64,000 bases of DNA from Octopus bimaculoides (GCF_001194135.2 NC_068990.1:19587820-19651819), one strand, 5' to 3'. Positions 1 through 64,000 are shown, numbered from the stretch's first letter. The notes: a model not told the origin generated them from the sequence alone. A program made the numbers and translations.

Positions 1-990
1 TATATATATATATATATATAAAGAATATGGGGAGAAATAGGATATGTCGCAAGAAATGCACATACATATCTCTACATATACATACACATATCTGTCAGAG
101 GGCAGTTACACTGAGAGACACTTTGTAAAATCGATTGGATTCTGAAGAACACTGAAAAGGTAATAGTTCTTTGAGAAATCGAATCTTTAGAAATTAGTTT
201 TTCAATGTCTCTTTGGCATTAGTAAGTCGCTAGAAGTTTGTTTCTTCTTCTTCATTCTCTATCTCGTTTACTATTCTTTGAATGTGTTTTATTTATATAT
301 GTTTTTGGGAAATTGTGCTACATTTTTATCTCGCTTTTCTTTATGACGCTCGAAATCTTTTTGTCTTTTGTCTATTTTTTTTTACCTCTTTTTGGTTCAG
401 AATTTGATGGAGCCAGTAGCAAAGAGACTTTGTTATTAGATAAGTCAAGTGCTGTAAAATAGGTAGAAAAATTAGATTTTGAATAAATAAGATCTTAATG
501 AGAAATTTTCGGAATGTAATGGAACTAATCTATGTCCTATTGCTACAAGGATAGACTTCATTGTTATAATCCAGTGTAGCATTTCTTTGTTATAATGAGT
601 CAGGGAACAATAAGTATTAAATTAAATAAATGCCAGACAGTATTTTGTTTCGCCTCATCTCACAAATCCAAGTTCAAGTTATGTTAAAGGGCCAATTTCT
701 CTGTGAATCCGTTTTAAGTTTATGAATAAAAACAAGTGTTGTATTATTAGAACTTGCAACTCGCGAGCTCTCTCAATGAAAGGAGTTGTTAGTATAAGCT
801 TGTTCTGGAGTGTTAGGGGCTAACTCTCAGAAACCTTAAGTTGGTGATTGAGAATGTTAAAATCGATCCGTCAATACTGATTCGTCCTTTAAATATCAAA
901 GTCGTATCATCTCCCATACTTTTGCGATTTGCAGGATATCTAAATCGTATTGCAATATATTATATTAAAATGTGTGTGTATGTATGTGAG

Positions 991-1216
991 GGCGGTGAGC
1001 TGGCAGAATCGTTAGCATGCCGAGCCGAAGGCTTGGCGGTATTTCGTCTGCCGTTACGTTCTGAGGTCGATTTGGTCGAATTTGCCTTTCATCCCTTTCA
1101 GAGTCGATTAAATAAGTACCAGTTACGCACTGGGGTCGATGTGGTCGACTTAATCCCTTCGTCTATCCTTGTTTGCCAGCTCTATGTTTAGCTCCCTGTG
1201 GGCAATAAAGAAATAA
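991..1216 (+). mobile_element. SINE family B copy, tail type 1 (...gtgggcaataaagaaataa)
   Basis: Head GGCGGTGAGCTGGCAGAATCGTTAG and core tttgcctttcatcc...gtcgat..taagtaccag, shared with many copies in the window. Confidence 0.85.
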
Positions 1217-1683
1217 ATGTGTGTGTACTTGTTTCTACATGCTAAAACAATGTCACAAAAGAATTTTAGTCGGCGAAATCACCCGTAATGCTTACTTTTT
1301 CGATCGCCTACTCATTCTATCTCTTTTCCTGCACCGCTAAGTTATGAGTACATAAACTCAACCAGTTGTCAGGTGGTGGGATGGGGGAAACACAGACGCA
1401 CAGATTTGGTAGTCGCAAACTGAAAGAAGCCCGTCGTATATATATATGTATATATATGTATGTATGTTTTTGTTGTTTGTGTCTGTTTTTCCCCCCGCCA
1501 ACGCTTGACAATCATTGTTGGTGTGTTTACGTCCTCGTCACCTAGCGGTTCGGCAAAAAGAGAACAGTAGAATAAGTACTAGGCTTAGAAAAAATAAGTC
1601 CTGGGGTCGATTTATTTGACTAAAGATGGTGCCCCATTGTGGCCGCAGTCAATTGACTCAGACAAGTAAAAAAATAAAAGAAT

Positions 1684-1720
1684 GTGTGTGTGTGTGTGTG
1701 TGTATGTGTGTGTGTGTGTA

Positions 1721-1751
<31 letters not shown>

Positions 1752-2216
1752 GTGTGTGTGTATGTGTGTGTGTGTGTCCATCTATATAGCTGCGCGTATG
1801 CATACATGCATATATATAAAAATTCATACATACATACATATACGATTCGGTGAATACGTACTAAAGAATTATTGCTGAATTTTCCAGATAGCCTATGATG
1901 GGAAACAGTCGGCGCTCACTTTCACACACGCACACACACACACACACACACTCGTGTACGTGCGCATAGAATCTGTCTCAAGTGCACCTAGAATACATTT
2001 ATACTGATTTGAGGTCACATGCGTGTCTGTGTCGTATAAACGATTTTGTTTTTGTAATCCTAAATATTCAAACATACACAGACACACACATATCTACACA
2101 CACACACACACACACACATACACACACACACACATACATACATACATACATACATACATACATACATACATACATACATACACACATACATACATGCATG
2201 CATATATATACATATG

Positions 2217-2248
<32 letters not shown>

Positions 2249-2753
2249 GATAGATAGATAGATATGTGCATACAGACATCCATACATATATATAGAGATA
2301 GATAGATATACATATATACATACATACACACACACACACGCACACACACATTATGCATATCATCAAACAAACAACAGGATTATTTCCTTTGGGGCATTCC
2401 GTATTTGACGATAAAATAAAGGAAACAAAAATCGTTTCTTTGTGTTTTTTCTTTGGTTAACAGCTTGTTGCCCAAGAACCGAATAACCACACATATTTCA
2501 GACAATTCTGATGTCATAGGAAGAAGAATAACTTAAATCAAACTACTGGACTGAAATTCCTTCGATTTCCTTTCCGTGATTTGATTTCTAAATCCTATAA
2601 AATTTATAGTATTTTAAAAAATGTTTGCTCTATTTTGCTTTTAAATGTGTTCTAAAGTCGTACTTGTGTGTTTGTATTTGTGCGTGCGTGTGGCTGTCTC
2701 TGTCTGTGTATGNNNNNNNNNNNNNNNNNNNNNNNNNNNNNNNNNNNNNNNNN

Positions 2754-2802
<49 letters not shown>

Positions 2803-2956
2803 GTGTGTGTGTGTGTGTGTCTGTGTGGGTACATATATGTGTCTGTGTGTGTACAGAGAGAGGAGCGAGCGAGAGAAAGACGAAGAGGGGGAGACACAGA
2901 TTGAGAGTTAAATTCGTATATATCTCTTTGCAAATATCTGTATACAGTGTCAGTCT

Positions 2957-3005
<49 letters not shown>

Positions 3006-3200
3006 CATATATATATATATATGTGTATATGTATGTATATGTATGTATATATATGTGCATACATATGTCTGCGTGTATGTGTACATACATACACACACAT
3101 ACACTCACATAAACACACATATGCATATATACCTCCCCGAATACATATATCTAAGCATACATGTTTATGGCATGTATATATAGCTTTACGTGTCTGTTAA
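1684..3200. repeat. Compound (TG)n/(CA)n/(TACA)n/(TA)n/(TAGA)n microsatellite field
   Basis: Directly visible. Similar fields occur at about 4010-4560, 8380-8560, 22630-23830, 27700-27850, 35630-36030, 43750-43860, 46530-47170, 48980-50030, 50830-51600, 57170-57300 and 59160-59350. Confidence 0.95.
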
Positions 3201-3403
3201 TATATATTTGTATACGTGTGTTTCTGTGCTTGTGTAATGCAGTGTACAACCAAATAGAATGGAAACTAATACAGAATTAGTCATACTAAAATACGAACCA
3301 TTCCGATTTATTTTCATTTGTTTTCTCAGCGTCTTTATTTATAACATTTTGTTTACTGATCTGATATCTTTCTTTTCTCTCTTTCTCTTTTTATACTTTA
3401 CAG

Positions 3404-3601
3404 GCACTGGAAGGTATTGATATTAAGAAATACTGGAGTCCAAAACTTTACATTGAAAACACACTAGGTGATCCAAAAGAAAATATACGGCACAGAGTGA
3501 ACTTCAATGATAAAGGTGAAGCTTACATCGTTGAGAAACGGGTGATTAAAGGAACTTTCATGGAGAACTTGGAGTTGAATGATTTCCCATTTGATGTCCA
3601 A
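3404..3601 (+). CDS. Internal coding exon of a Cys-less (Pro-loop) pentameric ligand-gated ion channel subunit; extracellular domain from about loop A to the Pro-loop
   Basis: Polypyrimidine tract plus CAG acceptor (AG 3402-3403) and donor CAA|GTAAGC (GT at 3602). 198 nt, phase 0-0, translating to ALEGIDIKKYWSPKLYIENTLGDPKENIRHRVNFNDKGEAYIVEKRVIKGTFMENLELNDFPFDVQ. Contains the pLGIC WxPxxxxxN motif and the FPFDxQ loop, with no Cys. Confidence 0.9.
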
Positions 3602-4011
3602 GTAAGCAACACGAATTTATCTTTTGCCATTTGCTTCTGTCTTGTTTTTCCGCTACGACTTCCTTCCTGCAATTTTCCGATTTATATTTCTCGAAGTTAT
3701 TTATCTTGTTGTTATAAACGTGTACACTATTCAGTTCGTACTGAACTAAAAAGTGAGAAAAATAATATCATTTTAATGCTAGAGATATTTGTTTATCAGA
3801 CATACTTATATATTGCTATGATCATCCTTATTGATCGAAAAGAAAGTTGCGTTGTTACAAACAGAATGAAAGGCGCAACATGTACAGTCTTCTATCGTGA
3901 TTGTCTATAAGTGTCTTGTCGGCGATTTTAGAAGGTGTTCCACTGCTCGCTATGCGCAGATCTAATTTCAGCTCATTGTCTGACTGACGGAAGACTACGT
4001 TTGTCAATGTA

Positions 4012-4064
<53 letters not shown>

Positions 4065-4453
4065 NNNNNNNNNNNNNNNNNNNNNNNNNNNNNNNNNNNN
4101 NNNNNNNNNNNNNNNNNNNNNNNNNNNNNNNNNNNNNNNNNNNNNNNNNNNNNNNNNNNNNNNNNNNNNNNNNNNNNNNNNNNNNNNNNNNNNNNNNNNN
4201 NNNNNNNNNNNNNNNNNNNNNNNNNNNNNNNNNNNNNNNNNNNNNNNNNNNNNNNNNNNNNNNNNNNNNNNNNNNNNNNNNNNNNNNNNNNNNNNNNNNN
4301 NNNNNNNNNNNNNNNNNNNNNNNNNNNNNNNNNNNNNNNNNNNNNNNNNNNNNNNNNNNNNNNNNNNNNNNNNNNNNNNNNNNNNNNNNNNNNNNNNNNN
4401 NNNNNNNNNNNNNNNNNNNNNNNNNNNNNNNNNNNNNNNNNNATATATAGACA

Positions 4454-4498
<45 letters not shown>

Positions 4499-5395
4499 AT
4501 ATATGCATATATACATGCGTATATGTACATACTTACATTTATACGTATATATCTGCATATGTGGGCACAGGACGTCATGAAACGTATACAACAAAAGAAT
4601 TCGAAGCACGGGTACAGGGAACATGGACTATTCTTTCGAATAACGAAAGACACAAATGGAAAACAATACAAACATATAGAACGACCATTCATCAGTTGTT
4701 GGCTGTTTCTCTAGTCTCGTATTTCGAGCATTTAACAACAATATACGCTTTTGTATATTGTTGTTAAGTGCTCGAAATCGTGTTGCAGCCATCAACTTGT
4801 ACGGTCTATATGGATGTATGGAGTCCAGCAAAATTCGCTTCCCTTCACTTCACATTTTTTTATCCTTGAAATCAGGAACTTCCTTAAGCTGGCGTTCATG
4901 TAATTTAATTGTAGATAATTCTCTATATATTCCAGGCTTCAAAAGTATGTAGGAACAAGTCATTAATCGTTAAAAGATTAAGAATCATAAAGGATGATAA
5001 GAATTACACTTATAGAGATAAGATTGAAACAAGCACACGGACCGTATCGCTTGTCTCAAGATCGCTTTCTCCACCTCGTCTCGGAGAGGCTGGAAAGTTG
5101 CTGTGCAATGTACTTCTACATTTAAAGATAATAAACGTCTCGAGAAATTGAGGAAAATAACTCAATTCTGAATTTTAAAAATTTATGTGGATTATTATCT
5201 CTCAGCATTACTCCTCCTCACTCACTGATTAATCATTAGTATGTTTTGATACAATGTATTATTCGACTGATAGCCAAGTGGCCGATACGGAAATGGATGT
5301 TATCGTATCTCATGTAAGGGATAAAAAAATAATTAATTAAAACAGCACATTAAATAAAGAAAAAAAAAATATCATATGCACATATATAGGCCCAA

Positions 5396-5803
5396 GAGTG
5401 GCTGTGTGGTAAGTAGCTTGCTTACAACCCACATGGTTCTGGGTTCAGTCCCACTGCGTGGCACCTTGGGCAGGTGTCTTCTACTATAGCCTCGGGCCGA
5501 CCAATGCCTTGTGAGTGGATTTGGTAGACGGAAACTGAAAGAAGCCCGTCGTATATATGTGTATATGTATATATATGTATATGTGTGTATATGTTTCTAT
5601 GTTTGTGTTTGTCTCCCCAACTTCGCTTGACAACCGATGCTGGTGTGTTTACGTCCTCGTAACTTAGCGGTTCGGTAAAAGAGACCGATAGAATAAGTAC
5701 TAGGCTTACAAAGAATAAGTCCTGGGGTCGATTTGCTCGACTAAAGGCGGTGCTCCAGCATGGCCGCCGTCAAATGGCTGTAACAAGTAAAAGAGTAAAG
5801 AGT
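5396..5803 (+). mobile_element. SINE family A, full length (tRNA-like head, internal (TA)n/(TG)n, (AAGAGT)n tail)
   Basis: Head GAGTGGCTGTGTGGTAAG...GGTTCAGTCCC. The same sequence recurs at about 1400-1680(+), 13178-13713(-), 21731-21902(+), 24910-25150(+), 26270-26700(+), 28135-28550(-), 29210-29543(+), 37370-37530(+), 43000-43280(-), 43980-44250(+), 50888-51039(+), 55436-55794(+) and 62255-62580(-). Confidence 0.85.
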
Positions 5804-7105
5804 ATTCCTTGTCGGAAGAGTCTCGGAATTTAAATTAATTAAAATTAATTATACAAAACTGCATGTTGTGATTCTGATCTCTAACTGTACTTTGTCCACT
5901 CTGGTGATAATTTAGCCTCTTCAACGCAGATAGATTAACCGTTAATACAGCTCTTGAAATGACTAGAGAGGATATGTTCTACGAGACTGAACAGTGCATG
6001 TTTGATATTTTAAACGAATAACTGAACAAATATTTCTAAAGATATCTATTTTATGGACAGTTAATATTAAAAGGCGCCAGCATACTTCGCGAGCCGAAAC
6101 ACTATGATTAATGAATCTATACATACTAAAGAATTAGAGAATAAGAATGAGTCATACTATTAATATTTATTCTGGCTAAAAATGCAAGTGTGTCAGCCTT
6201 AGATTTTAACATGATTAACACTAATTAAAATAGAATGAAACGCCAAGGGAATTTCAATTCCAGCAATATGGTTTCTATACTGGATACTTTTGCCTCTATT
6301 AAACAGCCTTGTCCAGCTACAACTGCGCATATTATTCGCTTTGGCTTAAAATTAATAAGTAATATAATTATGGAATTGATCTGAGTATATCGACTCTCAT
6401 CTGAACCTCGGGTAGTTTTATTTTATGATTGCTCCATTGTGCAATAGCAGTTATTACCCATTGTTCAGTAGCAGTTATTAGCAAATCTGCCGTATTATTT
6501 GGACTTATGGGAGAACGGCTACATATGTTGTTAATCACTGACTTTCAGTTTAATATTTGAGTTTTTGTAAGGAGGCGAGCGGGCAGAATGGTTAGCACGC
6601 CGGGTAGAATGCGTAGTGGTGTTTCTTCCTTCTTGGCGTTCGAAGTGCGACTTTCACGGTCCATAAAATGAGTACTAACTGAACACTGGGGTTGTTCTAA
6701 TCGACTTATCAGCTCATCCTAAATTGCTGACCTTGAGCCAAAATTTGAAATCAATATTTGAGTATTTGTGATATATTCTTCTGTCAATTGTGCACTATAC
6801 TGTCCAATTCTTTTTCTAATTTTTCTAATACTTTTAGGTGTTCGTTTGGTCTGAGTCTTTGCTACGTCATATAATTATATGGTGTAGCCATTTTGAACGT
6901 GAAAATATGTTCTAAAATATCATTTAGCATGTTTGTGAAACAATCGTTTTTGCAGCTGTTTGCCAAGAGTATCGAGGGTCGCCCTTCTTCGATAATTGTA
7001 GTTCTTCTTACAATTACTCGGGAGAAATTTCCATTTGGTAATACTTCAAAACAGGCATTTTCTGAAAAAGAGAATTAAAAAGATGTCCTCACATTACGAG
7101 AGTCT

Positions 7106-7160
<55 letters not shown>

Positions 7161-7161
<1 letters not shown>

Positions 7162-7376
7162 CCTTTCTACTGTAGGCACAAGGTCTGAAGTTTGGAAGAG
7201 GGGGCTCAGTCGATTGCATCGACCCCAGTGTTTAACTGGTACTTATTTAATCGATCCCGAAAGGATGATAGGCAAAGTCGACCTCGGCTGAATGAAAACC
7301 CAGAACGTAAAGGCGAACGAAATGCCGCTAAGCATTTTGTTCAGTGTGCTAACGGTTCTGCCAGCTTGCTACCTTA
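7161..7376 (-). mobile_element. SINE family B copy, tail type 2, next to (AGT)n
   Basis: Reverse complement of the family B consensus. Confidence 0.8.
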
Positions 7377-7734
7377 GTGCTGATGATAATAATGGTGGTC
7401 AGGATGATAATAGTTATGTTTATCGTGATAATGATAGTAGCCAGTAGAGTTTGACAAAGATTTCAAAAAAGCAAATACAACACACAATTAGTGAGGTTTC
7501 TATCAATCACAAGAACATGAGAAATGTCAGACGTCTAACAAAAGATATAACAAGACTTTAAAATAAAATACCAATATAATTTCAATAAGAATGCAATCCC
7601 TAGCAGAACAGAGCATCTAGAATAATCCTGGGAAAACCTTAACCAAAATGTCCGTTTTGCACGGCCACTTCCTAAACATCGAAAGTGCTCTCTCAAAGCT
7701 TCTTTTCTGCTTTTTAGAAGCGCATGCATAGGAC

Positions 7735-8150
7735 AGACTCACCAGTCTTGCTAATCTCACCCATCATTCAATTCATACGCTAGAAATCAGCACCTCCCTA
7801 TCTATTCTTATCTTCCTTTTCAACTCGTATTTGAATACGTTGTCCGGATAGGCATATTCTTCTTCAAATCGTTCAGATTAACCCACTACAGAACCTCTTT
7901 CATTTCACCAAGCACAGGAAGTTTTGCCTCCTTTCCATGTTAAACGAAGGTGGTGCGCGGGAACGTCACTGTGCATTCGATGAATTACATGCGACTGCAG
8001 CTCTTCGACACAAGCTCACAGGTGGTAGCTAATGCACCGATACTGTACCACAGTGACTGTCTAGGCGCCGATAAGATTTCTTTAGACGACTTTCTCTTGG
8101 CGATATCTTTTATGTAAATATCTGTAGCCTTTCTCTTGATAGCGGATAAT
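7735..8150 (-). mobile_element. Highly decayed L1/Tx1-like LINE ORF2 3' end
   Basis: Minus-strand fragments MKEVL*WVNL and FKYELKRKIRIDREVLIS...WVRLARLV resemble, from memory, the C-terminus of mollusc Tx1-like ORF2. Confidence 0.4.
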
Positions 8151-8388
8151 GCTCACATTCCTCTCTCTCAAGAACTCAATGCCATCACGTTGACATTGAT
8201 TTACATATGTTATTTGCCTGCAATGAAAAAAACAGAACGTAAAGTTTACTATCCACGAATAGATTCTCTACCAACATGTGCAAGTAGAACGACGTGCGTC
8301 AAATAATATAAAACTTATATCCACGTTTGTATTACTTTCGATACAAACTTCATATATCATATTCTATATTGAACACATACACACACGC

Positions 8389-8452
<64 letters not shown>

Positions 8453-9777
8453 TTAAATGCATATAACACACATATATTTATATATAAACACATACACACA
8501 TATATAGATGCATATATATATATATATGCATCTATATATATATATATATATATATATATTTGCATACAACATCGTGTCTGTAAATGTGAGTCATGTTATC
8601 TAGTGAAGAAGCAATAGCAACAAAAGAAAGCGAAAGTTGTTATGACGGAATTGTCTAATGAATCACAGAACCATTGACAAGTTCCATAGTCATAACAATC
8701 TATCAACAGTATATGTCATAGCTCTCAACATGACATCCAATAACGCTTTCAGTATCAATCTATTAGTCTCTTTAATACTCACAGCTGGCATTCTATTTAC
8801 GATTACTGCATTTCTCCAGGATGATAGATTGCCGGTTTACCTGCTGAGGAGTCGATAGTTAACATCCTGCCATTGCCAGTGTATTTAACTGTGTAATTAT
8901 GCTGTGTCTTGCCATCATAAATAGATTTTATCTTCTTGGAAAATCTACTTCTAGACGTCTGTGAGCAAGTGTTTGGTTATTGTGCATATATATGAGGTCA
9001 AGTCTTCGTTGTTACAGAAATGAACAACGGCACTGATGACAGCTGAAATATATTACAAGGTGACTCAACATTAGATTAAATAGATCCTTGGTTACTCTGT
9101 TTAGTGTAATTAGTGGAGCATCATCCCCACTTTTACCTCCATGGTTGCACACAATGTTAGCCAGGTATTAAGGTAACACTTAATGCAAAATGGATACGGA
9201 ATTTCTGTAATATTTTCATCCTAATTTCTTCTAAGTATCACTTTATATACGCACTTAAGATGGTTTACAAAACTCCGAGTAAGCCTTTAGGGGTTTTCTG
9301 CTGAGGTAGCATCTGTTATCTTAGAAGCACCTAAATTATCTCAACACCCTGCTCTGTCAAGGTAAAAAGGACACATTGAAAATTATAGTTTCTAATCCAT
9401 TTTTTGTTACTGTCGGCCCCGAGACGTCTTTTAAGTTCTCTATCTCTCCTTCCCTTTACTCTTCCTGTCAAAATGATCTTGGACATGAATTGTGGCGCAT
9501 TGAAATTCCAAAATACGATAGCTTTGTGGATTTGAACTTCTAGCTTTTCTAGAACTACAGAGTTTGTTGACCTGTTTTCCAGCTGATTCTGACTAATTTA
9601 TGAAAGACCCTCTCTTATCATATAGCTCTAAACAGGTTGAAATATTTACTGGCAATATTCCTTTGATTGTATTTTGTCAGATATGTCCGAGCTGATGTTA
9701 ATGAGTATCATGGTTCTTAAAACTACAAGAGACGCTTCTTGCATAAGCAAAACGCCTGAACGAGAAATAAACATAGG

Positions 9778-9830
<53 letters not shown>

Positions 9831-10458
9831 TTAATTTAGAGACAGTGATGTATATGTAATACTCTGTCAAATCTACATTTTATTTTCATCTACATGTATA
9901 TTTGTAAAAAATTTATTTTGGAAACTCTGGTTAACAATTTACTACCAACAAATAACAACGTGATGCAGCTTCTTTCACTTTAATACGCCAACTTGTTTTA
10001 TCTCTTTGTTTTCCTGTAATTGACGAGTGATTATCAAGTTCCGCTTAATGAAGCCTCTTTTGAAATGAATAACATTTACTAAATTTATTTTTTAATGTGT
10101 TGAGTTACCGTATTTTGTTTATCAACTTTAAAATACTCATTCTCGGCTTAATCTAACACGACTGAGTAGATATTTTTTTTTCTCGAATTCAGTAATATTT
10201 TTCATATTATCATGTGTTTTCTAACTTAGATATGTTACTAATAGCGCTAAGCTTATGTTATGTGTACGTGGCGTATGTTTACATGACGGCAACAGTATAA
10301 CTGATGCCATTTGTGATAATCGGATAATATTCTTGAAAGTGTTATAGTTTAAAAACAATAAATACCTTTGAAGACTGCTGCTGTTTGATATTGTTTCAGT
10401 CAATGAATTTTAACTATTAATTTCTCGATGTTTACAACAAATAGAACAACGTCATGTA

Positions 10459-10518
<60 letters not shown>

Positions 10519-10551
10519 GTTGTTGTTGTTGTTGTTGTTGTTATTATTTAA

Positions 10552-10763
10552 GATGGTGAGCTGGCAAAATCGTTAGCACGCCGGACGAAATGATTAGCGG
10601 CATTTCGCCCGTCGCTACGTTCTGAGTTCAAATTCCGCCGAGATCGACTTTACCTCTCATCCTTTTGGGGTCGATAAATTAAGTAGCAGTGCAACACTGG
10701 GGTGGATGTAATCGACTAGTCCCCTTCCCCATAATTTGAGGCCTTGTGCCTTCAGTAGAAGAG

Positions 10764-10822
<59 letters not shown>

Positions 10823-12400
10823 GTTACCTTGCTGAAAAAATACTTAGCGGCGTTTCGTCCGTCTTTACGTTCTGAATTCAAATTCCGTCGAGGCCAACTT
10901 TACCATTATCGGGACCGATAAAATAAGTACCACTCGAACACTGGGGGTCGATGTCATCGACTCACCCGCCCACCTGAGATTGCTGGCTTTGTCTCGAAAT
11001 CTCCAAACATTACTATTAGCGTCATTTCTTGAGATTTGACATCCTGATTTCAAATTCCACTGAGACCGACATTCCATTTCATCATTTCAGCATCAATAAA
11101 ACGAGTACCAGTTGAGTTCTCTGTCAATATAACGGAATAATCCCCTGCCACAAAACTAAATCCCTGAGCCTCTAGCAGAAGGGAACTTAGGAGGCAAGCT
11201 GGCTGAAGCGTTAGCACGCCGGACAAAATGCTTAGTGGTATTTCGTTTGTCTTTATGTTCTGAGTTCAAATTCTGCCGAGGTTGACTTTGTCTTTCTTCC
11301 TTTCGGTGTTGATAAATTAAGTACCAGCTACGTACTGGGATCGACTTAATTGACTGGCTCCTTCGCAAAAATTTCGGGCCTTGTTCTTTCAGTAGAAAAC
11401 AATATTTTTCGTTCTGAGTTCAAATTCCGCCGAGATCGACTTTGCCTTTCATCCTTTCGGAGTCGATAAATTAGGTACCAGCTACGTACTGAGATCAACC
11501 TAATCGACTGCCCCCCCCCTCCACCCAATGTTCAGGTCTTGTACCTAGAGTAGAAAAGAATCGTTAGCACGCACGACGAAATGCTAAACGGAATTTCATC
11601 CGTTTTTACGTTCTGAGTGCAGATTACACCGAGGTCAACTTACTTAGTGTTTCATTCTTTCGCGATTATACTGTCTCCTTAAATTTTCCGGTCTTGTACC
11701 AAATTTTAAAACCATTAAAGACGTCGCGCTGGCAGAATCTATTGCACTTTGCGCAAAATGCTCAGCGGGATTTCTTCGGCATCTTTACAAGGTGAATTCA
11801 GATTCTGCTGAGGTCGAGTTTGACTTTCATCCTTTCAGGTCAATAGGATAAGTGTCCATTCACCACCGGAGTTGATGTTATCGATTTGCATCCTCTCCTC
11901 AAAACTGCTAGCCTTATGCTAAAATTATTACTATTGCTTTTGTTGTTGTTGTTGTTGTTTGTTGCTGTTAAGATGTCAACCTGGATAAATCGTTAGTCGA
12001 AGAAATGTCTTACGGTATATATTTATGTTCTTTAAATCCTGATTTCAAATCTCACTAAAAGTCAATTTTGCATTTCATCTATACGAGATCGATAAAATAA
12101 TATAGAAGTGGCTTCGATAAAATAATGTAGAACTGGCTTCGATAAAATAATGTACAACTGGTTTCCATAAAATATTGTAGATCTGGCTTCGGTGGTATGG
12201 TATCAATTGATGCTCCTGGCATTGTATCTAAATTAGAGATTAGTTAGTGCAGTGACCTGGCAGAATCGTTACAGCATCATAGAAATCGTTTTACGTATTT
12301 TTGTTTCGAGGCTTCACAACTCAATTCTAATCCCATCTATGTCAACTTTGCCTTTCATCATTTTAAGTTGATAAATTGAAATACTATTCAAGTACTTTTT
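10552..12400 (+). mobile_element. Head-to-tail cluster of about 8 full or partial SINE family B copies
   Basis: Repeated gagctggcagaatcgttagc heads and gccgaggtcgactttgcctttcatcc cores, all on +, some separated by (ATT)n. Confidence 0.8.
12095..12190. repeat. 25-bp minisatellite (about 3.5 copies) inside a decayed SINE B
   Basis: actggcttcgataaaataatgtaga-like units. Confidence 0.8.
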
Positions 12401-13177
12401 TTTCAAATTCTGGTTGATTCGTGTAAGATTTTAAAGGTATGTGTTGCCTTTTTTTGTTAAATAGTTACCGATTTTCCATAGAGGGAAAATGGTGTTTATA
12501 TTCCCCATTCAGAAATACTGGTGTTTATATTCCCCATTCAGAAATACTGGTGTTTGCATTCATCGTAAGTCAAGAGTAGAAACAAACAGTTATCTCCCTT
12601 GAAAGCCTTGATTCGAATTACTTGGTTTGTTTTACAATGTCTTTTCTCTTGTGAATACCGCTACTGTTTAGAATCAACTCATAAACATAATCATACTGCA
12701 GTTTCCCACTTTGTTATTGCATGATTGCTAGATTGCTTTAATTTCAGGTTGAACTACTTTTATATAAATAATTTCAAAAATGCATCGGTGTGATATGCTA
12801 TCAACTGCATTCACTAAACAATCCATGCTATATTTAATGCCTGTTATCTTCATGCAGTTTTCCGTAACGTTTCGCTTCAGCAATAACCGTTCATTACAAT
12901 CATGCACCTGTTTCCGGGCAACTTCAGCAATTACGCTTAGAATACATCTTCTACTAAAGGAGCAGCCAGGCTGGTTTCGAGACCAGCAGTTATAGTATTA
13001 TATATTTTTCGTAAATAGATTCTGGTATCTAATTTTACTTTTATGCATATTGCGTTGTTTCAAGCAATGAACAAAGATTTCCTTTCGAGTAACCTGTGGG
13101 GGACTTAATCGTAGACAGGTTAGTGATATATTGATGGTTGATGTCACAAATTCATAAACATTATTTAAAGCTATTTT

Positions 13178-13713
13178 ATTACTCTTTACTTGTTTCAGTC
13201 ATTTGACTGCTGCCATGCTGGAGCACCGCCTTTTTAGTCGAGCTAATCGACCCCAGGACTTATTCTTTGTAAGCCCAGTACTTACTCTATCGGTATCTTT
13301 TGCCGAACCGCTAAGTTACGGGGACGTAAACACACCAGCATTGGTTGTCAAGCGATGGTGGGGGGACAAGCCCAAATATATACACACATACATACATACN
13401 NNNNNNNNNNNNNNNNNNNNNNNNNNNNNNNNNNNNNNNNNNNNNNNNNNNNNNNNNNNNNNNNNNNNNNNNNNNNNNNNNNNNNNNNNNNNNNNNNNNN
13501 NNNNNNNNNNNNNNNNNNNNNNNNNNNNNNNNNNNNNNNNNNNNNNNNNNNNNNNNNNNNNNNNNNNNNNNNNNNNNNNNNNNNNNNNNNNNNNNNNNNN
13601 NNNNNNATATATACAAGGCTATAGTAGAAGACACTTGCCCAAGGTGTCACGCAGTGGGACTGAACCCAGAACCATGTGGTTCGTAAGCAAGCTACTTACC
13701 ACACAGCCACTCC
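13178..13713 (-). mobile_element. SINE family A copy, with its internal microsatellite collapsed into an N-gap
   Basis: Reverse complement of the 5396-5803 element on both sides of the gap. Confidence 0.85.
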
Positions 13714-15053
13714 TACGCCTGAAAAAAAGACACCATTACTGTTAATTTGCAGTCTTTAATGTGAATTTCCTTTAGTTACGCTTAGTCCATGCTATTATTG
13801 ATTTCCTGGTATTATATATTAATGCCTGTCATCGTATTCCACGAGAAAAAAGTTTTAAATATTATCCAATACAGTACGTGTAAAGCTGTGCCATTTTCTA
13901 TCACTGTATAACTTGTATTTGTATTTTATGTTTTTCCTATGAAATTTGTAAATACTTCAGATGCACGTCAGGAAAAATGGTTAGAGACAATTCGTCCGTC
14001 TTTATGTTCTGAGTTCAAATTTCGCCGAGGACGATTTTGTCTTTCATCCTTTCGGTGTCGATGAAATAAGAATCCAGTGGTGCACTGGGATTGATGTAAT
14101 TTCAGGCCTTGTGCTTATCGTAGAAAGCATTATTATTATTATTATTGAGACTGCGCCTAGATTCAATCCCGGCATTCTGCTTATCTCAATTTCCAGATCT
14201 TTAATTGTGGTTATTGTCTCCGTTTATATAAACGTCTGTTTAATCCAATTGCCCATCCACACAATTTATATAGCAATAGCCTAAATGCTTTTATATGATT
14301 ACACCAGATTGCCGAGCGTGGATCTCGTACGACTTGTTTTTGTGCAACGATTATTTTTCTTCGTTTTCAATTATTTTCAATTTTATTTTTTCATTTATTT
14401 TTTGCCTAATATACATGAAGTGGAAAATGCTGCTATATAGTCTGCAGGCTGTAAAAAAAAAATGAATTGCAAGGGGTTTAGATTTCGTGATTAAATGCAT
14501 ATTCCTTTTATAATTCAATAATATCGAAATTGTACCTGCACCTTATTTCGTTCATTTTTTTAATAGACTTTTCTAATCGTTTTTTGCGTTGGATAGTCTA
14601 CATATTTTCTGTTGGATATCTTTTCTAACATAATCGTGTTTAGCAATAAAATTAGAAACGAAAAAGACTAAGAAGCCAGCGAAAATATTGTGATCCTTCG
14701 TATACTACTGTTTGTATGTGTTGTACTTACCTCTAGCCATTAAAACCAAACCTATTTCTGAGACATTTTTGGCTTTCTCACTTCGAAAATACGAACAACA
14801 TGAGTCATCTGGGAAGATGTATCTTCTTATAAAAGTACAAGCTGGGAGTAGATTATCTGCTCTTTCTTTTGGAATGATTTCTTTTTCCATTTTTATGTGG
14901 CATAGTTACAGTATATTATTAGTCTTCTTTTCTCTTGATTTCCGCTCTAAACTCTCCCTTCCAACACATCCGACAAACCCCGACACTCCAGTTCAATATA
15001 GTTTTCTTTCTGTGAAGCGATTTGGTAGCTCGTCTTTCACCACTCATCTAGTT

Positions 15054-15286
15054 CTTATTTCTTTATTGCCAACAAGGGGCTAAACATAGAGGGGACAAAC
15101 AAGGAAAGACAAAGGGATTGAGTCGATTACATCGATCCCAGTGCGTAACTGGTACTTAATTTATCGACCCCGAAAGGATGAAAGGCAAAGTCGACCTCGG
15201 CGGAATTTGAACTCAGAATGTAGCGGCAGACGAAATACCGCTAAGCATTTCGCCCGGCGTGCTAACGTTTCTGCCAGCTCGCCGCC
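15054..15286 (-). mobile_element. SINE family B, near-intact, tail type 1
   Basis: Clean reverse complement of the family B consensus. Confidence 0.9.
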
Positions 15287-16204
15287 ACTCATCTATTTCT
15301 GGTCTCCTACAAACCATCTCACAGAGTAACGTAAGATATTCTAGGAGAGAGAGTGGGGGGGGGGAAGAATGATAAGGAGAGAAATGAGAGAGAGTAAGTG
15401 GGGAGAAAGTGAAAGATCGACCGCAGTACATATCCAGTCCTTTATTTATAGACTCCGAAATTACAAATAGTAAACTATTATGTGACTTATGCTCAAAGTA
15501 GAGAATCTCGGACCAACACTTGGTGATTTTTGAATTGAGCTTAAACGATTTTTCTTAGTATCAGGACTAATTCATTTATGTATTGATTCCCTAGTGGCCA
15601 CGAATGGGCAACACAATCAAACGTTTTACCGTAATCAGTCGGGGCCATAATGAAATTTATTTTCCTCTTTTTACTGCCTTCTATAATCTTTCGGGTCACT
15701 TTATTCTTGTATTTCCAGAGGGGTTTTTACTGATATTAGACTTTTTTTTCTATTTGTTACACATTTTTCCCGTCTCTGTTGGATTTCTATGAGCTATCTC
15801 ATCTTTTATCCTCAATGTTCTGAAATATATTTTCTTTCTGTTTTAAAAATATGCTTCAGCGCGGAATTAACACAGCTTCTTTTGATACTATCATTGCTTA
15901 CACAATAGTTCAGATCAATTAGGCGATCGATATTCGCGCAGTTTTTCTCAATGGACAGAATTACTTGCAGGACCTTACAATATTTATTTATTCTTTCATT
16001 GACACCCGTCTTTTTGTATAATTCCGACAGGTGTTTATGTCGATGCATGTAAAATCGATGATGTTATCGTTATCTCCATATGTTTTGTTGTTAGCTGCGG
16101 CGTCGGCGGTAACTTTTATTGTGGCTTTATTATTTGCTTTTATAGAAACAAGCAAATAGAAGTTATTTTCCTGTTCTACAGTGTTTGATTTTAGTCTTGT
16201 CATC

Positions 16205-16298
<94 letters not shown>

Positions 16299-16511
16299 GG
16301 CGGTGAGCTGGCAGAGTCGTTAGCACGCCGGGCAAAACGCTCAGTGGAATTTCTTCCGTCTTTACGTTCTGAGTTCAAATTCCATTGAGGTCGACTTTGC
16401 CTTTCATCATTTCGGGGTCGATAAATTAAGTACAAGAAAAACTCAGGGTCGATGTAATCGATCAATCCTCCGCTCCCCACCAAAATTTCAGGTTTTGTGC
16501 CTATAGTAGAA
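16299..16511 (+). mobile_element. SINE family B, near-intact, tail type 2, preceded by (ATC)n(ATT)n
   Basis: ggcggtgagctggcagagtcgttagc...gtgcctatagtagaa. Confidence 0.9.
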
Positions 16512-16811
16512 CATGTCATACCATATATCCATTGGCTCATCTCGCCTTTCTTGATTTTTTTAATATCTTTTCTTTACTTGGTTAAAATGTCTTTTATGCT
16601 CATATTTTGGTCCTTTTACCATGTGCATCGCATTACCCAGACGTCCAGTTATATTACCTTGTTCCCATTCTTTTTTTTCCGTAATTTGAGGTAAGCCTTT
16701 TGACAAATCCAGCTTAGAAAAAATTTCCACACCATTGCACTTAGCAAATATTCCTTCTGACTTTGGAAGCGGATAGTTGTAATTTTTTAAGCTATCTGCT
16801 GTTGTTGTTGC

Positions 16812-16814
<3 letters not shown>

Positions 16815-16877
<63 letters not shown>

Positions 16878-17270
16878 ATTTTACGTCACAGAGCTCTCGA
16901 TCTTACATACTCTGGTTAATTCTGTGAGAGCGGAGAGCGTGCTGTTGTCAGAGGTCTCAAAACGCCTCTTTCCACGAATTGTAAGACTTGGAACTTAGGT
17001 GTTAAGTACCAAAAACACCAATCTCAAAACCTTCCCTGTTCCCAATAGAGAAGCTTTGGGGCATACTCTCCCCTAATATCAATTCCAATTTTTCCGACAT
17101 ATTTCAAGAACTTGGCTGTTAGTACTCCGAGTATCTCTCTAACTACTATAATAAATGTTACTCTCTTCACTGCCTACATTCTTGCAATTTCGTCTTTTAG
17201 TAACTTGTATTGTCCCACATTTTCTAGCTCTTTGTAACCTACGCGTACATCCCTAGTTACAACACTTTGT
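16815..17270 (-). mobile_element. 3' remnant of an RLE-endonuclease non-LTR retrotransposon (R4/Dong-like) with a (TAA)n tail
   Basis: Minus-strand translation KELENVGQYKLLKDEIARM*AVKRVTFIIVV..LGVLTAKFLKYVGKIGIDIR, then after a frameshift SLLGTGKVLRLV. This resembles the RLE C-terminal K..KY..L...GALG...LLGTAxILR pattern. The 3' UTR runs into (AAT)n. Confidence 0.6.
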
Positions 17271-17282
17271 CACTTATGCATG

Positions 17283-17415
17283 CATTCTGCCGAGGTCGAT
17301 TTTGCCTTTCATCCTTTCGGGATCGATGAAATAAGCACCAGTTATTCACTGGGGTCGATTTAATCGATTAGACCCTCCCCCAAAATTTCAGACCTTGTAT
17401 CTATAGCAGAAAGTA

Positions 17416-17469
<54 letters not shown>

Positions 17470-17710
17470 GTTATTATTATTATTATTAAGGCGCTGAACT
17501 GTTAGAATCGTTAGCACGTCGGGCAAAATGCTTAGTGGTTTCCCGTCCATCTTCACGCTTTAAGTTCAAACTCCGACGAGGCCGATTTTGCTTTTCATTC
17601 ATTCGGGATCGACAAATTGAGTACCAGTGAAATGCTGGAGTCGATGTAATGGGCTAGTCCCCGCCCCCAAAATCTCAGGTCTTGTGCCTTTCGTAGAAAG
17701 GGTTATTATT
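17283..17710 (+). mobile_element. Two SINE family B copies linked by (ATT)n
   Basis: A 5'-truncated copy, then (ATT)n, then a full copy. Confidence 0.8.
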
Positions 17711-18856
17711 TAAAGTAGTAGTAGCAGTAGCAGTGATGGCGTTATGGTTGTGATTGTAGCTGCGGTGGAGGCGGATCATAGTTGCGCTCACAGTTGTGGT
17801 TCTCGCGATGGTGGTGATTGTGTTCGTAGCAAGATTGTATTGGCATTGGTTGTCTTTGTATAGATGATAATGGTACTTGTATTATATTTTTTTCAGAAAA
17901 ATAGGGTGTAGAATTTCGCAGTTTCTAATTTAGAGATTTTCATTTTGCCCTTTACTCTTCAAATAATTTTTCAAATAATACAGGAATTGACATTTAATTT
18001 CATCCCTTCAGGACTGTTAAATTAATTACCTGCTGCTCCAAAATACAGTCAATTTAATCAACTTTACATGGCCCCTGCTACCAAAACCACATTAGTCCTC
18101 TCCTGACTATAGTAAAGAAATCCGTAATACGCTGAGGTCGTTGTGTTGCTTCCCACCTACAGTATCTTCCCCCGTAAATTACCTCTCTGTGCTTAAGTCA
18201 AAAGAATTCATTTGTAATTCGTTCTCATAGAATGTCATTTTCGTTTGATATGAAGATGAAGCGTTTCCGACTTCAATAGCAGGCATTAAAAATCTGACAA
18301 ACCAATATTTTGTAATCTTCAACAAACTCAAAGGAAATAATTTTCTGTTATTTGTTTATTTATTTATTTATATTTGTTTATTTAGACATTGAATTATTTA
18401 TTTAATTATTCGTTTATTTTTAAAAACAAAAGAAAAACAAGAACTAAAACAATAGAAACTGCGCACGCAAGTTAAAACAACAAACAAGCAAACAAATAAA
18501 ATCTCGTTATGACGTATGCATCAAGCTATTTGATTGACGGAAATAACAACACTGCGGTGTTAAACTAAATTCGCAAGGATGGGAATATAATTCTCTTTAA
18601 TCAAGTCGTAAATTTAGATATTTTTATTTTGCCAACTTACTTTGTGGCTTCACTTCATTAAAAGCTATCATTTGATTATATCATACAGTAATAATAATAT
18701 TTTTGCGACACAATTAGACTAAAATATTTTTATAGCAGACATTTTAAGACACAATAATGAAAGGGAAATATAAAAGTCTAACGACACGTTAAAAATTCAA
18801 TAAGCGCATATTCTTTCATTATTTCCAGTTATTATTTAAGCTATTTCTCAAGTTAC

Positions 18857-18889
<33 letters not shown>

Positions 18890-20132
18890 AACCATCACCA
18901 TCATCATCATCATCATTTTCGTCGTCTTCTACGTTGTAGTCATCATCACTTCGAAATAGCTCCGCGAGAAGTTTAATTCATTTGATAAAGGAAAAGTTTT
19001 CTCTGTGTTTGTAATCAAGGGATTCAACATGTTTGGACATCTTCTTTATTACCTGCGAGAAACTCATTTTTTTCTTTGGTCGTTTAGATATTTACTTTAT
19101 TCAAAAATAAATAAATAGATAAACAAATGAAATAAAGTGAAATAAAATTAGAAGCCGTTTATTTGTAATGTAATGTGGCATATTGCGAAGTAAAGAAACA
19201 TATGCAAGCAAGAAATGGGGTAATGCCGTTTACTCTCACGAAGAAAAATGGTTTTGAGAGAAATAAATTAAAGTTTTACTTTTTAAATAAAAGAAAAACA
19301 CGCTAACATAGAAAGGAAAATAAATGCAATTAAACATGAAGACACTTCAGACGTTTACACTTTACGAAGTGATAAAAAAGGAACGTCAAATGATGTTAAT
19401 AGTGAGAGCAAAAGCAATGATTTCTCTAGCATTGCAAATCAAAGCGTGCTGTTCAATGTAATATTGATCAAGGAAGAGGTATGTTATTAAGGATTGTTTC
19501 TGCTTGCTCAATGAATTCGTCGAAAATTCATACTTCTGAGTTTCACAAAAAACGGATTAGATTTCATATGCTTTCAGAAGAAGAGAGTATAACAAGAAAA
19601 TATTTCAGAACAATGTGAGACGCCGGGGAGTTTGGGGCACTATGCACCTGCTCGATAGTTGCTTTACTAATATAATAGGGAAAATAGCAAAATACACACT
19701 GCTAATATATTGAGTGAGGTTCGTGCTGACATTCGTAGTCGTGTGAAGTTTATGGAAATGCAAGATACAGCGGATACAGCCTTTGGTGATGAGCGAATGT
19801 CTCTCGTCTGGTTTTGGGAAAGTATCACATTAGCCGAGTTTATTTGATAGTGAATATATCTTGGTCACTGTTTCGACAAAGTGCTTTAAGACGCCTAATT
19901 GTTCTCAATGTTTCCAGCAGATTGAAAAGTTACAATTTGCTTTGACATCTACTTTTATTATAATTCTTATTCGAAGTTACAATACCCGAATATTCCTTAC
20001 CAACTAGGAATGTGATATCTAGGAATAACCATAAATGACTTTAAAATGCTGAAGCGAAACAAAACCTGGCATAAAAAATAGTACTCGAATACCAGAGGTA
20101 GAGTAAAATGCTTTCATATGCATGTATGTATG

Positions 20133-20174
<42 letters not shown>

Positions 20175-22633
20175 CTGTCATGTTTGTAAACGTACATATA
20201 GATGAATATTAGCAGTCTAGCAGAAGCAGAAAAGACGCCAACGTTAAAAGGAAATGCAAAAATAATTATAAGTTAGTGTTCGTTAGCGTTGAAAGTTAGA
20301 AAAACCAACTGAAAATGGTTCACATCTCAGGAAAGTGAACACAGGCCAGATATGTTGCAAACATTTTTTGCTTCCTTTCCCGACCAGAGCAATTACAGAA
20401 ATCGCAGGCCGATATGGTACGCGACATATGCTGTATTTACCAGGACAGGTCTTATTTTATTCTTATTTAAGACTGAGGACGATGCTTCACTATAGTTAGA
20501 CCTCATCAGCATAGTATAGCCAAACTACTCTGGCTGTATACAGTAGGTAATAGATAACGTATATAGAAAAAGAAATGAGCTACAAGTTAATTTCTACGAA
20601 CATAATTTGTACGAATAAACAATGTAATAATCTAAACGAAATGGCTTAATGTCTCTAATGGTATTAAGTTAAATATATCAAGGCTGACATACGGAGTAAA
20701 TTACGTAAGTTCTTCTATATCTGCTGATGCTGCTACTGCAACAAACAGTAATAGTAGTAGTAGTGGTGGTGGTGGTGGCAGTAGTAGTAGTAGTAGTAGT
20801 AGTAGAAGAAGCGTTATTATTGAAAAATAAATATAAAAGATCGTATTATACTCGAACAAAAACTTTCTTAATCAATTGAAATTTCTTATTTCATAAAAAG
20901 AAATTACAAAAAGAAAAAAAAAACGAGATGGTAATTAAGGTAATTATTAGTGAATCCCTAAAAAAGTGGAGATAAATTGAATTAATGAGACTTCACTTTT
21001 TTTTTTTTTTCTTGCATCAAATGTAGAAGCGATATTTTCTTCCTGGCTGAATAAGTCATAATATAAAACTCAACTTCGCAATTAACACGAATTTTACAAT
21101 AAATTTGAAGCTAATCTTCCGTATTGACTGCCTCCGTCAGTAAACTTTCAATTGCTATTAATAAACTTAGTTTAAGACAAATACTTATATTTAACATTTA
21201 ACAATCATTGAGCAAAGATGCTTATCTAGATTCTCTCTATTTATTCCATTGTTTTATTCAATTTAACTCATTTTGTTCTTTAAACATTGTACAATTTTAA
21301 TAAAAGTAAATGACACCTTGAGTAAAAGAACTACTACTACTGCTACTGCTGCTACCATAAATTCGAGTGTTACTAATATGGAAAAAGAAGGTTGTGAAAA
21401 CACGAAAATTGTTTTCAATTATCACAGGTTTTGTTTATTCATAAATGAAAATAAACACCTAGCGGTAGGAGTTAAGGATTCTGGGATAAAGGGGGAGATA
21501 AATACAATGAAAAGCTTATTTATCTAAATTAATACTATTCGTTGACTCAAATTTGTTTTTGCGCATGAAAATGATTGATTACAATGTGTGTGTGTGTGTG
21601 TGCGTGTGTGTGTGTGCGTGTGTGTGCGTGCGTGTGTGTGTGTGTAATGGAGGGAAATGTTAGCTTAAAATGTTAAGAAATATTACATATCCTACTACTA
21701 CTACTACTATTAATAATAATAATAATATTAGGAGTGGCTGTGTGGTAAGTAGCTTGCTTACGAACCACATGGTTTCGGGTTCAGTCCCACTGCGTAGCAC
21801 CTTGGGCAAGTGTCTTCTGCTATAGCCTCGGGCCGACCAAAGCCTTGCGACTGGATTTGGTAGACGGAAACTGAAAGAAGCCCGTCGTATATATATATAT
21901 ANNNNNNNNNNNNNNNNNNNNNNNNNNNNNNNNNNNNNNNNNNNNNNNNNNNNNNNNNNNNNNNNNNNNNNNNNNNNNNNNNNNNNNNNNNNNNNNNNNN
22001 NNNNNNNNNNNNNNNNNNNNNNNNNNNNNNNNNNNNNNNNNNNNNNNNNNNNNNNNNNNNNNNNNNNNNNNNNNNNNNNNNNNNNNNNNNNNNNNNNNNN
22101 NNNNNNNNNNNNNNNNNNNNNNNNNNNNNNNNNNNNNNNNNNNNNNNNNNNNNNNNNNNNNNNNNNNNNNNNNNNNNNNNNNNNNNNNNNNNNNNNNNNN
22201 NNNNNNNNNNNNNNNNNNNNNNNNNNNNNNNNNNNNNNNNNNNNNNNNNNNNNNNNNNNNNNNNNNNNNNNNNNNNNNNNNNNNNNNNNNNNNNNNNNNN
22301 NNNNNNNNNNNNNNNNNNNNNNNNNNNNNNNNNNNNNNNNNNNNNNNNNNNNNNNNNNNNNNNNNNNNNNNNNNNNNNNNNNNNNNNNNNNNNNNNNNNN
22401 NNNNNNNNNNNNNNNNNNNNNNNNNNNNNNNNNNNNNNNNNNNNNNNNNNNNNNNNNNNNNNNNNNNNNNNNNNNNNNNNNNNNNNNNNNNNNNNNNNNN
22501 NNNNNNNNNNNNNNNNNNNNNNNNNNNNNNNNNNNNNNNNNNNNNNNNNNNNNNNNNNNNNNNNNNNNNNNNNNNNNNNNNNNNNNNNNNNNNNNNNNNN
22601 NNNNNNNNNNNNNNNNNNNNNNNNNNNNNNNNN

Positions 22634-22672
<39 letters not shown>

Positions 22673-23206
22673 ATAAGTATACCTATCAATCCATACATAT
22701 ATATATATAATACACACAAACACACACACACAGACAAACACACATATGTAAATATTCATTTATTCATACACACACTCTCACGCACACATATATAAGTATG
22801 TGATCAAATAAATATATGTATGTATCTCTCTGTATACATATATATGTGTGTGTGTGTGTGTGTGTGTACTGCGCATTTTGTTACATCTAACGTGATATCC
22901 GTGATACGTAAGCCCTCTGCCAGCCTGATGTAGTAAATCTTCCTTTCCAACGTCTAATTAAATCAACGTAACATGGATCATTAAATCTCACATGAACATT
23001 TATCAGCTGGTCTGTACTTAAGTACTTAGACAAAAATACAAAAAAAAAAAAGAAAAGAAAGAAATACGATTAAATATATTTAATGCATTTGTACTAATCC
23101 CATTGAACAGATGCGCAGCTATAGAGAAACAATTATTTGCCCCTCTCACCCTCTCTTATACACTATGTATGTATGTATGTATGTATGTATGTATATATGA
23201 ATACAT

Positions 23207-23239
<33 letters not shown>

Positions 23240-23728
23240 NNNNNNNNNNNNNNNNNNNNNNNNNNNNNNNNNNNNNNNNNNNNNNNNNNNNNNNNNNNNN
23301 NNNNNNNNNNNNNNNNNNNNNNNNNNNNNNNNNNNNNNNNNNNNNNNNNNNNNNNNNNNNNNNNNNNNNNNNNNNNNNNNNNNNNNNNNNNNNNNNNNNN
23401 NNNNNNNNNNNNNNNNNNNNNNNNNNNNNNNNNNNNNNNNNNNNNNNNNNNNNNNNNNNNNNNNNNNNNNNNNNNNNNNNNNNNNNNNNNNNNNNNNNNN
23501 NNNNNNNNNNNNNNNNNNNNNNNNNNNNNNNNNNNNNNNNNNNNNNNNNNNNNNNNNNNNNNNNNNNNNNNNNNNNNNNNNNNNNNNNNNNNNNNNNNNN
23601 NNNNNNNNNNNNNNNNNNNNNNNNNNNNNNNNNNNNNNNNNNNNNNNNNNNNNNNNNNNNNNNNNNNNNNNNNNNNNNNNNNNNNNNNNNNNNNNNNNNN
23701 NNNNNNNNNNNNNNNNNNNNNATATATG

Positions 23729-23777
<49 letters not shown>

Positions 23778-25512
23778 ACATGCATACATCCCCCACACCT
23801 ATGTGTGTGTGTGTGCTTGTGTATGTTTATATAGATGTAGAAGCGTGTGTGTACATGTCTGTTTTAATACATGTATGCATTTAGAAATGCATGTGTTTAT
23901 ACATGGTCCACGTAGTAAGTGTCTAGACAATTGTACGAACAGAATATTCGAAATGTTTCTTTTTTTCAAAGTAAACGAAGAAAATGATGAATAATGAAAA
24001 GCAAAAAAGAATACTTCATAAAAAATCGGAAGCCAAAACTTTACCGGAAATATTCAACACCCCTACTAAAAACAATCTATTCTATATAGATTAATCTATA
24101 ACACGTGTGTCTGAAAAATTTTAAATTGCGAAAGCGCTTCAATAGTATACGAAAATTTTCGTCCAGAAAGTTCGTATCACTCTGTGTTTTTAACGATTCT
24201 TTTATACAATTAATAATTTTCAGCTTCAGAAAATCTTTGCTTAAAAATTGAATACACATAAATTGAATTTATGTGTTTCAGTGGTTGTGTAATGTATATA
24301 GTTAATAGCATTAATATCAAAGATAAATGGAGAGACATTCTAGTTCTTCCTTATTCAGATTACCTATATTTTTAGTTGTTGAGTTTGTTATTGTTATTGT
24401 TATTGTTATCCTCTAAGTCAGTGTTGATTGTGAAGATCCAATCATTGAAGTCATTCTACCAATGAACAATCAGTTTCTTTTCCAGTTATTTTCTACCTTA
24501 TTCAATATCACCCAATTTTTCTTTTTATTTCATTAAGACTGGAGAATTGAGACTTCAGAGAAATGTTACTGCTGTTGCTAGCAATTAATTCTACAAAGAG
24601 AGAAGCTCTTTAACTGTCCTATTTAATCTTACTCGTGAGTTATAACCAAATATTTCTGTAAGAATCAGCGTTGAGCATGCGAACAAACTGTCCCATACTA
24701 GTGAGAAGATATTGACTCTGACTTCTACGAAATTAGTGCTGTTAGCTATTGAAACAGCTGCATACCTTACATAACAGATACTTCCTTAAACATTATCGAC
24801 TTATTGGTGAAATGACGCTTCAAAGCAGTGCGCATGTCGTTAATTGTGTTCTTCTAACCTGAATAGAATTAGAGATCTTTGAGTGACTGAATAATATATT
24901 CTGTGGGTGTAGGCATGGCTGTATGAAACCCTCTTTGAAACCACTTGGTTTCTGGTTCAGTACCACGATGGGTTGCAAAGGTAAGCGGCTATAACCACGG
25001 GTCAACCAATGCCTTGTGAGTGAATTTGGTTCACAGAAACTGTGAGGAAACTCAGCGTATGTGTGTGCGTGTGTGTGTTGTTTGCCTCCGACCGCTTTAT
25101 AACTGGCGTTGGTTTGTTTACATCTCCGTGTTTTAGTGGTTCGGCAAAAGGGAATTCGAACGAACCTTTCAAGACGGAACCTTTCAAGCCAGTTTCGCTG
25201 CATTCTAATGACTGATGCAAAAATGCGATAAGAAAGAAGATAATGCAGCGACGTATGTTTTAGCGTTACAACTATATGGGAAAGTTAGAAATCGCATCAT
25301 AAGAAATTAGCTGTCGCCATATCGACGGAAAAAATCGACGGGGAACGAGGAAGTAGGAGACTGAGAAGATGTTGGCTTGACGACATTAAAAAATGAATTG
25401 CAAGACCTCTGACCGAATTGTCAGAGGCAGTAAGCGATGGAGTGAGAGAGATGGTGCAGGTATCCATGGTCCCAGACCTCTCAGCAATGAGGAAGGGAAT
25501 AGAAAAGATATA

Positions 25513-26242
25513 GGATCTATTTTAAAACGGGGGCGCCAGTTTTCATTTATGTTTTATGTAGTGTTTTTGGTACGGAAAGACTTTCAAACTTCGTATACTT
25601 ATCTATTTTGTGTTATAGAACAGAAAAATATTTTTGTATTCGAATTTATTTCATGTAAAAAATTGTCTTATTTCGATAATTTCTACTAATCACTGACGTC
25701 TATTCAGTTGAAAACAGCTAGCGCTGTAACGGTGTATATCGTATTAATCCCGTAACCCTAACCCTAACTAGACTGTTAACCGTAACCGTAACCCTAACCC
25801 TAACCCTAAAACTAGCCTTAACTCTAGAATCCGAACGCTAAAATTGTTACACACATAGATACGCACAGCGTAATTTATTATATAAACAATATATGCGTAT
25901 AAATTACGATTAAACCGGATGAAATATGTCACAGGGAATAACATTTTTATGACCGCCCAGCAGTAAACTCTATTCAGCTGAATAGAGTTTACTGCTGGGC
26001 GGTCATAAAAATGTTATTCCCTGTGACATATTTCATCCGGTTTAATCGTAATTTATACGCATATATTGTTTATATAATAAATTACGCTGTGCGTATNNNN
26101 NNNNNNTTTTTTTTTTTTTTGTTAAGAAGACTAAGAGTAAAATATGTTTTATATGACACATTCTACCAGTGTCCCAAGTTTCAAAGTGTTTCGTTAGTGT
26201 TTCGTTAAGAAAATACTGGCGCCCCCGTTTTAAAATAGATCC
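25513..26242. mobile_element. Non-autonomous DNA transposon (MITE-like) with 28-bp perfect TIRs and an 8-bp TSD
   Basis: GGATCTATTTTAAAACGGGGGCGCCAGT at 25513-25540 and its exact reverse complement at 26215-26242. AAGATATA flanks both sides (25505-25512 and 26243-26250). No coding capacity; contains a 10-N gap. Confidence 0.85.
25752..25808. repeat. Short degenerate (CCCTAA)n telomere-like repeats inside the MITE
   Basis: cgtaaccctaaccctaac...ccgtaaccgtaaccctaaccctaaccctaa. Confidence 0.75.
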
Positions 26243-27133
26243 AAGATATATACAAAAATAACATTGGAGTAGACCTGACAGTCGGGTTAAGAAGCCCGCG
26301 TTGCAACCACGTGTTTTTGTGTTCAGTCCCATTGCACGGCACCTCTGGCAAATGTCTATTATGATCCTGGGCCGACCAGTTCCTTGTGAGTGAATTTGGT
26401 ATACGGGAACTGTGTGCAAACCGGTCGTTTCTTCATGTGAGAGAGAGAGAGAGTGAAAAGGAGAAAGAGAGAGAAAGTGTGTGTGTGTATGTGTGTGTGT
26501 CTGTGTGTGTTTTGTGTATATGTGTGTGTTCTGACAACAGCTTAACAACTGGTGTTGGTTTATTTACGAACCCACGAGGCTGATAGGAAAACTACCAAAC
26601 TTTAGAATAAGCCCTGGAGTCGATTGTCCAACTAAAACCCTTAAAGGTAGCACTCCAGCTTGGCCGCAATCTAACGATTAAAACAAATAAATAATAAATG
26701 ATGAACGAGAAAAGATAATAATTTTTGCATGCTAATAAATGGCTTCCAGAATAAAATTGTTCCAGTTTCAAACCTTTGTCTCATATCTAGTCATTTACTA
26801 AACAAATAAAACTTCGAAATGCTTTTTCAGCTATTTACGTTTTACATGGAAACAGTAAGATACGTATCAGCTATGTATCCCTCTACTCCCACCTCCTCCC
26901 ATTAACCGCTCGCTTCTCTTTGTATCTAACGTTAGCTATGTCTTTTATATTCTCTTGTATTCCTCGTCTTGTTTGTTACTCTATTTCTCCCAGCCTCCCT
27001 TTCTTTCTGTTTTTGTTGTATCGTTCAGTTCAAAGAAATAAGATAAATCATCTCATTTCCACCTCACTTTCCTTTCCTTATATATACACACACATTCGAA
27101 TGTGTGCGTGTGCGCGTTGTATGTGCTTGCACA

Positions 27134-27179
<46 letters not shown>

Positions 27180-27180
<1 letters not shown>

Positions 27181-27547
27181 CTTTTTATTTTATTTTTATG
27201 TTTATATATAAATATATACAACTACATATACATACAAATATATATAATAACTATATATGCATAAAAATATATATAATATATATACTGCTTTTTATTTTAT
27301 TTTTATGTTTATATATAAATATATACAACTACATATACATACAAATATATATAATAACTATATATGCATAAAAAATATATAATATATATATTGCTTTTTA
27401 TTTTATTTTTATGTTTATATATAAATATATACAACTACATATACATACAAATATATATAATAACTATATATGCATAAAAAATATATAATATATATATTGC
27501 TTTTTATTTTATTTTTATGTTTATATATAAATATATACAACTACATA
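27180..27547. repeat. AT-rich tandem repeat with a 106-107-bp unit, about 3.5 copies, running into a gap
   Basis: gctttttattttatttttatg starts at 27180, 27287, 27393 and 27499. Confidence 0.9.
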
Positions 27548-27792
27548 NNNNNNNNNNNNNNNNNNNNNNNNNNNNNNNNNNNNNNNNNNNNNNNNNNNNN
27601 NNNNNNNNNNNNNNNNNNNNNNNNNNNNNNNNNNNNNNNNNNNNNCCGTATTCCCGAGCGTCATACTAATACTAATATATACTTTTGTTATTTACACCAC
27701 CTGTCCTCGTCTGTTGTTATTATTTGTATATTCTCCCATATACATATATATACATATATATGTATATATATACATATATATACATATATATG

Positions 27793-27824
<32 letters not shown>

Positions 27825-29209
27825 TATACGGATACACACAGACGCACACACGAAACTACTTACCGCTAGCTTTCATACGAATTTTTCGTCTTTGGAGGCG
27901 AAACCAAATACATTTGTCCCCCTCACATTTTTCTTCATACGTTACCTCGTCATGCCAAAGGTACAACTACGGTTATCTTCTTGCTTTCTTCGTGTACTTC
28001 CACATTTCTATTGCTCTCTTCTATAATATCAACTTCCATTTATACATATTTGATGCCTCGATAAATACTGAAGTCAGAAACTACATTTCTGCCCAGAATG
28101 CATCCACCGACGCAAATTCGTATATTTTATCGTTTACTTGTGTCAGTCATTGGCCAACGGCCATGCTGAAGCACCGACTTGAAGGGTTTAGCCGAACAAA
28201 TTGCCCTCACTAGTTATTTTCAAGTTTGCTACTTGTTTTATCGGATACTTTCTGCCGAACCGCTAGGTTACTGATACGTAACCTAGCATAAGCAAATCAA
28301 CAATGTCAACAATGTTTTTCAAACAGTGGTAGGGACAAATAGAAAACACACACACGCACAAATACACACACACGCACGTACGCACGCGCGCATACACACA
28401 AAATATGACATGCTTCTTTGAATATTTTCGTATACTAAATTTACACCCAATGCTTTCGGGGCTATATTAGAAGACACTTGCTCAAAGTGCTTAAAAGGGA
28501 TGGAATCAAATACTACATAGCTGGCTAGCAAGCTTCTTAACCACACGATCACGTCTTAGATTTAATAACATTTGATGATCGCACGAATGAATGAATAAAT
28601 GAAAAGAACGAATATGACTTCAAAACAAATTAATAATACGAGTCTTGATAGTTTCTGTCACCTCTTAAGGCCTGGTTAAAAAGCAATAAACGACCAGCAA
28701 CATTGCCTCCGCATTTGACCCTATCAAATCACTTTATATACAAAGTCATTTAGTACAAAACAACTTGAGAATAGTAGTTACTACCCCAACTGCTGTGCGA
28801 GTTTACATTCATCACTCTTTTGCCATCCCTGTCTATTTCCTTGTCGCTTTCTTTACAATATCACTCAGTAGTAGAGAGAGGGAGTGACAATAAGGCAACG
28901 CATTGACAGAAGTACGAGAGCGTGAAAGAAAATATTTTTTTTTCGGTATTATATTTAGTTACGGATCGTTACCTCTGGATTCCAAAACTCATAAACGCTG
29001 TCCTCATTGCTAGTCACGTACTGAGGTTATTTAAATCGATGATAATCTCGCCCTAAAGTTAATATCTTGTCTATTAACAACCTTAATTATAAAATGAAAT
29101 GGAAGCCAGAGTTGGAATAAGAACATTATGAAGTAAGTTCGAGTTTTTCGTTTCCAATAAACTTGACTATGGAAAGAAATTGAAAGCCACCTGATCGAAA
29201 AGTTTTACA

Positions 29210-29543
29210 GGAGTGGCTCTGTAGTAAGTAGCTTGTTTACGAACCGCATGGTTCCGGATTTAGTCCCACTGCGTGGCACCGTGGGCAAGTGTCTTCTACT
29301 ATAGCCCCAGGCCGACCAAATGGAAACTGAAAGAAGCCTGTCGTATGTATGTATATGTGTATGTGTGTGTATATGTCTGCCCCCGCCCAACATCTCTTGA
29401 CAACCGATGCTGGTGTGTTTACGTCTCCGTAACTTAGAGGTTCGGCAAAACAGACCGATAGAATAAGTACTAGGCTTACAAAGAATAAGTCCTGGGATCG
29501 ATTTCCTCGACTAAAGGAAATGACTGAAACAAGTAAAAGAGTA
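29210..29543 (+). mobile_element. SINE family A copy with internal deletions
   Basis: Colinear with 5396-5803. Confidence 0.85.
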
Positions 29544-29854
29544 TGATAAAATTGTATTCTTACTTCATACAGAACGTATATTGACGTGATATTTCCACAA
29601 GTAATGTTAGCTAATGTAATCTTCTAATACACCATAGAGACAAAATGGACTAAACAAGAGAGGAAGAGACACGTGGGATGGAGTATCTTTGAAGAGGTCA
29701 CCGGAGAGTAATAATAAAGATCGAGTATGTAGAGCGTGTGGTTGTTTACCAAAAAAAAAAAAAAAAATACCTTCCCGAAATATAGTGATAATATAATTTT
29801 CGTTTTCTCTCCTCACGACTCTATGGGGTTCAATTTTGTTATTTCACTCCATGC

Positions 29855-31297
29855 GATACTTAATTTATCGACCCCGAAAGGATTTGAACTCAGAACGTAA
29901 GGAAAGACGAAATACTGCTAAGCATTTCTCCCGGCGTGCTAACGTTTCTTATTTCTTTATTGCCCACAAGGGGCTAAACATAGAGAGGACAAACAAGGAC
30001 AGACAAAGGGATTAAGTCGATTACATCGACCTCAGTGCGTAACTGGTACTTAATTTATCGACCCCGAAAGGATAAAAGGCAAAGTCAACATCGACGGAAT
30101 TTGAACTCAGAACGTAACGGCAGACGAAATACTGCTAAGCATTTCGCCCGGCGCGCTAACGTTTCTACCAGCTCGCCGCCCTCCGTTGACAATATGTTAT
30201 ATCAGCCTTTTGGAAGCAACAGCAATTAGAATAATTTGATATTTTTATCTGCTGCTGCTGCTGCTGCACACACGCACACACACACACACAACTAGTGAAC
30301 GTTTGTGTAGATACTAGAAGTGCTAGAAATAGATACATTTCACAAAATATACTCTTTATCTTTCGTTCATTCTGTCTGTGAAAATATGTGTATATGTGTG
30401 TGCGCGTGCGCGCCTGTGTGGTTGTATGAATACACACACATATATATACATATTATATATTATAAATGTATGCGAGTATGTTTATGAACATAGTAATGAA
30501 AAACACACTCACAAATGTATTTGGAAAACATATACTACATAGAGATACTTGTTCAGAAACACAGAAGTGGCTATGAAGTAGGGTAGATACAGTCGCTTAC
30601 TCACGTCTGTTTTCTGTTATAAAATATGATAAGCAACATTAAAAGGAGACAAATGATTGATTTGAATATCAGATATTTTAATAGTTTTGTGTATATATTG
30701 AATCTTTCTACACAATGAAGATTCAGTTTTCCAATGAATGAGTGACTGAATACGCAAAGGAATGAATTATTGAATGTAAAAATTTAGGAATGAGAGAATA
30801 AATGAATGAATCATTCAGTTAATGTTTGAAGAACAAGGCTTACGAAATGACGAGTCTGCAGTTGCGCTTAACTACATTGTTTGCAAATTTTGGTACAAGG
30901 CCAGCCATTTTTAGGGAAGGGGTAAGTCGATTATATTGACTCCAGTGATTAAACTGATATTTATTTTATCGACCCCTAAGAAATGAAACGCAAAGTCGAC
31001 CTTGACGAAATTTGAGCTCATAGCGTAAAGACGGACGAAGTGCCACTAAGCATTTGGTCGAAACACAAGTCTTGAAATTTTGTAGGAAGAGGCTAGTCGA
31101 TTACATGAACCACTGAGCTCAAACTGGTACCTGTTTTATCGGCTCAGGGAGGACGAAAGGCAAGGCCAACCTCGGCAGAATTTCAACTGAGAACGTAGAG
31201 ACGCAGAACATGCCGCTAAGAATTCCGCCCGGCGTACTAACAAGTCTGTTAGCTCACCGCCTTACTACTGCTGCTGCAGCTCCTGCTGCTGCTGCTG

Positions 31298-31339
<42 letters not shown>

Positions 31340-31660
31340 ATAATAATAATAATAATAATAATTAATAATCAATATTATTAATATTATTATTTCAATTTTT
31401 TGCCACAAGAGGCAGGTAGGGATGAGTCGATTATATCGACCCCAGTTTTTAACCGGTACGTATTTTATCGAAACCGAAAGGATGAAAGGCAAAGTTGACC
31501 CCGGTGGAATTTGACCTCAGAACGTAGCGATGGGCGAAATACCACTAAGCATTGCATCCAGCGCGCTAACGATCTGCCAGCTCGCCACTTTTTCGAAGGC
31601 CAGTAATTGTAAAGACGAGGGTGGGGGAGTCGATTACATCGACCTCAGCTCGCCGTCTTC
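29855..31660 (-). mobile_element. Minus-strand cluster of SINE family B copies (29855-30180 and 30880-31660)
   Basis: About six full or partial reverse-complement copies, with a (CTA)n(TAA)n linker at 31270-31390. Confidence 0.8.
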
Positions 31661-31799
31661 ATAATGATAGTAATACACATAATGTTGAAACACAGATGGA
31701 ATCTTCTAATTTAAAGATTACTTAGAGGTTACATAATGGCACTGAAGCAATTTGCTGACGCGTCACTTTTCTTGGCTCTTACCTGTCTTACTTTTCTTT

Positions 31800-32010
31800 G
31801 TCTATCTCTAGTTATAATCTACACTTCCTCTCCCCTTCTTTCTCTTCCTTTCTCACTCTCCCCGTCTCTCTCCCCGTCTTCCTCTCTCTTTCCATCCCGC
31901 TTTCTCTCCCTCTTTCTCCTTCTCTATCCCCCCTTTCTCTCTCTCTCTCCGTCTGCCTTCTTCCCTCTCCCTCTCTCTCCTTCTCTCTCTCCCTCTTTCT
32001 CCTTCTCTAT
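31800..32010. repeat. (CT)-rich polypyrimidine tract; similar (GA)n/(CT)n tracts at 36820-36905 and 51978-52070
   Basis: Directly visible. Confidence 0.9.
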
Positions 32011-32794
32011 NNNNNNNNNNNNNNNNNNNNNNNNNNNNNNNNNNNNNNNNNNNNNNNNNNNNNNNNNNNNNNNNNNNNNNNNNNNNNNNNNNNNNNNNNN
32101 NNNNNNNNNNNNNNNNNNNNNNNNNNNNNNNNNNNNNNNNNNNNNNNNNNNNNNNNNNNNNNNNNNNNNNNNNNNNNNNNNNNNNNNNNNNNNNNNNNNN
32201 NNNNNNNNNNNNNNNNNNNNNNNNNNNNNNNNNNNNNNNNNNNNNNNNNNNNNNNNNNNNNNNNNNNNNNNNNNNNNNNNNNNNNNNNNNNNNNNNNNNN
32301 NNNNNNNNNNNNNNNNNNNNNNNNNNNNNNNNNNNNNNNNNNNNNNNNNNNNNNNNNNNNNNNNNNNNNNNNNNNNNNNNNNNNNNNNNNNNNNNNNNNN
32401 NNNNNNNNNNNNNNNNNNNNNNNNNNNNNNNNNNNNNNNNNNNNNNNNNNNNNNNNNNNNNNNNNNNNNNNNNNNNNNNNNNNNNNNNNNNNNNNNNNNN
32501 NNNNNNNNNNNNNNNNNNNNNNNNNNNNNNNNNNNNNNNNNNNNNNNNNNNNNNNNNNNNNNNNNNNNNNNNNNNNNNNNNNNNNNNNNNNNNNNNNNNN
32601 NNNNNNNNNNNNNNNNNNNNNNNNNNNNNNNNNNNNNNNNNNNNNNNNNNNNNNNNNNNNNNNNNNNNNNNNNNNACTACGCAGTTAATGCCCTTTATAT
32701 ATAAGTAATTTTATATATATATATATATATATGCTTCCAGTGCGAATGTTTTTTTTATACGTGACTTGTTTTACAATTCTGTAAATACTAATAA

Positions 32795-33109
32795 TGGTAT
32801 TTTTATATAAGCCTGAAGTTTATGGCGATCACCGTGCAATGACTAAGGAAAATAGTCTAATAAAGGGGCATATAAGCCCTCGACAGAAAAAAGAAGGCTT
32901 TCCTATCCGCGTGGGACTCGAATCTACATCCCTTTGTTAATGCGACTAAGTGTTTTACCTTTACGCTATCGCATCAACAAAGGGATGTGGGTTTGAGTCC
33001 CACGTGGATAGAAAAGCCTGCTCTTTTCTCTCGAGGGCTGATATGCCCATTTATTAGACTATTTTCTTAAGCCGATGATCGCCATAAACCTTAAGCTTAT
33101 ATTAAAATA

Positions 33110-33112
<3 letters not shown>
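32795..33112. mobile_element. Foldback element with ~150-bp imperfect inverted arms, a 23-nt spacer and tRNA-like A/B boxes
   Basis: Left arm tggtattttt...tgcga (32795-32945) pairs with right arm tcgca...aaaatacca (32969-33112). B-box-like GGTTTGAGTCC on + at 32990-33000 and GATTCGAGTCC on - at 32924-32914. A-box-like TAGCGTAAAGG on - at 32968-32958. Confidence 0.7.
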
Positions 33113-33155
<43 letters not shown>

Positions 33156-33389
33156 ACCATTTAGTAACAGTTTGACTGTGTTTCTTGCAACTTAAAGTTT
33201 CCGAGATTTGTAGATACAGTCAGAAATCGACAACAAATATCTGAATGACTGTAAAGTTAGTATTCTTAAAATATATTTGATTTTCAAAATTTATGATAAT
33301 CTAGAGTGAATCTTACATATTATGAAAACCTGTTTTAAAATTAATGATCAGTCTAGACTAGGCCGATTAACAGAAAACACAGAAATCGC

Positions 33390-34388
33390 AAAAGACAAGA
33401 AACATTTAAGCAGGTTTTTGTGCGCAATGGGGGCCCTAATTTCGTCAACTGTTGGGCGTTTTGTACCGTAAAGTTATCTTTTAATTCCCCCATCCCTCAC
33501 CAAAGTGTATTGAGGTGAGGTTCGTTAATCAAAGAATGCATTCTATTCCTTTTTCTCCAACCCACAGGTTTGGCAAAATCACATTAATGTAGGCCTTTAC
33601 ACTACTATAGTAGTGATGATTTTCCACATCTTGAAAGTCCCCTTCAAAACTTGGTATGGTACAGATTGTCACAGCAGGTTCACGTAAATAGTGTCAGTGT
33701 CGGTTGTATCAAAAGCACGGTTCAATAAATTCTTTTGAAGACAAGCCGCACCATACTGTAACTCACGGTAAATTAACATGATGCTCCTCTGTAATATGTG
33801 GTTTCGCAAACCCCCAGTAGTACAATTTTTAGCGGTTTATCGACTCACTTACTTTAAATGTACCCTCCACACATCAAACAATGTGGAAAGTATGCCTCTT
33901 CTACACATTTTGCAAAACTCCACTCTTCGGTCCGGATCCAGGTCGTTAAAAGTAGGGACTCTTCTAAAAATGTGACTTATCCAATGACAACACTTCAAAA
34001 TGCGATGGAACCTTGATTTTGAAGTTACAATCTCACGACTCGCTTGAGGCACAGATTTTCCTCATTTCTAGCAATCAGTTTCCAATAGCCTTTCTTGGTC
34101 TGTGGGCTCGTCGATGTCCGCGGTTTTCAGGGAAGTTTTTTGTGGCTGTTCGGAACAGTTGCGTCGGCTTCAAACTCACCTCTCATTCGAACTGTTGTTA
34201 AGTCGCGTAGGCAGATCTATTTGCATCTCTCTCCTAAATTGTTTTTACACATCAACTAGCAATTTCTTTTGTTCAAAGCTAAGAATAGCCCCCTTTCCTA
34301 TCGTTAATGGGTTAAATCTAAAATGAAATTAAAAGCAAGTGAGTTAACAGCTTTAAAATGTGCAATTTTGTAGTGGAGCCACCCTCTA
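33390..34388 (-). mobile_element. Decayed Tc1/mariner-superfamily transposon, a family distinct from the 38-kb element (DUF4817-like N-terminus)
   Basis: Minus-strand fragments LSFEQKK...PTRLTTVRMRGEFEADATV, ASREIVTSKSRFHRILK, DLDPDRRVEFC, KPHITEEHHVNLP*VTVWCGLSS and GELKDN. One terminus ends in ...gccaccctcTA near 34388. Many stops and frameshifts. Confidence 0.75.
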
Positions 34389-35632
34389 TATAGACACACT
34401 CAAATATAAACATCCATGCATATATATATATATATATATATATATCGATCTGCGAATGATTATTATTTGCTAATTATTTTTCAGTATATCCGTATCTCTA
34501 TTTTTTCTCAATCAATCGCTCTTTGATGCTCTTTTTCAAATGAGACCTATTCCAATTCACTAAAAAGTACTAATTTCATTTTATTAATACTGTAATATTG
34601 CAAATTCATGTATTGTTTTTTTTTAATTATTATTGGGAGTTAATATTTTTTTTTTTATCTTTCATTGTTAAATTTTAATATTCCATAAATCACGATTTTC
34701 TATATATTTTTTACATTTATTTAATATAATTTTAATGGAAATATTTTTTACATATTTATTCGTATTTTATTTCCATTCGCTATAACATCATTTATGAAAA
34801 TACAGTAAATTATAGCTATATACGTTGTTGCAATATGCTTATGTGCGTATCTCATTTTCTCAGCGTATGTGTGTCTTTTTCTGAGGTCATGTAGCTGTTA
34901 CGAATGGCGTATTGTTGGAATGTATACTTGTGTTGGTATGTATGTGAGAATGCATGATTTGTGATTCTATGCGTTTCTCCTTTCTCTTTACACCCGCTCT
35001 ACACCCGCTCTTTCACCATACGCCTCCTCTTCCCCCTCCTCTACCTTCTCTTTCACCGTTTTGTTCGCTGTGTCTACGTGTGTACATGTGAATGAATTTA
35101 GTATTTGAAAATGAACTTTACTATTCTTATAAAGTAAATAAGAGGTAGTTCTAGTGAGAGTAACCAAACCGTTGAAAGCTGTAATTTCTGATGTTTTCTA
35201 AGTGCCTGAGGGTAACACTTTCATGTGCTTCTGAAAACACAAGTCATCCTGAAAACACAAGTCATATTGAATAGTAAAAACAGATATGGAAAACATTATA
35301 GCCTAACAGCAGACTTGAACTTTATGGAAGCCGGAAGTTATGTCTGCGCTTTCTTCTGATGCAATGCATCTTTCTTCCTGCATGGGGTATTTTTCCCCAC
35401 AAGAGAGTGGTAAGAACTAAAGTGCATGCAAAATACATTCTTGTCAATTATGTCTTTGGTATCTTGACTCCAGTAAATAATTGAATATTTCAACAGGAAT
35501 GAAAAAAAAAAAATACCGTTGAGAAAGTTTTGATATTCTTAATACGATATAATTTGGCATTTAATACTACAACACGAAAATTCAAGTTGTTGAGGCGAAC
35601 GTACCTATATTATATTAATGATGTTATATATG

Positions 35633-35671
<39 letters not shown>

Positions 35672-35950
35672 GTGTGTGTGTGTGTGTGTGCGTGTATATA
35701 TGTATATATAAAGAAAGACATAACACCAGAGAAACAAATGTTATTTATTGAACTTCATTAGCTTACAGCTGTTTCTGCTATAAGATGTGGTGGTCTCTTC
35801 GTCGAGTACCTGCATCATATCATATAGTTTCATCAGAGCCTTGAATGTGTAATGCATTTTATAACAGTCCACCACATCTTATAGTTGAAACAACTGTAAG
35901 TTAATGAGTTATTTACATAACATTTGTTTTTTTTTTCGATGTCGTCTCTT

Positions 35951-36016
<66 letters not shown>

Positions 36017-37131
36017 TACTCACACGTATGCACGCACATTCTACTCTATAGAACATTCCTGTTTGAGAAGTATCCCCCACCCCCAAAGGTTCATAGTAAG
36101 TTGTATTCCTTAATATTCTTCAAAGTTATACACATTAAAAGAAAATTGTATTTAACGATAAGGAATTCATACACAGAAGATCAAACAGTCAGATTTCAAC
36201 AAAAGTTAAAATGTATATCACAAACGCCATGTTTTTACTTCCCCTTTACACCAATTTTACTTAGCTAGAAGTTTCGACCAGCTGAATATGTACGTACATT
36301 CCTCGAATAAATGGTAAATACAGAAATTCTTAGAATTCATCCCAGTTCACAAAATAAACCATATTTAGTTTCATGAACAATTTTCCAATTCTAAATTGTG
36401 TTATAGCTGTAGGCAAGTTTGTATGTTTATGGTGCTCATTTACTAGCCCCGAGGTTTGATACTTCAGTCCCAATGCTCGACAGATTGTGCAAAATCTCTT
36501 GTGTATTTCAATCTTTTCTCCTTTTGTTTAACTGAACTAAGAGGATATGGTAATATATGTAACTACAAGCAAAACCCGTAGAAATTCCACGGAAAGAATT
36601 AAGAGGTGTTGTTTAAGGAGAAGAGGATGATTTGCATTTTTATTGGATATAAATCTTATTGTTTCCTGTGCAATAAATGATTGAGAAATATACAATAACA
36701 ATTTAATTTCAATTCCATTATAAGTTTAAAAAATAACGCCCAAAGCTATTTTGCTGTGTAATTTCACTTCCAGTCATAATAATATATAAAATCATTTTAG
36801 AATTTCCCTCAAACACTGTCTCTCTGTCTCTCTGTCTCTCTCCTTCTTTCTCTCCCTCTCTCTTTCTCTCTCTCTCTTTCTCTCTCTCTCTCTCCCCTTT
36901 TCTTTCTACTCCTTCGTTCAACAAATATTTCAACCATGTCATTCCTTTCTTTACATTATTAACATTTCTCTCATTCGTTTTGGTTTCACCTCTGACTTTC
37001 ACTAACCATTTGTAACCACGTGACAGCAACAGCGTGGTCAGTGGAAGTGGCTATCTGCTACATTACTAACTCACTCCCAGCTCGTTTGCGAACCACTCGT
37101 TTCACATCATACTATCTCTGATTGAAGATAA

Positions 37132-37346
37132 GGTGGCGAGCTGGCCGAACCGTTAGCACGCCGGGCGAAATGCTTAGCAGTATTTCATCTGCCGTCAAAT
37201 TTTGATTTCGAATTCCGCCGAGGTCGACTTTGCTTTTCATCTTTTCGGGGTCGATAAAATTAGTACCAAATACGTACTGAGGTTGATGTAATCGACTTAA
37301 ACCCTTCCCCCAAAATGTAAGACCTTGTGCTTCCATTAGAAAGGAT
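37132..37346 (+). mobile_element. SINE family B copy, tail type 2
   Basis: Matches the family B consensus. Confidence 0.85.
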
Positions 37347-37639
37347 TTCTGATTGAATATACGTTTTGTGGAAGACCTTGTTGTGGGGTTAAAAAGCTCG
37401 CTCTGCTATCTCGTTGTCTGGGGTCCAGTCGTACTGTGCAGTAGGCACCTTGGGAGCGGGTCTTTTGCTATAGCCCTGAGCCGACCGATATCTTTAGTGT
37501 GGATTTGGTACACAAAAACTGTGTGGAACCTTGCCTAATTACATGACCTTTACAACTCCAAAACTGCGTGGAAGCTTAAGTACATGCCCTTCGCCACTTC
37601 GTGTTATTTCTCTTGGCTCATTTTTGCTTCAATCATATA

Positions 37640-38860
37640 TACACAGACATGAAAGAAGTAAATAGACACCCTTGTAATCATTAAAATTTATCTAAATCTG
37701 AAATTATACATTCAAATTATTTGTTAGTTGTTAAAATGTGAGCATTTAATATTTAGTAGACATGCTATTTGCATTTTTCAATACAAGGGCCCTATTAGGC
37801 ATGTTACTGATCAGATGGTGAATATTCTCTTGCGGAATTCCTTGCTAAGTTTCATGCAATAATCTCAAAATATCTCGCTTTGAAGATGCTTTCTAGTTCT
37901 TTTTATGAAGTGTCCTGTCCATTATGTCCCAGAAGTGTTCAAGTGGTTTCATATCTGGTGACTGGCTTGGCTATGGAAGCTTTCTAATGCCATTCTTTTC
38001 CAACAAATCTTGGGTCATTTTAACTGTGTGACAAGAAATCCCATCTTCCATAAATAGTCTTCTTAAATCATTTCACCACCGGAAAAATTTGACAGGAGTC
38101 CTTTCTGCAATGCGGGCACATATTTATTTGAGTTTATCTTTCTCTCACACTCCACCAGCTCTGATCAACCATTGCTTCAAATTGTTCCCCAGACCATCAC
38201 AGAATAGCTGCTGTGTTTCATTGTTAGCTGCAATCTTTTCACATCAAATTCTTGATCAGAGAGTCTCTAGACCTACACTGGGCCACTGTTAGGAAATACA
38301 GCAAATCTGGACCCATCAGAGAATATGACAGTGTCCCAAAATGCTAATGGCCTCTCCACCATCTCGCTGGCCCAATCTTTTCTCCGCTTCATATTCCTTC
38401 TTCCTGCTCTGCCATAGTAACCAAGTTTGTGGAGATACCTGACAGCTGTTCTGTGACTGACATCAACTTGTTCTGCTATGTCAGAGGTCTTGCAACGAAG
38501 ATTGTCCTCCACACTTCTCTTAGCAAATAGAAGGGTCCTGTCAGAGGGCCCTGGTTGATTTGCACAAGGTGATGTGAACTCCTTCCCCTCTCTGGTGAAT
38601 TGCACAATCACTCTATGAACTGTAGAAAGAGAGATCCCAAGGTTTTCTGCGCGTTTACGCTGACTATGCCCACCTTCAGAATGACCCACAATACGGCCTC
38701 TTTGAAATTCAGACAGTTCCAAGGCTTCTTTTGTACATGGCATAATTAAACAGTCACATATAGAACCTGAAATATAAAAAAAATATCAATTAATAAGAAA
38801 TAGGAACCATTACAAGTTAGAATAAACATAAAACAATGTTTTATGTGGTGTCTATTATGT
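37640..38860 (-). mobile_element. Decayed Tc1-like DNA transposon (DD34E-type transposase pseudogene)
   Basis: ORF 38743-38273 has an N-terminal HTH ([11 protein letters not shown]), GYYGR and VIFSDGSRF. Broken frames downstream give MVWG, SQSPDMKPLEHFW and a terminal STKY* ending at 37746. Left end is TA|CACAGACATG...; aatagacacc (37661-37670) has its exact inverse at 38847-38856. Confidence 0.85.
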
Positions 38861-40322
38861 GGTGTTATTTCTTGTAAATTGCCATAAAGGCATTACACAG
38901 AGGGGGACGCTACAACACATGTGGGATCATATAACAATTAAAAATATAAAAATCATCTCCGCGACCTCAGGAAAACTCCTTGTATTCTCCAAAGCTCCGT
39001 CCATCTTTATGACCCCCCTTACATGCTCCTCCTCTGCTGAAGACAACTCAGACCCGCTAAAGTCTGAGTATATTGTCTCTACCCTCAAAGGAGCAAAAAA
39101 AAAAAAAAAAAAAACGTCTGACACAAACGACAAACCAAATGCACTCTGATTGACGCATGCGCGGAAGCAAGCTTTTTGCCACACAGCCACGCCTGCATAT
39201 ATTAACTATTTAATAGCTTGGTTAATTATAGAGGTGCCCTACTTGGCTTGCAATTTGTCCTGAGAATGTGTGTTGAAGGTAAAGCGATTGCAGTGTAGAA
39301 GACATATTAGCCAGTCAAAAACACACTAAAACAGCAAACTTCAGTATAATAAACAATAAATGTTTAAGATCGGTTAATCTTAAAGCAATTGAAGGCGTTT
39401 CACTGCTATTTATAGCGAGTCGGTCGACCGCTTGGATTTAATTTATAGCTAGAAGAGGACAGAACGGTAGAGTATCAGTTAATTACGCTGTATTGCTTAC
39501 TACACTAAATATTACAAGCATTTATAGCATAAGATTTATACGTTAAAATCATCGTTGGTTTGAGAGACCACAGCAGTTAGCAAGAGAGGTAAATAATGAC
39601 TGGTGATATCTGAGACGACACAAATTACCGTTAAAACCATTAAAAAACAAATCCACTTCTTCATGTTCTTTCTTACATTCATTCAACATCGTTTAACCTT
39701 ATTTCATGAAATTCTTATTCTCCTTTCCCCAATTATTATAGTTCCTTTCCAACATACTCTTGTCTTCTCAAATTACATTGCTTCATATTGGGGTCGTCCT
39801 ACGTTCATTTATTTAACGGGTACAATTTAGTCGTTGCATCATTCATTCAGCGTGAATGATTGTCCATAGTATCAAAATTTACCTCATGGCTGGATGCCAA
39901 GATTCTATAATGCAAACGTGCGTGTCATACCTTCTGAGTGTGTGCGTAATTGTCTTAGAGATATTGTTTTATATACATACATANNNNNNNNNNNNNNNNN
40001 NNNNNNNNNNNNNNNNNNNNNNNNNNNNNNNNNNNNNNNNNNNNNNNNNNNNNNNNNNNNNNNNNNNNNNNNNNNNNNNNNNNNNNNNNNNNNNNNNNNN
40101 NNNNNNNNNNNNNNNNNNNNNNNNNNNNNNNNNNNNNNNNNNNNNNNNNNNNNNNNNNNNNNNNNNNNNNNNNNNNNNNNNNNNNNNNNNNNNNNNNNNN
40201 NNNNNNNNNNNNNNNNNNNNNNNNNNNNNNNNNNNNNNNNNNNNNNNNNNNNNNNNNNNNNNNNNNNNNNNNNNNNNNNNNNNNNNNNNNNNNNNNNNNN
40301 NNNNNNNNNNNNNNNNNNNNNN

Positions 40323-40363
<41 letters not shown>

Positions 40364-41806
40364 ACATGTGTGATTATCTATGTGTCTCTTTGTGTCTTCA
40401 TCACCCCTTTGAGATCGGTGTTGGTGTGCTTACGTCACCATAACATATTTTCTCTTATATATATATATTCTCTTACACATACAAACACACACGTATATAT
40501 AAGCCCTAGAATTCGCAAGGCCGGCAATTCAGTTTCTATGACGCATAAGTGACCACAACGTTCCCCATGAACGGGATAATGATTCGTTGTAGAGTGCAAA
40601 ATTAGCGATCTTGTTGAGAGGGGCGGGGCAGGGACAGACAGGTCGATTACTTCGACTCCAGTGCTTGTCTTGTACTTTAATCTATTGACACTAGAGGGAT
40701 AGAAGTTGACCTTTGCGGGGCTTGAACATCAGAACCTAAATAGCTGCAAGAAATGTCGTTAGACATATTGCTCGACGTACAAACGATATTACTAGCTCAC
40801 CTTATATATGTGTGTGTGTGTGTGTGCATTGATAGATAGGCATGTGTGTGTATATATGTATATGTATGTATGTTTGTATAAAGAAATCATTTCTATTATT
40901 CATCTACTTAACCTCTCTTAGAGAAACGAATTTTCTTTACAATTTCTCTACTTCATACTGTCTTGTATTTCTATATTTTTGATTTTAAAAGGTAGACTGA
41001 AGAGAACAAATTCAAAATTAATATATTATTATTATTATTATTATTATTATTTATTATTATTATCAGGAAATATATCAATGCAATTAATTAGTAAACACAT
41101 GTATCTTAGGTATCTAATAGCATCAGTACATTTATCATACAGAATTTTTTAAAGAAAATCATATTAGTCTTAAAGAATGCTATATTCTTCACAAATTAAA
41201 AATATTGTATCTAATTTGTTGAAACTAAAATAGTTTCTTTTTCTCTGAGGATTTACTGACATTTTTCTATCTTTTTCAATTGCCGCATTTTCATTCTATA
41301 TATAACTACTTCCACCCTCTTTCTTTTTCTACTTACATTTCTTCTCCTTTTCCTTTCTATATAACTCCTGATCGTAACCATGTTACTGTCTATACTGTCT
41401 CGTATTCGCTTTCTACCTGATACCTTCTCTCACTCTGCTACTCATCCCCTCTCCTACCCCACTTCTCTCATTTATCCTGTATCATATTCCGTTTTTTTTT
41501 GTTTTTGTCTTTCAATATAACTACTTTCAATATTCAGAATATCTACTTCAAATTTTATCTTAAAAGCAGTAACACAGTTTAATGTAGTGAAAAAGATTTA
41601 CATTAGCAATACATGTTTATTTGCTATGAAGAGAAAAGAACATTGGAGTCTGTTGAGATTTTGATAAACAACAATTTATTCTTTTCGTACACAAGAAATG
41701 ACAGTTGTTGTTACAACGAACGACAAAACATCGAGAGTTTTTGTTCTTGGTGTAGTGGCTGCAGCAGTTAAAGTGTCGTTAGTTGCTTGCCGGCTACTGA
41801 CTTCTA

Positions 41807-41962
41807 ATGTCGTTCGTCCTCCGACTGTTCATTGCCTTTCTGTTGTTAGCTGCTGTCAGCCGACTTTGTTTGTCAACTCCGACGTTGTCTGTCACTGCTC
41901 TCTCAGCTGCATCCCAAAGCTCTGTGTCTAGTAGTCACGATGTACTGCATTTATGCCGGACG
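41807..41962 (+). CDS. Candidate first coding exon with a signal-peptide-like N-terminus (nested gene or alternative start)
   Basis: ATG at 41807 gives MSFVLRLFIAFLLLAAVSRLCLS-TPTLSVTALSAASQSSVSSSHDVLHLCRT, followed by the donor-like ACG|GTAGGT. Lies in a non-repetitive, locally GC/CpG-richer stretch. No homology recognised. Confidence 0.25.
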
Positions 41963-43742
41963 GTAGGTTCAAATGGAAGCGCGCCAAAAGAAAGCGATCC
42001 TATTTGACACGATGCCGTGTTTGGTCAGAGTTTGTTGATCATGTCGGCAATATCTTAGTGAATTGTGATATCGAGCAATGGCTGAATATTCCGGCTACAA
42101 CTATAATAAATTTATTTTACCTTGCGAAAAAATTGATAGTTATAATAAAGTATAACCATCAAGTTAACTAGAGAAAAAGCCGACATGTCATTCACCAATT
42201 TTAAAGATTTACTTTTAAATGTGGTTGGTAAATATTTGGGCTGTTATACCCTTTCCCCCGCCCTCGATGTATTTTAAACGTCTTTCGTTGCCTTCGTTGC
42301 ATGTTAAGCAGCAGTAGCTCGAAACTTATAAGTGCTAATCTGTTCACTCAAGATCATGGCATATTTCTTCTTGGTAAACACGTACTCTGTCAGAATTCCA
42401 ACTAGGTTTAATTATTTGAAGCATTGATCTACTATCGAGATCTGTACTCGTGTTCCACTACACTCAGGTCCGCGACCGAGGCTTACGCTTTTGACACTTA
42501 ATGATGTGATACCCATGCACCTAGTAGTGTACACAGACGATAATAATATCAGTATAGTTTAGTATAATAATGAGAGCAATTTGCATCTGACGAATGCTTT
42601 CTTATTGAATAATCTTACGATAGTTACTGCTATGTGATTACATAATGATAGATGGTCATAGGGTTGCATGATGAAGCTGGTCTTAGATCAATGAATAACA
42701 TCAGCAGTAAGAGAGCAGGTAAGTTAACGTAGGCTAAACTACGGCTCAGAAATTTATGTGTGGTTCCTAAGATTATATTGGATTCCATAGCCATTGTTCT
42801 TAATCTTACCAACCAGATTTCAACATTTTACTTGCCAAAATGAAGACTCTTTAAAAGCATTCAACAAGCAGGGATTAAACAATCTTTCTTAGCGAGTGAA
42901 AAGTAGGAACTGTATATTTAACTTTTATCGTACGCCTTGAATAATTTTCAGTCGACTAAATCGACGCTAACACTTTTTCATGCCTACTACTTACTCTATT
43001 AGTTCCTTTTGCCGAACCGCTCGTTTGCAGCGTCTGATACCCACCATCACCTGTTGTAAAGCGGTGTAGTGGAGGAGAAATACTGACACAAAGAAACACA
43101 AACACAAAATAACACAAACACGACGGGCTCCTTTCAGTTTCCGTCAATCAAGTTCACTCACAAGACTTTGGCTAGCCCTAGGCTATCGTAGAAGATACTT
43201 GCCCAAAGTACAACGCAGTGGGACTGAACCGGGAAGTATGTGGCTGGGAAGCAAACTTCTTACCTCACAGCTATGCTTAAAGATATTTTTGTGGCTGAAC
43301 TTATGAAACACCTTGGCCACTCCTAGTCTATAATCGTTAGGCCTTCAAGAAATAGCTGCCAAATCTCCATCAAAGTGTACCCGATCATCACAGAAAGCAA
43401 AACACACAAAATAATCTATCCCTGTGTATTTTATGACTGCAAATCGAAAAGTAGGATGGCTATTGTGGCATTCATTATCATTCTCTATTGTCGGTGCCGC
43501 CTGGTATTAAACAACAAAACAATAACATAATACCGAACAGCCACTAACGCGACCGGTAACCACAACAAAGACGAAAATCATCTGCCGCATTCTATGTTAA
43601 CCGCAAATTCCTGATTTCAGGGTTCAGTAAGTGAGTGGCAGGCAAGGTATGGCTGTTGCTCACTCAACGTCTACAATGTATCACAATTGTTGGGAAAGGT
43701 ATGCTTGCAATGGGCGAGCCATCCTACATCGGTAAATGATAA

Positions 43743-43821
<79 letters not shown>

Positions 43822-45039
43822 ATAGATAGATAGATATACATGCACACATACACACATATATATAAGTCTTTGAGAGGAAGAAGTGTTTATTATATAACAA
43901 AGCGTAGGAGAAAAGTAAAATAAATATATAAGATGTTAGCAGAAAAAAGGTGTATGTGTGTGAAGGTGTGTTTGTATGCTTAAGAAGCACGCGTTGAAGT
44001 CATGTACTTTCAGATTTCCATATTCTGTCCCACTATGTGGCACCTTAGGCAAGTGTTTTCTCCCATAGCCTCGGACCTTGTTAGTGAATTTGTTAAGCGG
44101 AGACTGCGTTAAAGCTTATATGTAGGTCAAAATGTGTGTGTATGTTTCTTTATACTTGTCATTCTCCCATCGGTTTGTTGGTTTGTTTACGTGCCAATGA
44201 CATAGCGCTTCGCTAAAAGTGACCGACAAATCAAGTACTAGATTTTAAAAGAGATATTTTGTTATATGAAATACACTAACGGCTTATTAACTGTTGAATA
44301 AACTGAATTTCAAACATAGTATTCGTTTGTGAGCGAAATTGATGAAAACTGACGGAAGAAGGTGTATTGGAAAGTTTATTTTGATTTATTTTAAAATAAG
44401 ATCAATAAAGAATGATTCTTTAAGAATGTTACATTTTACAAATAGACATGTAAACAATTTAGATTATTTTAAGAAGGAAAAATCTCTTAAAATATCTGTA
44501 TTATAATATGTATTAAATTTAAATAGAATTTACTACATATTTGTTTCCACTATTCAAAGCACAGAATATTTATAAATCAGATTGATACTCACGTGTAATT
44601 TCTTTAATAAGAATTACACAAGGCGCTGTCTCTCCAAATGTTACTAACGTGAACGAAATTTTTGCATTGATTGAGTAGTACTGTGTAGCATATCAGCATT
44701 ATTTTATTAATTTAATCCAATTGTTCTGTAATTCTGACTGAATTTTACCTTTGTTACAATCGCGTACATAGGAGAATTTATTTATTTATTTGAGAAATAA
44801 ATGCAAAAGCAAAGAACAAGAAAAGGGCTGCCTTTTGTTAATTTATTAATTTTTAACATACGACTTACGTTTTTAAATAATTTGAAATAGACGGAAATAT
44901 ATTTATTTTTACATGTATTTTATGAACTGTTTTTATAAGGATTTAGCTTATAAAGGTTAATTAAGGAATATGATATTCGATAAAAAATTCTTCTTTAAAC
45001 TTTGTTTTCTTTAAAGAAGCATATTTTCTATTATAATAA

Positions 45040-45663
45040 TGATTTCAAATTTTAGGCACCAAGTAAGTAATTTGTGGAGAGGTAGTAAGCCAATTACACC
45101 CCGCCCCATCCCAGTACTCAACTGATACATATTTTATCAACCCCGCCAAAAGATAAAGTCAACGTCGGAAGAATTTGAACTCAGAAGGTACAGAGGGATA
45201 AAAAACGTTAAACAGTTCGCCAGGTGTCCTAACGATTCTGCCAGCTCACCGATTCCGTTCCCTAGACTAAAAATGGTTTCAAATTTCGGAAGTTATTGAG
45301 GGGAAGAGGAAGTCGATGATATTGCTTCTATAATATTTTTAATCTTTTAAGGCGGCGAGCTGGCAGAAACATTAGCACACCGGGCGAAATGCTTAGCGGT
45401 ATTTTGTTTGTCTTTACGTTCTGAGTTCAAATTCCGCCGAGGTCGACTTTGCCTTTCATCCTTTCGGGGTCGATAAATTAAGTACCAGTTAAGCACTGGG
45501 GTCGATGTAATCGACTTAATCCGTTCGTCTGTTCTTGTTTGTCCGTTACGTTCTGAGTTTAAATTCCGCCGAGGTCGATTTTGCCTTTTATCCTTTCGGA
45601 GTCGATTAAATAAGTACCAGTTACGCACTGGGGTCAAGATAATCGACTTAATCCATTGTCTGT
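45040..45663. mobile_element. Divergent SINE family B pair: a decayed - copy at about 45040-45250 and a + copy at about 45350-45663 with an internal 132-bp duplication
   Basis: ttacgttctgag occurs at 45414 and again at 45546; the sequence runs into an N-gap. Confidence 0.85.
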
Positions 45664-46525
45664 NNNNNNNNNNNNNNNNNNNNNNNNNNNNNNNNNNNNN
45701 NNNNNNNNNNNNNNNNNNNNNNNNNNNNNNNNNNNNNNNNNNNNNNNNNNNNNNNNNNNNNNNNNNNNNNNNNNNNNNNNNNNNNNNNNNNNNNNNNNNN
45801 NNNNNNNNNNNNNNNNNNNNNNNNNNNNNNNNNNNNNNNNNNNNNNNNNNNNNNNNNNNNNNNNNNNNNNNNNNNNNNNNNNNNNNNNNNNNNNNNNNNN
45901 NNNNNNNNNNNNNNNNNNNNNNNNNNNNNNNNNNNNNNNNNNNNNNNNNNNNNNNNNNNNNNNNNNNNNNNNNNNNNNNNNNNNNNNNNNNNNNNNNNNN
46001 NNNNNNNNNNNNNNNNNNNNNNNNNNNNNNNNNNNNNNNNNNNNNNNNNNNNNNNNNNNNNNNNNNNNNNNNNNNNNNNNNNNNNNNNNNNNNNNNNNNN
46101 NNNNNNNNNNNNNNNNNNNNNNNNNNNNNNNNNNNNNNNNNNNNNNNNNNNNNNNNNNNNNNNNNNNNNNNNNNNNNNNNNNNNNNNNNNNNNNNNNNNN
46201 NNNNNNNNNNNNNNNNNNNNNNNNNNNNNNNNNNNNNNNNNNNNNNNNNNNNNNNNNNNNNNNNNNNNNNNNNNNNNNNNNNNNNNNNNNNNNNNNNNNN
46301 NNNNNNNNNNNNNNNNNNNNNNNNNNNNNNNNNNNNNNNNNNNNNNNNNNNNNNNNNNNNNNNNNNNNNNNNNNNNNNNNNNNNNNNNNNNNNNNNNNNN
46401 NNNNNNNNNNNNNNNNNNNNNNNNNNNNNNNNNNNNNNNNNNNNNNNNNNNNNNNNNNNNNNNNNNNNNNNNNNNNNNNNNNNNNNNNNNNNNNNNNNNN
46501 NNNNNNNNNNNNNNNNNNNNNNNNN

Positions 46526-46589
<64 letters not shown>

Positions 46590-46971
46590 CACACTTAAAT
46601 GTGTGTGTGTAATATATATGTTCAATCTCATATTATGAACCTGGTTATCCGTTTGCTGCAACTATTTTCCTTCCACTTCCTTCTGTTAACTTCATCACAT
46701 GTATAAGTCAATGTTGTTTTACAATAGAATTTGGAGTTTATTTTTCAGCTGCTCAAATATATAACATATCTTTCTTGTTCTTGTTGTTCGTTGTGTTGTA
46801 TATTTATAATAACTGTTCTTCCATGCCTCAGAGATTGATAAAATATTTCAGTTATGAAATATGACGTTGCAACTTGACTAAATACAATCTGAATTATACA
46901 ATATATTATGTTGTAATGTAATATAATATAATATAATATATTATATAATATGATATAAATATTAATGTGCT

Positions 46972-47009
<38 letters not shown>

Positions 47010-47544
47010 GACGCTGACAACTGTACGTTTTGCCACCAGAGGTAAACACGCATACAATATACACGGCTACACACGTATGTGAGCACTGAAATATACTCAT
47101 ATAGAAAGAGTTGGAGGGAGAGAGAGAGAGGAGTGGAGAGAGACAGATATAGACAGATAGACAGAGTGTCAGTGAGAGATGTAGGCTCAGGAACAGAGGA
47201 GTGCAGCAGGTGCAAGCACACTCCCGAAAATTGTTTTGTGAATGTAGACAATGAAAATTCTTTGAACATCTTTAATTGGACGTGGGTTCACATCCCGCTA
47301 AGCAAATTTCATTCCTGCACTTCTGGAGACAGAGACAGAAAGAGACACAAACACACACACACACAGACCAAAAGGGAAAATCATTAAAACGGCTGATGTG
47401 AAACAAGTCAGCGTTTCGACGCAGCAATGCCATACATAATCGCCGAAACGTCTCTTACTCTAGCTATATATATTTCTGGTTTTGTCTCCTTTCCTTTTAG
47501 ATATTGCCTTATACAATAAACATTATCACGCTTTATTCTTTCAG

Positions 47545-47802
47545 GATCTCACTGTGACTGTGGCCTCCGAGCTTCCCTCATATGAAGTTGAATTGATTGA
47601 AGACATAGATGAACATCATGTAGTCAATCGACAGTCTTTTGTGGATGAACAAGAATGGCATCTCTACATGCATACGGAAACTGAGAAGAAAGAACTGGCC
47701 ATAGACCAAGCAGATGCTACTGTTCGGAGGTCAGCACTCTCTGTGAAATGTCGAGCAGCGCGGCGACCCGGTTATTTTGTTTGGAATATATTTATGGTAA
47801 CG
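47545..47802 (+). CDS. Next coding exon of the same pLGIC subunit (beta7 to beta10, pre-M1 and start of M1)
   Basis: Acceptor ctttattctttCAG (AG 47543-47544) and donor ACG|GTGAGT (GT at 47803). 258 nt, phase 0-0, translating to DLTVTVASELPSYEVELIEDIDEHHVVNRQSFVDEQEWHLYMHTETEKKELAIDQADATVRRSALSVKCRAARRPGYFVWNIFMVT. The join PFDVQ|DLTV matches the pLGIC PFDxQxL pattern; also has the EW motif and pre-M1 RRPGYF. Confidence 0.9.
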
Positions 47803-47954
47803 GTGAGTGTTAACCTACGTTACACCTATGTTACACCTTTTATGTGATTCCCTATTGATAATGAACTGTCTTTCCCAGCCCCACATCTGGCCATACTTAC
47901 AGAATTACAGTCAAACTAACAAGGAACACTACAATACAATTATGAATAACTGTA

Positions 47955-48430
47955 AAAAAAAGCACTAGTGATGGTTCCACATAAAAAGCATTGGTGCTTG
48001 TGCCACGCAAGAAGTACTGGCACTCGTGCCTCTTAAAAAGCACTGGTGCGTGTGCTACACAACAAGTACTGGTGAGGGGCCACGTGAAAAGTATTAGTGA
48101 TAATTCCACGTAAAAAAGCACTGGTGCGTGTGCAACACAAAAAGCACTGATGCGTGTGCAACACAAAAAGCACTGGTGTGATTCCACATTAAAAGCACTG
48201 GCGATGGCACCACATAAAAAGCACTGGGTATGGAGCCACGTAAAAGGCATCCAGAACGCATTGTAAGGTGGTTGGCTTTAGGAAGGGCATCAAGCTGTAG
48301 AAACCAAGCTAAAACAGACTGTGTAACCTGTATCATCTGGGCTTGCCAGTTCCTGTCAAACCGCCCAAACCATGCCAGCATAGAAAACTGACGTTAAATG
48401 TTGTTGATGTTGATGATAACGTTGATCATC
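47955..48430 (+). mobile_element. SINE-like family D: about 11 degenerate 25-27-bp units followed by a conserved-looking domain and a (GAT)n-type tail
   Basis: Units AAAAGCACTGGTG....CCAC(A/G)(T/C) at 47955-48245, then ggttggctttaggaagggcatcaagctgtagaaacc and catgccagcatagaaaactgacgttaaatg(ttg/atg)n. Confidence 0.65.
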
Positions 48431-48991
48431 ATCATACAGTTAAAAGTGGCCAAATGGCGGTCAAAGTCCTTAGCTTTGAGAAATCGATAAAAAGTAAACG
48501 ATTAAAACAGCAAGCATTGCTTAGCAAAACCTACTTCATAATGTAAAAGAATGAAAATAACAATTTATATCATAGATTTACTTTCTCTAGTAAATGTAAC
48601 ACCGTAAGTGATTTTTTTCTTCTTTTCTCCGGCTTATATGCAGTGCGTAGATTAGAAAGAAAACTTATTTAGTGTGACCAAAGGCTTACATGTTCAACAG
48701 AATTTTACATGAGCATGCAAACATATCTGATCGTTTAGCTTACGCAACGGTTAACAAAATATTGATTGTGTTTTTAACCAAATACAGTGCCAGAACAGAT
48801 GGAATAATTAGTTCTAGAAACAATTCTTTCTAAATGTGTGTGTATGCGTGCGTATGTAAGTGTGTTTGTATTGTATTGTGTTTGTCTATGTGCATGTGTG
48901 CGTATGCAAGGGAGTTAATTGCTTATCCGATGCCAATTTACATAACTTCATTTATTGGTTTCTCTTTCTCTTTTTACACGCACGCACGCAT

Positions 48992-49031
<40 letters not shown>

Positions 49032-49053
49032 GCAAACATAGACACACACACGT

Positions 49054-49087
<34 letters not shown>

Positions 49088-49940
49088 NNNNNNNNNNNNN
49101 NNNNNNNNNNNNNNNNNNNNNNNNNNNNNNNNNNNNNNNNNNNNNNNNNNNNNNNNNNNNNNNNNNNNNNNNNNNNNNNNNNNNNNNNNNNNNNNNNNNN
49201 NNNNNNNNNNNNNNNNNNNNNNNNNNNNNNNNNNNNNNNNNNNNNNNNNNNNNNNNNNNNNNNNNNNNNNNNNNNNNNNNNNNNNNNNNNNNNNNNNNNN
49301 NNNNNNNNNNNNNNNNNNNNNNNNNNNNNNNNNNNNNNNNNNNNNNNNNNNNNNNNNNNNNNNNNNNNNNNNNNNNNNNNNNNNNNNNNNNNNNNNNNNN
49401 NNNNNNNNNNNNNNNNNNNNNNNNNNNNNNNNNNNNNNNNNNNNNNNNNNNNNNNNNNNNNNNNNNNNNNNNNNNNNNNNNNNNNNNNNNNNNNNNNNNN
49501 NNNNNNNNNNNNNNNNNNNNNNNNNNNNNNNNNNNNNNNNNNNNNNNNNNNNNNNNNNNNNNNNNNNNNNNNNNNNNNNNNNNNNNNNNNNNNNNNNNNN
49601 NNNNNNNNNNNNNNNNNNNNNNNNNNNNNNNNNNNNNNNNNNNNNNNNNNNNNNNNNNNNNNNNNNNNNNNNNNNNNNNNNNNNNNNNNNNNNNNNNNNN
49701 NNNNNNNNNNNNNNNNNNNNNNNNNNNNNNNNNNNNNNNNNNNNNNNNNNNNNNNNNNNNNNNNNNNNNNNNNNNNNNNNNNNNNNNNNNNNNNNNNNNN
49801 NNNNNNNNNNNNNNNNNNNNNNNNNNNNNNNNNNNNNNNNNNNNNNNNNNNNNNNNNNNNNNNNNNNNNNNNNNNNNNNNNNNNNNNNNNNNNNNNNNNN
49901 NNNNNNNNNNNNNNNNNNNNNNNNNNNNNNNNNNNNNNNN

Positions 49941-50008
<68 letters not shown>

Positions 50009-50829
50009 TGTGTGTGTATACACATAGACACACTTATATGGAAATGTTTTGTTAATGTATATATGGCTATATGTAGGATAATATAAATGTATTAATGTAT
50101 AATATATAAATATAATAGAATATTTATGTGCGTATGTGCGTATATGACTGTCTATTAAGAAAGCTAATGGGATAAATTCTGAATAGAATGTTGTGTATTT
50201 TGCAGAAACATAAATTTAGCGTCGTTCACATAAGGAACTACAAAATTCACAATGATCCAAAGAAGTACATAAGTGTGAATTGTTTCTTAGGTGCTCATTA
50301 TGAATAATTAGGTCGTCGGTGAATCATACATATTGCCAATTAAGATTCGAAGCAATGTCTGTCACCAATGGCATTTACCATATGTATTACTGTTTTTTTT
50401 TTTGCTAGCAATTATCTCTGTTTCTTTGAAGAAGTTATGCAGTAAACAGTTCTGATGAGACGGTAAAATTAGTCGAGTAATATAGCGATCTACGTACATA
50501 CATACCTTCCCACCTTCATATATATGCATTCATTAATACATGCATAAATAGATACATACACGTATAAGCGCGGGCTGATGTGTTTTTCATAACTAATTAT
50601 ACATTTATATAGGTATGGAGACGTATATGTAGAGAAGGATAGAGATAGATATATATGCGTGTACATATCGTGTAATTATTTCGTTACTATGGCGACCAGT
50701 TCTCCAAGCTTTGGTTAGGTAAAATTATTCGGCACATATGGATGGGTGTATGAAAGTGTGCATAATTACACACACATGTAAGAACACCGTATTTCGTTAT
50801 ACATTCATGATATACTATAAAAGTATATT

Positions 50830-50881
<52 letters not shown>

Positions 50882-51186
50882 GCACAGAAGAGGCTGTGTG
50901 GTAACTAGCTTGCTTACCAACCACATGATTCCGGATTCAGTCCCACTGCGTGGTAACTTGAACAAGTGTCTTCTGCTATAGCCTCGGACCGACCAAAGCC
51001 TTGTGAGTGGATTTAGTAGACGGAAACCGAAAGAAGCCCTTAGCATATATATATATATATATAATAATATGATTATTACCATTATCATTATTAGCATTAT
51101 CTTTATTATTATTATTATTATTATTATAGTTGTTGTTGCTATTATCATCATCATTGTTATTGTTATTATTATTATTATTATTATTA

Positions 51187-51234
<48 letters not shown>

Positions 51235-51479
51235 CTATTATTATTATTACTATTATCATNNNNNNNNNNNNNNNNNNNNNNNNNNNNNNNNNNNNNNNNN
51301 NNNNNNNNNNNNNNNNNNNNNNNNNNNNNNNNNNNNNNNNNNNNNNNNNNNNNNNNNNNNNNNNNNNNNNNNNNNNNNNNNNNNNNNNNNNNNNNNNNNN
51401 NNNNNNNNNNNNNNNNNNNNNNNNNNNNNNNNNNNNNNNNNNNNNNNNNNNNNNNNNNNNNNNNNNNNNNNNNNNNNNN

Positions 51480-51518
<39 letters not shown>

Positions 51519-51539
51519 TATATATACTCAAGTTTTGAG

Positions 51540-51583
<44 letters not shown>

Positions 51584-51978
51584 TCAAGTTTTGAGTTAAA
51601 TATTTCCTGTTTGTATCATCAAACCTATGTACACACAGATACACAGTATATATACACATGCACATATATCTTGGTTGTTTAGTTATATGTATACAAACTA
51701 TGGTATGAGTTTGAGTTATAGCTTCATATAGATCATCATTATCCATTCGACTTCGATTAGAGGGATTATTCGGTTGGTGTACGAAGCGTTGTTACTACTT
51801 ATAAGATATGGAGAATGTGTTGTAGAAATGAAAATCAGCACCAGTATAAAAATTTTGCTTCTACGTACGTTTCAGCATTGTTGTTAACTAGTTAATTGGA
51901 ACTCAGCATTGGCTCCTCCGATTGCTTTTGGACGCCTAACCGCAATGGATCATCAAGGAAACACTTTATTGCATAACG

Positions 51979-52071
<93 letters not shown>

Positions 52072-52343
52072 GTAGTCAGTGAGCGAGACGAGGAAGAGAG
52101 AGGGAGAGAATGAGAGCAATATTTACTGAGAAGGATTTAACTAGTTCTAATCAATTTAAAAGCATTTCAAATTTCTGCTGTCAGTCACCTCCTCCCTCCT
52201 TCCCTCCCTCTCTTTCTCTCCGTCTGTCTGAGAAATCTGAACGTCTCAATAATAGCTTATGTCTCACCATCCATACTTGGTAAACTGCTTCGTCTATTGT
52301 CCATTGCGTTCGTTTATAGCTTCATTAAAACTTATTCTTCTTA

Positions 52344-52381
<38 letters not shown>

Positions 52382-53385
52382 AAAGCTGAATTTGCATTTA
52401 AAATTGCAAGTTTTTGACATATCTGAAGGACAAATTATTTTTACACTGACCATAATTAGTTCTATTCAAAATCAGTCACAGTCCTCCAGGGAATACAGCA
52501 TTCATTAGTTGAACGTTCCATCGTTGTGTTTGATATGCTCTATAGAAATCGAAATACCTGAATACTATTACTAAATGGCCTTCAAGTAAAACATTTCATT
52601 CACATCAAATGGCATGCAATGGTTACTCGGTTCCATTTGTTCCTATTGTCATTGTTGTTGTTGTTTTCATTGTTATTGTTTTTGTTGGTATTATTAATCA
52701 TTATTGTTGTTAATTCTGCTATTAATCATTCTTCTTCATCTTCTTCTTCATCTTCTTCTTCTTCTTCTTCTTCTTCTTCTTCTTCTTCTTCTTCTTTGCC
52801 TTTCATCCTTTCAGGATCGATAAAATAAGTACTAGCTGAACGTTGGGGGGGGGGGGGTGTCAATGTAATCGACTCATCTCCACCCACCAAAACTGCTGTC
52901 CTTGTGGAAAAATTTGAAACCGTTATTATTATTATTATTGAGCGAGAGAGAGAGAGCAGTACACGCCATCAAAATGACACAGCATTCAAATATACGAAGC
53001 TCTATATACCCATCATGAATAACCGACTGGCAAGGTTACACCAGGCGCATGCATCACAAACATATGAGCGTGGAATATCAAGTTAAGCAGTGTATGACCT
53101 TGCAGTGGGGTCCACTGAGAATTTTCTTCAGGTCGATTATCCTATCCCACAGCAAAAGCTTCCTGAATAAGAGTTGTTTAAGGATGATGAACAACCAGCC
53201 ATATTTCTAGAAGTGAATTTTTCAAACCCAAACATTTTATTTATTTACTTAGATAAGTAAGGCTCTGTTATCAGGCTCCATTTAAAAATTACCATATCGA
53301 TCATGTCTGCACAATTATTATGTAATCATGAAAACGAAAAAAAAAAAAATTTATTATTATAATTATTATTATTATTACAGTTGGC

Positions 53386-53574
53386 TGGCGAGCTGGCAGA
53401 ATCGTTAGCACGCCTGGAAAATGCTTAGCGGCATTTCGATTGACTTTACTTTGTGAGTTCAAATTCTGCCGAGGTCAACTTTGGCTTTTATCCTTTCGGC
53501 GTCGATAAAATAAGTCGATTACATCGACTTACTCACAGTCCCGAAATTGCTGGGCTTGTACCAACATTTTAAAC

Positions 53575-53600
<26 letters not shown>
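53386..53600 (+). mobile_element. SINE family B copy flanked by (ATT)n
   Basis: Matches the family B consensus, tail type 2. Confidence 0.8.
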
Positions 53601-53608
<8 letters not shown>

Positions 53609-53669
53609 TCAAAATAACATCGACCAAATGGAAACTTCCTTATAGAAGGAATGGACAAATACATTCCTT

Positions 53670-54170
53670 CTGTTGCCCGAGGTGACGATTGCCTGTCGAG
53701 AATCAGCCATTCTTTCCTTTGTTTCAAACTGTCATCAATTTTTATAGTCGTTGACATTGCAGTGATGAAGTCTTTGTGTTCACGATGAGACAGGTGAGAA
53801 GGAATCATATTGATAGCGACAGGTTAGCAGCTCTGAAGTTTGTCTCTTTCGATCAGTGGATGTGGCAATCATGCACCAAGTGGTTGGACCTTACCTATCA
53901 AGTGAATGTGACAGATGAGGATATCATAGAAACATCTTATCTACTGGACAACTTCCATGGTCAACTGGTGAGGATCTTCATGAATGAACATGTCCAGTCG
54001 ATCCTCATTGAACTGAACGGAGAGTCTGTTATTTCGGAGTTCCTCTCTTGTAGCATGCAGGCAATTTACTGTGCTGTTCTTTCAGTAATAGCGTCGGTAC
54101 ACAGCAGAAATGTCACGCATAGCTTTGACAGCTTTCGACCTTCTCGACACACGTCGGTCTAGATATTAGA
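53670..54170 (-). mobile_element. Mariner-type (Mos1/Hsmar-like) transposase remnant
   Basis: Minus-strand fragments KAMRDISAVY..AITERTA, FNEDRLDMFIHEDPHQLT, HLIGKVQPLGA-LPHPL and KQRKEWL resemble the mariner HTH, the WVPHEL linker and the start of the catalytic domain. Truncated. Confidence 0.7.
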
Positions 54171-55169
54171 CGTTGGTAAACTTTTAAGTACACATAACAC
54201 TGCGCATATCGCTTGCACTATCACACACATATCATGTGCAATATTTTATGTTTGTAAAATAGTAAAATTGAAGCCAATAAAAAGTCTTACTTTTACGTTT
54301 TTCGTAATAAAAGTAAAAACAAAATAAAAGCATTCATCATTCAGGGAGGATTAATTCTGCATTGTGGTATATGAATATCTTAGACTTCAACAGAATAATG
54401 ATTTATCAAGACTTGGCAAATGACCAGTATCTCTGGTGATACCGAATAGTTCTTTAGGTAGACACAAATATATAATTGAAAACCCTTTTATCGATTTATG
54501 TACGACTACATTGTGACTTAAACTCCTAATGCACAGAATAGAGATTAGAGGCTCGATATACGACGCGTTATTGCTATATCGCGCTATTTCGTGGAAGAAT
54601 AACAATTTTTAAGATGGTAGTCTTTATGAAGTATCTTCATTTTTGCCCTTCTCTGTCGTTGGTCGACGCTAACGCAGGGGCTGTAACTGTATTTCTTACT
54701 CTTGATTTCTTCCTTTCATTTCTTCCTGAAGAGCATCTTTCGTGGCTGGTGAGTCACACATGCGCTTGATTAACAGCGTTGTGATAACCTTTAAGATAAA
54801 TAAGCGTGTGTTTAGGGCACCAGTGTTATTGGGGCACCACAGATATGGCCAATGGTTTACTGTCGAAAAGAAATCAATTGAAACTTGTTAAAATAATATA
54901 TGCGAAGTGACTTATATAATTGGAAATATAATTTCGAAGTGTTTATGGTGTCATAGTGAAAATCTGATGAAAGACTTTGCAATTAAAAAAAATGGAGAAT
55001 AAATCTTTTCAAATATAAATAAAGTTGATGTATACAGAAATATACATTGTTTTCCATCATACGGTTAGTTTCGTAATATAAAAATTTATTCTATGGTTTA
55101 TTATTGTGTATATTTGAATTACATATGTATGGGAGAACCCAAATCTTTTAAGAACTTAAGGGTTGTATA

Positions 55170-55420
55170 TGTCTTAGTGCGACCATGGCTTCTGTCCCTA
55201 CCTGCTGAACAGTTGAAGCAGCAGTGTCTTCCATTGTTGTACACTTATATTCTTGTCTTGCCTCCTCAGCATTTTGAATGCAGGTATGATCATAAGCTTT
55301 GGCTCCTCTGTTCACGGTTAAACTCCACTCGCTGCGGTCCTTTGCCGATTCTTTCCACCTTCTTTTTATCGATGGAGGACTCTTTTCATCAATGTCCTAT
55401 GCTCCTTTCATCAGTTAATC
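55170..55420 (-). mobile_element. RTE-like LINE 3' remnant
   Basis: Minus strand KRRWKESAKDRSEWSLTVNRGAKAYDHTCIQNAEEARQ resembles the RTE C-terminal W...A.DR..WR..V..G motif. Confidence 0.45.
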
Positions 55421-55578
55421 CCCCGTAGTAGGAGCAGGCATGGCTGTGTGCTAAGGAAGTATATTTTGAAACTACATGGCTCCGCGTTCAGTTTCACTGC
55501 GTGGCACCTTGGGCTATAGTCTCTGGCCAACCAAGGCCTTGTGGGTGGATTTTGTAAACGCAAACTGAAAGAAACCCG

Positions 55579-55614
<36 letters not shown>

Positions 55615-55998
55615 ACACGCTCGCGCGCTTGTGCGTTTGTCTTTGTGCTTTTTTGTTCCTCACAACCACCTGACAACCGGTGTTGGTGTGTTTACGTTTC
55701 TATAATCTAGTGGTTCGGCAAAAGAAACCAAGAGAATGAGTACCAAGCTAAAAGGCGTTGCTCCAGCATGGCTGCAATCTAATGACTGAAGTAAGATAGT
55801 CTCTGAAGTATGTTGCTAGCATACAAATAAATGAAACTTTTCCTGATAAGGCAAGATTTCTGTAAGGAAGACAATGGAGGCAATGAATAAGGAAAATCCA
55901 GGTGAATTTTATCTGACCAAATTTTATTTTTATCTGTCTCGCATTTGGAAAGCTAAATTATTGAAGTGAATTTATTCAAGATTTGAATTCAGATTAGA

Positions 55999-56343
55999 TG
56001 TTGGCACTCCGTCGCTTGTGATGACGAGGGTTCCAGTTGATCCGATCAACGGAACAGCCTGCTCGTGAAATTAACGTGCAGGTGGCTGAGCACTCCACAG
56101 ACACGTGTACCCTTAACGTAATTCTCGGAGATATTCAGCGTGACACAGTGTGACAAGGCTGACCCTTTGAATTACAGGCACAACAGAAACAGGAAGTAAG
56201 AGTGAGAGAAAGTTGTGGTGAAAGAGTACAGCAGGGTTCGCCACCATCCCCTACGGAGCCTCATGGAGCTTTAGGTGTTTTCGCTAAATAAACACTCACA
56301 ACGCCGGGTCTGGGAATCGAAACCACTGGGCCATTGCGCCTCC
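55999..56343 (-). mobile_element. SINE family C copy with a ~9-bp TSD and a deletion in the tRNA-like head
   Basis: Nearly identical by eye to the reverse complement of 59350-59830. tcagattag is present at 55989-55997 and 56346-56354. Confidence 0.85.
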
Positions 56344-56895
56344 ACTCAGATTAGTATGCTTCGAAAATAAAATGAAGCAGTCACTCAAGACTGCCTGACA
56401 TCTCTATCTTTCTATCCTTATAGGGTTAGGAGAATATTTCGCTATACAGAACAACATGAAAGTCGCGAAATAGTAATAATTAAAATAAAAGTACATCACT
56501 TGTGAGCTTAATTAATAATGACACAAACTAAGTTAAAATACTACAATATTCAATCGAGGAAACTTAATGTGTAAAGTAATTAGACACATTACTATAGTTT
56601 TATCAGAGTCGAAACTTCACACGTTGGCTTTGCAGCTAACTTACTTATGACCTTATAGGTTATAGGCATCAAGTCGGCCAAAACACTTTTATTATGATAT
56701 TTTGCCAAAACTTCTTCCCTATGTCATTTACAATGTTTTAATTATTGAGAAAATAGACAGGAGTTTACTCTTCCTTTAGAGGTCAAGAAAAAAAGTACTT
56801 TATAATTTGACAGCTGCTGTGTTAATAAAATAATAAATACAATTTTCAATGCTATCAACACAAATTCGCTCGTCTTCACGTTTCCATGGGAGGTA

Positions 56896-56941
<46 letters not shown>

Positions 56942-59167
56942 CTAAAGTTTGGCGTTGTTCGTAAATTATCCGGAATATCTATGTCGAGGGTTACTACATG
57001 AACACAAACAAACAACGAATTCAGTTTTGTTGCTTTGAGTAAATGAGAAAGGAAAGCAATGTCGCCCCGAATTAAACTTGCCATCGATATGCCTGCTTTG
57101 AAAATAATATCAATAAGATTGCTTACCTGATATCTGTATGTATCTCTCGCTCTCTCTCACTCTCTGTCTACACATGTGTGAGTGTATGCGTGTGAAGAAA
57201 TATATGTGTATGTCTATATGTATGTCTCTTTCTCTCCCCCTCTCTCTCTCAATATATATATATATATATATATCTATTATATATATATATATGTCCATGT
57301 ACACGTAAATGTATTAGGTAGCTAGTTTCGAACTGAAATTATTCAATTCTGTTAGTTAAAATTCTCTCCTCAACTTGACATGTTTTCATTTGCTCGCTAT
57401 AGTTTGTGTCCAGTATCAGAGTTATTCCCACAGTATTGTAGACTAATTACAGATTTGCAACATCGGAGCAGTTAAACCTGCACCCCGTGCATAATTATGT
57501 GCTTGCATAAATTACAGTAAAAGAAATCTATTTTGAATCTTTGCTCTTGGAAACAGAACACTTGGTAGTCAAGTCGGAGGTAACAAAAAATAGCTTTTCT
57601 CTGACACTTCATAGAAATGAACAGTTAACAACAATAATTGCCCAAAAACAACGGAGCATTTAAACATCATTTTGATGGTGTTTTTGATGTCTGGTTTTAT
57701 GACTTCATTCTAGCCTCTTCTTCCTCTCTCTACCTCTAATGATTTATTTCTCTACTACACTAATTATAGATTGTGACAGTTCAATTCTTATTCTCCGACC
57801 TGCGATACAGTGACGACCCATAAAGTTAGCATTAATTTGTAAGAGTACAACAAGCGAACTGTTGACCATAAATCGTCCTTTATACAATGTTATCTTTCTG
57901 CTGAATCACAGTTTATTCCCATATTTATCACAATACCAGAAGACAACCACGCAATCTTATGGTTCAATCTGTCAACACTTACAGTATATGTGTGCACTCA
58001 TGTATTTAGTGTTTCGAGCTGTGGTCTCCTTGATATCTTCACTTCTTAATCGTGAGGCGTCGAAGAATTACAGAAAAATACACATTTGCCTGTATACATA
58101 AATCAAGAGATATAAACATACGTTGATACATACATATCTACAGATACATTGATGTATAAATATATGTGACAACGAACATTGATAATTCTCTCACTTTTAA
58201 TTCTGTGGCTTAATTTATCTACATACATTTTCTACAAGCTTTGGAATTAAACGTGCATTTCTTAATTCCGCAAATTAAGTACTTTCTTTGGGTTTAGAGA
58301 TATGATTGAAGTAAAGTATTATTGATTAGCGATAGAAACTACACAGCTTTTTGAAACGACATTTTTACAGTCATTTAAAATAAATGTCTTTTTTTATACA
58401 TCTCTTACTATAATCACAATTTCTATGTATTTTAAGTTTGAAAGCGATAAGGAGCAGAGTGCATTATAAACGTTTTCTCATAACAATGTAGCTGAAGATG
58501 TCGAATTCTATAATTAAAATCTTTGATTAAGACTGAAAAGAATTTTAAAGTTTTCGAGAAGTCTTTGTTCAATATTTTTAATCGTTTGCATATATTTCTC
58601 AATCAATCAAAATCCGTGATCTTTCGGAGCTCTAAACTTTAAGCAGAAGTTACTTAGCTCCCACTCTTTCTAACAAGTCATCAACAAAACTTCTTTTTTC
58701 CAACATCATCTCTCTGTTAAATTCTGGAATTAACACACAGAAATATGGATATATTTAAGTCAAAATATATGGATTCAACTAATTCAGAGGTGCTTATAAA
58801 AAAAAAGAAGCTCCTTCATGTAGCATTCTACAAATCATATAGAATATATACAACGATACAAGAGAAAAGCATAAGGAGTAAAAACGTCATGTCCAGTGAT
58901 TATTGGTCTAACGTAGATCCACCCCCCCTACACACACGCACACGCACACACGCGCGCGCGAGGAGCTAGCTTAATATCTGCATTAATTTAAAGATTGTTT
59001 ATATGCATACAGAAATGTAAGTAATTTAATTTTTATAAAATATAATAAAATAACTTATCTTTGCATGTTTTAAGTCGGGAAACAATTGTTGTGATATGAG
59101 AATTTCCAATGACTAAATCAATTTCATCAAACTATTTTCACTCGATATTTATAACTTTATATTATAT

Positions 59168-59210
<43 letters not shown>

Positions 59211-59349
59211 GAACAGCCCTAATCTCTCTCTTTCTCACTATCTATCTATTTTCATATATGTATTTGTATGTGTGAATGTAGGCATGTACGTATGTATGGG
59301 CATATACCTGCATGTATATATATTTGTATATACACATGTATCTGTGTGT

Positions 59350-59830
59350 GGAGGCGCAATGGCCCAGTGGTTAGGGCAGCGGANNNNNNNNNNNNNNNNN
59401 NNNNNNNNNNNNNNNNNNNNNNNNNNNNNNNNNNNNNNNNNNNNNNNNNNNNNNNNNNNNNNNNNNNNNNNNNNNNNNNNNNNNNNNNNNNNNNNNNNNN
59501 NNNNNNNNNNNNNNNNNNNNNNNNNNNNNNNNNNNNNNTGAGCGAAACACCTAAAGCTCCACGAGGCTCCGGCAGGGGATGGTGGCGAACCCTGCTGTAC
59601 TCTTTCACCACAACTTTCTCTCACTCTTACTTCCTGTTTCTGTTGTGCCTGTAATTCAAAGGGTCAGCCTTGTCACACTGTGTCACGCTGAATCTCCCCG
59701 AGAACTACGTTAAGGGTACACATGTCTGTGGAGTGCTCAGCCACTTGCACGTGAATTTCACGAGCAGGCAGCCCCGTTGATCAGATCAACTGGAACCCTC
59801 GTCGTCGTAAGCGACAGAGTGCCAACAACA
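59350..59830 (+). mobile_element. SINE family C copy (head GGAGGCGCAATGGCCCAGTGGTTAGGGC, partly in a gap)
   Basis: A-box-like TGGCCCAGTGG, (ACA)n end, and atctgtgt on both flanks as a probable TSD. Confidence 0.85.
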
Positions 59831-61689
59831 TCTGTGTAGTCGTGTGTGCGAGTATGTGTGTGTATGGTTTTGTGGAACAAGTGAGTTGCTGGTTTCCGGG
59901 TTCCGATTACCATCAAAATGGGTCATTTTTCTCGATTCTCCGATAAAAGCTGAACAAATGACTGTATAATAATAGATTATCAGTTGTATCATAAATCAAA
60001 ACTCTCCACTTGACGCTACTCCAGTCCACTGACGTAAGAATGATCACCGTTGAGTGTTGTGTGAAACGATAAGCCTTCAATTGACTGGGGTTCCATTCAC
60101 GATGAAGCTTTCTACTCTTAGTCTCTTAAACGCAACGAGAAGCTCTCAACTAATGGATTTATATTTGCGAAATCTCAGATTACAGTACGCACATATTAGT
60201 GTGTGTGTGATTTGTGCACATGTAGTTATATATATGTGTGTGTGTGTTTTGATGCAAACACACAAATGCACACACACACTCATTCGTAGATATATAAACA
60301 TATCTTGCAAGGTGTCTGCGAGCGTGGCTATGTACCTATGTACGTGTGTTTATTTGATTAAGTGTACGTATATTTCTATATATATGTATATAAATATTTA
60401 GAAAAATGTGTCTGTGTGTATTTAGCTACCTATATTTATAAGTATGTTTATCACTATTTCTATTGACATTTGCCCAGGCACAGAGATACCTTCATAGATA
60501 CACAAGCTTACATATAAAGATACGTGCGTATATATACATATATATACATATATAGACGTCTGTGTAATGAATGTATTTATAAGATATAGAGGAGTGAGTG
60601 TCAGAGAGAAATTGAAGGAGAGAATGCGAGTTAGAGGTAATTTTCTTTATGTAAATTTAATTTGCATGAAGTATTTTCCATTTCACATTGGCACTCAAAC
60701 GCTTTCAGTCAACAATATCTATGAAAAATAAAGAAATATATATGTAAAGTATATATTAAATGTTTGGTCTAATTAGTGTGAAGTTTCAAACAATTTATCT
60801 ACACTTTTTAGATAAGTATTTACTCGAGGCTAGGATTTTTAGAAATAAATCTACAATATATTTTATTACATTTTCTATGTTGATTAGATTTTCTTGTATT
60901 GACAAGAGAGTTACTCTTATATTTCTTCCTTCTTACTATGTTTAAGTTCTTAGCTGTTTTTCTTTCTTTGCTTGTTGTAACAAAATTCTGATATAAACTC
61001 TGGAAAATTATATGAATATATGAATTCTTCAAAGGAAGAGAACAAATATATTTTTTAAAGATATAATTGACGAACATTCATTCCTAATACCAATCAACTC
61101 TGTATATATCGAATATACCGGCTTTATGTATTCGTATATTTCTTTTATTATTCTTGATATTAACCAAATTACATACTGATATCCTAGCTAATACTGATGC
61201 CATATTTTTTGGAACCTAATTAAAACGATCAAACGTTGAGAATTCTACATCTCTGTACAACCCACAAGGATTAACAGCATATCTGCATCTATGACACCTT
61301 GTTTAACAAGCTTATTACATATTTTAAATCTACATATTCTAAAATAGCCGATGGTTATCACTGGAATTACTTTGATCATAAGTATTCTAGATTATGCTAG
61401 ATTTCGTCCTAAGCATGAACGATACGATTTTCATTCAACATGTTTTGCACAAGCTTGTAATCAACAGATATATTTTCACCAGATCATACGTATATTTACT
61501 CTTACATCATTTAGCATATCTTATGATTTAGGAATAGTTGCAAATTAACCTCGTTCGAGCATACCACAGTTATATTAGGAGGACAAAGCACTACGTATGA
61601 GCTACAGATCCATCATTTCTGATATGCGCCGAACTATCACAATCCTATGAAGGGGCGTGAGTTAGTGTTTAGGGTGTTCGTTTGCTTTT

Positions 61690-61995
61690 ATTTATGTCAT
61701 CAATCTAGGTCGTAAGGTGGTGAGTTCAATTCCCAGTGATGCGTTGTGCCCTTGAACAATACGCTTTATTTCACGTTACTCCATTCCACCCACCTGGAAA
61801 AAAATGAGTTCTACCTGTATTTCAAAGGACCAGCCTTGTCATATTCTGTGTCAGGCTGATTCTCCCTGAAAATTATGTTACAGGTACACAGATCTGTGGA
61901 GTGTTCAGCCACTTGCGCGTTAGTTTAATGAGGAAACTTTTCCCTGGATCGGATCAATTGGAACCATTGTCGTAACAGACGGAGTGTCACAACAA
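61690..61995 (+). mobile_element. Older SINE sharing the family C 3' half but carrying a different, CORE-like middle
   Basis: cagccttgtca...ctgtggagtg.tcagccacttgc...ggatcaa.tggaacc...gacggagtg matches family C; the upstream gcgttgtgcccttgaacaatacgctttatttcacg does not. Confidence 0.6.
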
Positions 61996-62076
61996 TCCTG
62001 AAAAAAACTGAAATCAAGTAAGTCAAGAATGATGGATTTGTAGGACATCGGCTTCCTAATATAACTGTGCCCGAAA

Positions 62077-63367
62077 GGCGGTGAGCTGGCAGAAACGTTA
62101 GCACGCCGGACGAAATGCTTAGATGTATTTCGTCTGTCTTTACGTTCTGAATTCAAATTCCGCCGAGGTCGACTTTGCCTTTCATCCTTTCGGCATCGAT
62201 AAATTAAATGCCAGTGGCGTACTAGAGTCACTCATCAAATTGCGGTCATCCTGGAGCACCACTTTGGAGGGTTTCGTCCAGCAAATTGACCTCAGTACTT
62301 ATTTTAAATCCGGTACTTATTTTAAACACTAAGTTATGAGGACGCAAACAAATCAACAATGTGTGTTGTGCTATGGGATGAGACCAATACAAATACACAC
62401 ATGCACACATATACACATATACATACACACATATATACATACATGAAAGGTTTACGCACAGTTTCTGTCTACCAGCATCACTCTTAAGCCATTGATCGGA
62501 CCGGAGCTAGAGTTATCGCACAGGGGGACTGAATTCAAAACCTCGCGGTTGCAAATCTACCTTCTTAATCACAAAACCATGCTTGTTAATTTTTTATTGA
62601 AGTAACTATAAGGAAGTCTTATCAAATGAAATTACGTTGTACCTTGGTGTATCACCACTCATGATACCGTACATTGATATGACGAAGTCAAATTCTTATC
62701 CTGGCAAAGGGGGAAGAGTAAGGTTTTGTTTTTTTTTAAAGACACTTTTAAGCTATAAGTAATGTACCCAGTTGAAATAATTTATATTAGAAAAAGTCAG
62801 ACCGTGTGTAAAAGACCAGTGTTTTACCTACCTATTATAATGCTCCCTTGACACATGGCACCCTTTTCAGCTACAATACAGAACGAACGCTTTTATTGAT
62901 TACCATACTGTATCTTCTGAAATACTGTAGTTAATTTCATGTAGAACCGTAGTGAGCAGAAACTCGATAGGGGTCGAGCGAAGAGCAAAGGAAATCTTTA
63001 GAGGAAGAAATCCTATCAAACAGATTCCAGCCCGTTACCTCCTGACATTGTAAGAGAGCCGAGTCAACCTTGATAGTGCTCGTGGGTGTTGTCCTGCTGT
63101 TATTCAAATACTTTCTTCGGTGGGGATTGAACTCACTTTATTTGTGAGTAATATTGGTTTCAAACTTTGGTACAAGGCCAGCAATATCGGGGAAGGGAAT
63201 AAGTCGATTACATCGACCTCAGCGCACAACTTGTACTTATTTTATCGACCCCCGAGAGGATGAAAGGCAAAATAAACGTCGGCGCAATTTGAACCCAGAA
63301 CGTAAAGGCAGACGAAATGACGCTAAACTTTTTGTCTGGCCTGCTAACGATTCTGCCAGCTCGCCCC
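62077..63367. mobile_element. SINE family B copies at 62077-62230 (+) and 63156-63367 (-), with a decayed family A copy between them
   Basis: Consensus matches on opposite strands. Confidence 0.75.
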
Positions 63368-63689
63368 CTTATTTGTGAGGAATATTAACATATTTTAATC
63401 ACAGAGATAACTAACGTTTAAAAAGATGAAAGGGGAAACAAGTTGTCAATATCAGATAATGCATCATTACATTTAATGGCTTTAAGTTCTTTAAATGCTT
63501 ATGTTTATCATTTTGAAGAAGGCCGGCTGCATTTGACAGATAAATAGAATGGTTCCTCAACATTTGCTGTCGTAATCCTCAATGACGTAAACCCGATACT
63601 ACAATTTCTGCTGATGACAATGGGCGTAATGATTATGATGAGGATGTTGAAAATTAATGATCATGCGGATGTGACGGAGTCAGTGATTA

Positions 63690-64000
63690 TGATTATGGAA
63701 AACGTGCTCATGCTGATGGTATCCTGATGGTATGGCGATTACGATGATGATATTGACAAATTTTAGTGACGATGACGATAAATATGAGTGCCTTGGCAAT
63801 CATCTTCAATATTATCATCATCATCATCGTCACCATCATGGTGATGGTCATTGTCGTCGCCCAGGTCATCGCCGTCGTCGTCATTATCATCATCATCACC
63901 ATCATCATCGTCACCGTCATCATCATCACCACTGTTGTCGCCATCGTCGTTGTGATCATCGTCATCGTTGTCATCCTCCTCCCCATCATCATCATCATCA
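63690..64000. repeat. Degenerate (ATC/GTC)n trinucleotide low-complexity tract
   Basis: atcatcatcatcgtcaccatc... Confidence 0.9.

Follow-up and report, generated by a model that had tools for sequence, protein, structure and literature searches.

A pair of octopus exons covering most of the sensor domain in a Cys-less, ELIC-like subunit predicted to form a ligand-gated channel

[quoted passage not shown] Together they account for most of the beta-sandwich sensor domain and for the Pro-loop, the pre-M1 arginines and the opening turns of M1. The following features were recognised.

3404..3601, plus strand: exon A, 66 codons, encoding ALEGIDIKKYWSPKLYIEN...MENLELNDFPFDVQ (splice sites, RefSeq match, cephalopod mRNA alignment)
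3563..3565, plus strand: GAG (Glu) at the first Cys-loop cysteine position; E124, invariant in 82 family members
3584..3595, plus strand: FPFD motif of the Pro-loop; F131, P132 and D134 invariant in 82 members
3602..47544, plus strand: intron, nominally 43,943 nt, with nine assembly gaps, mostly microsatellite-flanked, and transposon remnants
47545..47802, plus strand: exon B, 86 codons, encoding DLTVTV...QSFVDEQEWHLY...SVKCRAARRPGYFVWNIFMVT (splice sites, RefSeq and orthologue match, mRNA alignment)
47548..47550, plus strand: CTC (Leu) at the second Cys-loop cysteine position; L138, shared by 90% or more of the 82 members
47635..47658, plus strand: SFVDEQEW, the family's most conserved block in the ligand-binding domain (conservation in 82 members, ELIC alignment)
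47729..47735, plus strand: alternative internal 5' splice site G/gtcagc, last exon base 47729
47749..47766, plus strand: pre-M1 block C-R-A-A-R-R, in which the unpaired Cys is nearly invariant and two Arg are invariant
47773..47802, plus strand: start of M1, YFVWNIFMVT, continued in the orthologue P0215 by FLICSLAF...

Exon A runs from the middle of the ligand-binding domain (LBD) to the centre of the Pro-loop and is bounded by the acceptor ...tttacag/G (AG at 3402-3403) and the donor CAA/gtaagc (GTAAGC at 3602-3607). Exon B takes up the second half of this domain together with the pre-M1 arginines and the 10 residues that begin M1, between the acceptor ...ttcag/G and the donor ACG/gtgagt (GTGAGT at 47803). 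An earlier note on this DNA had proposed that the two exons splice in frame, and this was borne out: canonical sites join them at a phase 0 junction and the 152 residues of the peptide were recovered, ALEGIDIKKYWSPKLYIEN...FPFDVQ/DLTVTV...EQEWHLY...CRAARRPGYFVWNIFMVT. The window covers only part of the LBD; missing from it are the N-terminal exons and those for the remainder of M1 up to M4, and neither tblastn nor a profile HMM of the transmembrane domain detected M2-M4 exons downstream in the readable window sequence.

Nine of the 13 runs of N in the window fall within the intron, including those at 32011-32675, 39984-40322 and 45664-46525, and (TA)n or (GT)n microsatellites border 10 of the 13 on at least one side. 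No family-related coding sequence was found in the readable sequence of the intron and no exon is hidden in the nine runs. As all nine gaps are intronic, the reading frame is unaffected and the uncertainty is limited to the length of the intron. The internal splice site of exon B probably serves as the donor of RefSeq isoform X3, a splice that would lead to a predicted 238-aa product devoid of transmembrane helices; a search of the readable window did not turn up the downstream exon that codes for the last 34 aa of this isoform.

The 152 residues match an Octopus vulgaris RefSeq protein (P0001, isoform X3) at 100% across the junction, which supports the octopus origin proposed in the earlier note, and are identical, at 152 of 152 positions, to P0215, the orthologue of O. 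bimaculoides. Four cephalopods (O. vulgaris, O. bimaculoides, O. sinensis and Argonauta hians) share this junction in their RefSeq models, and flatworm proteins align with 61-62% identity and no extra residues at the junction. Such a match to known proteins is far above chance. Two mRNA contigs of another cephalopod (L001 and L002) align over 452 nt to the joined exons with no gap at the junction; 90 of 456 nt differ, distributed 4/1/85 over the three codon positions, and 87 of the 88 differing codons are synonymous. These comparisons point to an intact, transcribed gene on which purifying selection acts very strongly. A pseudogene, a decaying exon pair, an artefact of assembly joining two unrelated exons across gaps, or bacterial contamination might be suspected from the nine gaps that separate the exons, from a window holding no other exon of the gene, from the fact that the sole O. 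vulgaris protein retrieved is X3, the shortened form without transmembrane helices, and from the bacterial origin of the nearest solved relative, ELIC. However, both exons carry canonical phase 0 splice sites, their joined sequence exists in the mRNA of another cephalopod with almost exclusively synonymous differences, and the junction is common to the RefSeq models of four cephalopods and to flatworm proteins. Furthermore, a 44-kb spliceosomal intron in an AT-rich, microsatellite-rich octopus context excludes bacterial DNA. As far as sequence allows, these explanations are already refuted.

Membership in the pLGIC superfamily was assessed on the fragment and on the full-length orthologue. Against the Pfam profile Neur_chan_LBD (PF02931), which the earlier note had recommended, the 152-aa fragment alone scored 16.5 bits, below the gathering score of 26, whereas P0215 passed it with 30.1 bits; the score of P0215 against Neur_chan_memb (PF02932) was marginally under the gathering score (27.2 bits for 28.1). 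The AlphaFold model of P0215 (pLDDT 83.7, pTM 0.76) comprises 10 strands followed by four long helices and, in Foldseek, matches full-length GlyR, GABA-A and sTeLIC chains with E values of about 1e-19 to 1e-20 and a TM-score of about 0.7. The LBD score and the model support the proposed pLGIC fold. All statements made here on M2-M4, on the termini and on topology are taken from orthologues, the octopus P0215 being identical over the 152 residues. M2 of the orthologue, PQNR-LQLSFTLVLTAVAF, is close to that of ELIC. By homology, five subunits are predicted to assemble into a pentameric ligand-gated channel around a conducting pore lined by M2. Whatever signal the beta-sandwich domain senses would reach the pore by way of the beta1-beta2 loop, the Pro-loop, the pre-M1 segment and the M2-M3 loop. 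These coupling elements hold many of the family-invariant residues, including the superfamily-defining proline of the Pro-loop (3587-3589) and, before M1, R209 and R210, found in 113 of 113 sequences in a block that also holds a Cys, found in 103. Within the SFVDEQEW block, the 82 members share E173 invariantly and F168, D170, Q172 and W174 almost invariantly; the block aligns with ELIC residues 153-160 (D-N-E-E-I-D-E-W), sharing the E-W at 159-160. Between this block and the pre-M1 segment, most positions have no majority residue; this stretch aligns around Y175-F188 of ELIC, which we take to be loop C.

Both Cys-loop cysteine positions are occupied by residues other than Cys, as the earlier note had read them. 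These residues are Glu and Leu, invariant and nearly invariant, respectively, in the 82 members. According to Jaiteh et al. 2016, prokaryotic channels have a polar residue at the first of these positions and a hydrophobic one at the second, and Glu followed by Leu reproduces this prokaryote-like pattern of the primary Cys-less clade. At E<=1e-3, a search with the family profile retrieved 2343 representatives, of which 150 reached E<=1e-30. The family comprises molluscs, brachiopods, nemerteans, annelids, flatworms and rotifers, and every named relative belongs to Spiralia. By sequence, the closest solved relative is ELIC (1.3e-18, 70 bits, over the LBD and M1-M3); the best animal Cys-loop receptor is GABA-A gamma2 (2e-11, 46 bits), and there is no nAChR among the best 60 solved relatives. 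The probable placement apart from the animal Cys-loop clades rests on this ranking and on published inventories. The family is not new, as had been anticipated: the oyster orthologue K1QX27 is present in the Pro-loop dataset of Jaiteh et al. 2016, and the schistosome member A0A5K4EMP5 (P0068) is among the channels named 'Cys-less' LGICs by Johnson et al. 2023, so that both studies had already inventoried it.

The Cys-less state could also have arisen secondarily, by a recent loss of cysteines in a receptor of the nAChR, chemotactile-receptor or GABA-A/GlyR lineage. Jaiteh et al. 2016 report secondary Cys-less subunits from nematodes and from a small number of other animals, and some members bear database names such as 'GABAA receptor rho', 'glycine receptor alpha-3' or 'nAChR alpha 9b'; these names, however, are automatic transfers. 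We consider such a derivation very improbable: the similarity ranking places ELIC well ahead of any animal Cys-loop receptor, Glu and Leu are fixed over six spiralian phyla in the pattern of the prokaryotic channels, and the family has neither a second Cys-loop nor a long M3-M4 loop. The ranking likewise agrees with the claim, made beforehand, that no recent Cys loss is involved. Combined, these results point to a primary Cys-less, ELIC-like family, found throughout Spiralia and without the cysteines since its early history. As regards identity, it is nearly certain that the gene is an already-annotated octopus pLGIC subunit of this family. A Cys-less, ELIC-like channel subunit encoded by an intact gene is also, with the orientation of its sensor left open, the best overall explanation of the locus and a highly probable one.

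The orientation of the sensor domain was analysed on orthologue models by hydropathy and the positive-inside rule, using our own script rather than a dedicated predictor such as SignalP, and alpha7-type models from the same database served as controls. Firstly, 109 of 113 full-length models show no hydrophobic stretch N-terminal of beta1. The N-terminal extension of the family is hydrophilic (median 82-90 aa). Over the first 45 aa, the family median of the peak 10-aa Kyte-Doolittle hydropathy is 0.9, and in 9 of 13 controls the peak is at least 2.19. In the long cephalopod N-terminal isoform, a poly-Ala stretch at residues 20-40 reaches a Kyte-Doolittle value of 1.6 and could be a weak signal. 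Secondly, M1 is the first hydrophobic segment, lying 200-870 residues from the N-terminus with Arg-Arg just before it, and a distant M1 so preceded favours an N-in orientation. All pLGICs, whatever their topology, conserve the arginines before M1, which counts against the use of these residues for orientation. Thirdly, Lys and Arg are in excess on the LBD side (pre-M1, M2-M3 loop and first 20 aa after M4; mean 14.4 vs 3.8 on the opposite side) in 103 of 113 models, the reverse of the controls (4.0 vs 18.7, in 25 of 25). Finally, the M3-M4 loop is short and net acidic (median 11 aa, compared with 151 aa in the controls), the post-M4 tail is long and strongly basic (median 48 aa, net charge +7.6) with a conserved K(K)RRxMxxKDREY motif, 84 of 113 models have no N-glycosylation sequon in the LBD, and the nearly invariant Cys lies immediately ahead of M1. 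The lack of a signal peptide, the short loop, the basic tail and the reversed Lys and Arg distribution together predict that the domain usually termed extracellular faces the cytosol. Judged on these sequence features, a cytosol-facing sensor domain is slightly more probable than not, and more likely than the classical extracellular placement; the gating signal would then come from inside the cell. These features, drawn from orthologues, appear to be a new observation. No report of a cytosol-facing sensor domain in the Cys-less family was found in the literature searched. Counting against the prediction, Johnson et al. 2023 applied DeepTMHMM to schistosome members and noted nothing unusual.

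The same protein may instead adopt the classical orientation, with the beta-sandwich extracellular or luminal, and act as a surface receptor for a transmitter or an environmental chemical. To our knowledge, all pLGICs characterised to date have an extracellular or periplasmic sensor domain, and ELIC, the nearest solved relative, is gated from outside, by external amines. Four of the 113 models do possess a hydrophobic N-terminal stretch. Planarian Cys-less homologues are reported to occur in mechanosensory neurons and their RNAi to cause seizure-like movements (Johnson et al. 2023, citing Ross 2018), findings that are compatible with a surface receptor and do not require one. The absence of a signal peptide from nearly all models when most alpha7-type models have one, the distance from the N-terminus to M1 and the Arg-Arg preceding it, the Lys and Arg bias opposite to that of the controls, and the combination of a long basic tail with an M3-M4 loop of only 11 aa weigh against this arrangement, which we regard as a serious alternative that falls somewhat short of probable. 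The conventional outward-facing receptor implied in the earlier note finds no support in the sequence features of the orthologues, from which a cytosol-facing sensor is predicted.

Several known systems can be compared with the octopus subunit. The Cys-less receptors of Jaiteh, Taly and Henin 2016 and of Johnson et al. 2023 belong to the same family, which is mainly lophotrochozoan there; cephalopods are covered by neither study, and the accessible text of the two papers makes no mention of signal peptides, orientation or a basic C-terminal tail. Johnson et al. 2023 describe a Glu at M2 position -2' in all schistosome members. In contrast, Gln occupies -2' and Asn -1' in the octopus orthologue and in most of the family, so that the octopus protein has no acidic residue there; family-wide, 87 sequences carry Gln and 21 carry Glu at -2', and 104 of 113 carry Asn at -1'. 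An acidic residue at -1' or -2' is a subgroup trait and does not define the Cys-less clade.

Animal Cys-loop receptors (nAChR, 5-HT3, GABA-A, GlyR, GluCl) share with the family the overall fold (TM-score of about 0.7), the proline of the Pro-loop, and Arg both before M1 and at M2 position 0'. They differ from it by their C-x13-C disulfide, replaced here by Glu and Leu, by a cleavable signal peptide, which our hydropathy script did not detect in 109 of 113 orthologue models, by a large cytoplasmic M3-M4 domain, reduced here to a median of 11 aa, and, for the alpha7-type controls, by the opposite distribution of Lys and Arg. Cephalopod chemotactile receptors are members of the pLGIC superfamily also present in octopus; an account citing van Giesen 2020 presents them as nAChR-derived, intronless retrogenes. 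Identity with these receptors was rejected, and the separation from them that had been proposed holds, given the 44-kb intron within the LBD, ELIC as the nearest relative and the absence of nAChRs from the best 60 solved relatives.

ELIC shares the following features with the octopus family: no Cys-loop cysteines, an FPFD Pro-loop, the E-W pair ending the SFVDEQEW block, an M2 core (RLQ.SFTL.LT.VA) that is nearly identical, LPR..Y within the M2-M3 loop and an M3-M4 loop that is very short. The octopus residues aligned to ELIC E131, F133, Y175 and F188, presumably the loop-B and loop-C aromatic positions, are not aromatic, and M2 position -1' is Asn in the octopus family and Glu in ELIC. Unlike ELIC, the octopus family is eukaryotic and intron-containing, its models lack a signal peptide, its members have N-terminal extensions that are long and hydrophilic, and the tail after M4 is long, basic and helical.

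Translation of the two LBD exons of the channel gene, exons A and B, yielded 66 and 86 residues that join in phase 0 into a 152-aa peptide, so that the in-frame splicing proposed in the earlier note, and the peptide quoted there, were reproduced. Counting from the FPFD motif placed a Glu and a Leu at the positions of the two Cys-loop cysteines, and the replacement of both cysteines was likewise borne out.

Features of the channel gene in the window
3404-3601, + strand, exon A (acceptor ...tttacag/G, donor CAA/gtaagc; 66 residues, no stops)
3563-3565, + strand, Glu at the first Cys-loop position
3584-3595, + strand, FPFD motif, in exon A
47545-47802, + strand, exon B (acceptor ...ttcag/G, donor ACG/gtgagt; 86 residues, no stops)
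47548-47550, + strand, Leu at the second Cys-loop position
47729-47735, + strand, internal alternative 5' splice site G/gtcagc, within exon B

Besides exons A and B, no further exon of the channel gene was found in the readable window by tblastn with ~190 relatives, and no TMD exon was detected in the window when a family TMD profile HMM was run against all six-frame ORF fragments. Neither residues 1-73 of P0001 (RefSeq Octopus vulgaris isoform X3, 238 aa), which belong to the upstream exon or exons, nor the coding sequence that follows WNIFMVT (the remainder of M1 and all of M2, M3 and M4) is encoded in the readable window. As only these two exons were found, the N-terminal exon(s) and the M1-M4 exons lie outside the window or in assembly gaps, and the pore, the termini and the topology can consequently be addressed only through orthologues. 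The nearest of these, the 418-aa O. bimaculoides protein P0215, is identical over the comparable part (152/152 residues).

The joined exons differ from a transcript of another cephalopod at 90 of 456 nt, distributed 4/1/85 over the three codon positions, and 87 of the 88 differing codons are synonymous, the sole replacement being Tyr to Phe. Across cephalopods the protein is 99% identical despite a 20% difference in the DNA; between octopus and flatworms, protein identity is about 60%. Judged from these substitution patterns, the gene is intact and under very strong purifying selection, which, with the complete identity in O. bimaculoides, rules out a pseudogene. A bacterial contaminant was also rejected, given the spliceosomal intron of 44 kb and the AT-rich, microsatellite-rich surroundings.

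The intron (3602-47544) spans 43.9 kb and includes nine of the 13 N-runs present in the window.

N-gaps in the window
32011-32675, 39984-40322 and 45664-46525, inside the intron (three of the nine intronic runs)
2713-2753, 49088-49940, 51260-51479 and 59384-59538, outside the intron between exons A and B

(TA)n or (GT)n arrays lie on at least one side of 10 of the 13 gaps, a pattern consistent with simple repeats left unresolved in a genome rich in AT (about 33% GC) and in microsatellites. As all nine gaps are intronic, the reading frame is unaffected by them. Results at the junction speak against an exon hidden in them. No extra residues are present at this position in the O. bimaculoides, O. 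sinensis and Argonauta orthologues or in flatworm proteins (61-62% identity), and two Logan transcript contigs of another cephalopod, L001 (SRR3011300) and L002 (SRR21372860), are gapless over 452 nt of the joined exons and read TTTGACGTTCAG/GATCTCACTGTG at the junction. Because orthologues and transcript contigs cross the junction without extra sequence, no exon is hidden in the intron gaps, and the predicted junction 3601^47545 is found, in these contigs of another cephalopod, in transcripts. The intron also contains a 156-aa ORF (38273-38743, - strand) with a helix-turn-helix region (Pfam HTH_23, 36.7 bits; HTH_29, 29.9 bits); it resembles the N-terminal portion of a Tc1/mariner-type transposase, so that a transposon remnant is probable. 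The adjoining segment 38954-39073 (- strand) has its match in P0028, a chimeric database protein, within that protein's unrelated N-terminal part.

RefSeq isoform X3 appears to use the internal splice site of exon B and is an LBD-only product of 238 aa, without the beta10 strand and without transmembrane helices; no exon encoding its last 34 residues could be located in the readable window. In isoform X2 of O. sinensis (P0224) the exon A residues are directly preceded by a 14-aa insert, LGGKTGEEHLCTRE, so that an alternative cassette or acceptor upstream of exon A is implied; the readable window does not encode this cassette. Alternative N-terminal extensions, either long (about 124 aa) or short (about 28 aa), are seen in cephalopod transcripts. 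In the database models P0052 and P0028 a family member is fused to a long unrelated N-terminal stretch, in P0241 to a DDE-1 transposase domain, and P0052 and P0054 hold tandem duplicated channel units; these four fused or duplicated models are most likely gene-model artefacts. Several members also bear misleading automatic names (GABA-A rho, glycine receptor alpha-3, nAChR alpha 9b).

The assignment to the pLGIC superfamily was examined on the fragment and on the full-length orthologue. The Neur_chan_LBD (PF02931) search proposed in the earlier note held in part: the 152-aa fragment alone gave a weak match of 16.5 bits against a gathering score of 26, while full-length P0215 passed with 30.1 bits and fell just short for Neur_chan_memb (27.2 against 28.1 bits). 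The best solved relative of the fragment is bacterial ELIC (E about 8e-4), and ELIC also ranks first for P0215 (1.3e-18, 70 bits), the best animal Cys-loop receptor being GABA-A gamma2 (2e-11, 46 bits). An AlphaFold2 model of P0215 built on the 82-sequence family alignment A4 (mean pLDDT 83.7, pTM 0.76) superposes on complete GlyR, GABA-A, RDL and sTeLIC subunits with Foldseek E values of about 1e-19 to 1e-20 and target-normalised TM-scores of about 0.7. The earlier note's view of a Cys-less pLGIC was upheld by this superposition, by the Neur_chan_LBD match of P0215 and by the Glu and Leu at the Cys positions, and its attribution to an octopus also holds. As it had also anticipated, the protein is not one of the chemotactile receptors, an alternative rejected as no nAChR occurs among the top 60 solved relatives of P0215.

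A recent loss of the cysteines would be a rival origin. The Glu and Leu are invariant or nearly so in 82 members from six phyla, and prokaryotic channels carry a polar and then a hydrophobic residue at these positions (Jaiteh, Taly and Henin 2016, PMC4795631). This conservation, the prokaryote-like pattern and the ELIC-first ranking argue against recent Cys loss, and secondary loss was rejected on the family-wide Glu/Leu and on the 70 against 46 bits, a ranking of similarity and not a tree. Named relatives in the homology search came from bivalves, gastropods, a chiton, cephalopods, Lingula, nemerteans, annelids, flatworms and rotifers, with no non-spiralian member among the best 120 relatives or the ten additional clusters looked up. 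When 1.84 billion representatives were searched with a profile, 2343 were returned at E<=1e-3 and 150 at E<=1e-30. Combined, these results indicate that the window holds two LBD exons of an annotated, intact gene for a primary Cys-less, ELIC-like pLGIC subunit of a known Spiralia family.

That the family itself is not new, as the earlier note had stated, is confirmed by two publications. Jaiteh et al. 2016 described primary Cys-less 'Pro-loop receptors' from protists and invertebrates, predominantly Lophotrochozoa, with their biology left blank, and the oyster orthologue K1QX27 (P0219) is present in their S1 alignment. In schistosomes, Johnson et al. 2023 (PMC9874803) recognised a 'Cys-less' clade and gave A0A5K4EMP5 as an example, which is exactly P0068 of our family set; as relayed in a passage of that article, planarian homologues are expressed in mechanosensory neurons and their RNAi leads to seizure-like movement. 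In an Octopus vulgaris LGIC preprint (10.1101/2025.04.02.646353) the cys-less group served only as tree root. The 'Cys-less' clade of the MolluscaGenes preprint lies inside the nAChR superfamily, is defined by a missing YXCC motif and has PAR-type pores, and is probably different from the Spiralia ELIC-like family. Our literature searches found no functional characterisation of any member, in keeping with the earlier note's description of an orphan, nor any mention of orientation; signal peptides and orientation of the family are not mentioned in Jaiteh 2016, Johnson 2023, a diatom channel survey or the further full texts searched. The octopus gene is therefore an ordinary, already annotated member of a published, functionally blank pLGIC branch, and its value is that of a lead.

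The one result that would be surprising concerns membrane orientation. Topology statistics were computed with simple hydropathy and charge scripts, not dedicated predictors, on 113 full-length-like models starting with Met, several of which are transcript assemblies rather than gene predictions (P0053, a 2.6-kb Logan contig, and L001/L002). No hydrophobic stretch precedes beta1 in 109 of the 113; four have one, and in two of these it reaches within a residue or two of beta1. Hydrophilic and Lys/Arg-rich, the N-terminal extension has a median length of 82-90 aa (range 9-646). Among the first 45 residues, the most hydrophobic 10-residue segment has a Kyte-Doolittle mean of 0.9 at the median and 1.61 at the 90th percentile, compared with a hydrophobic core of at least 2.19 in 9 of 13 alpha7-type control subunits with complete ECD. 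The long N-terminal isoform of cephalopods contains a poly-Ala stretch that could serve as a weak signal. The M3-M4 loop is short (median 11 residues) and net acidic, and the post-M4 tail (median 48 residues, net charge +7.6) opens with a conserved K(K)RRxMxxKDREY motif; in P0215, where it reads HKRRTMQQKDKEY, AlphaFold extends the M4 helix through the tail (residues 334-364) at a pLDDT of about 90. Other pLGICs are not known to have a comparable family-specific structural element.

On the LBD side (pre-M1, M2-M3 loop and first 20 tail residues) the models have a mean of 14.4 Lys+Arg, compared with 3.8 across the membrane, and the LBD-side count is the greater in 103 of 113 models, whereas the alpha7-type control is reversed (4.0 against 18.7, in 25/25). 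To our knowledge the pre-M1 arginines are conserved in all pLGICs; when they are left out the bias is 9.8 against 3.8 in the family and 1.0 against 18.7 in the control. The control came from the same database as the family, with many sequences truncated (25 usable for charge, 13 for N-termini), and being all vertebrate or arthropod it checks the metric, not the quality of spiralian gene models. No N-glycosylation sequon is present in 84 of the 113 LBDs, which says little on the side that the LBD faces, and a nearly invariant Cys lies directly before M1 throughout the family.

Under the positive-inside rule and the orientation rules for signal anchors, a protein lacking a signal peptide, with its first hydrophobic segment at least 200 residues in and preceded by Arg-Arg, should keep its N-terminal domain cytosolic; the four helices would bring the C-tail back to the cytosol as well, fitting its basic composition. 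The missing signal peptides, the reversed Lys+Arg bias, the 11-residue M3-M4 loop and the conserved basic helical tail thus point to an LBD facing the cytosol, a prediction from sequence to which we give an even chance or slightly better. It would explain the family-wide absence of the disulfide; neither this absence nor the scarcity of sequons in the LBDs speaks against a cytosolic location. The wider proposal, that the Spiralia Cys-less family is the first inverted pLGIC lineage, with LBD and both long termini cytosolic and an intracellular ligand or ion as the gating signal, is evenly balanced in our judgement. The channel would then sit in the plasma membrane or an organelle and be gated by an intracellular ligand or ion, not by a transmitter. 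If true, a cytosol-facing LBD would overturn the assumption that pLGICs all sense external signals, would alter the choice of ligand and membrane side for screens and might account for any failed extracellular-ligand screens of such orphans; the prediction is directly testable. The family, which is extremely constrained, is absent from vertebrates, insects and nematodes; schistosomes and tapeworms do have it, and it has been put forward as a drug target in these parasites.

Some of the positions that are invariant in the family lie at the domain interface. In the beta1-beta2 loop K38, T44, K46 and E47 show no variation and G40, E41, I42 and D43 almost none; the Pro-loop (E124, E127, L128, F131, P132, D134, Q136, D137), the pre-M1 residues R209 and R210, the M2-M3 loop (P266, Y270, L271, T272, D275, Y277) and the SFVDEQEW block also hold invariant positions. 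The stretch from SFVDEQEW to pre-M1, aligned to ELIC around Y175-F188, mostly has no majority residue in the family consensus, and the residues aligned to ELIC E131/F133 and Y175/F188, which we take to be loops B and C of the agonist site, are non-aromatic. The invariant interface and the variable, non-aromatic ELIC-aligned site suggest that the gating machinery is conserved and that no classical aromatic-box agonist site is evident. Homology suggests that five subunits would assemble around an M2-lined pore. Cation and anion channels carry GEK and PAR signatures respectively, and the start of M2 in the family matches neither: position -2' is Gln in 87 models and Glu in 21, -1' is Asn in 104 of 113 and 0' is Arg in 112 of 113. 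As neither signature is present and the LBD has a net charge of about -11 per subunit, cation permeation is weakly favoured. The M1-M2/M2 stretch of P0215, PQNR-LQLSFTLVLTAVAFK, is very close to its counterpart in ELIC, SER-LQTSFTLMLTVVAY.
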